A stretch of 64,000 nt of DNA from Ostrea edulis. Its lineage: Eukaryota. The position numbers were made by a program, and so were the translations under genes. The DNA lies in contig NC_079170.1 in the NCBI RefSeq assembly GCF_947568905.1, positions 14,322,001 to 14,386,000 of the forward strand. The letters run 5' to 3'. Of the stretch, positions 1 through 64,000 are shown in pieces (position 1 is the stretch's first letter; the number at the start of each line of letters is the position of its first letter). The notes under the pieces were generated by a model. It was given only the letters and a program-made list of their open reading frames with translations. It was not told where the DNA came from and searched no databases.

Positions 1-225
1 TACACATGCCAGGAAAGGAAACACACATTTTAAATTGTACCTATATTTTCATTAAACTCGTGGAAATTGATAATTTTCAAACATCCACTTCAGTAGGATA
101 CTCATTTATTCTCGCTCTGGTCCTATACTAAATTTAGAATTATACGTTTCTTCTTAATTTGAATACATTTATTGATACACCTAGTCTTAGTATCAGTGGA
201 CGTTTGGAATGTCTGCTCACTTTAC

Positions 226-559
226 CTTCTATGCTGCGGTATTCCCATCCGCTCCCATTGTAATTGATTGCTATTTCACTTTCCCCTAGAAATTTCCTAA
301 GGAGTCTGCAATGCATTAAGCTTGAACTATACAAATATCCTACACAGACTGGATCGTTTAGGTAGCATTTGATGGTACAGGCTTGAAACGATAAACCCTC
401 GAAAAAAATAAAGTAGTATGAGGCATTCTTTGGAAGGTTCCCATCAAATAGCGGCTCTCGTTGATAACGCACGTATTTTAAAGCTCTGGTGAATCCAGTC
501 TGTAAAAGGATAATGAACACCATGCTATTATATATAATCTCTTTTCTGTAGCCCACCAT
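226..559 (-). CDS. First coding exon: signal peptide + PAN/Apple-like domain (gene continues off the left edge)
   Basis: MVGY...hydrophobic VFIILLQTGFTRA, then C-x3-C-x6-C-x2-YLY-x6-C (CTIKCYLNDPVCVGYLYSSSLMHC). Phase-1 donor GAAG|GTAAAG at 226/225; 334 nt = 111 codons + 1. Paralogous to 8174-8513 and 44212-44552. Confidence 0.8.
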
Positions 560-810
560 ATTTATCTGTTCGAGAACGGCATGAAATGTGGAGATGCTTC
601 CTCTTTGAAAACGTTTAAGAGAATAACTTTAATCTGTATCGCTGTTTCTTATATATTCCCCAAGAGATGAATTTAACAAATACATTTTCAATGTAGCTTA
701 AATTATTAATGATATACAAGTAATGAAACCATGGTTTAATTCACATAGTAAGTGGAGCTTAGCAGTTTTCATGATTCTTTAATAGCGTAAGTAATTTTCC
801 AACCACTTTG

Positions 811-814
<4 letters not shown>

Positions 815-857
<43 letters not shown>
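815..857. repeat. (TC)n microsatellite
   Basis: About 21 perfect TC units. Confidence 0.95.
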
Positions 858-863
<6 letters not shown>

Positions 864-899
864 ATGTCAACACATAAATCCAACAGTGTTCTACTTTCT

Positions 900-1770
900 A
901 AACGTGTTGGATTTAAAAATATGCCAAGACAACATGAGTGTTGACCACTGTTATTGAAACCACATATTTTCGACGCAATCCATATCTTTATCGATCATGT
1001 GATGTATAGTTATTTACACGTACAAACAGTTTTCATGCACGTGTTTTTTTTTTTTTCGTTTTTTTTTAAAAACAGAAAGATGACACGTTGTTACAAAAAC
1101 AACTGTAAAGCAGTGGTGAATATTTAGTTAAATATATTTTCAAAATACGAATATTCCATGTCATTGTGACGGTTACAACTCCCACTCAATATCGTTAGGA
1201 AGGAAATAATGTATTTTAGAGTGTTACCGCTCTGGGAATGGATCCGACATTGCACACATTTTCTCACAAAATCTAAGATTTGGCGCAGGTGAGCTGAAAG
1301 GATTACCTGAGTGTACCATTCATTTGACCATATAGTGAAATTACTAAAAGAAGGTTTGAAATTCTACCATGCGTAAATCTTAAAATGACTATTCTGTTAC
1401 CGACAAAGTAAGTTTGGGCAAAACTAAGTAGATTAGAAAAAAACCAGTATGCTTTTCAAATTGTTCTCATTGTTTGGTCGTCTTCGTCACAGGGTGCTGT
1501 CCTGTTTGGGGGTATCATAATTGATCAACAAACTGCATTAGATTTGTAGATTCAAACTGAACAGCTTTCATCATGCATTTACATAATAGTTTCGACAAGT
1601 CCATCAACGATCTTTTATGAATCTTTTTTTCTTCCGTAGAAAGGTACTATGTTTAGGCATATTGAACAGATTTATAGAAAACTGCCTACTTTCATCCTTC
1701 ATATTTGAAAAGTATCCATTATGCAGATCATCAAAACTGTATTTCGAATCTCATTTCACCGAGTAAGTAC
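900..1770. other. Intronic block paralogous to 48780-49630
   Basis: Collinear matches such as ggattacctgagtgtaccatt, ccgacaaagtaagt, gaaaagtatccattatgcagat in both places. Confidence 0.8.
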
Positions 1771-1779
1771 AATATATCA

Positions 1780-2290
1780 AAACATGAAGATAATGAACAG
1801 TGGTCAATCTCATAACTCCCATGAATAATACAAAATTAAGAGTAGGGCAAACAGGGATACTTGGACATAGCACAGGTGGCATCAGATACTCAGGAGGCAC
1901 GAGTGTCCCCCGTCAACCGGCCACTCCTGGCGGGAATCCTATACTCCGATCAGGCAAACGGAGGAATTCGAAGTTCAAACCAATGTGCGAAGAACGACTT
2001 AATTTGATATGAAACAAATCAGACAGCATTTGAACCAATTAATGGTTTGATTGGTAAATTAGATCGTTATAAAGACCGAAAAATCTGCGAAAAGTTACTT
2101 TGAACGGGACTATTGAAACTCCTGTAACATCAACTCATTGTCAGTAGCCTGTCTCAATTTAAAAACTGACCATAAGCATAATATACTCCTGTGTATCGAC
2201 TCAGTTGAGAGACATAAACACCACATGCAGGTGATAATGGAATATTGCAACATAAATATGGGGAAATAATGATGGAGAAACTGTTCTTGT
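1780..2290 (-). mobile_element. Old Penelope-like (Naiad-type) fragment: RT C-terminus + 3' UTR
   Basis: Degenerate FSIINFPYLCSNIPLSPAYGVYISQLIRY-like sequence followed by the family 3' UTR. A copy sits at the same position in the paralogous block (49630-50100). Confidence 0.8.
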
Positions 2291-2374
2291 TCTACTTTTC
2301 TTCGCATGTTATTTCACGTCACATTTAAGAAATGTTCACTCATATCGAATAAATACATGCATAGCAGTCATTAC

Positions 2375-2594
2375 CATAGCCGTCTTTTCTGTTGTAAAAA
2401 AAGTACATTTTTTATGATAGCCAGTCCTCCTAAGTTTATAGTTATCCAAGGGTGAGGTTCAAAGTTCGTTATGAATAGCTCCGTCCATGTCGATGTATCT
2501 GTGCAACCATCAACACTTGCCAGAAGAGTGGTGTTGGTTATCCATGGATAAATTGAACTTGAACTCATCATCTTACCAAGAGCCAAATTATTCA
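2375..2594 (-). pseudogene. F-type lectin (FTP/fucolectin-like) exon, N-terminal half, with +1 frameshift
   Basis: Acceptor cttgtag|TG at 2594 and donor TATG|GTAATG at 2375. Translates VNNLALGK...ASVDG...PWITINLGGLAIIKNVL-YNRKD. 220 nt versus 219 nt in the paralog; the extra base lies in an A7 run near 2396-2402. Confidence 0.8.
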
Positions 2595-3439
2595 CTACAA
2601 GATAATATTACAAAATGGATATCACAAACTGATTAAAATTTCTTTGATGTACTACAAGCGGTTTTCTTTTTCAAATTAGTGAATGACTACGTCAAATAAT
2701 TCTTATTTTACGATGGTCTTTTCTAAACATCAAATTGCATGCATCTTTGTTGTCTCATATTCCACAAAGCTATTGAAAATTTACATTCTATGCAAGATGC
2801 CGTCACAAATAATTATGATATCGATATTAAATCTGGCTGCTGCTGTGACGATTATTTTTCAGGGTAACCAAGAACATGTACCAGATGGGGCTAATGCTAT
2901 AAAGGAGAATATGGCATACAATGTACAATCAGCATATTACTATATTCACTAAAACGGAACGCATCAATCTTATAATTCCTAATAAGGATATCAAATCAAG
3001 AGTAGGACAAACACGGACCTGAGAGAGCAGGTCTTATTTGTAAATTAGATCGGTATAACAACCATAAAATTTGCGAAATGCTGACTTTACAGGAAACTGT
3101 CGATTGCGGATGAGCTCATTGGACGAATACAATGTGTCTTAATTCGATCACTGAAAAAACCGTTGATTAGCAAGCCCAAAACAATAAACATCTCTGGTGT
3201 GTCCAGGGGCCCGTGTTTGCCCAACTACCTATTCTGTATTGCTTATAGGAGTTATGAGATTGATCACTGTTCGTTATCTTCACCTTGCATGTAAGTTGCA
3301 GTGTAAATACGTTTATACATTTAATGAAATATCAATGCAAGTGTTTTTGTATCTGTTTAGCCATCTCTTTGTAAACCTTTCCGTTTATCCCGAGGAGGGA
3401 CAGGTCGTCCCGACAATTCTAATTGCTCATGTCGTTGGT

Positions 3440-3790
3440 CATTATAGTGAACTGGTTGTTTTACATTCCATCGATAACTTGTCACTCATATTGAGACGTC
3501 ACCAGCTGTAGGTGGTGTACAACAAATTTAGACCTATGCTTAGCACTCATGGTCGTAGGGTTTTGTAACTTGTTAACGCTTGTCGCTATCCGGGACGTCC
3601 GTTTCTATGGTCGTCTCCACAGCACCCGTAATTATCACCTCTAAAGACCAAACGCTTGGGAAAGGAGCAATCTCTTCCTATGTTAACGTCTTAGGTTTTA
3701 CGCGGCCATGGTGCTAGCGGGATTCCAACTCATGACTTACCACTAACGAAGCGAACACTCAATCACTAAGCTACCACGACCAGTCATGTT
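3440..3790 (-). mobile_element. tRNA-derived SINE
   Basis: The minus strand begins with a tRNA-like head (TAGCTTAGTGATT A-box-like, GAGTTGGAATCC B-box-like). Its 3' part (agcataggtctaaattt, ggtgacgtctcaatatgagtga) resembles the SINEs at 8.6 and 41.5 kb. Confidence 0.7.
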
Positions 3791-3857
3791 CATTTTAGTG
3801 AGTATATATATGCTGTCCCTGAAACATTCTAATTTACCATTTTTACAATCGCTAACC

Positions 3858-4030
3858 ATGCGTTCAGCGTGCGCTCTTCTTGCGTGTGCTTTCACAGTTC
3901 GCTTTCCATGCGCTCTCCGTTCAAGGTTTTGAGTTCATCAACGGCTCATGTTCACCGTTCACAAAGCCTTCATCGTTTGCTCTCCGTGCATTCGCCGTGC
4001 GTTTACCGTTCGTTCAGCGTTCAGTTTTTA
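3858..4030. repeat. Degenerate (A)CCGTTC/GCGTTC-rich low-complexity repeat, similar to 6340-6550
   Basis: Many imperfect accgttc/gcgttc/ttcacc units with strong T/C strand bias. Confidence 0.7.
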
Positions 4031-4369
4031 TCTTTGGATTGTCATTCGGAGCTCTAGAATGAAAGGGCCGATATTTATAAGGAGGACAAAACTAAAAGGC
4101 ATCTGGATTATTAACTGTGAAAATTCAGAGAAGACTTGTTCCGTGATTGGTCAGACTTTGTTTTTTAAAACATAGAAATGATTGTTTCTATCTAACTCAT
4201 CATTAGACAATTAATGATGCGTATTTCCGTCAGTGAAATATCCTTACAGAGTGAATATGATAATATATGATCTCAATCAGTGTTTTATACATTTTATATT
4301 AAGTTTGATTACATGTTTAGTTGGTTTGTCTATTTTCTTCTACCGGGTCGCTTCTCTCAACGATATCCA

Positions 4370-4778
4370 GATCTACACATCTTAAATGCATGTCTGCAAC
4401 ACCAACCATAACTACAAATCTTAAATACATGTCTGTAACATCAAACAGACCTACACATCTTACATGGCTGTAACATCAAACAGACCTACACATCTTACAT
4501 GTCTGTAACATCAAACAGATCTACAAATCTTACATGTATGTAACATCAAACAGATCTACAAATCTTATATGTCTGTAACATCACACAGATCTACAAATCT
4601 TACATGTCTGTAACATCAAACAGACCTACAAATCTTAAATGCATGTCTGTAACATCAAACAGACCTACAAATCTTACATGTCTGTAACATCAAACAGACC
4701 TACAAATCTTAAATACATGTCTGCAACACCAACCAGAACTATAAATCTTAAATACATGTCTGCAACACCAACCAGATA
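4370..4778. repeat. 35-bp minisatellite (41-bp variants), about 11 units
   Basis: Unit catgtctgtaacatcaaacagacctacaaatctta. Confidence 0.92.
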
Positions 4779-5679
4779 TATATTTCAACGACAATCGCCG
4801 AGCGTCTGCAACTTGTGACACCAATGCAAACAGTGGCACGGGGCATCTCGAAGTACAACTCATGCACTTTATTCTTGTTCCGTAGCAACAGGAGGGGATT
4901 AATAATGACTATATTTAGAACTGTAGAACAGGCTGTTTCCTGCTTTGATTTTGTTTTATTATATCATTGTGTCAATAACCGAGGAATTTTTATAATGCTT
5001 GGACTCAGAATTCAATGCACATATTCGTTAGCAAGTCATTGAAATAAATTTCTTTCTAAAATATTACAATGGAAACTAATTGATACTCATAGTCAAGCTG
5101 TATTTGTGATTTTAAAATGGATGAAAAGATAAATGAAGTTTAATTGATTAAAATAGGCTTTGAAATGATGACGTACATAGTTCAACTGTATGCACATATA
5201 TAGATGGGTTTTTTTTAAAATAAGAAATTACTAGAAGCTTCATCTCGACATTTGATGCGGTTGTTTATGAATAATCGTTGTTAAAGATATTAAAAAACTT
5301 CTTAAATTATTTATTGATTAATGTCCTTATTAACTTCTCATTTGATCGTATTCAATAAACTATTATTTTCTTCATTTAGGAAATATTCAACAACATCAGA
5401 AGAACCAAATACCTATTTAATATGCACAGAAGCATAATATTTCTCCCGACATTGCATGCATCTTTATTTATTTATTCATTTGCTGTGGGAAGTGTTCCAA
5501 AATATTATAGCTTTTAATGTAGTCTGGGGACTTCCGAACTACAAAACTTATCAATTACTTAAATGCAAATATTTCTTGACATACCTAATGAAAAATGAAG
5601 ATAACGAACAAGGACATTCTCTTATCTCATATAGAGTTGAAAATATGGATGTATATCTAATTGCTGTGATAAAAGTTAG

Positions 5680-5905
5680 AAATTCATTTCAAAATTAAGG
5701 ATTATCTCCCTCATGTATAGCTCTTATCCTTAGACGAATTTGACTCCAGTTTTTTGGGCACTCTGTTTTTCCCTAAAATAGCTCTTAAAAGTTTATTGTT
5801 ATTTCGGATTTCAAAAATTTTGTTTCAGCATCACTGAAGAGACATTACTTGCCAAATTGCGCATCTGGTGCATCAACATTGGTACCGTATAAGCTTTACA
5901 TCTCC
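5680..5905 (+). repeat. About 225-bp unclassified interspersed repeat (copies also at 11823-11868 +, 45483-45665 -, 47490-47708 +)
   Basis: Shared aagggattatctccctcat...catcactgaagagaca...gcgcatctggtgcatcaaaattggtaccgtataagttttacat. Confidence 0.85.
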
Positions 5906-5955
5906 TATAAGCAATACAGAATAGAGAGTTGGGCAAACACGGACCCCTGGATATA

Positions 5956-6163
5956 CTATGGAATCAATAGAATTCGTGGTGGCTCAATTTTCGTGAAATT
6001 CGTGGGTACCCCTCACCCACGAATTTACATCCTCAACGAATAAAGACAACTAGTATACAAGAATCTTACAAATATATAAATCCACGAAATTACATCCCAA
6101 CGAACCCGTAAAAATTAAGCAATTCACGAAAATTGGCCCCCTCGAATTTAAATGATGCTACAG
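5956..6163. mobile_element. 208-bp MITE with TA target-site duplication (Tc1/mariner-type), inside a Penelope-like 3' UTR copy (5900-6290)
   Basis: TA|ctatggaatcaatagaattcgtgg...ccctcgaatttaaatgatgctacag|TA with imperfect TIRs of about 40 bp. Removing it restores ggatata-ccagaggtggg. Confidence 0.85.
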
Positions 6164-6339
6164 TACCAGAGGTGGGATCAAGTGCCTAGGAGGAGTACAT
6201 GTAAGTATCCCCTGTCGACCGGTCACACCCGCCATGAGCCCTATATATTGATCGGGTAAATAAATTTTATCCGTAGTCAAAATCAGTGTACCTAATTACA
6301 TATATAAAGTAAATACGATGTAATGAAATCAATTGTTCA

Positions 6340-6550
6340 TCTTGAGTTTACATTCGTTCAATATTCGCTCACCGTCCACTCGACGTTCACCGTTTGCTCA
6401 TCGTTCGCTTTACACTCGCGTTTGCTCACCGTTCAGCGTTCATCAACCGTTCACCAATTTGTGTTCAGCGTTCAAACACCGTTCGCTGTGCGTTTGTTCA
6501 CCGTGCGTTCACCATTTCCTCACCGTTCGAGTGGGACAGTAGAACGTTTC
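6340..6550. repeat. Degenerate ACCGTTC-rich repeat
   Basis: Multiple caccgttc/gcgttc units; same type as 3858-4030. Confidence 0.7.
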
Positions 6551-8173
6551 AGTCTCATAAAAGGAATTCAAAATAGAGAGTTGGACAAACAGGGACTCCT
6601 GGGTATACCTGAGTTGGGATCAGGTGTCGAGGGTAAATACATGTAGGCGTCGCCTGTCAACTTCACACACACCCGCTGTGAGCCCTTTATTTTGATCAGG
6701 TAAATAGAGTTAACTGTAGCTATCTTCAATGTGCCAAGAACAGTCTAACAATCGATATGAAACATGTTAGACAGCTTTGACGCAATGGCAGGTTATATAT
6801 ATTTTTTAACTCGAGACACGAAAACTTGACAGTGCCCTAAATTTTGAAAATCACAGCAATAATACCGTGTGTCTCCCCCATTCGCTGGAATAACTGCCTG
6901 ACACCCACTTTGAGGTCACCTGATTATGTAAAAACATTTGTGTTAAAGACCCCAAAATAATACCGTACAGTTTCTTCACGAATCACTGGATCTGGGCAAG
7001 CTTATCTATGGCCATAGTTATCTACCTGAAATTAACCTGGCCAAAAGATAAGGGTGATGTATAATGAGCTGACATACAGTCTACATCTCCCTTCAGTTGT
7101 CGACAGGTCAATGTTATCAAAATTCTGGTATATTCGGCTTCCTCAAGATCTAAACAAGCCCGGTTATTATTGACTGTTATTGTTATCAAACACCTCTTTT
7201 GGGTAGCTGCAGACTGCAGTTTCTGCAGATGTCACTCCATCTGAGATTTATTGTTTTTAATGTTTGATTGACAGACGGTTTACCATTGATCACGATACAG
7301 ATAAAATTTGGTGTTGTTAACTTAAAATTGGGTCTTTCATGAGGTATCTAAGCTGTGAAAAGTATGTCACGTAAATGGGTCACTCTTGTGTATCGGTCTT
7401 GTTGATGGGTTGTTACATGTGAAAGGAAAAGATAACGAACAGTGATGTACACACCGTTAGCGTAGGTCTGCTATGCTTCCATTTCCATTGAATTTTCGGA
7501 TTAGGTTTACGATGCTCTTGTGATCGCTATTGAAATTTCTAGTAGTTTGTGAAAACAATTATCACTAGTATCCCTTAGTTATCGTCTTGGGTAAATATAT
7601 TTGTTGCCGAGTACTACATAGTGTATATCCAGTTGCATGTACATGTATATAGACATGTCCCTGAAATGTCTCCGAGCGACCGGAAATTTCTAATAATTAA
7701 TCGCGCGGGATATGTTGCCATGAAATGTTAGAGAACTTTTTTTTTTAATTTATCTATATTTAACGACATGTATAGGATACAAAACCTGCCTTGGAAAAAG
7801 AAACAATAAATAATGACATGTATAACTTATGAAATTATTGTCCGACTTGTATCTCTGTTTAGTCATACTGCAAATGCTAGGAAGGGAAACGTCACATTTC
7901 AAACTTTACCTATAGCTTCATCAAATTGTTGATATTGCTAAATTTCAAACATTCATTTCAATACTGATGGCGAAAATACTCACTTACCCTTGCTCTGGCC
8001 ACATACTAAAAGAATTATTTGAATACTATTATCCAGGGCTCCGTGTTTGCCCAACTATCTATTTTGTATTGCTTGTAGGAGTTATGAGATTGATCACTGT
8101 TCGTTATCTTCACCTAACATTGATACACGTAGTATCAATAACAGTGGATGTTTAGAATGTCTGCTCACTTTAC

Positions 8174-8513
8174 CTTCTATGCTGCGGTATTCCCATCCAC
8201 TTCCATTGTAATTGTTTGCTATTTCACTTTCGCCCAGAAATTTCCTAAGGAGTCTGCAATGTATCAGGCTTGAACTATACAAATATCCTACACAGAGTGG
8301 ATCGTTTAGGTAACATTTAATGGTACAGGCTTGAAAAGATAAACCCTTGAAGAAATTAAAATAGTACGAGGCATTTTTTGGTAAGATCCCATCAAATAAT
8401 AGCTCCCGTTGATAACGCACGTGTGTTAGAGCTCTGGTGAACCCGGTCTGTAAAATAATAAGCACCATCATGCTATTGTATAGAATCTCTTTTCTGTAGC
8501 CAACCATATTCAT
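8174..8513 (-). CDS. First coding exon: signal peptide + PAN/Apple-like domain, probably spliced to the FTP exon at 2594
   Basis: MNMVGY...CTIKCYLNDPLCVGYLYSSSLIHC. Phase-1 donor at 8174/8173 (340 nt) is compatible with the phase-1 acceptor at 2594 (G|TG = Val). Confidence 0.8.
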
Positions 8514-8597
8514 CTTTTGTAAACGGATACGAAATGTGTGATGTTTCCTCAGTCAGTACTCTAAATCCCATTTACCAAAGAGAATAATACTAAGCTG

Positions 8598-8856
8598 CGA
8601 GATCCTTTGTACCCCTTGCTTGTCGTAAGAGGCAACTATAAGGGTCGGTCTTTCCGATGGGACCGCAAAACCCGAGGTCCCATGTCACAGCAGGTATGAT
8701 ACAGTAAATAGCTCTCTAGATCTCTGTTTAATGTGCATAAGCACCAAGTATAGGCCGCCTAGAAAAATGCAGCCCTTCACCGGCAATGGTGAGGTTTTCA
8801 TATGGTTGAAAGATTCTCGAGAGGGACGTCAAACAATATCAGATCAATTAATGAAC
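8598..8856 (+). mobile_element. 5'-truncated SINE with 8-bp TSD, about 85 bp upstream of the PAN-exon ATG
   Basis: Core gaggtccc(a)tgtcacagcaggt... shared with 41506-41774. Flanking ctaagctg at 8590-8597 and 8857-8864. Confidence 0.8.
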
Positions 8857-9099
8857 CTAAGCTGAATGTATGTTATCTGTCTAATTGCCCAAGAGATGGA
8901 TGTAGATAAGGACTTCTGGAATGTTTGTATTATCGATGATAAAGAAAGCAATGCAATTACGAGTTCATTTACTTAATGAGCGAATCTCATTTTTAATATT
9001 CTTTTGAAACCGATATCTTTACAACATAAATATTCTTGCAGTCTGATCCGTGTATGTATGTATGTATATATATATATATATATATATACAAATATATAC

Positions 9100-9165
9100 A
9101 ATCTTCAGACGTTTTACATAATCATTTTGTTATGACAACATAATTATGTAAAACGTCTGAAGATT
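9100..9165. repeat. Perfect 23-bp inverted repeat with 20-nt spacer, between (TA)n and (TATG)n tracts
   Basis: aatcttcagacgttttacataat / attatgtaaaacgtctgaagatt. Confidence 0.9.
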
Positions 9166-9581
9166 TTTTTAAAATGAAAGCGCTTATGTTTTACAACGTG
9201 TTGTCATATTGTATTTAATATCTTAGCTATTGATTACCGGACACTGAGGCAATTTTTCACATTTGGAAATATATCTATATGTATGCATGCATGTATGTAT
9301 GTATGTATGTATGTATGTATGAATGTATGTATGCGTGCATATGTGTGTTTAGTTTGTAAAAAGAAATCAACTTAGAAATTGTAAAAAGAATAATTTCCAT
9401 TCCATATCATTTCGATGACGAAGGAATGCTGTCACATGCTACGCGGTCATTGAGAATGGAAATGGGCAGTTGTTTAAGGATATGCAGGACGATGATCACG
9501 TGATGGTTGCGATTTTATTATCAATTTAGAACCGGACGCAGCGTAGTTAAAGCTTCCCAAGAAAAATTACAATGCTGTATA

Positions 9582-10395
9582 GTCTCGTTCAACCAGACAC
9601 TCGGCTGTCTCCGCAAATCTCCGACGAGCAGAGAGTCTGGTAAAGACACGCGATGATAACTGTTACCGCTAGGGAGCGCTAATTTAGTTTCGGTTAGATT
9701 CTCTGACATTTAAAAATTCATTCCGAGATTTGATTCTAATTAGATGATCTTTCATTAGTGATACTAATGGGAAAATCATTTATCTACTACATGTACAACA
9801 GAAAACAATTACGGTCGTTGTCAGCTGGAAAGTTTGCTTTCACTTTTGCCTCCTAAAGTAATTTTAATAAAACGGTTTTACCATGTCCCGTGGGTAGAAC
9901 AGCAAATAAATCATTTCCTTTACAAAAGTTTTTTTTATAAACACTCTAGTTGTAAATCCTTAAGCTTGAACGGCAAATTCAATCTATTACAAATTTCTTC
10001 GGCAGTCGTTATTTTGGAGGTGTTTTGAATCAACCAATCAAATTAGATACCGATATTTTGGTAAGCCTCATTCTGACGTTACAAACGTTATCGCGTGTCT
10101 TTACCAATCGGAATTCCTCGAATGTCTCGCGCACTCGACATAGATCTCGGATGTAATACGATGGCATCCATGAGTGAATTTGATGCATTGTCAACTATGA
10201 CGTCACAGCTTACTGCACTACGTTACGTACGTCATAGCTAGCAATGCATCAAATTCACTTATGGATACCATCGTAATACATCGGAAATCTAAGTCTAGTG
10301 CGCGAGACATTCGAGGAGTTGCGATTGGTGTCTTTACCAGACTCTCTGATCGACGGAGATTTACGTAGAAAGCAGAGCGTCTGATTGCACAAGAC
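9582..10395. mobile_element. Non-autonomous DNA transposon with about 80-bp TIRs and TA TSD
   Basis: TA|gtctcgttcaaccagacactcgg...agagagtctggtaaagacacgcgat at left; inverted copy ending caagac|TA at right. Confidence 0.8.
10105..10327. mobile_element. Fold-back MITE (about 99-bp arms, 25-nt loop) with 10-bp TSD, MULE-like
   Basis: caatcgg...ctatgacgt / acgtcatag...cgattg, flanked by gtgtctttac at 10095-10104 and 10328-10337. Confidence 0.85.
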
Positions 10396-11864
10396 TAAAT
10401 GCTGTACACACACACTATATGACGTCACAATAAAAAGTACGTCACGACGTTGTATTGCGGGGAAAATGTCATCATATTTTGTCGTATTTGCTACCGCTTG
10501 ACAAATGATAATTTTTATTTCTATTTGATATTAATTACAAGTCTCCCTTTTCATATCCATTGTATATATATATTATGTATACAGTATGCGCCACACTAAT
10601 TTTGATAGTATAGCCTATAAGTCACCGAAATCGCCCCTACATGTATGCAATTTGCATCAAGGCATTTAGAAAAAGAAAGTCAATCGTCCGTAAACAATGA
10701 CTTCGTGTAAGTGTAAGATGAGGATCATTTGTTGATATTTACTCTAAATCGACAAATATAACGAAGATCGATACTTTTGGTCAAATATTAACGTCCATGC
10801 TAGCAATGTTTAATTTTCCCAAGCATTTTCATGTTTAAATCTAAGTACGTTTTATTTCTCTACCTATTATATATTCCAAATTATTTCAAACTGTTTTTAA
10901 GCCTACCAACTTTACGAAACACGGCTGCATAAATGGTAACTAATGTAAAAAATATGACCCACGTCGGAATGTATGCGAGACGTAGACGTGGAGAAAAAAA
11001 AGGTGCAAAGTCACAACATGTGCGACAGATAAATTCCTTGAAAATAGCATAGAGACGATCAAGTTCAGCGACACTAGCTACCATGGCCGCGGAAGTGCTG
11101 TTGATCTTGTAAACGAAGTAGTAGCTCATATTGACGTTAATTAGATCTAACCCCGTGGTTTGAAGTAAGACGAATTGTAGAGCTAGACGTTTTGTCCGAA
11201 ACCATGTCGTGCATAATATATACATGTATATATTTTTTTTAAATTAAAATTTTAATTTGTTTCCATTAGCTCACCTTTTTTCAATAATCATGAAAATCTA
11301 AATATTTCAATAAGTTCAAAACAAATATAGTTTCTAACAATGTATTCCAAAACAGACACTGATAATTATGCTGCCCCCCTCTCCCCCCTCCGGTCTTTGG
11401 CAACGAGTGTTTCTTCTTCATTTTGCAGTGCAAAAAATAGACTGTCCCCTCCCCTATTATTTTTAACAGTAGGTGTAAATGAAAAGAATCTAAGTTTGAA
11501 AGTTATTAATAAGAAATAGTTCACCAACTCTAACCCTAACCTAAAGGGAACATATCAATGTATAACTTCAAGGACGCCTAACTCAAAATCAAGATTAGCT
11601 TCACCCCGTCATATTTCTACAGGAAGTTAGGTATATGAATAGATTTTGATAGCAGTGTTTGCAAAAAAAAAATATTGACATGTTTTTGAGCAGTGCCTCA
11701 TTTAGTATCTGGACTACCCTGTTTTTTAGTACTAATTTCCAACCCAAATAATTAAAATTTCCCAATTCCTTATTATGTGGTTATCTTTAAGCATATCATT
11801 AATATTTATTTCATATTATGTATTGCGCATCTGGTGCATCAAAATTGGTACCGTATAAGTTTTA

Positions 11865-12630
11865 CATGTTCGCATTGGGTCAAATGCTGTCTGACGTGTT
11901 TCATACCGATTGTTAAGCCGTTCTTGGCACACTGATTTTGACTGCGGATAACTCCGTTTACCTGATCAGGATATGGGGCTCGCGGCGGGTGTGGCCGGTC
12001 AACAGGGGATGCTTACTACTCCTAGGCACCTGATCCCACCTCTGGTGTGTCCAGGGGTCCGTGTTTGCCCAACTATCTATTTTGTATTGCTTGTAGGAGT
12101 TATGAGATTGATCACTGTTCGTTATCTTCACCTTGCATGTATATATTCTAAAGATTATTGTAAGAGATATACACAAAAATTCCATTAAATTAACAATGTT
12201 TTAAAAGGAAGGTAATTCAACGCGTATTACCTAACTTGTATACTTAAAAAGTGGTCATGGAATTTGTACACATTGTAAAGGACATCCTGATGGTGCCTCA
12301 TGAAAAAAAAAAGAAGAAAAAATATTGACGAGTTATTTTTGACCACATCGTCCCGCATGTCCTTAACGTGAAAGGTGAAGATAACAAACTATGATCAATC
12401 TCCTAACTCCTATAAGCAATACAAAATAAATTTGGGCAAACACGGACGCCTGGATATACCAGAGGTGGGATCAGGTGCCTAGGAGGAGTAAGCATCCCTT
12501 GTCGACCGGTCACACCCGCTGTGGGCCCTATATCTTGATCAGGTTAACAGAGTTATCCGTAATCAAAATCAGTGTGCTAACAACAGCATAACACTCGGTA
12601 TGAAGCACATCAGATAGTATTCAAATGTAT
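11865..12630. mobile_element. Two oppositely oriented Penelope-like 3' fragments (11865-12140 +, 12370-12630 -)
   Basis: Near-consensus gggctc(a/g)cggcgggtgtg...cctaggcacctgatcccacctctgg...gatcactgttcgttatcttcacct. Confidence 0.9.
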
Positions 12631-15600
12631 ATTTAAAACAGATCATGCAAAATACGGATTGCATTGGGAGTATTTTATTTAAAGCACGAATTAACTAAAT
12701 AAACTGAACTGCCATAAGTGAAGAAATATTTATTAAAAAGAACACGAAATTTCACGTTATCCTATCTGGATATACACTTTCGCCCATACATGGGGTTGAA
12801 CTCACGACCTGCGGAACAAGATCTCCTAGCAGCATGTAACCAACGTTCTAGACAATTATTTAGATTTAAGGTAAAATAGAACTGAAAAGGTAAAAGACAA
12901 ACGATGTAGAATATAGATAATGTCTTTTATGCAGGGACGTGTTGAGCGTCCAAGCAACATCCCCCAAACAGTCACATACGGTGCACCGCTGTTTATCTCA
13001 CACATAGAGAGTTTTAGCATGACGACAGAAGAACCCCATCCCCATAAGAAAACAGTACCTTTGTGGAAAACCGTAAGACCAAGATCAAGTAATGTTTAAT
13101 ATTCGCCCATATATAAAGAAATGAAATGTCTAATCTTTGTGTGCGTGTGTGTGTGTGCGCATGTGTATATGTGCGTGTTTGTAATGCTTTATATTATATA
13201 CATTAGTCGAAAACACAAAGGGTCGTGAGGCGCTTGGCACACCGTCTTTTCTAAATGTTATAAAACGTTTTGCACACAGTCGTCACCACAGTTAAATTTG
13301 AAATGATGGAGAAGCTTGTCCCGTTGATTATAACTTTGCACTTCGACGGAATCAAACATAATGGTGGTACGTCGGAAGTGATGGAGACCTGATCGCTCAC
13401 TGATCACGTGACTTCTCACAAATCTGTCTTTTTTTCAGTTTCAGTGTCTAAACTCTCTGAAATTTATTGTCTCTTGGAAAAAGAAACATCTATATCCTGA
13501 TATCACCTGATATATCACAAAACAGTTCAATACAGCATATTGGACTATAATTGCATGACCTTTTGGTGAAAGTTTGATAGCACCGTGTAAAACACGTCAA
13601 GTGATGTTCGTCAAATTTACCATGTAAAGTAATCCATAAGTTAACGACAGTCATTTTTGTGTTAAAAAACAAACAAAAAACTAAAACGCCACTGGGCTCA
13701 GTTAATAACTTCATTACACGATACATTAGCGAGTTTCACGTATTAGCATCGGATAAGATAATGCAAAGTGGAGTGCTTGCAGTCCGCTTAGCAACAGCAA
13801 GGGGAATAACTGCTCATGCACAGTTGTCATGAGAAGTTCACAACACTTGTTGAAAGAATCAAAATAGTGTTAGCAAAGTAAAATTATACACTACTGATAA
13901 AAAAAAAACAATGTTTCTGCGATCCAAATAAAGTAGAGAAGCAATTGTCTATGATGTCAAAGAATGGTTGTGTAAAATGTTGAAAAGTTGTATACTTTGA
14001 AATTTATTTATTTTTTGATTTGGAGGATTTCTGCTTCAATTTTATCTTACGTTCTTTACGTAATATTAACATACAAATCTTCAATGGGGAATCAGGACAA
14101 TTCACCCCCTCCCCGAGACAACTCTCTTCCGTGAGAGATAACCTCTCGGTTTCCGTGAACATCAAATCTGTTTAATACCTTTACAAAATGTATGAGTACG
14201 TGACATCGGTTGTAGAAAATAAGAAAGTTGGGATTCATCAACATCAAAGTGACTAGTAATCATAATAGCAATGTTAAGTTTTCTGTCAATGTTAATGAAC
14301 GGACAATTAATCATGGTTATATGATAAAATTTAGTCTTGATATCAATAATACATGAAAGATCGGGAAAATTATTGACGACATCGTAATGGTATTGGACTG
14401 AAACATTTCTTTGATGACATTGAATATGAATTATTGATTTTAATATTGTAGCTTGTCTGTGATCTCTATTCTATGACATTGAACAAATCTGCAAGAGTGA
14501 AACTTAAACAAACGAGAATATTTTAACCCTGAGGCATAAATATCTACTCGATTAATACTATTTCGATTATGCTAAATCAAATGTATAAAATATTGAATTT
14601 GTAGCATGTACATGTATTACTGTGACAAAAAGATGTACAGAACAGTATTTAAGAATGAAATCGAACACAGTCGTTGATGAAGGTTTGGTCAAATATTGGA
14701 AGGTATTGAAATTCAATAGTTAACAAAATGTCAACCCCAAGCAAAGATGGCGCCTGTCTTCAGTGTTGTCACTATCACATTTTTTTTTTGTCTTATACCT
14801 CCAAATCAAAAAAGGTGTTGATTTAGCAATGCTAACATTTTTCCTCAGCTATTTTTAAAAAAAAAATTAGATTTCAACAATCTAACATGAAGTGAAACTT
14901 CAGTTAATCATTGAGATGCTGAAGTTTTGTGGATTTCATGAGCAATACATAATTTGATAGATTTGAGTGAAGATCAGGGAAATATTTTTCATGTTCACTG
15001 TTTCTATATACCTTCTTCAAAATTTTCTTCTTTTATACTTTGCTTTGTACAATTAGAGATTATTTTCTGTTTCAAAAGTAAAACATTCGTACGGTGCTAT
15101 TACGTTTTAAGGTAAATCCACGCCTCTAGAACTATAGGTTCAATCCAATTCGTTAAATAATATATTTTAGTGAAAAATAAAAATAATGAAATACGTATGT
15201 TGTGGTATTAATAATGTTTTTTTTTTTTTTTTTTTTTTTAATTAGCATACATTTACCTGTTATCAACGTCAGAAAAATGCAATTTTCATTATCAAATTTC
15301 ACAAAATTGGTTTAAATCATATAACAGTATTCATAACAATTTCAAGAAACTGTTTCTTTTTTTTAAAAAATATACACAATCTTTGTGAAAAATAAAGGAA
15401 ATTTATCACATAATAAATGTGATAAACAATTTAATGAAAACAGAGTTATTGCCCTTGGAATAAATATTTTGTAACATATAATTGATTATTCATAAAAAAA
15501 ACCGTAAACTTTGAACTATTTTATGGTTAACAAGATTTTTTACAATAAGTATTGAAAAGACTCCAACAAAAATTATTTTCCTGTCATGCATCAATCTTAT

Positions 15601-15724
15601 TAACTCATTGACTTTGCGAAATCTTATGGCGTCACAGGAGGGTGGAACTACGTTAAAAGACTTAGTTTTCCTGGTTGTACATAGTTGCAGTTGTCTATTT
15701 TTCAGAATAGTCTTCATAATCTTC

Positions 15725-16224
15725 ATTACATTATCTTCGTACTTCAGAACAAAGGCATATTCGAAGAATGCAGAGTTGATGGAAATAATGATTTGCGATT
15801 CAAACAGGTCCACCCCTGTTGCATGGTAAACTGGCCACAACAATGTAAAATATGTTAACGCTATCTACACATGTGGCAAATTACACAATACTTTCGATTT
15901 CCTCCTTTAAAGAGTTATCGCTCTTTGATCGTTCTTCGATATAAGAACTCCCACTTAGGCAGAAAAAGCAGCGAAACTCAAGAACATTCAGAAAACAAAA
16001 GAATCAAAATTGTGAAATGCGATTCATCCACGGACAAAAGTAAGATATGCTACCCGTATATTACATTATCTTCGTACTTCAGAACAAAGGCATATTCGAA
16101 GAATGCAGAGTTGATGGAAATAATGATTTGCGATTCAAACAGGTCCACCCCTGTTGCATGGTAAACTGGCCACAACAATGTAAAATATGTTAACGTTATC
16201 TACACATGTGGCAAATTACACAAT
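15725..16224. repeat. 165-bp direct repeat pair (15725-15889, 16060-16224) with 170-bp spacer
   Basis: One mismatch seen between copies (aacgctatc vs aacgttatc). Confidence 0.92.
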
Positions 16225-18881
16225 TGGAGACAATGAGCCGGATTGCATTGCATTTGACATTGAACTTTTAATTCAATATTTAACTGATTCGAAAATTCTC
16301 TTCTTATTATCAGCCCGATTAAAAGAATGATTATCCTCCAAGAATAATGGTCTACTTTAACAAACGGAATATCTTTGTTCTATCAACTGCGACCATTTAC
16401 AACTCATACTATTAATTGATATAAAACAAAGAAATTCTGCCTTGCTATAAAAATTTCCATATTCCTAATTTTTTTTCTAACTAACGAAATTTAATTTATA
16501 TATTAAAACAGAAATTATTTGAATCCATGTTCAAATTATCGAGATACTGAACTACACGTTCACTTACCTGAGTTATCCCTCCTCCACAATCACAGCGCTG
16601 CAAATACGTGTACTTCAGTGCACTTCGCACTATTCATTCCCTATAAGCGCAATAAATGCAAACAAATCATGCAGCACATTCTTTTTGGCGTTTATGGACA
16701 CGTCTGATAATACAACCTAAAGAACAACGGGTAGGCCCCGCAACACAATCACAACAACAGTTATTAATTGCTGTTTGTTGTCTTCACCTTACAATGCAAA
16801 CTTTACATGTATGTGACCTTGGAGATGCAGAAGTCATTATAAAGAATACAAAATTTAATATAGCTTAAATGTCCCTAAAAAGTGCAGAGGTCAGGGGAAA
16901 ATAATTCAAAGGTCACAATAATTACAAGAAATTTAACTGTGATAATGAGTGGTGCAGTGGTCCAAAACCCACATATAGCAAAGAACAAGGGTCGTTATTG
17001 GCTATATACCGCCGAGATTGTTTTCATTTTTTCAACTTTTATACCACGCATAATTACTCTTTATTTACACAACTAGAATGTTCTTATCCCACTTACATGA
17101 AAATGACGTAATATTTTATTATGACGTCATAAATATACGCTAAAGATGAGTTGTTTAGCGGAATCTGTTGATTTGAAATAAAAGAAAAATTAATAAACTT
17201 TAGCAAAAACAAACACTTTTGTATTCAACAATCAGATTTATATTTTGCATGTTTAATTGTCCATTAATATTCTTCTTTCAATATCAATACGGTGTCGGTT
17301 GTTGGCTGCAAACAATGTGAATTTTAAAAAAGAAAGAATGCGGAAATCGGCTGTTTTCGATACGTAAAGTCAATATTTTGCATGTTATAGAACTGAAGCA
17401 AACTGTTCCATCATTTCACCTCATAAACGTTTACTTACTTTGCGATTTAATAAGTATGTCCAGTCAAACAATTTATGCGTTACCTATAGTTTGCCATAAA
17501 AAGCTGCACATAATAAATGCAGACGATGTCTGCCTTTTAAGGCATGATAAATGAAAATTATTCTACTTTCGTTTTTAAAGGTCACGGAAATATGTTTGTA
17601 CGTCCTGTCTTTTCAAAAAAAAAATTATTCAAGAATAAATTAGATTTAAAAAAAAAATCAAATCAAAGACACGCATATACCTCTAATAACTCAAATTTAT
17701 TTTCTTTTTGGAAAAGTCGGACCAAAATTCGTTCATTTCCGGCAAAATGGGTACTGATACGTTGTATCTCTAGAGCTAGATAATTGAGATGTCTGCTACT
17801 TTTTTCGATAAATTTTAAATTATCTTTAATACAAGTGTATCAAATATAATGCATTGTTAAAGTGAAATTTTGTGTGAAATTGTTTGTATAGTTAATAATT
17901 GGTTTATATTATCTTAAATCTTGTAGACGTGTTGCTTTAAAAGCTACAGACTGCAATGATCTATTTATTTTGATAAGGTCACTGGCTACTAATTAAAATT
18001 TCTGCTGACATTTATCGCCTGAGTTTCAGGGGATGGAGGTCAGAATTGTTGGTCATGAGAAAATCCAGACTTCAGCAATGTTTATAATTAAAAGGTTAAT
18101 TTGGCGGTGATTGGCAGTCTGTGGGTTGGGCAGTTTCTAATATTTAGCAAAGAATTTCAGTATTCAATTAGTTACTCAGTCAGATCCTGTGTGAAGCGTT
18201 ACACGAAATACAAAATAAACTTTGTTGGAAACTTTGGGTGTTTTTATTTAAAACAGAAAGTTTCGGTGTAACATGCATACAACTTATTGCTAATAATATT
18301 GACGTGTTTGTGCGTTTTTTTTTAAAAAGCAGGTTTCTTACATCAAGTTTAACGTATGTACATGTACATTGTATATGATGCATGTTGATATTAAGATTTA
18401 CTACATTAGTAATTAGATATTGATTCCAAAGATCATTTGTTGTCATTCCAACGTGTTCATAAGTCATTGAATGAAATTTACTGCATCGTGCATAAAAATA
18501 TTTACATTTGCTAATGCACTTCCTTGTTCAATTTCGTGTGACATGAATTTGGTCACGTGATCAGTTTGTTATTGCGTATGAATACAATCACAGCTTCAAA
18601 AGTATTTGGGTCAATGTGCATTACTTTCACCTGCCTTCTTGCTTACGCAACGACATCAAAACAAAGGTAAATTGAAAACAGTTTTATATAGTTTATTTTG
18701 TAAACAGACAAGAATTTCATGAATTGAATAAAATTTCAGAAACACGGAAGAAAAAAATTGATGACTAGGTCTAAATAGAAAAAAATTAAAACAAAAAGAA
18801 AAAATCTTGTTGATTCAAATAAAGAGTATAAAACCCCTCCGTGTAATCCAAACAAAATATAAGAATTTTAAAAGCTAAACA

Positions 18882-20114
18882 ATGTGTTATATAATTTTAG
18901 ATTGGCACATAGAGGTTTATGGTATTCCAATAGATTTCGAAACGGTGCAAACTGATGATCTGGCTAACAAGCTACGTAAATTCTTCTGCGAGGCAAAACC
19001 GAAAGGATCCAGTAAATCAAGATACATAATGGAAGTACAAAGTGGCTATTACCACAAGAACACACTAAAAATATCAGAACAGCAATAAATAGGCATCTGC
19101 AGGACATATGTTGCTCTATTGACATTGTGCGGGATAAGGAATTCAAGTCAACCAATCACACATTAGATGGAATGTTGAAAACTATGACCAAAATTGGTGC
19201 ATCAAGGCCCACTAAACACAAGCAGATCATAAATACTCCAGATCTTGATAAGATATCCTCTACAGACAGCCTCCTACTCTCCACTTGTCCTCCGACAGTG
19301 TGTCTGGTATCACCTTTCGATCCATTTTGTTACACGCGGCCTGGAATTCCATCACCAGTTGCGTCGTGATTCCTTTGATTTCCACAATGATGAAAATGGT
19401 CTCGAGTATGTGACATTGAGGCAGGAAACACAGCAAAAACATTTCCAGGGGGGGGGGGGGGGTATAGGATCTGAAGAGGCCCCAGGTGACAAAAGGATGT
19501 ATTCTTCCCCTGAAATCAAAACATGCTCAGTTAAAATGTTGCGTTTGCTATTGAAAAAAAATGCATCCTATCTGTTTAACACCTGTGTGAAGGAGGTTTT
19601 TACCTTCTCAGCTTCAAGATTAGATGTTTGGTATTCTGTGAAACCTCTTAGCAAGAGAACCTACAGTGGATTCATGGCTGACATATCTAAATCTGCTAAA
19701 TGTGCCAACGTTTACACTCCCCACTGTTTGCAGGCAACAGCCATAACTGCCATGAGCGAGGCTGGTTTCGAGGCTCGAAAAACCATGTTCATGTCAGAGC
19801 ACCGTTGTGAGTCTTCATTAAAGTCCTACAACAAAAATCTTTCATGCGAACAAAAACTCTCTGTCAGTTCGTGTTTATCTCCTCTTATTCATCCTGTAAG
19901 TCAACGAAAGCAACCTACCTGCACGTCATCTAAATATGTCGCTACAGCCACGAGGCCTGGTGATGAACATGCCGTCGTTCCATTCCAAACCATGGAAAAA
20001 CATGACCAAGAGCTGAACATCAACTTGATCCATCCATCCTCCGTAATTTCACTCAGATCCTCTGAATTTATGTCCAATTCTGTGTTCAACAATTGTGTTT
20101 TCAACTTCAAATAA
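18882..20114 (+). pseudogene. DUF3504/tyrosine recombinase ORF with two frameshifts
   Basis: LRKFFCEA...(I)RTAINRHL...HKQII...VWYHLSIHFVTRGLEFHHQL...WYSVKPL...YTPHCLQATAITAM...MSEHRCESSLKSY. The HxxR arginine reads Gln. Frameshifts near 19075 and 19255. Confidence 0.8.
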
Positions 20115-20613
20115 AACAGCGTTTTCTCCATCTTTGTGCTGAACGACCAAATCACAACCCGGATGTCGATTACTCCGCTCCTCGTAACTTCAATTCAGTT
20201 GACTTGACGCTTTGAATTACATTTATTTGACACCTATTTCACCTTCCTTCGAAATTGAATAATTGCATTTTATATTGTCGTATATCTTGTTCTCGATCAT
20301 CTATTCGATAAAAATCTAACGAACTATATCCTGTGTTGGCTGATCGTTAATTTAGGTCATTTGCTATAAAACTATGGAAGCTCGATAAAAAAACAAATCA
20401 AATGTAACCGGATTATTTGTTTAAGACTTCTTCCAACAAAGTCTTAACCTGAAGACTTATACTAGCAAAGTCTTATTACTCTGACTTCTACCAACAAAGT
20501 CTTAACTATACTCAATTCGCGTTGGTTTCAAAGTTTATTTCTAACATAAACTCAGCAACATTCAAATACAATACCAGGTTCTATTCTCTTCTCCTTTTGA
20601 CAAATTTACAAAC

Positions 20614-20617
<4 letters not shown>

Positions 20618-20651
<34 letters not shown>

Positions 20652-20911
20652 ATATATATATTTTATTTCACAGAACCTATTCTATAACAATAATGATAGT
20701 AATAATAAAGTACACTATAGGGCAGCTGTCAGGGATGGGGCCCTGGCTAAGCTCCCTCAAAATTTAACAAGACATTTCCTACTGTGCCACGCAGGGCACA
20801 TTCTATAAATTCTATTTTATAATGTACAAGCTTAAGTATATTTATCTGTCTAGCGTATTATAATGTATATTTAAAAAATTATTATGTGTATCAATTATGA
20901 TATTTGTTTGT
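20618..20911 (-). mobile_element. Short retroposed insert with poly(A) tail and about 14-bp TSD
   Basis: About 30-nt poly(T) on +, with AATAAA just upstream on the minus strand. atttacaaacgtat at 20604-20617 and 20912-20925. Confidence 0.8.
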
Positions 20912-22510
20912 ATTTACAAACGTATATATATATGAAATGGGTACGTGATTAACATTATTGACACTAATGCGCTATAATAAACGCAGCTGCAGTAGTGTAC
21001 ATTTTTTGGTAACAAAACTGTCCCAACTGCCAATCATTTATGGGTGATGCAGGTACTGGAATAACAGTATCGCGAGTTTTACTCATAAAGGTCGTACAAA
21101 ACATGGTGACCTTTATGTATTTGTTTGCAATGTGGCTTACATAGTTTCATCAGCTAAAATGACTAAATATGATCAGTGCGATTCCACAGGCCTGCATCAC
21201 TCACATACATTGTAAATTTAATAATATAATTGGTAATTAAGGCTAATATAATCGATAAAGATAATGCAAGACTAATATAAGTGATAATACAATCAATTCT
21301 TAAGGTCATCTGGTTACACAAAATAGAAATATAAATATAAGAAATAAGATACTTTTTAAAATTTTTATTGGGATATGACATGAAGTTGGTACGTGGTCAA
21401 ATCTACTATAACGCCTTTCGGGCGTTATAGGATTTGACCACGTGACCAACTTCATCTGTATCTTATTTCTTAAATAAAATATAACAGAAAATCTTTATTT
21501 ATGTCTTTAAGCGCGGCGTGGTTTCTTTAAAACGTCGAGCACCTGTGATCGTTTCGAAACTTCGACCATTGTTGTGGAAGATTTTTTTTTCTATATCGCA
21601 TATGTAATACATGTAGGTACACATTTACAGGTACACATATAACAAAGGCAATTGGGCAGGATGTATATCTACATGTATAGATATAAATATTCAGACACCG
21701 CAGTATTGGGAAGGAGTTGTCCCTCCAGGTTTTTTTTGGGGGGGGGGGGGGTGATGTCGACCATTTCCTTGCTACGGGAACAACTTGACCAGTCTAATGA
21801 CACCCCAACTTTTACCAATCTTATATAATATATCGTCGACTGCCCTATTTCGGTGACTGACCAGAAACGGTGACCTTTTGTTTACGTGTTCGCGTTGTCG
21901 TTTCCGGCTGTAGATTGCGCCATCAATTTCGCCGTAGCAAACATATATATAGTACGTCTTCATTTTTTCCCGAAAATAAACCACTAGAAGGAGAGTATGC
22001 AAACAATCAACACGAGCACCCCAAAAATAAACCCATTTACTTATTACTTTTTCAAGCAAACCTTCAAATTGATATAAAGTATACTAAAAGTCTAGGATTC
22101 TACACTATGTTATTTTATTCATTGACGTTTATTTGCACATTTCTCCTGTATATACGTTTTAACAGTTACAAACTTTTGGCAAACTTATATCAACAATGGT
22201 CACCGAAATAGGTGACGTCGACGTTTTAGGACCATAAAGTGGCATGTTTTTTGTTACGAAAATATACCCTATTAACGTACCAATGGAGTTGGAATTTTTG
22301 GATGAAAGTAAAGGAATTTAATTACTTTAATGGTAGGAGTATTATTTATTTATTTAATACAAGTGATAATGAGAAAATCGCGGTTTATCACTAAGGTAAC
22401 CGAAACTGGTCGGTCGACGATACATGTGTTGTGAAGATGGCTACTAAAAGTTTATATTAGTATTGAAGTACGCCACATCCACGGTTAGAAAAAATGGGGT
22501 AACCGTAAGG

Positions 22511-22678
22511 NNNNNNNNNNNNNNNNNNNNNNNNNNNNNNNNNNNNNNNNNNNNNNNNNNNNNNNNNNNNNNNNNNNNNNNNNNNNNNNNNNNNNNNNNN
22601 NNNNNNNNNNNNNNNNNNNNNNNNNNNNNNNNNNNNNNNNNNNNNNNNNNNNNNNNNNNNNNNNNNNNNNNNNNNNNN
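22511..22678. other. Assembly gap (168 N)
   Basis: Run of N. Confidence 0.99.
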
Positions 22679-23398
22679 GCCCGTACATTGAAAAACGAAA
22701 ATACGTGTATGATATTTATAAAAATAGTTTTTTTTAAAAAGGTCTGTTGTAGTTACATATACTGTCTCATGGAAACAGACACGTCGCATCATTTTTCAGT
22801 GGTGGTGGTGGGGGGGGGGGGGGGGGGGTGAAGGATAAGTTGGTAGTTAATTAGTAAATAAAAAAACCGTTTCTGTCTCTGATCTTCGAATCGGGTGGGG
22901 GTGGGGTGGGGGTCATACTTCGCTACATGGGTTCAATTCATAATTTTTAAGCCTATTTACTTCTCATTCAATACAACTATCAAGAATATGGGGTGGGAGG
23001 TGTTGTCACTCATTATATCCTTATTCGCATATGAAAATAACAGATCATGATCATAAGGAGGAGGGGAGAGCGCTCATCCAATTCATGATTTTCAAGTTTA
23101 CATTTTTCTCATTCAAAACTACGACAAACAAAAGAGTAGGGAATCGCCCAATATATCTGTATTCGATTATGAAAATAACATATTGATCATTGACAAAAGA
23201 AAGTGGGAAAGACAACCTTTCTAAACATAAAATAATCCTTAATTGGCATCCAGTTCAAACAACAAAATAAAAAGCCAGAAGAGGTCCTGATATTTCGAAT
23301 ATCTAAAAGTATTCTTGCTGCCCTCTTTTGCATTCTTATTCATGCAACATTTGTATCTTTTAGTATCACACTTTATCATTTATCAAAGATGAACACTA

Positions 23399-23402
<4 letters not shown>

Positions 23403-23449
<47 letters not shown>
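23403..23449. repeat. (GA)n microsatellite
   Basis: About 23 GA units. Confidence 0.95.
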
Positions 23450-23453
<4 letters not shown>

Positions 23454-23947
23454 AGAACGACTCTTTGTTGACGATTTAGGGGCATGCATCTAAAGCTAAA
23501 AACACGGACGCATTTTTGTTAGGTTTTTAAATATATTTGCTATATAAAATACACCATCTGACTTGACGCGGTGTGCTGTACCCAAGAAAATGATTTCTTA
23601 TTCATGCAACATTTGTATCTTTTAGTATCACGCTCTATTCAAAATATTTTGTAAATACTCAAAGCACAATTTCATAACTACCAATATACTTTTCACCGAC
23701 GTCACAACAAATTTGTTAAAGACGTAAGCGATGGAAATTAACACAATTTTACAGGTAAGAGGAATGCCATTAATGTATTATGTTATAGATTTTCAATTCA
23801 AAATTAGATTAGTTCGGCGAGAATATTCCTTGTAAAACTGTTTATTAACTTCTTGTGTTATTAAACCTTTTGACACCATAAGTAGGGTGAATAAGAACTT
23901 CTTAGAACCGCATCGTATTACAAAAATTAGACAGCGTTTTATCGCAT

Positions 23948-24050
23948 TCACCAATAGCAACAATATAAGAGCTTGTAGTTCCTTAAGCGGTCTGTATGGA
24001 TGACTTCCAGATACCCAATCTACATTGTGGTCATCCTTATGATCTGTTTG
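23948..24050 (-). pseudogene. Remnant of an ApeC terminal exon
   Basis: Translates TDHKDDHNVDWVSGSHPYRPL-RNYKLLYCCYW*, matching TDDEDDNNSNSVSGNHPYGPVNGERNYKLFYCYYW at 35747-35860. Confidence 0.75.
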
Positions 24051-24084
24051 TCCTTCTCAGCAGTTATTTTTTTTCCGTGAGAAG

Positions 24085-24375
24085 CAAATATAGAGGCTTG
24101 GTAGAACATTTACTGATCTTACAATGTATCTTCGTAGAAGTCGTTGTGTAGTTTTAGTGACCAGTATAGGCGCGGTAACTCATATCCATTCATTTTATTG
24201 ACTGGGATATCAAGTGTGTAAGGCGAAGATAACGAACAGTGATCAATCTCATAACTCCTACAAGCAATACAAAATAGATAAATGGGCAAAAACGGATCTC
24301 TGGACACACCAGAGGTGGGATCAGGTGCCTAGGAGGAGTAAGCATCTCCTGTCGAACTGTCACACCCGGTCACAC
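24085..24375 (-). mobile_element. Penelope-like fragments (RT N-terminal piece joined to 3' UTR)
   Basis: ELPRLYWSLKLH... resembles the LYWIPKLHK motif; the family 3' UTR lies at 24215-24375. Confidence 0.7.
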
Positions 24376-27300
24376 ATGTGTAAAACCGAAACATGGTTTT
24401 GAAGAAGTTCGTCTTTGAAGGGGGGGACTTGGAATAAGAAAAGGTGATCGATGTCATACCCCCTATAAGTGAAAGAAATTCCTATACTATCATATACTGT
24501 AGTACCATTCTGAAATGCTTTTGGTAGAAGTTTCTCAATGGCAGGTCCAAAATAAAACAGGAATAACGATATGTCTTTTTCTCAACTATAGACTTTAAGA
24601 ATGAATTCATTTCGCCACTAAAATACATTTACCCCTAAATAAACGACAATGATATGCACATATTTCTTCAATAACAATTGGTATATTTTAGCAAAATTCT
24701 GAATAGCTTCTCTTTATGATAGTCATTGGGTACTGTAATTAATCATTGTGAAAAATCTACAAACGGACTTGTTGTCAATGAAGAAGGAAATATAACGAAC
24801 CATGATCAATTTTATAATTCCTATAAAAGGTATATGATTAAGAGTAGAAAAACACAGCCCTTGGACATTCAGAGATTGTCACGTGCATAGGATAATAACT
24901 TATGATAACTTCATTGTCTAATTTTAAAGTGGACCTCAAAACGCATCTCTTTAGATTAGCTTTTGATTTGTGATTATTTTTATATACTTAGTGCTCTTAC
25001 ATACAGCTCTTACAGTGCTGTTAACAAAAAAACAACAACAACAAAAACCTGCTGTTTGTTATTATACCTATGTCCTTATTATGTATTTAATTATTCCTAA
25101 GGGTTGTTTTAAATTGTTTCATATGTTATTAGGGTAATTATATCATATCGCTATATATTAATAATAATATTTATGTATTTTAATTCTGACACTATGAATA
25201 TTTTATTCACATGTATGTGCACATCGATTTTATATTATCTTTTCCTTCACATTTGTAAAGCGCTTTAGAGAACTAATGTTGATAGGGCGCTATATAAATC
25301 TTTTAATTACAATTACAATTACAATAATTAAACATTACCTGTCGACAGGACCCATCCGCCATGAGTCCGATCTTCATCAGGTAAACGAAGTCATCTGCTG
25401 TCTAATTCAGTATGTGACGAACAGCTTATCAAAACGTGTCAGACAGCATTTGACTTAATGGCAGGTTGTGTTTGTACGTTAGATCGTTATAAAAACCCTA
25501 ATGTGTCTTGTTGAAATTCCGATCCTCACATACACAAGTAGCAAACATTGATACTTTTATAGGTTTCCTCATATTCTAACCAATGAACTAATTAGCATTC
25601 ACGTGACGAATATTGAAAACGTTGGGCCTCGTTTAGTAGAGCTGGTACATGTATCTAGCTATGCTCTCAATAGTTTTTTTTCCCCACTGTATACGTAACG
25701 TGTTGTCGACGCACAACAATATTCTCAGAAATATATATATCTGAATTACATATATGTTTAAATGCATTCAAACAACACCTGTAATTTTTACATGCTTTAG
25801 ATTCCTTGTATGGCGTTTGGTTATTCATCGTCAATCTTAGAAAGCATACAGTCTTGTATGTTCCATTCTGAATGTCACATGTCTATACAGAATAGTGATG
25901 ATTAAATGATTGTCGGATTTTGCAATTATAATGATATCGAAGTGATTCGGAATGCAGATTGTTTAATTCAAACAGAAAGATCCATTTACCTATGTACAAT
26001 AGACAGATCTAGACAAAAATGGATAAAGTTGCGATGGCTCAGTGGTTGGAGTGTTCGCTTTGCGACCGGAAGATCAATTCTGGGTTGTCCACCCGTTAGT
26101 ACTTTAACCTCACCAAACCTTAGATATAAATGTAATGCCATTTTGCACTTTTTCTGTTCATTAGTGTTAATATGATGTCTAATTACGACAAGGTGACTGT
26201 ACATATATTCGATACGGGCTCTGCGTTTAAAAAAGCAATTTCACATCTGTTGCTTAAGACTTAGTTTGTCAAAATATTTTAAAATACCGCTAAGATTACA
26301 ATTTTGTGTTCTTTCGATGAGCCAGAATACAACACATTGAAGCCTAAATGTGATGAATACGACTGTAGAACTGCTTAAGGTTGATCGATCCTCATGTGAT
26401 GTCATAGGTTTTTGCAAAAATCTTAATAAATTAAGTTTTGCGCATAATAGAAATATATCTTCCTGAGGAATTTTATTCACTAGATATAATAAAACATCTG
26501 GTAAACTATAAATAATGAAAAAGTTTATATTTCCCATTGATAATCAATTAATTATGATTAAAAATATGTTGTCAAGGGCAATAACTCCTCTGCTGGAATT
26601 TCCTCTACTAGATGTCTATTATACATTTGTTTACCTAATATCCACAACCAATCTATACATATTTATGAATTTGTCGTTTTTTTAAACTGTTGATATTTAA
26701 ATTTTGTCATTTCAATAAGTTTTTATCTATTTTTATTATTCTGTTATACCGAAAATGTGTGATTTTCTTATGTTGATGTGTACATCTGTTTTTGTATGTC
26801 TGACATCTTTAAAAAGGTGGCAACATATATATTTTCTTTGGTTATTAATTAAATTAAACTATATGGAGTGGAAATTAATAAAGTTTTTCCACTTTTAACC
26901 ATTGATATTGATAAGTCACATGAGCATGGAGCTACCTTAAAAGCATCAGGTGCAATATTTCAAGTTCAAGACGGAGCCTTTTACTGAAAAGAGATACGTA
27001 TCATGTTGATGTTGTAAAGCTTCGGGACTAGTGCTTTCACTTTCATGTAATATCAATGATAATTTTATGCATCTGAGGTAAATATCACCAAAGCAAAACA
27101 TGCACTATGCCAAAAATTCGCGTGTAAACATGACACACACATGTATGTAGACCACAAAGTTTAATTCTACTTGCATTTGAAATCCACTAAATTTGATTAT
27201 GGAATTGCTGTCTTTCATGATCTAAATTAATGTTATAGCAGCATTTAATCTGTGTTCTTCTCAACAATGTCAATTGTTTTCTACATCATATTCTTATGCT

Positions 27301-28359
27301 TTAAAATTGGATGTAACACTTATTGTGTGTGAAAAGGGGACTATAACGAACTGTAATCAATCTCATAATTCCTCTGAAGAGTTCCAAATTAAATGTAAGG
27401 CATACACAAATACCTCGACACACAAAACTTTGAATCATGTGAACCGGAGAAGTAAACATCTCCTGTTAACCGGTCCAACCCTCCGTGAGCCCAATATCTC
27501 GATCTGGCAAACAGAGGTATCAGCATATTACGGCTCAACAATGGGTATGAAACACGTCAGGCAGCAATCGACGCAACATCAGCTTGCATCCACAAATCAA
27601 ACCGCCATAACGATCACATAATGCGCGAAATACAGATCCCAAATGATCCGCTATCAGCCCGCCTCGATCTAAAAAGCCGCCCACATACAGAAAACATTTT
27701 AGCGCAGCGAACTAGCTGAATTATCGACTGGAGATATTTGTACAATACGATTTGTTTCCGGAGGTTTTCGTTGCTTCTTGAAAACTTGGTAAAAGGTAAA
27801 AACGCAACACTTCTAGTATAGCGGTCCCCAAAATATTTCCTTAAAATAAGTGTCGCCAGATCGGTAAAATCGTTAAATTTATTGTTGATGTTCATATAAG
27901 GAAACTGAATTTCATCTGGAATTGAAAAAAGACATTGATTCTTTCTATTTTCAAAAAAAGATTTTAGTCAGTTCGACATTGGCAGAAACACTTTAAAAAA
28001 CGATTTAATCGATATTTCAGTCCACAGACACTTCCGAATTTGGGACTGCCGCCAACATCCTCGTTTATTTCGTTTTAAAATCTATGTCATAGACTCACAT
28101 AATCAGCTTTCTTGTATTCAACCTTGCATCGTAGAAGCTGCCAAATCAAAAACATAATAAGGTTGAATTGTGTTCAAATTGCATAACTTTTACAGGTGTC
28201 GAATCCTTTAGTGCGAAAGTACTTTAACACTCAACGCAGGTTATTGATAAATTAAATAACTTTATGCTACTGGAGTTTCAACACTATCATTTAAAGTCAG
28301 TTTGTCGCAAATTTTACGGTTATTATAATTCATGATCTGATATACATATTGAACCCATC

Positions 28360-29300
28360 ATCAGGCTGAATGCTGTCTGTCGTGTTTCGTATCGATTGTT
28401 AGACAGTTCTTTACATTCCATTTTGACTATGGATTATTGTTATTATCTGATCAAGATATAGGGCTTCCAATGAGTATAACCTATCTAATGCTTACTCATC
28501 TCAACTCAGGTGTTTATAAGGTCCCGTGTTTGCCAAATCTATATTTTGCCTATAAAAAATACAAAATGGAACGTTTGGCAAACACAGACCTCTGGAAATA
28601 TCAGAGGTACCTTTGAGGAGTAAAAATCCCCTGTAGACTGGTCACAGCCGCCGTGAGCCCTATCTCGTAATTGGGTAAACATAGTAATTCGTAGTAAAAT
28701 TCAGTGTGCAAAGAACGACCTAACAATTTATATGAAACATGTAAGACAATATTTGACTCAATGATAGTTTGAATTGACAAACTAGATCGTTATAACAACT
28801 ATAGAATTTGGGAAAGGCTGACTATAAACAAGACTTGAAACCCTTATGACATCAACTGATTTGTCAGTTGCCTGCCTCGTCGAAGTACGGCAAACATCAT
28901 TTGACCTAATGTGAGGTTGCGGTGGTAAAGTACACCATATATCATTATAAGGGTTATTTAATTGACTTTAAAGAAAACTGTTGAAACCGCTGCAACATCA
29001 GCTGATTTGACAATAACCTGTCTCGATTTACAAATACGCAGAACAACTCTGTGAATTGATTTAGATGAGGTATATAAACACCATTTGCAGGTAATAATGG
29101 AATATTGCTGCATAAATATGGGAAGTCGGCAGTAAAGAAGATTAAGTCATAGCATAGATAAATGGGGTTCTTAAAAATATCTAAGTATGAAGCACATGTG
29201 GAAGACTTTGTGATGTATTTTACTCCGAGTTTACTGGCATTTAACAAATTGAACTATGACTGAAAAAGGATTATTGTTAATAGATATGCGTAAAACTTCA
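28360..29300. mobile_element. Cluster of rearranged Penelope-like fragments
   Basis: 3' UTR pieces in both orientations and FPYLCSNIPLLPANGVYI RT C-terminal piece (28954-29247, -). Confidence 0.75.
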
Positions 29301-30301
29301 TCGATCAAAGGCGAAGATAACGAACAGTGATCAATCTCATAACTCCTATAAGCAATGCAAAATAAAGAGTTGGGCAAACACGGACCCTTGAATATACCAG
29401 AGGTGGGATCAGATACCTAGGAGGAGTAAGCATACCCTGTCAACCGGTCAAACCCATCGTGAGCCCTATATCTTGATCAGGTAAACGGACTTACCCGTAG
29501 TCAAAATCAGTGTGCAAAGAGCGGCCTAACAATCGGTATGAAACACATCAAACAACATTTGGCCCAATGATAGGTTGTATTGGCATACTAGATCGTTATA
29601 ACGACCATAGAATTTGCGAAATGCTGATTCTAAACGCGACTGTTGGAACCCCTGCAACATCAACTTGTTTGTCAGTGGCCTGCTTCGATTTAAAAACTTA
29701 CCATAAGCAGAACAAGCTCTTGCGTATTGAATCAATTGAGAGATATAAACACCATATGCAGGTTATAATGGAATATTGCTACATAAATATGAGAAGTTAA
29801 TGATGGAGAAGTTGAAATCATCCCGTTTGTCATAAAGTTGAGTTGTTAGTTTGCCGTTAATATCTACTTTCAATAAAATATCTAAGTATGAAGTAGAAGT
29901 GAACAACTCTGTGGTGTCTTTTATTTCGAGTTTACTGGGATATATTGAATCAACATATGAATGAAAATTATCATTGTTAATAGATATTACATCATCGATA
30001 GATTTAAATGTCAAATTGAAGGCTACAGCAAGAGATTTTTTCTTCTCACGTAGAAGTTTTTGAATAAATTCTGCTTCATAGGAATATTGGAATATTGTCA
30101 GCTAACAACGGAGCACAATTCGTGCCCATGAGGATTCCAATAGACTGTATATATCTAAATTTCGAATTATTAAAAATATATTCTCATAGAGAAACTTCTC
30201 AAAAAATAAAAACAGGTCAGATAATAATAAAACACAATTCATGCCCATTGGAACGCCAACAGACTGTTGGAATACGTGATCAACAAAGACTATGAATATA
30301 T

Positions 30302-30793
30302 TGTAACGTGCGCCGAATACACAAATCTATTTATAGCGAGTTCAATTGACACACTTACAATAACACCAGTGAAAACGATTTGAAACTTTTATAAATTTTA
30401 ATTCTACATAATTAGTCACAAATATATAAACATACAATGATACAGAAGTACACAACACAGATCTAAAGTTCTACTCAACTTATTTATAATGATCAGTGAA
30501 TCAGTTCAGGAATCCTCGCACACACGTTAAACATACGGATTGTAGATCAGATGCGCGATCCTAGCTAGATGATCGGGTCAGGCACTTCTACGGACCAGCG
30601 GATTACGAAGTGCTTCCATTTTAGCGAGACTTCTGCCATCTTCTCCAGACACAACACTACTGCTGCAGACGATCACGCGCTCTACCCGTCACGTCATCCG
30701 ATCACACAAGAAGCTTTCCAAGTGACGTCACAGATACACAAAACCAAAACAGCTGATGTAACAGCTTAAATACATAACCAGATTATCGTAACA
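30302..30793 (-). repeat. 3' LTR (492 bp); PPT AAGGGGGGAGG at 30794-30804
   Basis: Direct repeat of 34164-34666 with the polypurine tract abutting it. Confidence 0.95.
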
Positions 30794-30907
30794 CCTCCCC
30801 CCTTAAAGAAAAGTTTGAGTGTATATGAAAACTTTTACACAATAACAAATGCACATGCCATTAATTCACATAAAATTCAACAAAACCACATCAAAAATCA
30901 TAACATA

Positions 30908-32833
30908 TCACTCTACAGGTACTCTCAACAATGCATCTGAAATGATATTTTCTCTACCTTTGATATGCCTAATGACAATGTTATGTTCTTGCAACTCTAA
31001 ACTCCACCTCATTAATCTCTGATTCTTGTTTCTAATTTTGTGTACAAAGGTAAGAGGATTATGGTCAGCAAATACAACAACTGGATGTACAGATGAATAT
31101 AAATAGACATCAAAATGTTACAGTGCCAATAACATAGACAAACACTCTTTTTCTATGGTAGAGTAGTTTCTTTGACATTTTGAGAACGTTTTAGAAAGAA
31201 TAAGCAACAGGATGGCAAACAAAATTTTCATCTTCCTGTAATAACACAGCACCACATCCTACATCACTAGCATCAATTTGCATCACAAATTCTTTATCAA
31301 AATTGGGAGATGAAAGAACTGGAGAGACCATGAGAATGTCTTTTATTTGTTCAAAGGCCTGTTGGCGTGTTTCATTGCATTTAAACTTACTATTCTTTTT
31401 TAAAAGACATGTCAATGGCTTTGCAATGGTTAAGAAGTTTGAACAGAACTTCCTATAGTATCCAACCATTCCCAGGAATCTCATGAGTTCTCTCTTACAT
31501 TGTGGTAGAGGGAAATTTGTAATCGCATCAACATTAGCAAGGACATGCTTCGCATGGCCATTACCAACAATATGGCCCAAATACTCGAAAACTGCATGAC
31601 AAAATTCACTTTTAACAAGACTAACAGTCAAGTTTGCATCTGATAATTTTACAAACAAGCCCCTAATATGTGACAAATGTTCTTCAAAAGTATTGCTATG
31701 CACTATCACATCATCAATATAAGCTTCACAATGATCTAAGTTACACAACAAAAAATGGCTTCAAAGGAGCGCGAGGGATTTTTTTTATTGAGTTTCTCTA
31801 CGACTTGGCACACATGGCAAGACTTACAGTAGTCCACTATATCCCTTCTCATCTTTGGTCAGAAGAAGTGAGCCAAGACTTTATGGTAGGTTTTCTTGAC
31901 ACCCAAGTGACCCGACATTGGTGTGTCATGGGCGAGACCTATGACTATTTTACGGTATGCCCTAGGTACTACAATCTGATGGTGAATCTGCCACTTATCT
32001 TCTACTAAAGCATCTGAGGGACGCCATTTTCTCATGAAAACACCCTGATTTTTATAATAACAAACAGGGACCTTATATGTCTCCTCTGGAGACAAAACCT
32101 GTTCATTAAGACCTTGCAATTCAGCATCCGTCTCCTGTTCGGATATCAACTTATCTCTAGTAAAAGGAGTTTTGTCTAACATTTCCTGTAAACCAAACAC
32201 GTCGTTTTCAGACTGAGACTGTTGGTTCTCAGAAGATTAACTTTCTGCTTTTAACAGATCTTACAAAAATGTCTCATTGAGACCTAAAAAAGAGTCATCT
32301 CCTATATCTAACTTCTGACTTACCGTCTGTTCGGCATGCCCAAGATTCTCAGCCATAGCCCTTGTCAATGCACAAGAAGGAAACAATTCTTTATTCTCTT
32401 CATCCAAAATAAGACTAGGCTTTTCACAAATAATCGGGTCAGGTACAACCTTACCTCCCGCTAAATCATTTCCTAACAAACGAGAAACCCCCTTAACTGG
32501 TAAAGTAGGTCTGACCCCTACCACTACATACCCAGAGACTAAATCTGACTTCAAGTGTATTTCATGAAGATGAACTTTAACAATTCCTAACTCTACACCC
32601 TGAATCAACACATCAGAACCAGTGTGTGTCTTCTCAGACAGTGGCAGCACGCCCTCTAATAACAAAGATTGAGAAGCACCTGTATCCCTCAATACTCTAA
32701 TAGGGTGAAAGTCAATACCATTTACAGACACTAAACCTTTAAATACAAAAGGTCTAAATTCCTCTCTAAGTACATCATGCTCTGGCTTTGGCTTAGCATC
32801 CTCAAACCTACTACAGGCAAATTTACCTGTCAC
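30908..32833 (-). pseudogene. pol: pol remnants: protease (32261-32833), integrase Zn-binding N-terminus (about 31760-32200), RT C-terminal half (31191-31751), RNase H (30908-31200)
   Basis: LRDTGASQS; AHDTPMSGHLG...CKSCHVCQ; AYIDDVIV...YLGHIVG; IDASDVGCGAVL; YSTIEKEC...DHNPL...IKGRENIISDAL. Contains stops and frameshifts. Confidence 0.9.
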
Positions 32834-32879
32834 AGATGTAAGGGCACTAGGACTTGGCTGGGTATCAGTATTAACAGGC

Positions 32880-34122
32880 CTTTTCTTCTGTAATGCCCAA
32901 CATTCTGACTTAATGTGACCCTTCTTTTTACATTAGTTACAAGTTGGAATGTGCTTGAATGTTTCAGTATTCTTGAAATCATTACCTTTCATCTCCGAGT
33001 AGCCTAACTTAAACGAGTTCCTTGTGTAGTCTCTGGCCCTCCTCGAGAACCATCAGAGTTGGTAATTTCCTGTTGATTTTTGGGTTTTACAAAAGACACC
33101 CTATGAGTAAGTGCATAGTCATTTGCTGCAGTCGCAGCTTGTTCTAGATTTTCAACTTTCTGTTCATCTAAGTATGTTCTAATTTCAGGATGAAGGCAGT
33201 TTTCGAATTCTTCAACCAAAATAATTTGTTTCAACCTTTCAATGTCTGAACCAACATTTTTAGAAGTGCACCATCTATCAAACATATTTTGCTTTTCCCT
33301 TGCAAATTCAACATGAGTTTGTTCATTTAGTTTCTTGAAATTCCTAAATTTCTGTCTATAGGCTTCAGGTACAAGTTCATATGCCTTTAAGTCATTTTTC
33401 TTAATCACATCATAATTTGTACTTTGATAAAGTGACAATGCTCCATAGACTTCTCTAGCTTTGCCAACAAATGCACTCTGTAATAATAGTGGCCAGAATT
33501 CTTTTGGCCAGTTTAAATTCTCTGCAATTTTCTCAAAATGTATGAAATACTTATCCACATCTTTCTCTTGAAATTTAGGAACAAGTCTTATGTTCTTTGT
33601 CACATCAAAGTCAGATTTTGATCTAGCTCTAACTTCACCCTCTACATCATATTTCAACTTTTGAGTCTCAAATTCCAATTGTTTAAGTTGTAACTCTTGT
33701 TCTCCATCATGTGCATTTTTCTCTCTTTCAAATTCACGTCTTTCTCTCTCCTGTTCAATTTCTAGTTTCTTTAATTCTAATTCATACTGAAAATTTCTTT
33801 TTTCTATTTCAACATGTTGAAAATCTACAACCAATGATATTGCTCTTTCATCCAAAATTTCCTGTTGAACCAAATATTGTACAGCAGCATTTCTGATTTC
33901 TATTTTCCGTGCACTACGTTTCACATCTAACCCAAACTTTGTCACAAACTCAAACAGTTCATCTTTTTTCAAGGTTTCAAGTAACCGCGCTTGTGGCGTT
34001 TCCAGAAAAGTATCCAAGTTAAAAACCATCTTAACTGGTGTGTTCAGAATTAAATCAACTTCCCAATTATATAATTTCTTGTGATCAAAATATACGAGAT
34101 ATCGCTTTTGAAAAATACCCAC
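32880..34122 (-). pseudogene. gag: gag with SCAN-like region and broken CCHC knuckle
   Basis: ORF 33004-34122 (PKFQEKDVDKYFIHFEKIA, PEAYRQKFRN, LVEEFENCL...ANDYALTH). After a frameshift, C-N-*-CKKKGHIKSEC near 32900-32945. Confidence 0.88.
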
Positions 34123-34142
34123 AAAGTGCTAAAAGTTCGATT

Positions 34143-34160
34143 ATCCCGGACGAGCCCCCA
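34143..34160 (-). other. Primer-binding site complementary to tRNA-Pro 3' end
   Basis: The + strand reads atcccggacgagccccca (tRNA-Pro 3' end with CCA), 3 nt from the 5' LTR. Confidence 0.9.
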
Positions 34161-34163
34161 ATT

Positions 34164-34666
34164 TGTAACATGCGCCGAATACACAAATATATTTATAGCG
34201 AGTTCAATTGACACACTTACAATAACACCAGTGAAAACGATTTGAAACTTTTATAAATTTTAATTCTACATAATTAATCACAAATATATAAACATACAAT
34301 GATACAGAAGTACACAACACAGATCTAAAGTTCTACTCAACTTATTTATAATGATCATCGTATTCGTGAATCAGTTCAGGAATCCTCGAATATACGTTAA
34401 ACATACGGATTGCAGATCAGATGCGCGATCCTAGCTAGATGATTGGGCCAGGCACTTCCACGGACCAGCGGATTACGAAGTGCTTCCATTTTAGCGAGAC
34501 TACTGCCATCTTCTTCTCCAGACACAACACTACTGCTGCAGACGATCACGCGCTCTAAACGTCACGTCATCCGATCACACACGAAGCTTTCCAAGTGACG
34601 TCACAGATACACAAAAACAAAACAGCTGATGTAACAGCTTAAATACATAACCATATTATCGTAACA
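34164..34666 (-). repeat. 5' LTR (503 bp)
   Basis: Differs from the 3' LTR by about 16 substitutions plus 8-bp and 3-bp indels (manual count). Confidence 0.95.
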
Positions 34667-35746
34667 ATATTGTCATTGAAAACCTACAGCATTTTAAAAT
34701 CAACTTCAGATTGTGTGTGGGCGGAATCAGAGTTGTGTTTAACAAAGTATTTTTTTTTTAATGACTGATCACTAGATAGGAATATTTTCTTTCTCCGTTT
34801 TATTGAAGAAACAACTCTCTCTGGTGTCAAAATATCTAATCTTTAATTCATCGTAGGGAATGATTATATAAAATTATTAAAAACTCATACGTTTGGATGT
34901 TTTTGATTTGATAAAAAAAATTGTGATTTTGAATTTGCTAAAAGTTAGTTGTTTTTTTTTTTGGAATCCACTTCTAGTATATGTTGTGACAAAGTATGTT
35001 CCTCCTACACAGCAGTTACCGTGAGGAGCAGAGATTGGGGCTTGGTAGTACATTTACTGGATCCAGCAGTACTTCGGTTTTTGTGAAGTCTTGAAATCCA
35101 GTATACATGTACATATGTAGTTCATATTCATTCGCAGTTAAGACTGGAATATTAAAACTGGAAAATGATTTTGAAGAATGTTGTCTTTTGAACGGGAAAT
35201 CAAAGTGTAAGTAAGATTACCACGTGTGGAATTAATGCCAAGTTCGTTTGAAATACAGTTGTAATGATGAGCCTTACAAAGAGAATGTTGTTACAAAATT
35301 TGTCAGCTGGAACCAAACCAATTTCCTGATGTATTCTACGTATTTCTTTTATCATGTCTGGTTTACAAAATATAGAAGGATAGATGGTACACACTTTTGT
35401 TTTGAAGTGTATAATACTTGATTTTTATATTTCCCTTTATCTAACAACAAAGTTTGACCCACAACTTTTAAATTATGTTAAAACTGAAATTTCTGATTCT
35501 GATTAGAGATACTGTCACCAAATATGTATGTACTTGGCTTGTGGACTGTAGTTTTCAAATCTGCAGATGAACTACATCATTACTAAGGGGATTTGGAAAG
35601 TATTTCCAGATCATTTTGCAATATAAATATTACCGGATACAGTGTTATATTACAGTGACAAATAGTAACAATATTTTACAGTGATTTTGATGGTATTTCC
35701 AGATCGAATCGCTATTTAACCATCACCGGCATGAGACATTGCTGTA

Positions 35747-35981
35747 TTACAGGGACCAATAGTAGCAATAAAAGAGCTTGTAGTTCCGTTCCCCGTTCAC
35801 CGGTCCGTATGGATGATTTCCAGACACGCTATTGCTGTTGTTGTCGTCCTCATCATCTGTATACACGGTTTCTTCTCTGACCTCCATTCCCTCAACATGT
35901 TGGCAGTGATTGGTATATCTCAAAAGATAAAACGGCTTAGTTCTTGGAAGTCGAATTTCCGTTGAGTAGGAACCGTCATTT
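35747..35981 (-). CDS. ApeC (apextrin C-terminal domain) gene, terminal exon
   Basis: Acceptor atttcag|A, phase 2. (R)NDGSYSTEIRLPRTKPFYLLRYTNHCQHVEGMEVREETVYTDDEDDNNSNSVSGNHPYGPVNGERNYKLFYCYYWSL*; 235 nt. Confidence 0.92.
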
Positions 35982-36462
35982 CTGAAATTCAGCGAAAGTT
36001 GATCTGAACGAAAAGTCTACTAATTTACTAGGCTTTTAACGTCCTCCTAGACACCCGATACTAACTCGCTTGTTCTATTCTCAATTTAGTATTCTTTATA
36101 GGATTGCGGTCACTGTTTGTTATATTCAATTTTCATATATTACAGGAAGGAACACAGTCATCGATGTTTTGGCGTATGGCGCAGTACTACCTTCGTGTGT
36201 TCTTGATGAGGGTTAAACGTAAGGACACGTAAAGAACATTCCCTATATTACTGAACTTTAATAATTTATCACTGTTCGTTATCATCGACTTTCATCTCTA
36301 AACCTATGGATAGGAGATAAATATTTCAGAAGTTTTTAACAGTAGAAAAATTCCACTTATATTTCAACCTTTGTTTTGTCGGTATTTATAAGTTCAATTC
36401 ATAAATAAAATCATGATTATGATAATATTTCATTTTATTTTTCCATAAATTTTAAGATGTAC

Positions 36463-36580
36463 CTGCAACAGTAGTCAATTCTTGTATTCGAATTAAAATT
36501 TCCACTTGGTAATTCTCCCCCTGCAGTGTTTTCATTTCCAGAGTTTTCGTCATCCCAATGAATGCTTCCACTTTGGAAAG
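36463..36580 (-). CDS. ApeC gene, internal exon 3
   Basis: ctttaag|CT...TGCAG|gtacat; (A)FQSGSIHWDDENSGNENTAGGELPSGNFNSNTRIDYCC(R); 118 nt, phase 1 to 2. Confidence 0.9.
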
Positions 36581-36765
36581 CTTAAAGTATAAACCAGATA
36601 TTGCGTAGATATATAAAATAAATCCATATCATTAAAACATGATACATTTAAGGTTATTATTCAAAAACAGTTACTGGTACCAATAAGAGGAAGTGTGAAT
36701 TTGCTATTGACAGCAGAAGTGCGATAAAAGATTTCATTAATAAAGAATAGACCATGTTTAATCAC

Positions 36766-36900
36766 CTCCAGAAGGACATGCACTTCCATGCATCAGAATA
36801 CAGTAGTTCCCACCGGGCCAATAACCCTCGTCATTAAAATCATTGGGATCCTTGGTGCAGTAAGAGAAATTCAGATTACTTGGATTGGTCCCACTGATGC
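36766..36900 (-). CDS. ApeC gene, internal exon 2
   Basis: ttattcag|GC...GGAG|gtgatt; (G)ISGTNPSNLNFSYCTKDPNDFNDEGYWPGGNYCILMHGSACPSG; 135 nt, phase 1 to 1. Confidence 0.9.
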
Positions 36901-38237
36901 CTGAATAAGCATATCAATTTTCAAATGAAACAATTCTGCATTATATATATCTGAAAAAGTTTATGTACCCAACAACATCATAAAGGCATATTCAGAAATG
37001 TTTTGCACTTCTACTGCATAGAGTTATATATTTAGTCACATGGAATGAAACGTCTCAACTTTAGTAAGGTTTTATTGAAAATATGATTTTATATTTGATT
37101 TCTTCATGACTTGCAGAAGTCAACATTCTAAATTGGCATTCTTGCATGATGCTCCTTAAAGCTTTACAAGGCATAGTAAGTTTACAATATAGGTCTATGT
37201 CACACGACGAACGCTTATAAAATGCTGTCAGAGACTGTTTCCTCTTTATGTTGTGTTCCTAGAGTATTAGTACTAAGATAAATATATCTTCTTTTCATGC
37301 TTGTGGCGTCACCTGGGTAAATTAAGATGGGCTTATTCAAAAGTTGATATTTTCTCTCTGACCAAGTTAATCAAATTTATACAAGAAATAATTCATACAT
37401 TTGTAACATGTTCGGATTCCATTCAGTTTCTTTGTGTCCCTTCGAAAATTATTCACTCATATTGAGATGTCACTAGTTGTAGATGGTGCACCAGCATTTT
37501 ATCCGATGCAATTCGCATAGGAGAGTTGCAGCAAAGGTTCTTTATCGTATCAACTTCAAAAGACACCTGATGGTTAGGTCCACACTAACCTTTTTTTTTT
37601 AAATTTAGCTTATTGTTTTTATGTCTTCTGATGTATTACTAATCCATTTCGAAATATAACACTTGCTTTTTGTATGGTTTGACATTTAAAGGACAGATCG
37701 AATGTTGCTAAAGTTTTCATTTTTTCAGCAAAAGCAATTCTCGGCATGACCAAAATTACTTTCAGTGTGTTTTGAATAAAATATTTTACGTTGTTTTCGA
37801 AGTTGAACGCAATGAACTTCAAATCCTGCGATATGTACATTTACTTTCGGCATTTTTGCGCCATTATGTGTGATGTGATATTGGGTTTTGAAAACATTTA
37901 TTAGCTATGTCATAAACTTTAGATTTAATGGACAAAAAGATAAATATCATGTTAACGGCTTGTAAATAGCATTGCATCAGGGTGTTTTGTGCCGTTTAAG
38001 GGTGTACTAGCCTTCCATAGAAAGGTTTAGACCGAGCCTTTTCAATGTTTTAAAGGAAGTGAGAGGAAAAAGATGTGGATTATTTATCTATCCGCACATG
38101 GACTTTGTCTTAAAAACCCCAGTCAACTTTGTCTATCGAGATGTACATTGGACAGAGATCCAGATAAACTGCGAGCAATGGCTGTATCGAAGCCAAACAT
38201 TGCTAGGCCTACAGCATATGCATTCTGTCCTAGCCTT

Positions 38238-38390
38238 CAAATACAATACCCACTCACATACAATATCCACTCAAATACAATACCCACTCAAATACAATAC
38301 CAACTCAAATACAACACCCACTCAAATACAATACCCACTCACATACAATACCCACTCAAATAAAATACCCACTCACATACAATACCCACT
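38238..38390. repeat. 17-bp minisatellite, 9 units, in an ApeC intron
   Basis: Unit caaatacaatacccact; 153 nt = 9 x 17. Confidence 0.95.
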
Positions 38391-39480
38391 CGCACCAGCT
38401 GAGCTTCACTTTGTAGTAACATAAAACTTGTGCTCTCACTATCTGGCAACTGGTCCATTTTACAAAAAAAATCAAAGATAAAAAATAATTATACTTTCAA
38501 TTATAGATAATTAAATATTGTATTTCATTACTTTGAACTGACTTATAATGCTTTCATTATTTGATTGAACTCGTATTATCAAGTACAGTATAATGTCGTG
38601 TCCTCACATCCTCTGGTGTGTCCAGAGGTCCGTGTTTGCCCAACTATCTATTTTGTATTGCTTGTATGAGTTATGGGATTGATCACTTTTCGTTATCTTC
38701 ACCTTTCATCTTCATGACGTGCAGATCACAATTCAATCAGGATATTAGAATTACTTTGCCAAAATAAAGTATTGTGATTTCAAATCTAAATTTGATTATT
38801 CTTGTTTTTCTATCTTCCAATCGCATCCGTGACAGCGAATGGGCCTAGCTGTCAACGACGTAACGTATCAGAATTTGTCTACTCCAAATATGAATACTAA
38901 TACCACTGTTCATTTTTTAAAAGAAACCAAAAACTGCAACGCCATCACAGATGTTTAAAGTAATAACATTACCAATTAATGTTTAAATAATTATCCATAA
39001 AACATTATTTACTCGCAATTGCCTATTTCAAACTCACTTTCTTCGCAACATTAGAGTATTTACATCGCTATTTGTATGCACTAGTGGCTAAATCATGTAA
39101 GACTCGGGAAATTTGTCAACATCGATATCAATGTTGTCCATGGTCAAGATTGATGAATAAATTCGGTCCCTAATAATTGAGTTTTATAATGATATATAAC
39201 ACTACTTTCACAATACCTTGATCGAAGAAGGTCGCATGTGATATCGCTGTACCACGTGACTACCTAGCTAGAGGCTTAGATTTTAGTTCGGATGGTAGCT
39301 AATTATCGCAATATTAGAATTAATTACTATAATCATCAGAAAGACAAAATGCATTTAACTTTGTATACTTTGGAAACATGTCCGTTAAGAGTTGAAAACT
39401 TTGTATGCGCATTCAGGAGTATTTGCTTACTTGGAGTACCTGTATCAATGTTATTATTCATAAGTTAATTGCTTGTTTAC

Positions 39481-39618
39481 CATAAAAGTGATGTCCGTAT
39501 TCTACTTGGTTTTCGTTATCACCGTTTGCATTGTCCTGGTGTCTCCATCCCTCCAGCCACCCCGATGGACATCCAGTATTTGGCTTTACCAGAGTATATG
39601 TTCCACCTGGCCATTTCA
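39481..39618 (-). CDS. ApeC gene, internal exon 1 (open frame, with an apparent compensated frameshift)
   Basis: attttcag|TG...TATG|gtaaac; (V)KWPGGNIYSGKAKYWMSIGWLEGWRHQDNANGDNENQVEYGHHFY(G); 138 nt, phase 1 to 1. Confidence 0.88.
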
Positions 39619-40209
39619 CTGAAAATAAATATAGGAAGGTATCTTATTGACAAAAAGCCAGAAAGATATTACACGGAAAATGGAACACGAAAGAGATATG
39701 CCCTGGATTTCTCGAGAGAAAAAAAGTAAGTCGAAACTTGACTTTAAGTCTAAGATTTTACTCAAATTTTGACTTGTGTAGAATTTTTGTAGACAAAATT
39801 TTTAGGTTTGTTCGATCATCACTGTAAGTTTTGCTGCGATTATGTGCAGATGACAACAATTATAAGTGGAGTTTTAAGAATTTTTAATCCCAAATCTATT
39901 ATATCACTTAGTGATCGACCAATGATATAATACTAACAACACGTCTACACATTTACAAGATACCTAGTATAAATTTGTTTCCTGTCTTAACTTGCATATG
40001 TTGCAAGAGTAAAAAATATAAGAAAAAAGCGTGTCGCAATTCTCATAGCATACCGTGTCCGCATCTCTGTCACTTTTGCCAATTTCAATCTACATAGAAA
40101 TGACAACAACGTGATCATTTAATCACGCCCTGATATTGCTAGAGATACTTCTCAGATCGCCTTAAGCAATGACAGTTTATCAAAGCATGTAGTGTCTGAT
40201 TTTTTGACA

Positions 40210-40930
40210 AATGAAGGGCGAATATAACGAACAGTAATGAATCTCATCACTCATATAAGCAATACAAAATAGATATTTGGGCAAACACGGACCCCTGGAC
40301 ACACCATAGGTGGGATCAGGCGCCTAGGAGGAGTCAGTATCCCCTGTCGTGAGCCCTATGTCTTGATCAGGTAAACGGAGTTATCCGTAGTCAAAATTAG
40401 TGTGCCAAGAACGGCCTAACAATCGCTATGAAACACGTCAGACAGCATTTGACCCAATGATAGGTGGTATTGACGAACTAGATCGTTATAACGTACATAA
40501 AATTTGCAAATGCTGACTTCAGTTGAGATTGTTGAAACCCCTGTACCATCAACTTGTTTGTCAGTAGCTTAACTCGATTTAAAAACTGACTAAAAGCAGA
40601 AGAAACTCTTGCGTATCGAATCAGTTGAGAGATGTAAACACCATATGCAAGTGATAATAGAATATTGCTACATGAATATTGGAAATTGACGAGGCTGAAA
40701 TCATCCCTTTTGTCATACTGTTAAGTTGGCAGTTTGCCGTCAATGTTTACTTTTAATAAAATATTCAAGTATGAAGCAGAAGTGAACGACTCTTTTATTT
40801 CGAGCTCACAGGGGTATATCGAATCGACATATGAATGAAAGTTATTATTGTTAATAGACGAAACGTCATCGATATATCGAAATGTCGAATTGAAGGCCAC
40901 AGCGAAAGATTCATATGAATATTCAAATAT
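40210..40930 (-). mobile_element. Penelope-like fragment with RT core and 3' UTR
   Basis: AVAFNSTFRYIDDVSSINN...IYPCELEIKE...ASYLNILL followed by the family 3' UTR. Confidence 0.88.
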
Positions 40931-41254
40931 AAGAAATAAAATTCCCACTGCATTCTCTTTATAATTATGTTCCTGATATGTGTTATTTCGTCAAATCTAG
41001 GATGCAAATCCTGTATATTACCGCATAGTATCATCTCATGAGAATCATCCGTAATCTGAACCTAAAGGTGTTGGTGTCCAGTTTTTTACTTTATCTATAG
41101 ATATAAGAAATATACAATCTGACTATTTAGCCGACCTCTGAAACAATCATACATGCTGAAAGCTAATCTAAAGGAAAAAAGCATATGGAGTAGTCCGGGA
41201 TATTTTTTCTTTTATCGTTGGCCTTAATCATTTTTCCTGAAACAAAAACTCTTA

Positions 41255-42025
41255 CATTAACGGCAAGCTGACAACTCAACTGTATGACAAACGGGATGAT
41301 TTCAGCTTCTCCGTCGTCAACTTCCCATACTTATGTAGCAATACCCCATTATCACCTGCATATGCCGTTTAGATGTCTCAAATGATTCGAAACGGAAGAG
41401 TTTGTTCTGCATATAGTCTGTTTTTAAATCGAGACAGGCTACTGACAAACATTAATGGTGCAAAGGTTTCAACAGTCTCGTTTTAAAGTCAGCTTATCGC
41501 AGATTTTAGTCCCGTGGGGATCCGGGTTAGAATAAATCCTCAGTACCCCCTTGCTTGTCGTAAGAAGCGACTAAATGGGGCGGTCCTTCGGATGAGACCG
41601 CAAGAATTGAGGTCCCGTGTCACAGCAGGTGTGGCACGATAAATATCTCTCCCTGCTCAAAGGCCATAAGCGCCGAGCATAGGCCTAAATTTGCAGTCCT
41701 TCACCGGCAGTGGCAACGTCCCCATATGAGTGAAATATTATTGAGTTGGACGTTAAACAATATTTAATTAATCAATCGCAAATTCTATGGTTGTTATAAC
41801 GATATGGATTGTTAGGCCAATCTTGGCACACTGATTTTGAAGACGGATAATTTCGTTTACCTGATCAAGCTATAGGCTCTCGGCGGGTGTGACCGGTCGA
41901 CAAGGGATGCTTACTACTCTTAGGTGCCTGATCTCACCTCTGGTATATCCAGGCGTCCGTGTTTGCCCAACTCTCTATTTTGTATTATCTAAATGTGTTA
42001 TGTTCGTTATCTTTATCATTCATGA
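41255..42025 (+). mobile_element. Penelope-like RT C-terminus + 3' UTR, interrupted by a SINE
   Basis: ggcaagctgacaactcaactgtatgacaaacgggatgatttc (GKLTTQLYDKRDDF) through the 3' UTR. Confidence 0.88.
41506..41774 (+). mobile_element. SINE, 5'-truncated, with ATCA-type tail and about 10-bp TSD
   Basis: Same family as 8598-8856; atcgca(g/a)att at 41496-41505 and 41775-41784. Confidence 0.82.
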
Positions 42026-44211
42026 AACGAAAACCTGCGTTTGATTTGAAGATTTCATATCAACCAAAATGATAGAATAGATAATGAGACAATGTATTTT
42101 AATCAGATTTTAATTATAAATGTACCACAGAGTGAAATAATGAGATGAACAAGAATATTAGAATTAAATATATCCATTACAAGGAGAATATAGATTTCCT
42201 CTTCAATACTACACATTTAATGTATAATGTAAAACTATATGAAACGATCGTGTCATTGTGTAAAATTTTAAAGTTTGATTTCAAATAGTTTTATCTTAAC
42301 GAGTATGATTTGGTGCGTTTAACTAGGTTCTTTAATCAATTTCTAAAGTAAAAAGCACAAAATCCTATCAAAATTCAACTTAACATATTACCAACAGCTA
42401 CTTGTGACAATGTGTTATTTTTCAACTGTCATATTTATCATTTGACTGCAAGAGTATTAAATTCGTGGTTTTTTTTTAAATACTCTTACAATATATTATG
42501 GATAATCGTAAAGTGCGAAAACTTATCATGTCTGAAGTTAAAAAGAATTCTGATCAAAGTCCATGTCCAAATATTTGGCAGCAATTATTTCAATTTGGCT
42601 ATAATCAAAAGAACAATGGCTACGGTAAAGGACTAAGTTGTTTAGTATTTACCTTTTGTAGTTTTGATATAGTTTTTGACATTATTTTAAAGTCAAGATT
42701 GTAATTTCAAAATATACATAAACTACTGGTTAAATTAATTTTTCTATAGTTTGATTGTTAAGACTTAAATCATTTGAGATTAACATGCACAGTCCCGAAG
42801 CCATTTCAAGTAATGGAAATGGAGCATGAAACTTTTATCATGGCTGTGCAATATCGATGTAGGTCAGGACAGGTCGAATACTACTTGTGATATCCGACTG
42901 TCAGTGGTGTTTTCTTCATGGAACAAAGGCAGAAATATAGAGCAATGATTCAATTCGATTCGATTTCTAGGTCATTTACACAAGTTATTACCAAATTCTA
43001 TCCGTTAGTACAACCTTACAGTTAAACAATATATTGCAGGTAAATTAAGTGCAATATGCATTAACGCAGTAGAATGATATCATATACCCCCCCCCCCTAA
43101 AAGGTTAAGACAAATTACATGATTTGAGAGAAATGACACATTGAGTTTAAATATTTCATAATTGAACACTTGATAAATTTTGATTATCTTATTGGAGAAA
43201 AATTACACCTGCTGAGATACCTGAAATAAAGCAGCGAAGGCGAATGTAATGTCTAACGGTGAACTGTCTACCTTGTGATCAGAAAAATATTGGAAGTTTC
43301 AGTTTGATTTTAAAACAGCATCTCTATCATTTATACACACATATGCAATACGAAATATACCAAATGTAATATACATCTTCATATGTAAAATAGTCCAATT
43401 TGTCAAAAACATTAGAGTTCATAAACCTAATTTTCTGTAGATACTCGTGAAACCTCCGCGATCTACTATCATTGTTTCTTTGTCATCATCTTTCTACAGA
43501 GGTATGATTATATGTTTCCTGCAGATTACTGCTACTTTATACACATACTGTACACCCAGTTACATGTATATAGAGGATGATGTTTTCGTGTGACCTGAGG
43601 TTTCTAATAAGGTAATCGCGGGTGATATGTTGTCATAAAATATGAGAGCATTTCTTATTTGTCTACATTCAACGAAAATGAAATTTTATAGAACATAAAG
43701 CCTGCCATCCAAAAATGTATGAAATCCCTGCATAACTTGTATCATTATTGTTCGATTTGTAAATCTCTCTAGTCATACTGCCCATATTAGGAAGAAAATA
43801 GTCACATTTTAAACGTTACCTATATATCCTGTTAGAGATTTATTTCGATAATGATAGTGAAAGATGCTCATTTGCCTTGTCATATATTTCATATCTTAAA
43901 AAGTCATATTGAGAAATAATTTCAATAAAAACCCTTTCTCACAGGCGCAGTTATACTTGTTTAGTCGTAATACACATACCAAGAAAGGAAAAAACACATT
44001 TGAAATTTTACCTATATTTTCATCAAAATCATGGAAATTGATAATTTTCAAACATCCACTTCAGTAAAATACTCATTCATTCTCGCTCTGGTCCTATTCT
44101 AAACTTAGCATTATGCGTTTATCTCTACAATATCTGTTTTTATTTTGAATACAATTCGTGATACACGTAGTATCAATATCAATGGACGTTTAGAATGTCT
44201 GTTCACTTTAC

Positions 44212-44552
44212 CTTCTATACCTGCGGTATTCCCATCCGCTTCCATTGCAATTGTTTGCAATTTCACTTTCAACCAACAATTTCCTAAGAAGTCTGCAATG
44301 TATCAGGCTTGAACTATACAAATATCCTATACAGATCGGATCGTTTAGGTAGCATTTCATGGTACAAGCTTGAAACGATAAACCCTCGAAAAAATCAAAG
44401 TAGTATGAAGTATTCTTTGGAAGGATCCCATCAAATAACGGCTCTCGTTGATAACGCACGTATGTTAGAGCTCTGGTGAATCCGGTCTGTAAAATTATAA
44501 TGGACATCATGCTAATATATATAATCTCTTTTCTGTAACCAACCATATTCAT
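44212..44552 (-). CDS. First coding exon (signal peptide + PAN/Apple-like), probable exon 1 of the ApeC gene; carries a +1 base near its 3' end
   Basis: MNMVGY...CTMKCYLNDPICIGYLYSSSLIHC. 341 nt to the conserved GTAAAG donor versus 340 nt in the 8.5-kb paralog (CGC AGG T ATA GAA G). Confidence 0.75.
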
Positions 44553-44959
44553 CTTTTGAAAACAGACATCAAATGTGGTGATGTTCGCTCAGACTGTGTT
44601 TTAAATTTCTATTACCGAAAACACTAGCTCTAAGCTGTATCGCTGTTATTTATTCATTACCCAAGAGAATACGTAAAAAAAAATTCTATGTTTGCTTGAT
44701 TTATTGATTATATAAATGTGATGCAATCCTGAATCAATTTCCATATTAAACGAAGCTCTTTCAATGTACCTTACAAAGCAGGTCTCTTTATGATGTAAGC
44801 AAGTATTTTTCTCGACCTTCAGTTTTCAAGTTATTCTTTATTGTATTGTTTTGAATTCCCTATTGTAATTGTGTTTGTATTCTAAAGACGTTCCTTACTG
44901 ATTGACTCGCCATACAACCACGTGTTCAGTACTAAATACTATCTAACGTTCGAAACATC

Positions 44960-45370
44960 TTATTAGTTCCCTGGGGGTGTGAACGGCTAACAGGGGCTGC
45001 TTACTTCTCCGCGCATTTGATCCCATCTGTGGTGTATCCAAGGGTGTGTGTTTACCCATCTTTGTATTTATATTCTTTATGTAATACTATTGTCTTTGTT
45101 CTGACCATGTGTCCACTTTTTGGATCTGACAAATTCATACTGATTGTTAGGCCGTTGTTGACACATTGAGTTTGACTACGGATAACACCGTTTTCCTGAT
45201 CAGGATATAGGGCTCATAGCGGGTGTGACTGGTCAACAGGGGATGCTTACTCTTCCTAGGCACCTGACCTCACGTCTGGTGTGCCCAGGAGTCCATGTCT
45301 GCCCAAGTATCTATTTTGTATTGCTTATAGGAGTTATGAGATTGATCACTGTTCGTTATTTTCACCTTTC
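44960..45370 (+). mobile_element. Two tandem Penelope-like 3' UTR copies
   Basis: Partial divergent copy at 44960-45080 and a fuller copy at 45140-45370. Confidence 0.8.
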
Positions 45371-47107
45371 ATGATGGTCATTATTAAGGAGGACTAAACG
45401 AAACCATAGACAGATTCGTCCTCTTATGATGATGTTGCATACTGCATAATGTAATGCACATAATGTAAGGCATACATTGTTATGTAAATCTTGTACGGTA
45501 CTAATTTTGATGCACCAGATGCGCATTTCGACAAATAATGTATCTTCAGTGATGCTCAAGCCGAAAGTTTGGAAATACGAAATAACAATAAACTTGTAAG
45601 AGCTAAAAGGAAAACTAGAGTGCCAAAAACTGGAACCAAATTCGTCGAAGGATAGAGCTATGCATGTTTAAATGTTCAAATGATATGGTTAGTCATTTGT
45701 TTTTTTTTACAGCCGCCACTTGGACAGTTCTAGTTAGAGTAGACATTACGTTACGCTAAAAGATGTAGTGGGAATGACGTCACAATGATGTTGCTTCTCT
45801 CTTTTCATTTTGTTGCCATGATGATTATTAGTATAAAAATTGGTGGGGAAGACGGACGATTGAATGTCGGAGTAATTTTGTACATCCAATAACGAGAACA
45901 TATGATTTAAGTAGCTGAGAAATAGAGTGAATGAATTATCTGAAGTAAATTTAATCCAAGAAAAAGATGCATCTTATCGAATAATTGTCGTGTATAAATG
46001 ACTTCAAAATAAGTTATACAAAATGGTTGATATTTTATATTCTCCTACAAATTTGAACAAAAATAATGTTGCATTTTTGCAATACAATGCATGTGTTGCA
46101 AGTGAACAATAAAACGATTTAGATGCACTAATAGCATCAAGATATGAAAAGCATCATAACACAATCTGATCATGGAGCATGTACATTTAGGCAACCCATA
46201 ATTCATAAAAGGTGAGAAGTTTGAAAACATCATTATCTGTTTGTTTCATGATTATGAACAGAAGGCTCCTAATGCTCGAGTTTATGATAGTGAACCCATA
46301 ATTATACACTTAATTACGATTTAGCAAAGAAGTATGTATATCTAAGCTATTAAAAATGTTAAAAATGTAACGAGTTTGTACAGTCTTAATTTCATTATAG
46401 AAATTTTCTTCTTTGCAGCATAGATTGATCACTGTTCGTTATCTTCCCTTTTCATACTCAACATTTCATTTTGTGATGGATTTGAATTCGAGTGAATACT
46501 GTCGATGTCAAAACACCAACGAAAATTATGCTCAATAAAATTATTGATTTTGCTCTGGCTTATGTGCATGACGACATGCTTGATGATGTGTATTCATTAT
46601 AAAGCAAGCAAAAATACCTTGAGTTCAGCACTGACTTACGAATGCCTTATTTCACAGGTAATTTGTAATATCAAATGCAGCAAGTAACATCTGTTTAGTA
46701 AATGCAAATCGTGCTATAATAAGTATATGAGAACGACGATGTAAAAATGCATAACAGATTATAAATATTTTTTGTTCAGTTCTCTTGATGAGCACATAAT
46801 AATGATAGCATTCATGCACCCACCTATATACACCATACACGTTATCGGTCCAAACTCATCTACTTGTTGTGGTCTTTCTTGTTTTTTTTTAATCTTTCTT
46901 CTCTGGTTTTAGTAAAGCAAATGACACATTACAAAGCATGGAGCGTAAACTTGTAGTTAAAGATATTTACAGATTCCTTGTGCTCTTTGTACTGGGTGAT
47001 AAAGGCCAGTTTTTAGTTGTCCTTATACCTCTTGATAATGTTTCATTGAAAAGTATATTTCCACTTATCAAATAAAGTGATACGAAAGCTTGCTTTTAAT
47101 ATTTCAT

Positions 47108-47362
47108 CTAGACAAAAAGTCCATTGACGACAATTTCTTCCAACACTAGAGCGTTCCTTCCTCCACTATCATTTAGATCGTCTGATATGTAGTTTAGCTC
47201 AACAATTTTTGCGGTGACGTACGTTCCATAAAGCAGTGTCCCGCATTCTTTGGTGTGAACTTTTCCAGTTTGACTCGGTCCTACGAATAAACCACAAAAT
47301 TCCATCTCCGACCAAGTGAACGAATTCCCTACTCTAATTCTCCACATTGTGCAACCAGTGAC
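47108..47362 (-). pseudogene. F-type lectin terminal exon (C-terminal half of FTP domain), +1 frameshift near 47337
   Basis: ttttttag|GT; (G)HWLHNVE-IRVGNSFTWSEMEFCGLFVGPSQTGKVHTKECGTLLYGTYVTAKI...ALVLEEIVVNGLFV*, matching the FTP pattern IRVG...C...C...G.YV...L.L.EV.V.G. Confidence 0.82.
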
Positions 47363-48439
47363 CTAAAAAAAGTTGTGAATGTATTGTTGATATTACTCCA
47401 TGGTCTAAACTCCCTCAATCAGACAATAACTATAATCCAGTGTATAAAAAAGGAATGTTTAAAGATACAATTGCTGTGATAAATTTAAGAAATTCATTTC
47501 AAAATTAAGGATTATCTCCCTCATTCATAGCTCTTATCCTTGAACGAATTTGGCTCCACTTTTTTGGCACACTCCTTTTGCCTATGATAGCTCTAAAACG
47601 TCATTGTTATTTCGAATTTCAAACATATCGGTTGAGCATCACTGAAGAGACATAATTTGTCGAAATGTTCATCTGGTGCATCAAAATTGGTACCGTATAA
47701 GTTTTACATTCAATAACTAACGGAGATTAATGATGTTCAGCATGCAATTGAAAGATACATGTATGTTGATATCTTAACCTCCTGTTGAGTTAAGTGTATG
47801 GTATCTGAATTCAAAATACGTTGCCCTAAGTTAATTTTCTTAGAATCGCTGCCAATAATCACTTTATCAAACCTGTTTCATATTAAATGTGATGCAATTC
47901 TTCTCATTTTGATTTTGACTGCAGGTTACTCCGTTTACCTGAGCAAGACATTGCGTTTAGGCGGATGTGACGGTCAACAGGGGATGTTTACTCTTCTTAG
48001 ACACAAGGTCCCACTAATTGTGTTTCAAAGAGTTCTTCTTTACCCTACTCTCAATGAGATAGTGTTCTTTTCGATGTCTCCACCTTTTTCAACCACTTTA
48101 CCCCAGCCCCTACACTTGAATGTGTTTATATTGGTTTCTGTGTAGCATATGTTCATTTCCAATAAAATAAGCATTACTACCACAATGAAAAGTCATAAAG
48201 AGTTTGATATCGTATTATATTAGGTGACATTTTGTTTGAAACGAAATTTGATGCCTATTGAGGATAATGAATGACTTGCAATTGTCATAAAAGTAACGAA
48301 TTTCTAGTATTTGTACATTTTATCAAACGTTAATAGATCTATTTTGAAGAGTAATTGAAATACACATTTCGAAAACATGCTTCCACGACGCTTTCTTAAG
48401 CAATTAAATGGAGCGACTCCCCATTTATAAGGTGTGCTG

Positions 48440-48610
48440 GATTGCTGATCCGGATATAGGGCTGTGACCGGTCGACAGGGAATGCTTACTCCTCCTAGGC
48501 ACCTGATCCCACCTCTGGTGTGTCGAGGGGCCCGTGTTTGCCCAACTATCTATTTTGTATTGCTTGTAGGAGGTATGAGATTGATCAATATTCGTTATCT
48601 TCACCCTTCA
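48440..48610 (+). mobile_element. Penelope-like 3' UTR copy
   Basis: Near-consensus match. Confidence 0.88.
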
Positions 48611-50197
48611 TGTACATCAACATTTAACATTTAAATTGTTGCTCTTTACAAATTGATAGGTTGTGTGACTGAAAACTTTAGAATGAAAATTGTTGAAACG
48701 ATAAGTTGATACGTTTTCTGTTTATTTTTTATTTAATGTATAGAATACGTCGAGTCAAAGAAAGAAAGATATCGTTTATAGAGGTTTTATGCATTGGGAA
48801 GACAACCAAAGCATAAATGGTAGATCATCAAAACTATTAAAGAATCTCATTTAAGTGTTAAGCGTACACGTGACGTATAGTTATATACATGTACACGCAT
48901 TCTTCATACAAATTGTTTTTCAAAGATTGAAAGATGAAACAATGTGTTAAAAACGAATGGAAAGCAGTGATGATTCTTAAGTTAAAGATACTTTCATACT
49001 GAAAATGTCATGTCATTTTGGCGTCTGTAATCCCCACTTAATCCTGTTAGGAAAGAAGGAGTGTCTATTAGAGGAGAAACGTTCTGGAAATGGATCCGCA
49101 ATTGTAAACAATTTATCCCAAAATCTAGGGTTTGGGGCGGCTAAAAGGATTACCTGAGTGTACCATTTGATCAAATAAAGACATTACTTAAAGAAGGTAG
49201 AACGTTCTGTCTTAACTAAATCTTAAATTGACTATATTTTGTTTCCGACAAAGTAAGTCGCGGCAAACCTGAATAGAGTAGAAAACAAACAGTGTGCTTT
49301 TAATGGTGATTTCAAACCGTTCCCATTGCTTGGTCTTCTTTGTTACAGGTGCTGTCCTGGTGCAGAATATTGTATCAGACAACCAAACTTGTATTGTAGC
49401 AGCCCATGAGACTTCCCATCTAATTTGCAGATTGAAAATTCATAACTTTCATCATCCATTTACAAAAAAGTTTCAACAATTCCATCAACAATCTTTCTAA
49501 CATTGAGAATTCTTTTTCTTCTGTAGAAAGATACTATGTTTAGCCATTCTAAGCATATTACAGAAAACTATGGACTTTCATCCACTCTATTTGAAAAGTA
49601 TCCATTATGCAGATTTCGAATCTCATTTCACCAAGCAAGTGCCGTAAAGATAATGAAGAGTGATTAATCCCATATCTCCCACAAAGAATGCAAAATTAAG
49701 AGTAGGGCAAACACTGACCCCTGGACATATCACAGGTACATGTAGAACCAGGTACCCAGGAGGTGCAAACATCCCCCGTTGACAGGTTTCTCCCACTGTG
49801 AGGCCCACACCGAGAAAATGGAGCAATCTCCAGTCAAAATCAGTGTGCGACGAACGATCTCATTTTGTATGGAACATATCAGATATCATTTTACCCAATG
49901 AATGGTTGTTTTGATAACTTTGATCGTTAAAATACTATAACATTTGCAAAATGCTACTTTAAACAACACAACTTATTGTCATTGTCATGTCTTCATTTAA
50001 AACTGACCATACGCAGAATAAGATCTTGCGTATTGAATCAGTTGAGATACATAAACAAAACATTCAGGTGATAATGGAATATTGGTACATAAATATAAGA
50101 AAGTGTCGATGTAGAAGTTGTTTTTGTTTTACTTTTCTCTGCGTGCATCTAAGAAGTTTTGCTAACATCCAGTAAATACATGCAAAACAGACATTAC

Positions 50198-50416
50198 CAT
50201 TTTCGTCTTTTCTGTTGTAGAGAAGTATATTTTTTATGATAGCTAGTCCTCCTAGGTTTATAGTTAGCCATGGATAACGTTCATATTCAGTTTGAAAAAG
50301 CTCCTTCCATGTAGATGAATCTGTGTGGCCATCAACACTTGCCTGACGAGTTGAATTCGTCATCCATTGGGGAAGTGAACTTGAATTTACCGTCTTACCA
50401 AGAGCCAAATTTTTCA
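50198..50416 (-). CDS. F-type lectin exon, N-terminal half (frame intact)
   Basis: tcttatag|TG...AATG|gtaatg; 219 nt, phase 1 to 1; KNLALGK...ASVDG...FQTEYERYPWLTINLGGLAIIKNILLYNRKDEN. Confidence 0.82.
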
Positions 50417-50823
50417 CTATAAGAATATTGAAGAAAAGATATCAGATTGATTGAAATTTACTTGTTGTACTAAATTCGGGTTTCTGTTTACATTAGTTTA
50501 TGACTGCAGTCAGTGTGTATATGTCGAATGATTCAAATTTTACAATTTTTGTTTCTTAACATCAACTTACATGTATCATGTATGAAAGGAGTGATCAATT
50601 TCATAACTCCTATACGCAATGCAAATTAGAGAGTTGGGAAAACACGGACCCTTGAATATACTAAAAGTGGGATCAAGTGCCTAGGAGGAGTGAGCGTCAC
50701 CTATCAACCGGTCATAACCGCTTTGAGCCCAATGTGTCTTTGTTGTCTCTTATTCCACAAAGTTGGTGAAAAAATATATGGTATGTAACGTGACATAAAA
50801 CATGGCAGGCAACATTTGACCAA

Positions 50824-50963
50824 NNNNNNNNNNNNNNNNNNNNNNNNNNNNNNNNNNNNNNNNNNNNNNNNNNNNNNNNNNNNNNNNNNNNNNNNNNNNN
50901 NNNNNNNNNNNNNNNNNNNNNNNNNNNNNNNNNNNNNNNNNNNNNNNNNNNNNNNNNNNNNNN
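50824..50963. other. Assembly gap (140 N)
   Basis: Run of N. Confidence 0.99.
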
Positions 50964-51219
50964 TTTAAGAGAATGAAATAGCATTACTTAAAACAACAAA
51001 TTTAAATCGAATTTTAGAGATCTCTATCCATTCTGCTCGACGGCAATTTACGTGAATTGAAATCCTGAATACCAATATTGTGTACAAATCCCTAGATAGT
51101 TGTGAAACCTCCGCAATCAACTATCACTATTCCTTAGTAATGTCTTTCTAAAATGAAGTGCGGAAGAGGAGTGAGCGTCCACTGTCGACCTTTCAAAACT
51201 GTATCCAGTTACAGGTATA

Positions 51220-51440
51220 AAGCTGTTCTTGGCACACTGATTTTGACTGAGGATAACTCCGTTTACCTGATCAGGATATAGGGCTCACGGCGGGTGTGAC
51301 CGGTCAACAGGGGATGCCTACTCATCCTAGGCACCTGATCCTACCTCGTGTGCCCAGGGGTCCGTGTTTGCCCAAGTATCTATTTTGTATTGCTTATAGG
51401 AGTTATGAGATTGATCACTGTTCGTTATCGTCACCTTGCA
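51220..51440 (+). mobile_element. Penelope-like 3' UTR copy
   Basis: Near-consensus match. Confidence 0.88.
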
Positions 51441-51699
51441 TATAGACGTGACTCTGAAATGGCCGGATGTTTTGTTAAGATAATCGCGGGTGATATCTTG
51501 TCATAATGTGTTAGCATTTTTTTTTATTATTTGTCTACATTTAACGAAAATCAGTGTATTTTTTTCAAACTCTGTCATTCAAAATGAAACAATAATTAAT
51601 GTATCAGATCCATGAATAACTTGTAGATTTATTGTACGAATTGTATGTCTGTTTAATCATATTATACTTATATTTTCATAAATTTGTGGAGATTGTTAA

Positions 51700-51930
51700 A
51701 CTTCAAATATTCACTTCAACAGTGATGGTGTTCAACACTCATTTATTCTCGCTCTGGGCATACTGTAAATGGGGAAATGATCCTTCTTGTAGCCCACCAT
51801 ATTCACTTCTTCGAGAACGGCATGAAATGTGGGGATGTTTCCTCATCCAGTGCTTTAAATTCCTTTTATCAAAGAAAATAACACTTAGCTGCATTGCTGT
51901 TATTTATCTATTGCCCAAGAGATGGATGCA
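51700..51930 (-). pseudogene. PAN first-exon locus with about 400 bp deleted (only ATG GTG GGC TAC AAG AAG left)
   Basis: 51740-51770 matches 100-135 and 51779-51845 matches 537-605 of the intact copy; the intervening exon body and donor are absent. ATG at 51800. Confidence 0.8.
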
Positions 51931-53442
51931 AGTAATAACTGCTTGGAGGCTTGTTTTGTTGATGATATGAAAAAGATGTAATCACAATTTAATTCATATA
52001 GTGAGTGAAGATCTCTTTCATGCTCCTTCAAAATCAGGGCCTAGATTTACAAAACGTTGTAAAGTTTGTCGCAGACGTAGAATTAAACCTAGTACAGTGT
52101 ATCAATTGAAGGTTTGGACACAATTTACGACTGTAATTCGTTCATATATTTTTGACAAACGAGAAAAATTGCAGCAAGTATGTGACAAATGTACACTTTA
52201 AATGATTTCATTTGCTTTTCTACACAAACTGGTAGGTAACCAATATATTTCTATATTGGAATGAATTGGGTTTTTTCTGTTTTCATGCAGTACACATATT
52301 TGCACTTTGTTGTACTGGTTTAAGATCATCAACATTTACTATTCGGTAATGGCACTGTCATTTTACATAATAACCTACATGTAAGATGGATTAGGTAGGC
52401 CCCAAGTATTTCTATATCGAAATCTCTATGACAGGAATTGGTTTAGCCAACTACAGATACTGGAAGATACATACTGATGTGGGGTGAGGTAGAGAGATAA
52501 ATACTGATGTTTTGTTTTTCTATATCTGCTTGAAATAGAAACCAGAAACCCCCTATGCAGCTGTGTACTAGGAAGCTAGCATTTTAATGATGGTAAATCA
52601 TGCTCATGAGATTAAGAGTTTTCTTTAAAAGCGTCCTCATGTATTATCATGTAAACGTTTTATTCCCAATTTTGCCTCCAAATCCCAAACCCCACAACAG
52701 TTTCGTGGAGATTCAGGTTAGAACAGGTCCTCGGTACGTGTTCTTAAAATGTTTACTATATTTGATTGTGAATTGTATTTTATTTATTGCATTATGAAAT
52801 AATTCATAATGATAAGTTTAATCAATAAAGTGGTATTTGTTCCTGGCTAACACACAATTTGCATTGATCTTATAATTCATTCAGGTGGGGTTTCCGCCGC
52901 TCACCCAATACCTGGATATCAATCAAGGAGGGCAAGAAATATCATTAAGCAAAATGTATATGCTTTATAAAAAGGTTCTGTGATCGTAGAGACAATTCAA
53001 GAAAAACGAAGGAATTCAATTAGTCCTGAGAAGTGGATTTTGCATAACAGGTCTAGAAAATCACAATTCTAACATACTCAGATATCACCCAATATTTGAG
53101 GTTGAATTGCAACCAAGGTTGGAGGCTATGATAATACTAGCTCTGGGATGTGTTAGCCAACTGTGTAGTACCACTCGCATTTCTCACCCATCCCTATTCT
53201 AACCCTTTGCAATAAGTGGAGAATCTTGGGATGAAAGGCATGTTATGATAAATGTTGGAAAATCCGGACTTTAGGTTATTTTGTTTTTGGAAAGATTGAC
53301 ATCATTCCAAAGTGTTTCCAAACGTTTGTTTCCATCGTCCAACAAAGTAATGATATGATAAACTTGATATGATAAATGGTGGAGATCCAGAATTCGTTTG
53401 GAATCATCTAACCCTATTGTGAGAACCATCATTTCGTTTTAA

Positions 53443-53757
53443 GGAGGTACGCTATAACAGAGAAGTTTGATATGGATGAAAAGAGGAGGATATGTGCAAC
53501 ACTATTTTGAAATTGAAAACTCAAATTTACTTTATTTAGTCAAAAAATACAGTTTTAGTTAAAACCAATCTGAGAAAAAGTTAAAACTTCTGCTGGTCTC
53601 CAACACGCAATCTACAATTCAGCAATCGACGTGCTAACCTACTGAGCTACTCAGCTAGGCGAGAATTTTTAAAATGAATAGACAAATATTGCTGATATTT
53701 ATATTTTCCACCATGTTTAAAAGGAAGTCAGTCATTATGACGATGTAGAGTATCCCC
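53443..53757. mobile_element. 315-bp non-autonomous element with TTAA TSD (Kolobok-like termini)
   Basis: TTAA|GGAGGTACGCTA...TAGAGTATCCCC|TTAA; TIRs match 9/12. Confidence 0.65.
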
Positions 53758-54439
53758 TTAAATCAAAAGTCTGTTGTGATAAGTGTTGCGATTCTGGTTT
53801 TCAATATTGATATGAGATTCAATGAATAAATCAACGGCCCCAACGCCTGAGACACCATTCCAACGATTCCAGCGTGTGGTTGAACAGTTACCGTCATTTT
53901 CTCAAACGGCGTATGTTCAACCTGATTTGGAGGATCCGGAAATTTCTTTCAATTCGAAAATTTATACACTCAGTTTTGTTTTCACTGGAGCACGAAATAA
54001 CGAAAAACACCAGTCCTGGGCAGCTTTCCACGCCACCCCGCATACGTGAAGTAGGCCAAGCTTCGACTGGTGGTCAAAGTAATCTACTTCCCTCTACACA
54101 CGACGATCAAACACCCGATCTCGTGGTATCTACCCAACAGCAGACGCCAAACCGCGTCGCAATCTACGCAACACCAGACGCCAGATCCATGGCATCTACT
54201 TAAGCTTGATATGATGGTGGTATCAGTATTTGTCCTTGATAATGGTTTGGATCAACATTCCTCATGTGTATATCTATATATAGTTTTCAAAGTTTCTTGT
54301 ACACTAAAAAAGATTTTAATAGCTGTTTTAAGCACATCGTATAAAGCATGATTTCATCATCGAAAAAGTAATAACAACTCCCATATTATTTTATATCATT
54401 GTTTTGTGATTTTTTCGGAATACTAAAGGGGTGTTTTGT

Positions 54440-54590
54440 TTGCAAGGTGAAGATAACGAACAGTGATCAATCTCATAACTCCTACAAGCAATACAAAATA
54501 GATAGTTGGGCAAACACGGACCCCTGGACACATCAGAGGTGGGATCAGATGCCTAGGAGGAGTAAGCATCCCCTGTTGACCGGTAAAAGA
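54440..54590 (-). mobile_element. Penelope-like 3' UTR copy
   Basis: Near-consensus match. Confidence 0.88.
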
Positions 54591-55886
54591 TTCTGGGCAC
54601 CTTTTCACAAAATATCGTGTGACTAAGATCAAAATTTACAAACACTGTAATTTCCTTATTTTTCATTTCTTGTAGACTTTCTTAATCAATATGTAAAGTA
54701 CATCCATGGTTTATAAAAGTTGAATACATACTTATGACCTTGTGATCGGTATTTGATTATCAAACAGAATTTTTTTTTCATCTTAGTCGTAAGATACTTT
54801 GTGAATATGGGCCCTAGAGTCCAAATTCCGCTGTGAATTGGTGCAATATGTGAATATCTAATAAAATATGTCTAAAGGACTCTGATAGACGTTCTTATTT
54901 TTAAGAAAAAAACATTTATGAAAAATGAAAACGTTATATGTTTGACATATTTTTTTAAGATTATATTCGTAGATTTAGAAAATATTAGCAAATCACTTTT
55001 TCAATTTTCATAAGTATTTTTATTTAAAATATAGACCGTCTGTCTAATTTGTTTAGGCTTGTTTTATTAGATATCCATATCATGCATCAAATCTTAGCAA
55101 AACTTGGAATCTAGAATATCCTATTTGTAAACAAAACATTTTGTTTTACCATCCCGGTAAAAATAAAATCGCAAAAAATCAATATAAAATATTTGAAAAC
55201 TTGTATTGCACTTTCAATAATAATATTATTCTTCAAAAGACGTGCTTTAACGAACCATTAATGAGCTACCTTAAAGTGGGGTGGGATGATAAAAACTATG
55301 CAAATCTAGTTTTCCGTAAGGCATTTACTTTTGACATCGTCTCCATATGTATGTTTCACTGTTCATGCTTTAAAGTAAATTATATGTGTAAATATTTAGA
55401 TTCCCGGTACTGCACCAAATCTAAAACATTTAATGATATAGGTACTCATTCATCAAGCGATCTGATGGGTTTTGGCACGATAAGTTACGGCTTTTAAGTG
55501 TCGAATTTGAAGCTGGCTGGACGTTTCTAAAATATGATCAGTAAAATCGAATTTGTACACCTATGATGTGATCCTCTTGTTTTCGGAACCAAACCAAGGT
55601 CCCAGTGTAGATAATCTCAGGACCGAAAACCCGCCCTCTCGCGCCTCCAATTTACAGAACAGTATGTGTACATGGGTAGGCATTTAATATACGCGGGGTA
55701 TAAATATGTAGTGTGCATACATACGATTTCTGACGTCAATGTTTACATCGCTACCCACCATGAACTAGATCAAGCATTAAAGCTATTTAAACTGGCAGTG
55801 TATAAAGGCTGACAGACCGCACAAGTATTTAATCACAACACTAGGGAGAATGTCGAAATAACAGGGAGGCCATCTTGGGTTTTAAG

Positions 55887-56143
55887 GTGAGATACAATTA
55901 TATGTACACATTCTGACATTGTGATGTCGATATCTATGTGATCAGTGAGATAGATTTGATCATATTTTAATAATTTCACATACTTCTAAGGCGTGAATTT
56001 AGTATAATGATGCCTTGTGCATGCGTTTTCGATTTAAATTTCAATGAATTGTTTTGGGTTTTTAAAAATATATATTATGATATAAGTTTAGCGTGTGATA
56101 TGCTTTAACCCGTATAATATCTAGGATTCCTTTTTATCGACAG
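55887..56143 (+). other. Probable 5' UTR intron of the intact TRIM-like gene (paralog 59747-60022)
   Basis: AAG|GTGAG donor and atcgacag|taaactg acceptor conserved upstream of both paralogs, 30 nt before the ATG. Confidence 0.7.
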
Positions 56144-56173
56144 TAAACTGTTCGTGTCACTCCGACACTAGAA

Positions 56174-57907
56174 ATGCTGCACCCCAGGCGTAGTGCCCAG
56201 CACGTTCTACTATGTGACCTCTGTGAAACTGTCCCCCTACAGAGCCATTGTGAACTTTGTAATGTAAATCTCTGTGTTAACTGTGTAGGAAAACATCTCT
56301 TAGATTCTTCTACAGGACACAATGTTGTGTCCCATTTACAAAGAAGGTCTACTCCTAACTACTCAAAATGTCCGAAACACGCCAATGAACACTCTAAACT
56401 TTACTGTGAAAAATGTAACATTCCTGTCTGTATTACCCGCGTCTCCTCAGGAAAACACAAACATCACAAGATTTCAGATATTCATGAAAACCTCAGCGCT
56501 CAAACTCAACTTCTGCAAAATGATTTGAAAGAATTAGAGAACATAATTTGTCCCCGATATGAAGAAATGGCGTATAATGTCCAGACTGAGAAAGCCGAGG
56601 TAGAAACGAATTACGGGGAACTGATAACAGCTGCCGACCAACAAGGAGAAAACTTGCACCGAGAAATCACCGCCATTGTCAATCAACGAAAAGCTGATAT
56701 TGGGGAGATGAAAAATAAACACCTTTCTACCCTGAATAAAAATACAAAAGAAATCGCACAGAATATTACTGAACTCGAACAGATCATCTCCGACCTCAAA
56801 TCAATACTAAAAGCAAATGACATATCCTTAACCTCTACTTACAAATCTAGGAATTCCGAGTTCAGAACATTACCGCCTAAAGTCAGAGTTACATTACCAA
56901 GTTTTTCTACTCAGAAAATAAACAAAGATAAGCTCAATAAAATGTTTGGATCTTTGCAATCATTATCCATTAATACAGAATATAGCGACACAATGAAGTC
57001 ACCAGAAGCTGTATCATCTGCTCCAATCAAATCACTGCTTGATGAACCGCAACTCATTGCCACTTTTAACACTGGGTATAAATATTTACACAGTGTTAGC
57101 TGTTTCGGTGAAGAAGTCTGGACACGTGGGAATAGCAAAATAATGAAGCTACTCAACCTCCAGGGTAATCAACTGACATCAATACAAACCGAGTCGGGGA
57201 ATATACCAGAGGACATAGCAGTGACACGGGACGGAGATCTTGTTTACACTGACCGTCTTAAGAAAACTGTAAACCTAGTGAAGAATGAACATATACACAA
57301 CGTGATCACACTACAGGGGTGGTGTCCTCTCTGTGTTTGCAGTACCTCTGATGATGATCTCCTGGTTTCCATGATCAGCGATGATAAAACACAAACTAAA
57401 GTTGCTCGATATTCTGACTCCACAGAGACACAAACCATTCAGTTTGACGATCAGGGTCATCCTCTCTATTCATCTGGTGTTTATATCCATAAATACGTCA
57501 GTGAGAATAGGAACCATGATATATGTGTGGCTGACCGTGAAGCAAGAGCAGTAGTGGTGGTCAATCGGTCAGGAAAACTCCGATTTAAATACACTGGTCA
57601 TCCCTCAAATACTAAGACATCCTTCAATCCATTCAGTCTATTAAAATCCGCTGGTAAATCCTCTAATACCAAAAAACCATTTGATCCAATCGGCATTACT
57701 ACAGACAGCCATAGTCATATCCTGACTGTAGACAGTAATAATAACCGTGTACACATCCTAGATCTGGACGGACAGTTCCTCCGTTACATTAAGAACTGTC
57801 AGTTGGACGCCCCAGTAGGTCTGTGTGTGGACATCAGAGACAACCTTTTTGTGGCTGAGTGGGACGCTGCTAAAGTGAAGAAAATCCAATATTATAAACA
57901 GGGTTGA
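56174..57907 (+). CDS. B-box / coiled-coil / NHL-like beta-propeller protein (TRIM-like, no RING), 577 aa
   Basis: CDLC...CELC...CVNC...H (B-box 1); CPKH...CEKC...(I/C)TRVSSGKHKHH (B-box 2, last Cys pair altered); helical middle region; repeats PEDIAVT..GDLVYTD, ICVAD..ARAVVVV, PIGITTDS.SHILTVD, PVGLCVD..DNLFVAE. Confidence 0.93.
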   Translation: MLHPRRSAQHVLLCDLCETVPLQSHCELCNVNLCVNCVGKHLLDSSTGHNVVSHLQRRSTPNYSKCPKHANEHSKLYCEKCNIPVCITRVSSGKHKHHKISDIHENLSAQTQLLQNDLKELENIICPRYEEMAYNVQTEKAEVETNYGELITAADQQGENLHREITAIVNQRKADIGEMKNKHLSTLNKNTKEIAQNITELEQIISDLKSILKANDISLTSTYKSRNSEFRTLPPKVRVTLPSFSTQKINKDKLNKMFGSLQSLSINTEYSDTMKSPEAVSSAPIKSLLDEPQLIATFNTGYKYLHSVSCFGEEVWTRGNSKIMKLLNLQGNQLTSIQTESGNIPEDIAVTRDGDLVYTDRLKKTVNLVKNEHIHNVITLQGWCPLCVCSTSDDDLLVSMISDDKTQTKVARYSDSTETQTIQFDDQGHPLYSSGVYIHKYVSENRNHDICVADREARAVVVVNRSGKLRFKYTGHPSNTKTSFNPFSLLKSAGKSSNTKKPFDPIGITTDSHSHILTVDSNNNRVHILDLDGQFLRYIKNCQLDAPVGLCVDIRDNLFVAEWDAAKVKKIQYYKQG

Positions 57908-58739
57908 TTGCACATCCCCAGACAGTGTTAATTACACATCTAAACACAGTGCTAATCATCATATCTAAACGATGTTATTTACAAATTTGTATTGATTACA
58001 ACTGCTTGTTAATTACAGTCCTGCGTTAATCACAGTTTTATGTCCACCTGTGTTCATTACAGCTCTGTCTTTTTAGACCCCTGTGTTTGTGATGTGCAGT
58101 TAACACGTACCTGTTTTTGTGTGTTTATCTCGCTGTGCATTAGTCGCTCACTGCTGTTTAGTATCTATATCTTACTTAAGGAAACATCATTAATGTAATT
58201 ATACTAATTACTAGTTTGATTGTGTTGCTAGTTATTCATTTTGGACACATGTGAATCATGAATTGTAAATAAAGGTAAAACAGTTATTGTGATGTACTAA
58301 GAAATGTCACTTTGTCAGTATTTTGTGCGTAGCCTTGTGTAAACATGTACGAAAATGAACTACTTATTGGGCATTATTTTGTTTATTAATCATATATTTC
58401 AATATGTGTTTTATTTTTCAATGTATATAATTATTAGATAAACATAATATAGATTTAAATTTTATATTATTACTGAGTACTTACTTAGATTTGTAGTACT
58501 GTAACAAAGAGGGACCCCAAACGTCAAGTCTTCATCACAGATCTTCAGATTCAGGTTCACAGTCTTCCGTTTACCATCAATAACGTCACAACATTCCACA
58601 GTCCTTCAAAATCAATACAGAAAAAAATGTAATCATATCAAACTGTATTTTTTAAAATTGTCTGTATTCCAGAACTTAATTATCTTCATAAAGTCTACTT
58701 TATCGCAGTGTGGTATATCTACATAATTATGTATATGTA

Positions 58740-58850
58740 CATGAAAGGTGAAAATAACGAACAGTGATCAATCTCATAACTCCTATAAGGAATACAAAAT
58801 AGATATTTGGGCAAACACAGACCATTGGATACACCAGAGGTGGGATTAAG
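58740..58850 (-). mobile_element. Penelope-like 3' end fragment
   Basis: tgaaaggtgaaaataacgaacagtgatcaatctcataactcctataag... Confidence 0.85.
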
Positions 58851-58917
58851 TAATATATAACATAAACAGAAAGCATGAATTAAAGCAACCTCTCCATTGT
58901 ATCTCAGTCCTGAAATG

Positions 58918-59175
58918 TCCCCTCCCCATCACTCCTACAACCCAAGGTCCCATTGTGTGTAGATCAGCACCTACCCCTCCCCCATCACTCCTACAACCCA
59001 AAGTCCCATTGTGTGTATATCAGCCCCCCTCCCCATCACTCCTACAACCCAAAGTCCCGGTGTGTGTATTTCACTCCCCTCCCCATCATTCCTACAACCC
59101 AAATCCCCAGTGTGTGTATATCACCCCCTCCCCATCATTCCTACAACCCAAATCCCCAGTGTGTGTATATCAGGC
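58918..59175. repeat. About 50-bp minisatellite, 5 units
   Basis: Unit ccctccccatca(c/t)tcctacaacccaaagtcccattgtgtgtatatcagcc. Confidence 0.92.
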
Positions 59176-59612
59176 CCGAAATCCCCCTCACCCTTCATGG
59201 TATTGTATCTGTACATGGGATGGACTTTTGATATAGACGGGATATTCACTGCATGCATATATACGGTTTCGGACGTATATGTTGACATAGCTACCAATCG
59301 ATCAGGAATTCAATGTCTCATTTTTTTGGCAATACAATGACATAAAGCATTGGCAAAGCGGATATTGTGAAACAAAAGCATCTGAGAAAAATACAAAAAC
59401 TAAAAGAATGTTTAACCCGTAAAACTTACCCTCTCAGTGGTCATTCTTATATATTTGATTAATCTGATTAATAATTAAATGAATTGAATTGATGAAAGAT
59501 AGGATTTGTACAATAATATTTTGAAGCATGAATCATTTCTTAACAAGCTTTAAAACTATTGAAACAAGATATTATACGTAAATAGTGACACGCCACACAC
59601 GTATTTAAATAC

Positions 59613-59681
59613 CATCTTCGCGAGCCAAGGATTACGCTCCACGGAAACACCATGGAGCCTCACCCTTGGCTAGCGAAAATG
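59613..59681. mobile_element. 69-bp hairpin MITE with 9-bp TSD
   Basis: catcttcgcgagccaagg / ccttggctagcgaaaatg; tttaaatac at 59604-59612 and 59682-59690; absent at the paralogous site near 55825. Confidence 0.75.
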
Positions 59682-60052
59682 TTTAAATACATGTACAAGA
59701 CTAGACAGAATATCGAACAAACAGGGAGGCCATATTGTATTTAAAGGTGAGGCAAAATTACAGATATACACATTTTCTTATGTTATAGTGTCATTACAAA
59801 CAATAGTTATGTGACCAATGAGATGGTTCGGATCACTCTTATCAACATTTCACGTAATTCTGAGGAGGGGTATAATTGGTATATCGATGACTTGTTGATA
59901 TCATTCCCATTAAAATATGAAAATTCATTTCGGCATTTTCTCTTATTATCATCATGTAATTTTACCGTGTCAATATATTTCTAACTTGTCAAAATATCTA
60001 AGATTTTCATTTATATCGACAGTAAACTGTTTGTGTCACTCCGACACTCGAA

Positions 60053-61722
60053 ATGCTGCACCCCCGGCGTAGTGCCCAGTACGTTCTACTATGTGACGTC
60101 TGTGAAACTGTCCCCCTACAGAGCCATTGTGAACTTTGTAATATAAATCTATGCGAGGCATGTGTTGGGGAGCACCTCTCGTATTTGTCTTAAAAAAACA
60201 CAATGCCGTGTCCTTTTTAAAAATAAAGGCTACTCCTACGAGCACAAAATGTTCGAAACACGCCGATCAACACTGTAAACATTACTGTGAGAACTGTGAC
60301 ATTCCTGTCTGTATTGCCTGCGTCTCTTCGGGAAAACACAAAGATCACAAGTTTTCAGATATTCATGAAAAACTCAGCTCTAAAACACAAAGTTTACAAA
60401 ACGATTTGGAAGAACTAGAGACCATAATTTATCCCCGATATGACGAAATGTCATCCGATGTCCAAACTGAGAAAGCCAAGGTAGAAACGAATTACGGGAA
60501 GCTGACCACAGCTGCTGACCAACAAGGAAAAGTCTTACACCGAGAGATCACTGCCATTGTCAACAAACGAAAATCTGATATTGAGGAGATGAAAAAGAAA
60601 CACTTATCGATCCTGAATAAAAATTCAGATGAAATCACACAGAAAATTACTGAACTCAAACATATCGTTTCGGATTTGAAGTCAATACTAAAATCAAATG
60701 ACGTCTCCTTAACCTCTACTTACAAATCTATGAATTCAGAATTCAGAATAACACCTCTTAAAGTCCGAGTTACATTACCAAGTTTCTCTCCTCGGCAAAT
60801 AAACAAAAATGAACTCAGTGAAATATTTGGTTCTCTATCATTATTACCCATTACAAAAGAAGATGGCAACACAATACAGTCACCAGCAGCTGCATCGTCT
60901 CCTCCAGTCAAACCACTGCTTGATGAACCGCGACTCACCGCCACCATAGACACTGGGTATGAATTACAATTCAGTGTTAACTGTCACAGCGAAGAACAAT
61001 TGTGGACATGTGGGGGTAACAAAATCATGAAACTCCTCAACCTACAGGGTAAACTACTGGCATCAATACAAACCTGTTCAGAGTACTGGCCACGGGACAT
61101 AGCAATTACACGGGGTGGATATCTTGTTTATACTGACATTAATAAAACTGTAAACCTAGTGAAGGATGAACAGATACAGACTGTGATCAGACTACAGGGA
61201 TGGAGGCCTTTCAATGTCTGCAGTACCTCTGATGATGATTTCCTGGTTACCATGATTAGAGATGATTACAAACAATACAAAGTTGTGCGTTACTCTGGCT
61301 CCAAAGAGACACAAACCATTCAGTTTGATGATCGGGGTCGACCGCTCTATTCATCTGATCGTTATTACAGTACATACATCACTGAGAATAGGAACCTCGA
61401 TATCTGTGTATCTGACCGTGCAGCTGGCGCGGTAGTGGTGGTTAATTAGTCAGGAAAACTACGATTTAGATATACTGGTCATTCTTCTAATACCAAGGAA
61501 TCATTTTCTCCAGTCGGCCTCACAACAGACAGTCAGAGTCACATCCTGACAGCAGATATTAATTATGGATGCATCCACATCCTAGATCAGGATGGACAGT
61601 TTCTCCGTTACATTCAAAATTGTGATTTACGCGCTCCATACGGTTTATGTGTGGACATCAGAGACAAACTCTTTGTGGCTGAGTATGATACTGCTAAAGT
61701 GAAGAAAATCCAATATCTATAA
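60053..61722 (+). pseudogene. Disrupted paralog of the B-box/NHL gene
   Basis: ATG 60053 MLHPRRSAQYVLLCDVC...; +1 frameshift near 60190 (TCT TAA); in-frame TAG at 61447-61449 where the paralog has CGG; homology continues to KIQYL* at 61720-61722. Confidence 0.9.
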
Positions 61723-61749
61723 ATACCGTACTAATTACATGTCTCAATA

Positions 61750-62090
61750 GTGTTGGTTACACATCTAAACAGATTATGTACTCATCAAAACAAGGTGTCA
61801 ATTACACATCTCACAACAGTGTTAATTACACAACTAAACACACTGTTAATTACACATCTCAATACAGTGTTAATTACACAACTAAACACACTGTTAATTA
61901 CACATCTCAATACAGTGTTATTTACACAACTAAACACAATGTTAATTACACATCTCAATACAGTGTTAATTACATCTCAAAACACAGTATTAATTGCAAA
62001 TCTATAAACACAGTTAATTACATATTTAAACAGGATGTTGATTACACATCTAAACAGATTTACAACCCTGTGCTAATTACACTCCAGTGT
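61750..62090. repeat. 24-bp tandem repeat in the 3' region (short version at 57920-58030)
   Basis: Unit acagtgttaattacaca(t/a)ctaaac/ctcaat. Confidence 0.9.
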
Positions 62091-62277
62091 TTGCGATGTG
62101 TAATTAGCATGTATTTATTTTTTGTGTTGAACTGATTGAACATTTGTTTCATTGCTGTTCAGTATTTATGTCTTACTATATCTATATTCTAATATTTAGT
62201 GAATAGTATTAAACTTAGTATGTTATTCTTATTTGAATGTGTTACTAGCATTTATCTGTCTATATAAATATTTTTTT

Positions 62278-62690
62278 TGACAAATTTGACTGTGTTACTA
62301 GTTATTTATCCATGTACAATCTTTTGTGGACTAATTTGACTGTGTTACTAGTTATTTACTATCTATATACAATGTTTTGTTGACTAATTTAACTGAGTTA
62401 CTAATCATGTATCTATCTATCTATAATATTTTGTTGAATAACTTGACAGTGTTACTGGTTATCTATTTCTACACAATCTTTTGTGGACTAATTTGACTCT
62501 GTTACTAATAGTTATTTTTTATCTATCTCTATACAATCTTTTGAGGACTAATTTGACTCTGTTGCTAGTTATTTATCTGTCTTTATACATTTTTGTGGAC
62601 TAATTTGACTGTGTTACTAGATTATAGATAGCTACCTACATGTATGTACAATCTTTCTTTTTTGACCAATTTGATTGTGTTACCGGTTAT
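62278..62690. repeat. About 52-60-bp degenerate minisatellite, about 8 units
   Basis: Unit taatttgactgtgttactagttatttatc...tacaatcttttgtggac. Confidence 0.88.
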
Positions 62691-62710
62691 TTATATTTCT
62701 CATTACTTGA

Positions 62711-63880
62711 GAAATAAGATATAATTTTTTAGTGTTATAGGGATATGACATGAAGTTGGTCACGTGTTAAATCCTATAACGCTCGAAAGGGCGTTACACA
62801 TGTAGTAGATTTGATCACGTACCAACTTCATGTCATATCCCAATAACACTCAAAAATGACATTTTATTTCTTATATTTGTATTTTCAATTTTGATTTCTG
62901 TTCTTACCAAGATTCCATGATTATGTGGCAGGTGACCAAAATAACGATCGTACAACACAAAATATAGTTCGTTAGAGTTTTATCGAATAGATAATTAAGA
63001 ACAATATATAAGAGGATGTAAGATATAGATATCTAACTTATAAGGTTAAAAACGACGAAACAGGTGTTTAAAAAAAAAGAGTGATTCAGAACGTAAAGTC
63101 AACTGAATTGAAGACAAAAAGAGCGGAGTAAACTACATCCGTGATGAAAGTTGGTCGCCATCAGCGATAGAAAAACTGTAGCGTTGGTCTAGCCTACCTG
63201 AAGTTGAAAACGCAATTATTGAACACAGATTTTAACAGAAATGCAAAGGATCTTGCATAACTGATGGAGGATAGATGGTTCGAGTTAACGTTAGGCTTTT
63301 AGTCGGGTTTTGGAAGGAAACAACGGCATCTTCATCGTTAGGACTCATGGTTGTAGTCATGTAGAAGACACTCCGAGATAGCCTAGTAGGACAGATTTAG
63401 ACGAAGTGCTTCTGTTTTACCTTCAGGGTGTGTAAGAGAAAATTAAAACTGACAGAGTTTCTGTCCACTTGAGATATTTCTGTTGCATGATTTCAATGAA
63501 GACTCGCAGTGGTACCCTGCCATGAACATAAAATTTTGGGTCTCGAAACCAGCCACGCTTGTGATCATGCCGAGTTATAGCCGTGATGACAGTTGCCAGG
63601 AAACAACAGGTTGACTTGTCATCATCATAAAGTAAATATGCTTATAACTTTGTCTCTATTTTTTCTCTTCCAATATCAAAGTTATTTTATGAATTCGCCA
63701 TGTTGCAGAAGTTGTAGTTTAGGAAAAGTTGCAGTCTATATCTAAAACTGTTTGAAATGAAACAACAGAACGGTATGTTTAATGTTTCTGTTTTATAAGT
63801 TGATGAACTTCTTTGTCTGTTTACAAAATAAACGCTGTATAAATAAGGTATTGAGTTTGTTTCCGTTATGAAGACATTGA
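62711..63880 (-). mobile_element. Internally deleted Crypton-like element, same family as 18.5-21.5 kb; right boundary approximate
   Basis: The minus strand of 63640-62930 matches 19720-20340 (gctggtttcgag...tgagtcttcatt...; tcgataaaa.tctaacgaactatat). 63790-63830 matches 18690-18725. Terminal palindrome at 62711-62874. Confidence 0.8.
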
Positions 63881-64000
63881 AGAGGCGGATACAGGGTTTC
63901 CGAAAGGGGGCACATATTATCCAAAATACTCGGCCATTTTGGGTGGCAATCTGGAATTTTACTCGCACTATTTCTATTTTTGGGACTTGATTTTATCAAC

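What the first reader, a model, noticed from the sequence alone, without database searches (positions are those of the whole stretch)
226..51930. Modular lectin cluster: one PAN/Apple first exon paired with either an F-type lectin or an ApeC module, all joined through phase-1 introns
Seen: four paralogous signal-peptide+PAN first-exon loci on the minus strand with homologous flanks. Downstream lie two unrelated modules, FTP (50416 and 2594) and ApeC (39618). Both modules open with a phase-1 acceptor followed by TG, and the two intact PAN donors (226, 8174) are phase 1. Known: FTP and ApeC domains are invertebrate pattern-recognition modules. Inference: a reusable 5' cassette has been shuffled onto different recognition domains, and frame compatibility would let any intact PAN exon splice to any downstream module. 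This is the best candidate here for an under-described diversification system.
Basis: partly seen in the sequence, partly recalled or inferred. Interest (0 to 1): 0.72.

Follow-up and report, generated by a model that had tools for sequence, protein, structure and literature searches.

The report
Oyster PAN-headed lectin gene array
This is a partly decayed tandem array of flat-oyster (Ostrea edulis) secreted lectin genes in which one signal-peptide-plus-PAN first exon has been joined during evolution to different sugar-binding domains; each copy has its own partner, and nothing indicates that partners are swapped when the genes are transcribed.

Summary
Three full PAN-like first exons lie on the minus strand, ending at 226, 8174 and 44212. 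A fourth, near 51.8 kb, is only a deletion remnant. The F-type-lectin exons open at 2594 and 50416 and the ApeC module opens at 39618, all with phase-1 acceptors.

The evolutionary reading holds and extends further. Across the Ostrea edulis genome, 29 such leader exons have C-type lectin (18), F-type lectin (4) or ApeC (2) exons as the nearest detected same-strand module within 20 kb downstream; five have none. The donor is phase 1 in 25 of the 26 copies whose exon end could be read.

The mix-and-match splicing idea is not supported, and the geometry argues against it. Both intact donors (226, 8174) lie downstream, in the direction of transcription, of the ApeC and 50-kb FTP modules, so they cannot splice to them in cis. 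Every PAN exon has its own partner.

Most window copies are damaged:
- PAN3 carries a +1 frameshift.
- The FTP exon at 2594 carries a +1 frameshift and has no second FTP exon.
- The 50-kb FTP gene has lost its PAN exon and has a stop in its last exon.

The one clearly intact gene that uses a window exon (PAN1) finishes outside the window, and NCBI annotates it with exactly that pairing. This is ordinary birth-and-death evolution plus exon shuffling. The modestly new point is a cryptic PAN leader shared by three lectin classes.

The parts
226..559 (-). PAN1 first exon: ATG, probable signal peptide, PAN-like module. Intact, with a phase-1 donor after base 226. Its partner exons, FTPa and FTPb, lie outside the window at window coordinates -2307..-2531 and -4801..-5052.
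   Evidence: NCBI LOC125653607 (P0032) joins ...WEYRSIE to VNNLAL... at exactly this donor.
8174..8507 (-). PAN2 first exon, intact, with a phase-1 donor. An extra in-frame ATG lies at 8513.
   Evidence: dN/dS against PAN1 is 0.13.
2375..2594 (-). First F-type-lectin exon (FTPa) of the PAN2 unit. It is 220 nt rather than 219 because of one extra T in the T7 run at 2402-2396. That is a frameshift, so the donor becomes phase 2. No second FTP exon follows before PAN1.
44212..44546 (-). PAN3 first exon. c->gt at 44220-44219 adds one base, so the exon reads ...WEYRRYRR* and the donor is phase 2, out of frame with ApeC exon 1.
39481..39618 (-). ApeC exon 1: 138 nt, phase 1 in and phase 1 out.
   Evidence: Pfam ApeC positions 1-46, E 2.5e-5.
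36766..36900 (-). ApeC exon 2: 135 nt, phase 1 in and phase 1 out.
   Evidence: Pfam ApeC positions 53-92.
36463..36580 (-). ApeC exon 3: 118 nt, phase 1 in and phase 2 out.
   Evidence: Pfam ApeC positions 93-132, 38.8 bits.
35747..35981 (-). ApeC exon 4, ending in the TAA stop at 35749-35747.
   Evidence: Pfam ApeC positions 134-208, 72.1 bits.
51661..52038 (-). PAN4 remnant. It keeps the cassette's 5' flank and the first ~13 nt of the CDS. About 430 bp, covering the rest of the exon, the donor and the start of intron 1, are deleted; the joint is at 51787-51770. Homology then resumes with intron-1 sequence.
50198..50416 (-). FTPa exon of the PAN4 unit: 219 nt, phase 1 in and phase 1 out, open.
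47108..47362 (-). FTPb exon of the PAN4 unit. An extra A at about 47339 gives GHWLHNVEN followed by TAG at 47336-47334. The rest of the exon is otherwise conserved through to the normal stop at 47110-47108.
50824..50963 (.). Assembly gap inside intron 1 of the PAN4/FTP unit. It is not in any exon.

Best explanation
**What it is.** The window covers part of a tandem array on Ostrea edulis chromosome record C7 (about 14.28-14.41 Mb). The array holds genes for small secreted lectin-like proteins and is evolving by birth and death of copies.

**Gene structure.** Each gene opens with one exon that encodes a probable signal peptide and a divergent four-cysteine PAN/Apple module, ending in a phase-1 donor. 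This exon is spliced to that gene's own recognition domain:
- a two-exon F-type lectin domain in five units, or
- a four-exon ApeC domain in one unit, with a paralogue on C6.

**How the architectures arose.** They arose by recombination within intron 1. A cassette of about 0.9-1.3 kb (core promoter, exon, start of the intron) was placed in front of different domain-encoding exons, and whole units were then duplicated. The more distant members of the same leader family, mostly on C8, are followed by C-type-lectin exons.

**State of the window copies.**
- PAN1 belongs to an intact, annotated PAN-FTP gene whose remaining exons lie just outside the window.
- The PAN2 unit has a frameshifted FTPa exon and no FTPb exon.
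- The PAN3-ApeC unit has an intact ApeC module but a +1 shift at the end of the PAN exon.
- The PAN4 unit has lost its PAN exon and has a premature stop in FTPb.

**Likely function (inferred, not tested).** The C-terminal domain binds microbial glycan or peptidoglycan. The N-terminal PAN module supplies a second protein or carbohydrate contact, or drives oligomerisation, as needed for agglutination or opsonisation.
For: **One partner per PAN exon, same strand.**
- Searches show g0 and g1 with intact PAN/FTPa/FTPb exons and all junctions phase 1.
- The NCBI product P0032 reproduces the PAN1 -> FTPa -> FTPb junctions.
- PAN-ApeC is duplicated on C6, with collinear homology across the cassette and across the whole ApeC unit.

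**Extent of the cassette.**

**Family-wide picture.**
- 29 leader exons are present in the genome.
- The donor is phase 1 in 25 of the 26 copies whose exon end could be read.
- The nearest detected downstream modules are C-type lectin 18, FTP 4, ApeC 2, none 5.
- P0017 (leader + Lectin_C) is 100% identical to locus L016.
- Crassostrea has PAN-FTP paralogues.

**Domain identities.** PAN. FTP. ApeC.

**Lesions.**

**Selection.** dN/dS is 0.11-0.30 for the PAN exons, 0.29-0.50 for FTPa, and 0.36 for ApeC against the C6 copy, with dS 0.23-0.9. These are old duplicates that were under constraint for most of their history.
Against: - No transcript data were available, so expression and junction use are unknown, apart from what the two NCBI gene models imply.
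- The three 1-bp lesions could be assembly errors; one of them sits in a T7 run. If so, the PAN3-ApeC unit would be a working gene.
- PAN2 shows strong purifying selection (dN/dS 0.13) although its own FTP module is broken. A simple pseudogene reading does not explain this well.
- The PAN assignment rests on sub-threshold Pfam hits and on Foldseek E-values of about 0.03.
- The signal peptide was not tested with a predictor.
- Ligand binding and the role of the PAN module are inference only.
Confidence: 0.8

Rival explanations
1. **Alternative first exons on a small scale.** PAN2 (donor 8174) and PAN1 (donor 226) act as two alternative promoter-plus-leader exons for the single intact pair of FTP exons just left of the window. 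PAN2 would skip its own broken FTPa exon and splice across about 10.5 kb. The result would be two protein variants that differ only in the PAN module.
For: - PAN2 is intact, on the same strand and upstream of the g1 FTP exons, and its phase-1 donor fits their phase-1 acceptor.
- Its own unit lacks FTPb and has a frameshifted FTPa.
- Even so, PAN2 against PAN1 gives dN/dS 0.13 at dS 0.46, which indicates continued constraint.
- The NCBI model P0031 for g5 skips a damaged FTPa exon in frame, so skipping a 1-1 exon is at least modelled in this family.
Against: - No annotated protein of 107-341 aa carries PAN2.
- A pairwise dN/dS cannot date the loss of function, so the lesions may simply be recent.
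- No RNA evidence is available.
Confidence: 0.12
2. **The reader's model.** The locus is a combinatorial diversification system in which any intact PAN exon can be spliced to any FTP or ApeC module, giving a repertoire of leader-receptor combinations.
For: - All PAN donors and all first module acceptors are phase 1.
- FTPa and ApeC exons 1-2 are symmetric 1-1 exons.
- All four window units lie on one strand.
Against: - On the minus strand the order is PAN4 remnant, FTP, PAN3, ApeC, PAN2, FTPa, PAN1. The only intact donors therefore lie 3' of ApeC and FTP-50k, and cis-splicing to them is impossible.
- The PAN exons upstream of those modules are deleted or frameshifted.
- The leader exons differ by only 13-15%, so swapping them would add little diversity.
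- The only two annotated proteins that carry this exon pair it with exons of the same unit.
- Phase-1 compatibility is the general rule for exon-shuffled extracellular modules and holds across the wider C-type-lectin branch as well, so it is not a special feature of this locus.
Confidence: 0.04
3. **The lesions are assembly errors.** On this reading the window holds working PAN2-FTP and PAN3-ApeC genes, still as fixed pairs.
For: - All three frameshifts are single-base gains, one of them in a T7 homopolymer.
- The ApeC module is open across all of its roughly 208 codons, with dN/dS 0.36 against the C6 copy.
- Two assembly gaps show that the region was hard to assemble.
Against: - The PAN2 unit also lacks the whole FTPb exon, and the PAN4 unit has a 430-bp deletion in contiguous sequence. 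Neither can be a base-calling error.
- The PAN3 change is c->gt and is not in a homopolymer.
- No protein carrying PAN2 or PAN3 was found among proteins of 107-341 aa.
Confidence: 0.15

Closest known systems
Mosaic invertebrate lectins assembled by exon shuffling through phase-1 introns (class 1-1 extracellular modules; my own knowledge of Patthy's exon-shuffling rules)
   Same: - A signal-peptide or leader exon ends in phase 1.
- Symmetric 1-1 domain exons follow.
- The same module appears next to unrelated domains.
- Units are duplicated in tandem.
   Different: The shared module here is the first exon together with its promoter. A whole 5' cassette, rather than an internal domain, has been reused in front of three different carbohydrate-recognition folds.
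Short-form ApeC-containing proteins of molluscs (CgACP1, BgACP1; PMC9585378)
   Same: [quoted passage not shown] The tested oyster and snail members bind peptidoglycan and agglutinate microbes.
   Different: - That paper describes short-form ACPs as having no other discernible domain. In this gene the ~85 residues in front of ApeC fold as a PAN/Apple module and are homologous to the leaders of FTP and C-type-lectin genes.
- Which of the paper's nine groups this gene belongs to was not determined.
- The window copy is out of frame as assembled.
F-type lectins (Anguilla AAA 1K12, Morone FBP32 3CQO; review PMC5712786)
   Same: The C-terminal domain of the annotated product P0032 matches only F-type lectin chains in the PDB (E 4e-6 to 0.01). 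The PWW-like strand and the NR-x-D segment are conserved.
   Different: - The fucose-binding His (AAA His52) is Leu, Gln or Ile in these copies.
- AAA Arg86 aligns with Trp, with an Arg one position earlier.
- Canonical fucose binding is therefore doubtful.
- The domain is preceded by a PAN module.
Oyster sperm bindin, a combinatorial F-lectin (described in PMC5712786)
   Same: An oyster F-lectin gene for which alternative splicing and recombination are documented to generate variants.
   Different: Bindin varies the number of F-lectin repeats within one gene. Here separate genes each carry one domain, and there is no evidence of alternative splicing.
Variable-first-exon loci (clustered protocadherins, UGT1A; my own knowledge)
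   Same: Several promoter-plus-first-exon units lie in tandem on one strand, upstream of shared downstream exons. This would apply only to PAN2/PAN1 -> FTP.
   Different: Each unit here originally carried its own downstream exons. Any sharing would be a by-product of decay, and it has not been shown.

Membership tests
PAN/Apple module (Pfam PF00024 PAN_1, clan PAN) | Sequence match to the family profile above the curated threshold | tested here: not met
   The window exons have no Pfam hit at E<=1. 13 of 37 family members hit PAN_1 below threshold, best E 3.3e-4. P0014 scores 19.2 bits against a cut-off of 21.4. A family profile finds nothing in PDB sequences.
PAN/Apple module (Pfam PF00024 PAN_1, clan PAN) | Core four-cysteine pattern (two nested disulfides) flanking the central helix and hairpin | tested here: met
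   C61, C65, C72 and C84 are invariant in all 37 sequences, spaced C-x3-C-x6-C-x11-C. Disulfide pairing itself was not tested.
PAN/Apple module (Pfam PF00024 PAN_1, clan PAN) | PAN fold: a beta-sheet packed against one alpha-helix | tested here: met
   The AlphaFold model has pLDDT 83. Nearly all of the top 50 Foldseek PDB matches are PAN/Apple modules: HGF N domain, plasminogen, Sarcocystis SML-2, TgMIC4, Eimeria PAN, FXI and the leech antiplatelet protein. Probability is about 1.0 and TMq about 0.5, with the 29-residue leader included in the normalisation, but E-values are only about 0.03.
F-type lectin domain (FTLD/FTP) | Sequence homology to solved F-type lectin domains | tested here: met
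   P0032:31-187 hits 1K12 (E 4.4e-6), 3CQO (E 8.2e-6) and 3LE0/4GWI (E 0.01). The remaining hits, all E >= 0.17, are not lectins of this fold. The Crassostrea homologue P0003 behaves likewise. Pfam PF22633/PF00754 hits appear.
F-type lectin domain (FTLD/FTP) | Fucose-binding motif H-X24-R-X-D-X4-(R/K), i.e. AAA His52/Arg79/Arg86 (PMC5712786) | tested here: not met
   In the alignment to 1K12, His52 aligns with Leu in g1 and with Gln or Ile in the other copies. Arg79 and the Asp are kept (NRKD). Arg86 aligns with Trp, with an Arg one residue earlier.
ApeC domain (Pfam PF16977) | Full-length match to the ApeC profile | tested here: met
The four exons, scanned separately, cover profile positions 1-46, 53-92, 93-132 and 134-208 in order, scoring 24.6, 26.2, 38.8 and 72.1 bits against a cut-off of 26.5.
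ApeC-containing pattern-recognition protein (short-form ACP) | An intact secreted ORF (signal peptide + ApeC), and peptidoglycan binding | tested here: not met
   In the window copy the PAN3 donor is phase 2 and the ApeC acceptor is phase 1, so the join runs into a stop within ApeC exon 1. The C6 paralogue has a phase-compatible donor but a rearranged start. Binding cannot be tested with these tools.
Combinatorial or alternative-splicing diversification locus | One leader exon joined to several alternative downstream modules in transcripts | not testable with these tools
   No RNA data. Indirect evidence is against it: gene order on the strand, fixed pairs in the two annotated products, and the lesions.

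The most novel reading that the evidence does not exclude
Oysters have a lineage-specific secreted leader, a cryptic PAN/Apple module on its own promoter-bearing first exon. It has been used repeatedly as a common front end for three unrelated glycan-recognition folds: C-type lectin, F-type lectin and ApeC. At decaying array members it may still be in use as an alternative first exon, for example PAN2 splicing over its dead FTP exon to the neighbouring gene's FTP exons. The PAN module would then be a shared effector or oligomerisation handle for a whole class of oyster pattern-recognition proteins.
Probability: 0.25. Interest if true: 0.5.

Novelty: new variant of a known kind. Interest (0 to 1): 0.33.

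Why it matters
Bivalve immune-gene repertoires are large and poorly annotated. Many of their lectins are listed as uncharacterized, or as having no domain other than the recognition domain.

A single ~85-residue PAN-like leader precedes C-type-lectin, F-type-lectin and ApeC domains in Ostrea, and PAN-FTP genes also occur in Crassostrea. This gives a handle for grouping these genes. It also suggests a shared partner or oligomerisation mode that could be tested once for all three classes.

The result also corrects a tempting over-reading. Frame-compatible exons in a tandem array are the expected trace of exon shuffling. They are not evidence of a somatic or transcript-level diversification mechanism.

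Tried and rejected
**Searches that gave little**
- A Pfam scan of the window PAN exons found nothing, even at E<=1.
- A family profile searched against PDB sequences found nothing.
- A representative-library phmmer search with the PAN exon gave only 22 hits. Several were prokaryote-style ORF calls that read into intron 1, and none carried ApeC.
- No earlier scan notes exist near this place.
- Two literature searches found no description of a PAN leader on oyster lectins. This is weak negative evidence from two queries only.

**Searches that were blocked**
Partners were assigned from the coordinates of exon-level hits instead.
- The look-up of encoding contigs for P0032 was blank because the window's own genome is left out. 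For P0001 it returned only a 1.1-kb contig.

- Every exon was searched by reference, and the public proteins P0032, P0031, P0003 and P0017 stood in for the joined products.
- No annotated PAN-ApeC protein could be sought directly, because no single open frame is long enough to pass the length window. The search with P0031 residues 1-111 (length window 107-341 aa) found none.

**Ideas considered and rejected**
- The PAN4 truncation is not an artefact of the 50824-50963 gap. The deletion joint lies about 800 bp away, in contiguous sequence with collinear intron homology on both sides.
- No alternative donor or acceptor restores the PAN3-ApeC frame. Both usable donors are phase 2, and the next AG in ApeC exon 1 again requires phase 1.
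- The shared TG after both acceptors was considered as evidence of a common breakpoint. Four matching bases (TGAA) in a single comparison are not significant, and the C-type-lectin branch does not share them (P0017 sequence).

Full report
**Where the window lies.** The window is G000:C7:14322001-14386000 of an 895-Mb eukaryotic assembly. Two NCBI proteins that match window exons are named Ostrea edulis, and their contig length, 88,744,346, equals that of C7. The region is AT-rich (GC 0.30-0.39) and full of a short MITE-like repeat. All gene models here are my own, read from splice sites. They are guided by the homologous public proteins P0003 (Crassostrea lineage; named members), P0017, P0031 and P0032.

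**Check of the observation.** Self-BLAST and a four-way alignment show three complete copies of a 334-335-nt first exon on the minus strand: PAN1 559..226, PAN2 8507..8174 and PAN3 44546..44212. Homologous flanks start about 200-240 bp upstream of the ATG and run 0.35-0.7 kb into intron 1.

PAN3 carries c->gt at 44220-44219. The exon is therefore one base longer, reads ...WEYRRYRR-stop, and every usable donor is phase 2.

The fourth locus is a remnant. Homology to the cassette runs 52038-51788, covering the 5' flank and the first ~13 nt of the CDS. It then jumps to intron-1 sequence at 51769, so about 430 bp, including nearly the whole exon and the donor, are deleted.

The module acceptors are as reported:
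- tag|TG at 2594
- tag|TG at 50416
- cag|TG at 39618

All are phase 1 and all give a GTG codon at the junction.

**Assembly gaps.** The gap at 22511-22678 lies in intergenic or repeat DNA, 13-14 kb from the nearest exon of this system. The gap at 50824-50963 lies in intron 1 of the PAN4/FTP unit, about 800 bp from the deletion joint, and collinear intron homology to the PAN3 unit continues up to 51093. No reading frame crosses either gap. Only the physical linkage of the PAN4 remnant to FTP 50416 depends on the scaffold join.

**What the modules are.**

*ApeC.* The four exons are 39618..39481, 36900..36766, 36580..36463 and 35981..35750, followed by a TAA stop. Scanned one by one, they cover PF16977 positions 1-46, 53-92, 93-132 and 134-208 (for the genome-wide scan). 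Their phases are 1-1, 1-1, 1-2 and 2-end, and the module is open throughout.

*FTP.* The domain is split into FTPa (219 nt, phase 1-1) and FTPb (the last exon). The annotated O. edulis product P0032 has a C-terminal domain that matches only F-type lectins among PDB sequences: 1K12 at E 4.4e-6, 3CQO, and 3LE0. The Crassostrea homologue P0003 gives the same result. The fucose-binding triad given in PMC5712786 is not kept. AAA His52 aligns with Leu, Gln or Ile, and Arg86 aligns with Trp.

*PAN.* Pfam does not recognise the window exons. Three other lines support the assignment:
- An alignment of 37 family members has four invariant cysteines spaced C-x3-C-x6-C-x11-C.
- 13 of the 37 members give sub-threshold PAN_1 hits, and no other family recurs.
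- An AlphaFold model (pLDDT 83) finds PAN/Apple modules as nearly all of its top 50 Foldseek matches in the PDB, although E-values are only about 0.03.

I accept it as a divergent PAN module. The leader's hydrophobic N-terminus looks like a signal peptide, but this was not tested with a predictor.

**Who pairs with whom.** I extended the view 40 kb to the left and 20 kb to the right of the window and ran tblastn with exon peptides and with P0003. Reading along the minus strand from high to low coordinates, the order is:

| Unit | Leader exon | Downstream exons | State |
|---|---|---|---|
| g4 | PAN4 remnant (51.8 kb) | FTPa 50416..50198, FTPb 47362..47108 | PAN exon deleted; stop in FTPb |
| g3 | PAN3 (44.5 kb) | ApeC exons 1-4 (39.6-35.7 kb) | +1 shift in PAN3; ApeC open |
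| g2 | PAN2 (8.5 kb) | FTPa 2594..2375 | frameshift in FTPa; no FTPb |
| g1 | PAN1 (0.5 kb) | FTPa at -2307, FTPb at -4801 (outside the window) | intact |
| g0 | PAN at -27.2 kb | FTPa at -31.8 kb, FTPb at -39.5 kb | intact |

A sixth unit, g5, lies on the plus strand just right of the window, with PAN at 68.7 kb, FTPa at 82.1 kb and FTPb at 85.4 kb. So each PAN exon has its own module directly downstream.

A seventh copy on C6 is again PAN -> ApeC. Its homology to the window's PAN3-ApeC unit is collinear across the cassette and across the whole ApeC unit, from about 230 bp upstream of exon 1 to beyond the stop. The PAN-ApeC fusion therefore predates that duplication (dS 0.23, dN/dS 0.36).

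**State of the copies.**
- g0 and g1 are intact, with all junctions in phase 1.
- g2's FTPa has one extra T in a T7 run (2402-2396). The exon is 220 nt and frameshifted, and no FTPb lies between it and PAN1.
- g3 has the PAN3 +1 change. Joined to ApeC exon 1, the frame hits a stop within that exon, and I found no alternative splice site that restores the frame.
- g4 has lost its PAN exon. Its FTPb has an extra A at about 47339, giving GHWLHNVEN-TAG.
- g5's FTPa has an internal deletion.

The public database holds only two proteins of 107-341 aa that carry this exon:
- P0032 (LOC125653607) is PAN1, from an internal Met, joined to g1's FTPa and FTPb at exactly the predicted junctions.
- P0031 (LOC125655298) is g5's PAN joined directly to its FTPb, skipping the damaged 1-1 exon.

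Both are pairings within one unit.

**The wider family.** A six-frame search of the genome finds 29 leader exons: six close copies and 23 at 24-36% identity. The distant ones lie mostly on C8. In 25 of the 26 copies whose exon end could be read, the exon ends ...G|GT in frame, which is phase 1.

I compared their coordinates with exon-level hits for a C-type-lectin query (P0017:116-254), FTPb and ApeC. The nearest same-strand downstream module within 20 kb is C-type lectin for 18, FTP for 4 and ApeC for 2. Five have no detected module. For PAN2, the FTPb counted is g1's.

P0017 (leader + Lectin_C, 254 aa) is 100% identical to locus L016. Crassostrea gigas and C. angulata have several leader-FTP paralogues, annotated as uncharacterized or as F5/8 type C proteins. 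About ten further FTPb-like exons at C7:13.70-14.07 Mb have no leader exon nearby, so the FTP domain is also used with other N-termini.

**Interpretation.** A promoter-bearing leader cassette has been recombined, within intron 1, onto three unrelated recognition folds, and the resulting genes were then amplified in tandem.

The functional half is not supported. The two intact donors lie downstream, in the direction of transcription, of both the ApeC module and the 50-kb FTP module, so they cannot be joined to them in cis. The PAN exons that do lie upstream of those modules are broken. Every unit is a fixed pair, and the annotated products are within-unit pairings. The leader exons are 85-87% identical, so swapping them would add little diversity. 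Phase-1 compatibility is what exon shuffling leaves behind (my own knowledge of the exon-shuffling literature).

**One loose end.** PAN2 is under clear purifying selection (dN/dS 0.13 against PAN1 at dS 0.46) although its own FTP module is dead. Three explanations are possible:
- the lesions are recent;
- they are assembly errors, which cannot explain the missing FTPb;
- PAN2 now serves as an alternative first exon for g1's FTP exons, 10.5 kb downstream.

I give the third about 12%. It is the only form of module sharing that the geometry allows.

**Function (inferred).** By analogy with the tested short-form ApeC proteins, which bind peptidoglycan and agglutinate microbes (PMC9585378), and with F-type and C-type lectins, these are secreted recognition proteins. 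The PAN module, a fold used elsewhere for protein or carbohydrate contacts (for example the galactose-binding SML-2 among the structural matches), probably supplies a second contact or oligomerisation. None of this was tested. The loss of the canonical fucose triad means the FTP copies here may not bind fucose.

**Novelty and score.** Tandem lectin arrays, exon shuffling and pseudogene decay are ordinary in bivalve genomes. The modestly new point is that proteins listed as domain-less short-form ACPs or as uncharacterized share a cryptic PAN leader with C-type and F-type lectin genes. Two literature searches found no description of this. I rate it a new variant of a known kind, with interest about 0.33.

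Downstream DNA of the distant family members could not be fetched.

Noticed in passing
window 8032-8115, 12050-12133, 54445-54528, 3202-3285, 38621-38704 and at least 10 more sites: A short (~84-100 bp) repeat, 82-99% identical between copies, is scattered on both strands and often sits inside the introns of the lectin genes. It looks like a MITE. It generates spurious ORFs such as ...VCPTIYFVLLVGVMRLITVRYLHL and confuses homology mapping of the introns.
   Followed up: partly
window 31191-34122 (-): A fragmented LTR-retrotransposon-like element lies between the PAN2 and ApeC units. Its ORFs carry RT/RNase H (PF00078, PF17919), a weak aspartyl protease hit and a SCAN-domain gag-like protein.
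   Followed up: partly
window 19245-20114 (+): A 289-aa ORF carries DUF3504 and a weak phage-integrase (tyrosine recombinase) match, as in Crypton-derived sequences.
   Followed up: no
window 56174-57907 (+) and 60151-61449 (+): Two intronless B-box + coiled-coil + NHL-repeat (TRIM-like) ORFs of 577 and 432 aa are paralogous. The second lacks the first B-box region and ends before the last NHL repeats, so it may be truncated.
   Followed up: no
L032/L036, i.e. C7:14390740-14407625 (+), just right of the window: NCBI protein LOC125655298 (P0031) joins the PAN exon directly to the last FTP exon and skips an FTPa exon that has an internal deletion. The product would carry only half an F-type lectin domain, so this is either a gene-model artefact or a decaying gene.
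   Followed up: partly
L033/L037, C6:6226480-6226620 (+): The C6 PAN-ApeC paralogue has about three tandem copies of a ~43-bp segment spanning the start codon. The first ATG now runs into a stop, and only an internal Met (MVFILLQTG...) could start the leader.
   Followed up: partly
G000 C7:13.70-14.07 Mb: A second cluster of about ten FTPb-like exons, 57-63% identical to those here, has no PAN-like leader exon detected nearby. One ApeC-like exon (C7:13854488) lies 4 kb from one of them.
   Followed up: no
window 38060-38420, 58950-59340, 61776-62135: Short tandem or degenerate repeats give long spurious ORFs with periodic peptides (…YNTHSNTIPTQIQYPL…, …PPHHSYNPKS…, …VNYTSQYS…).
   Followed up: no
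ApeC exon 1 against exons 2-4, window against C6: Synonymous divergence between the two PAN-ApeC paralogues is much higher in exon 1 (pS 0.44) than in exons 2-4 (pS 0.10-0.16). This may point to gene conversion over the 3' part, or it may be small-sample noise.
   Followed up: no
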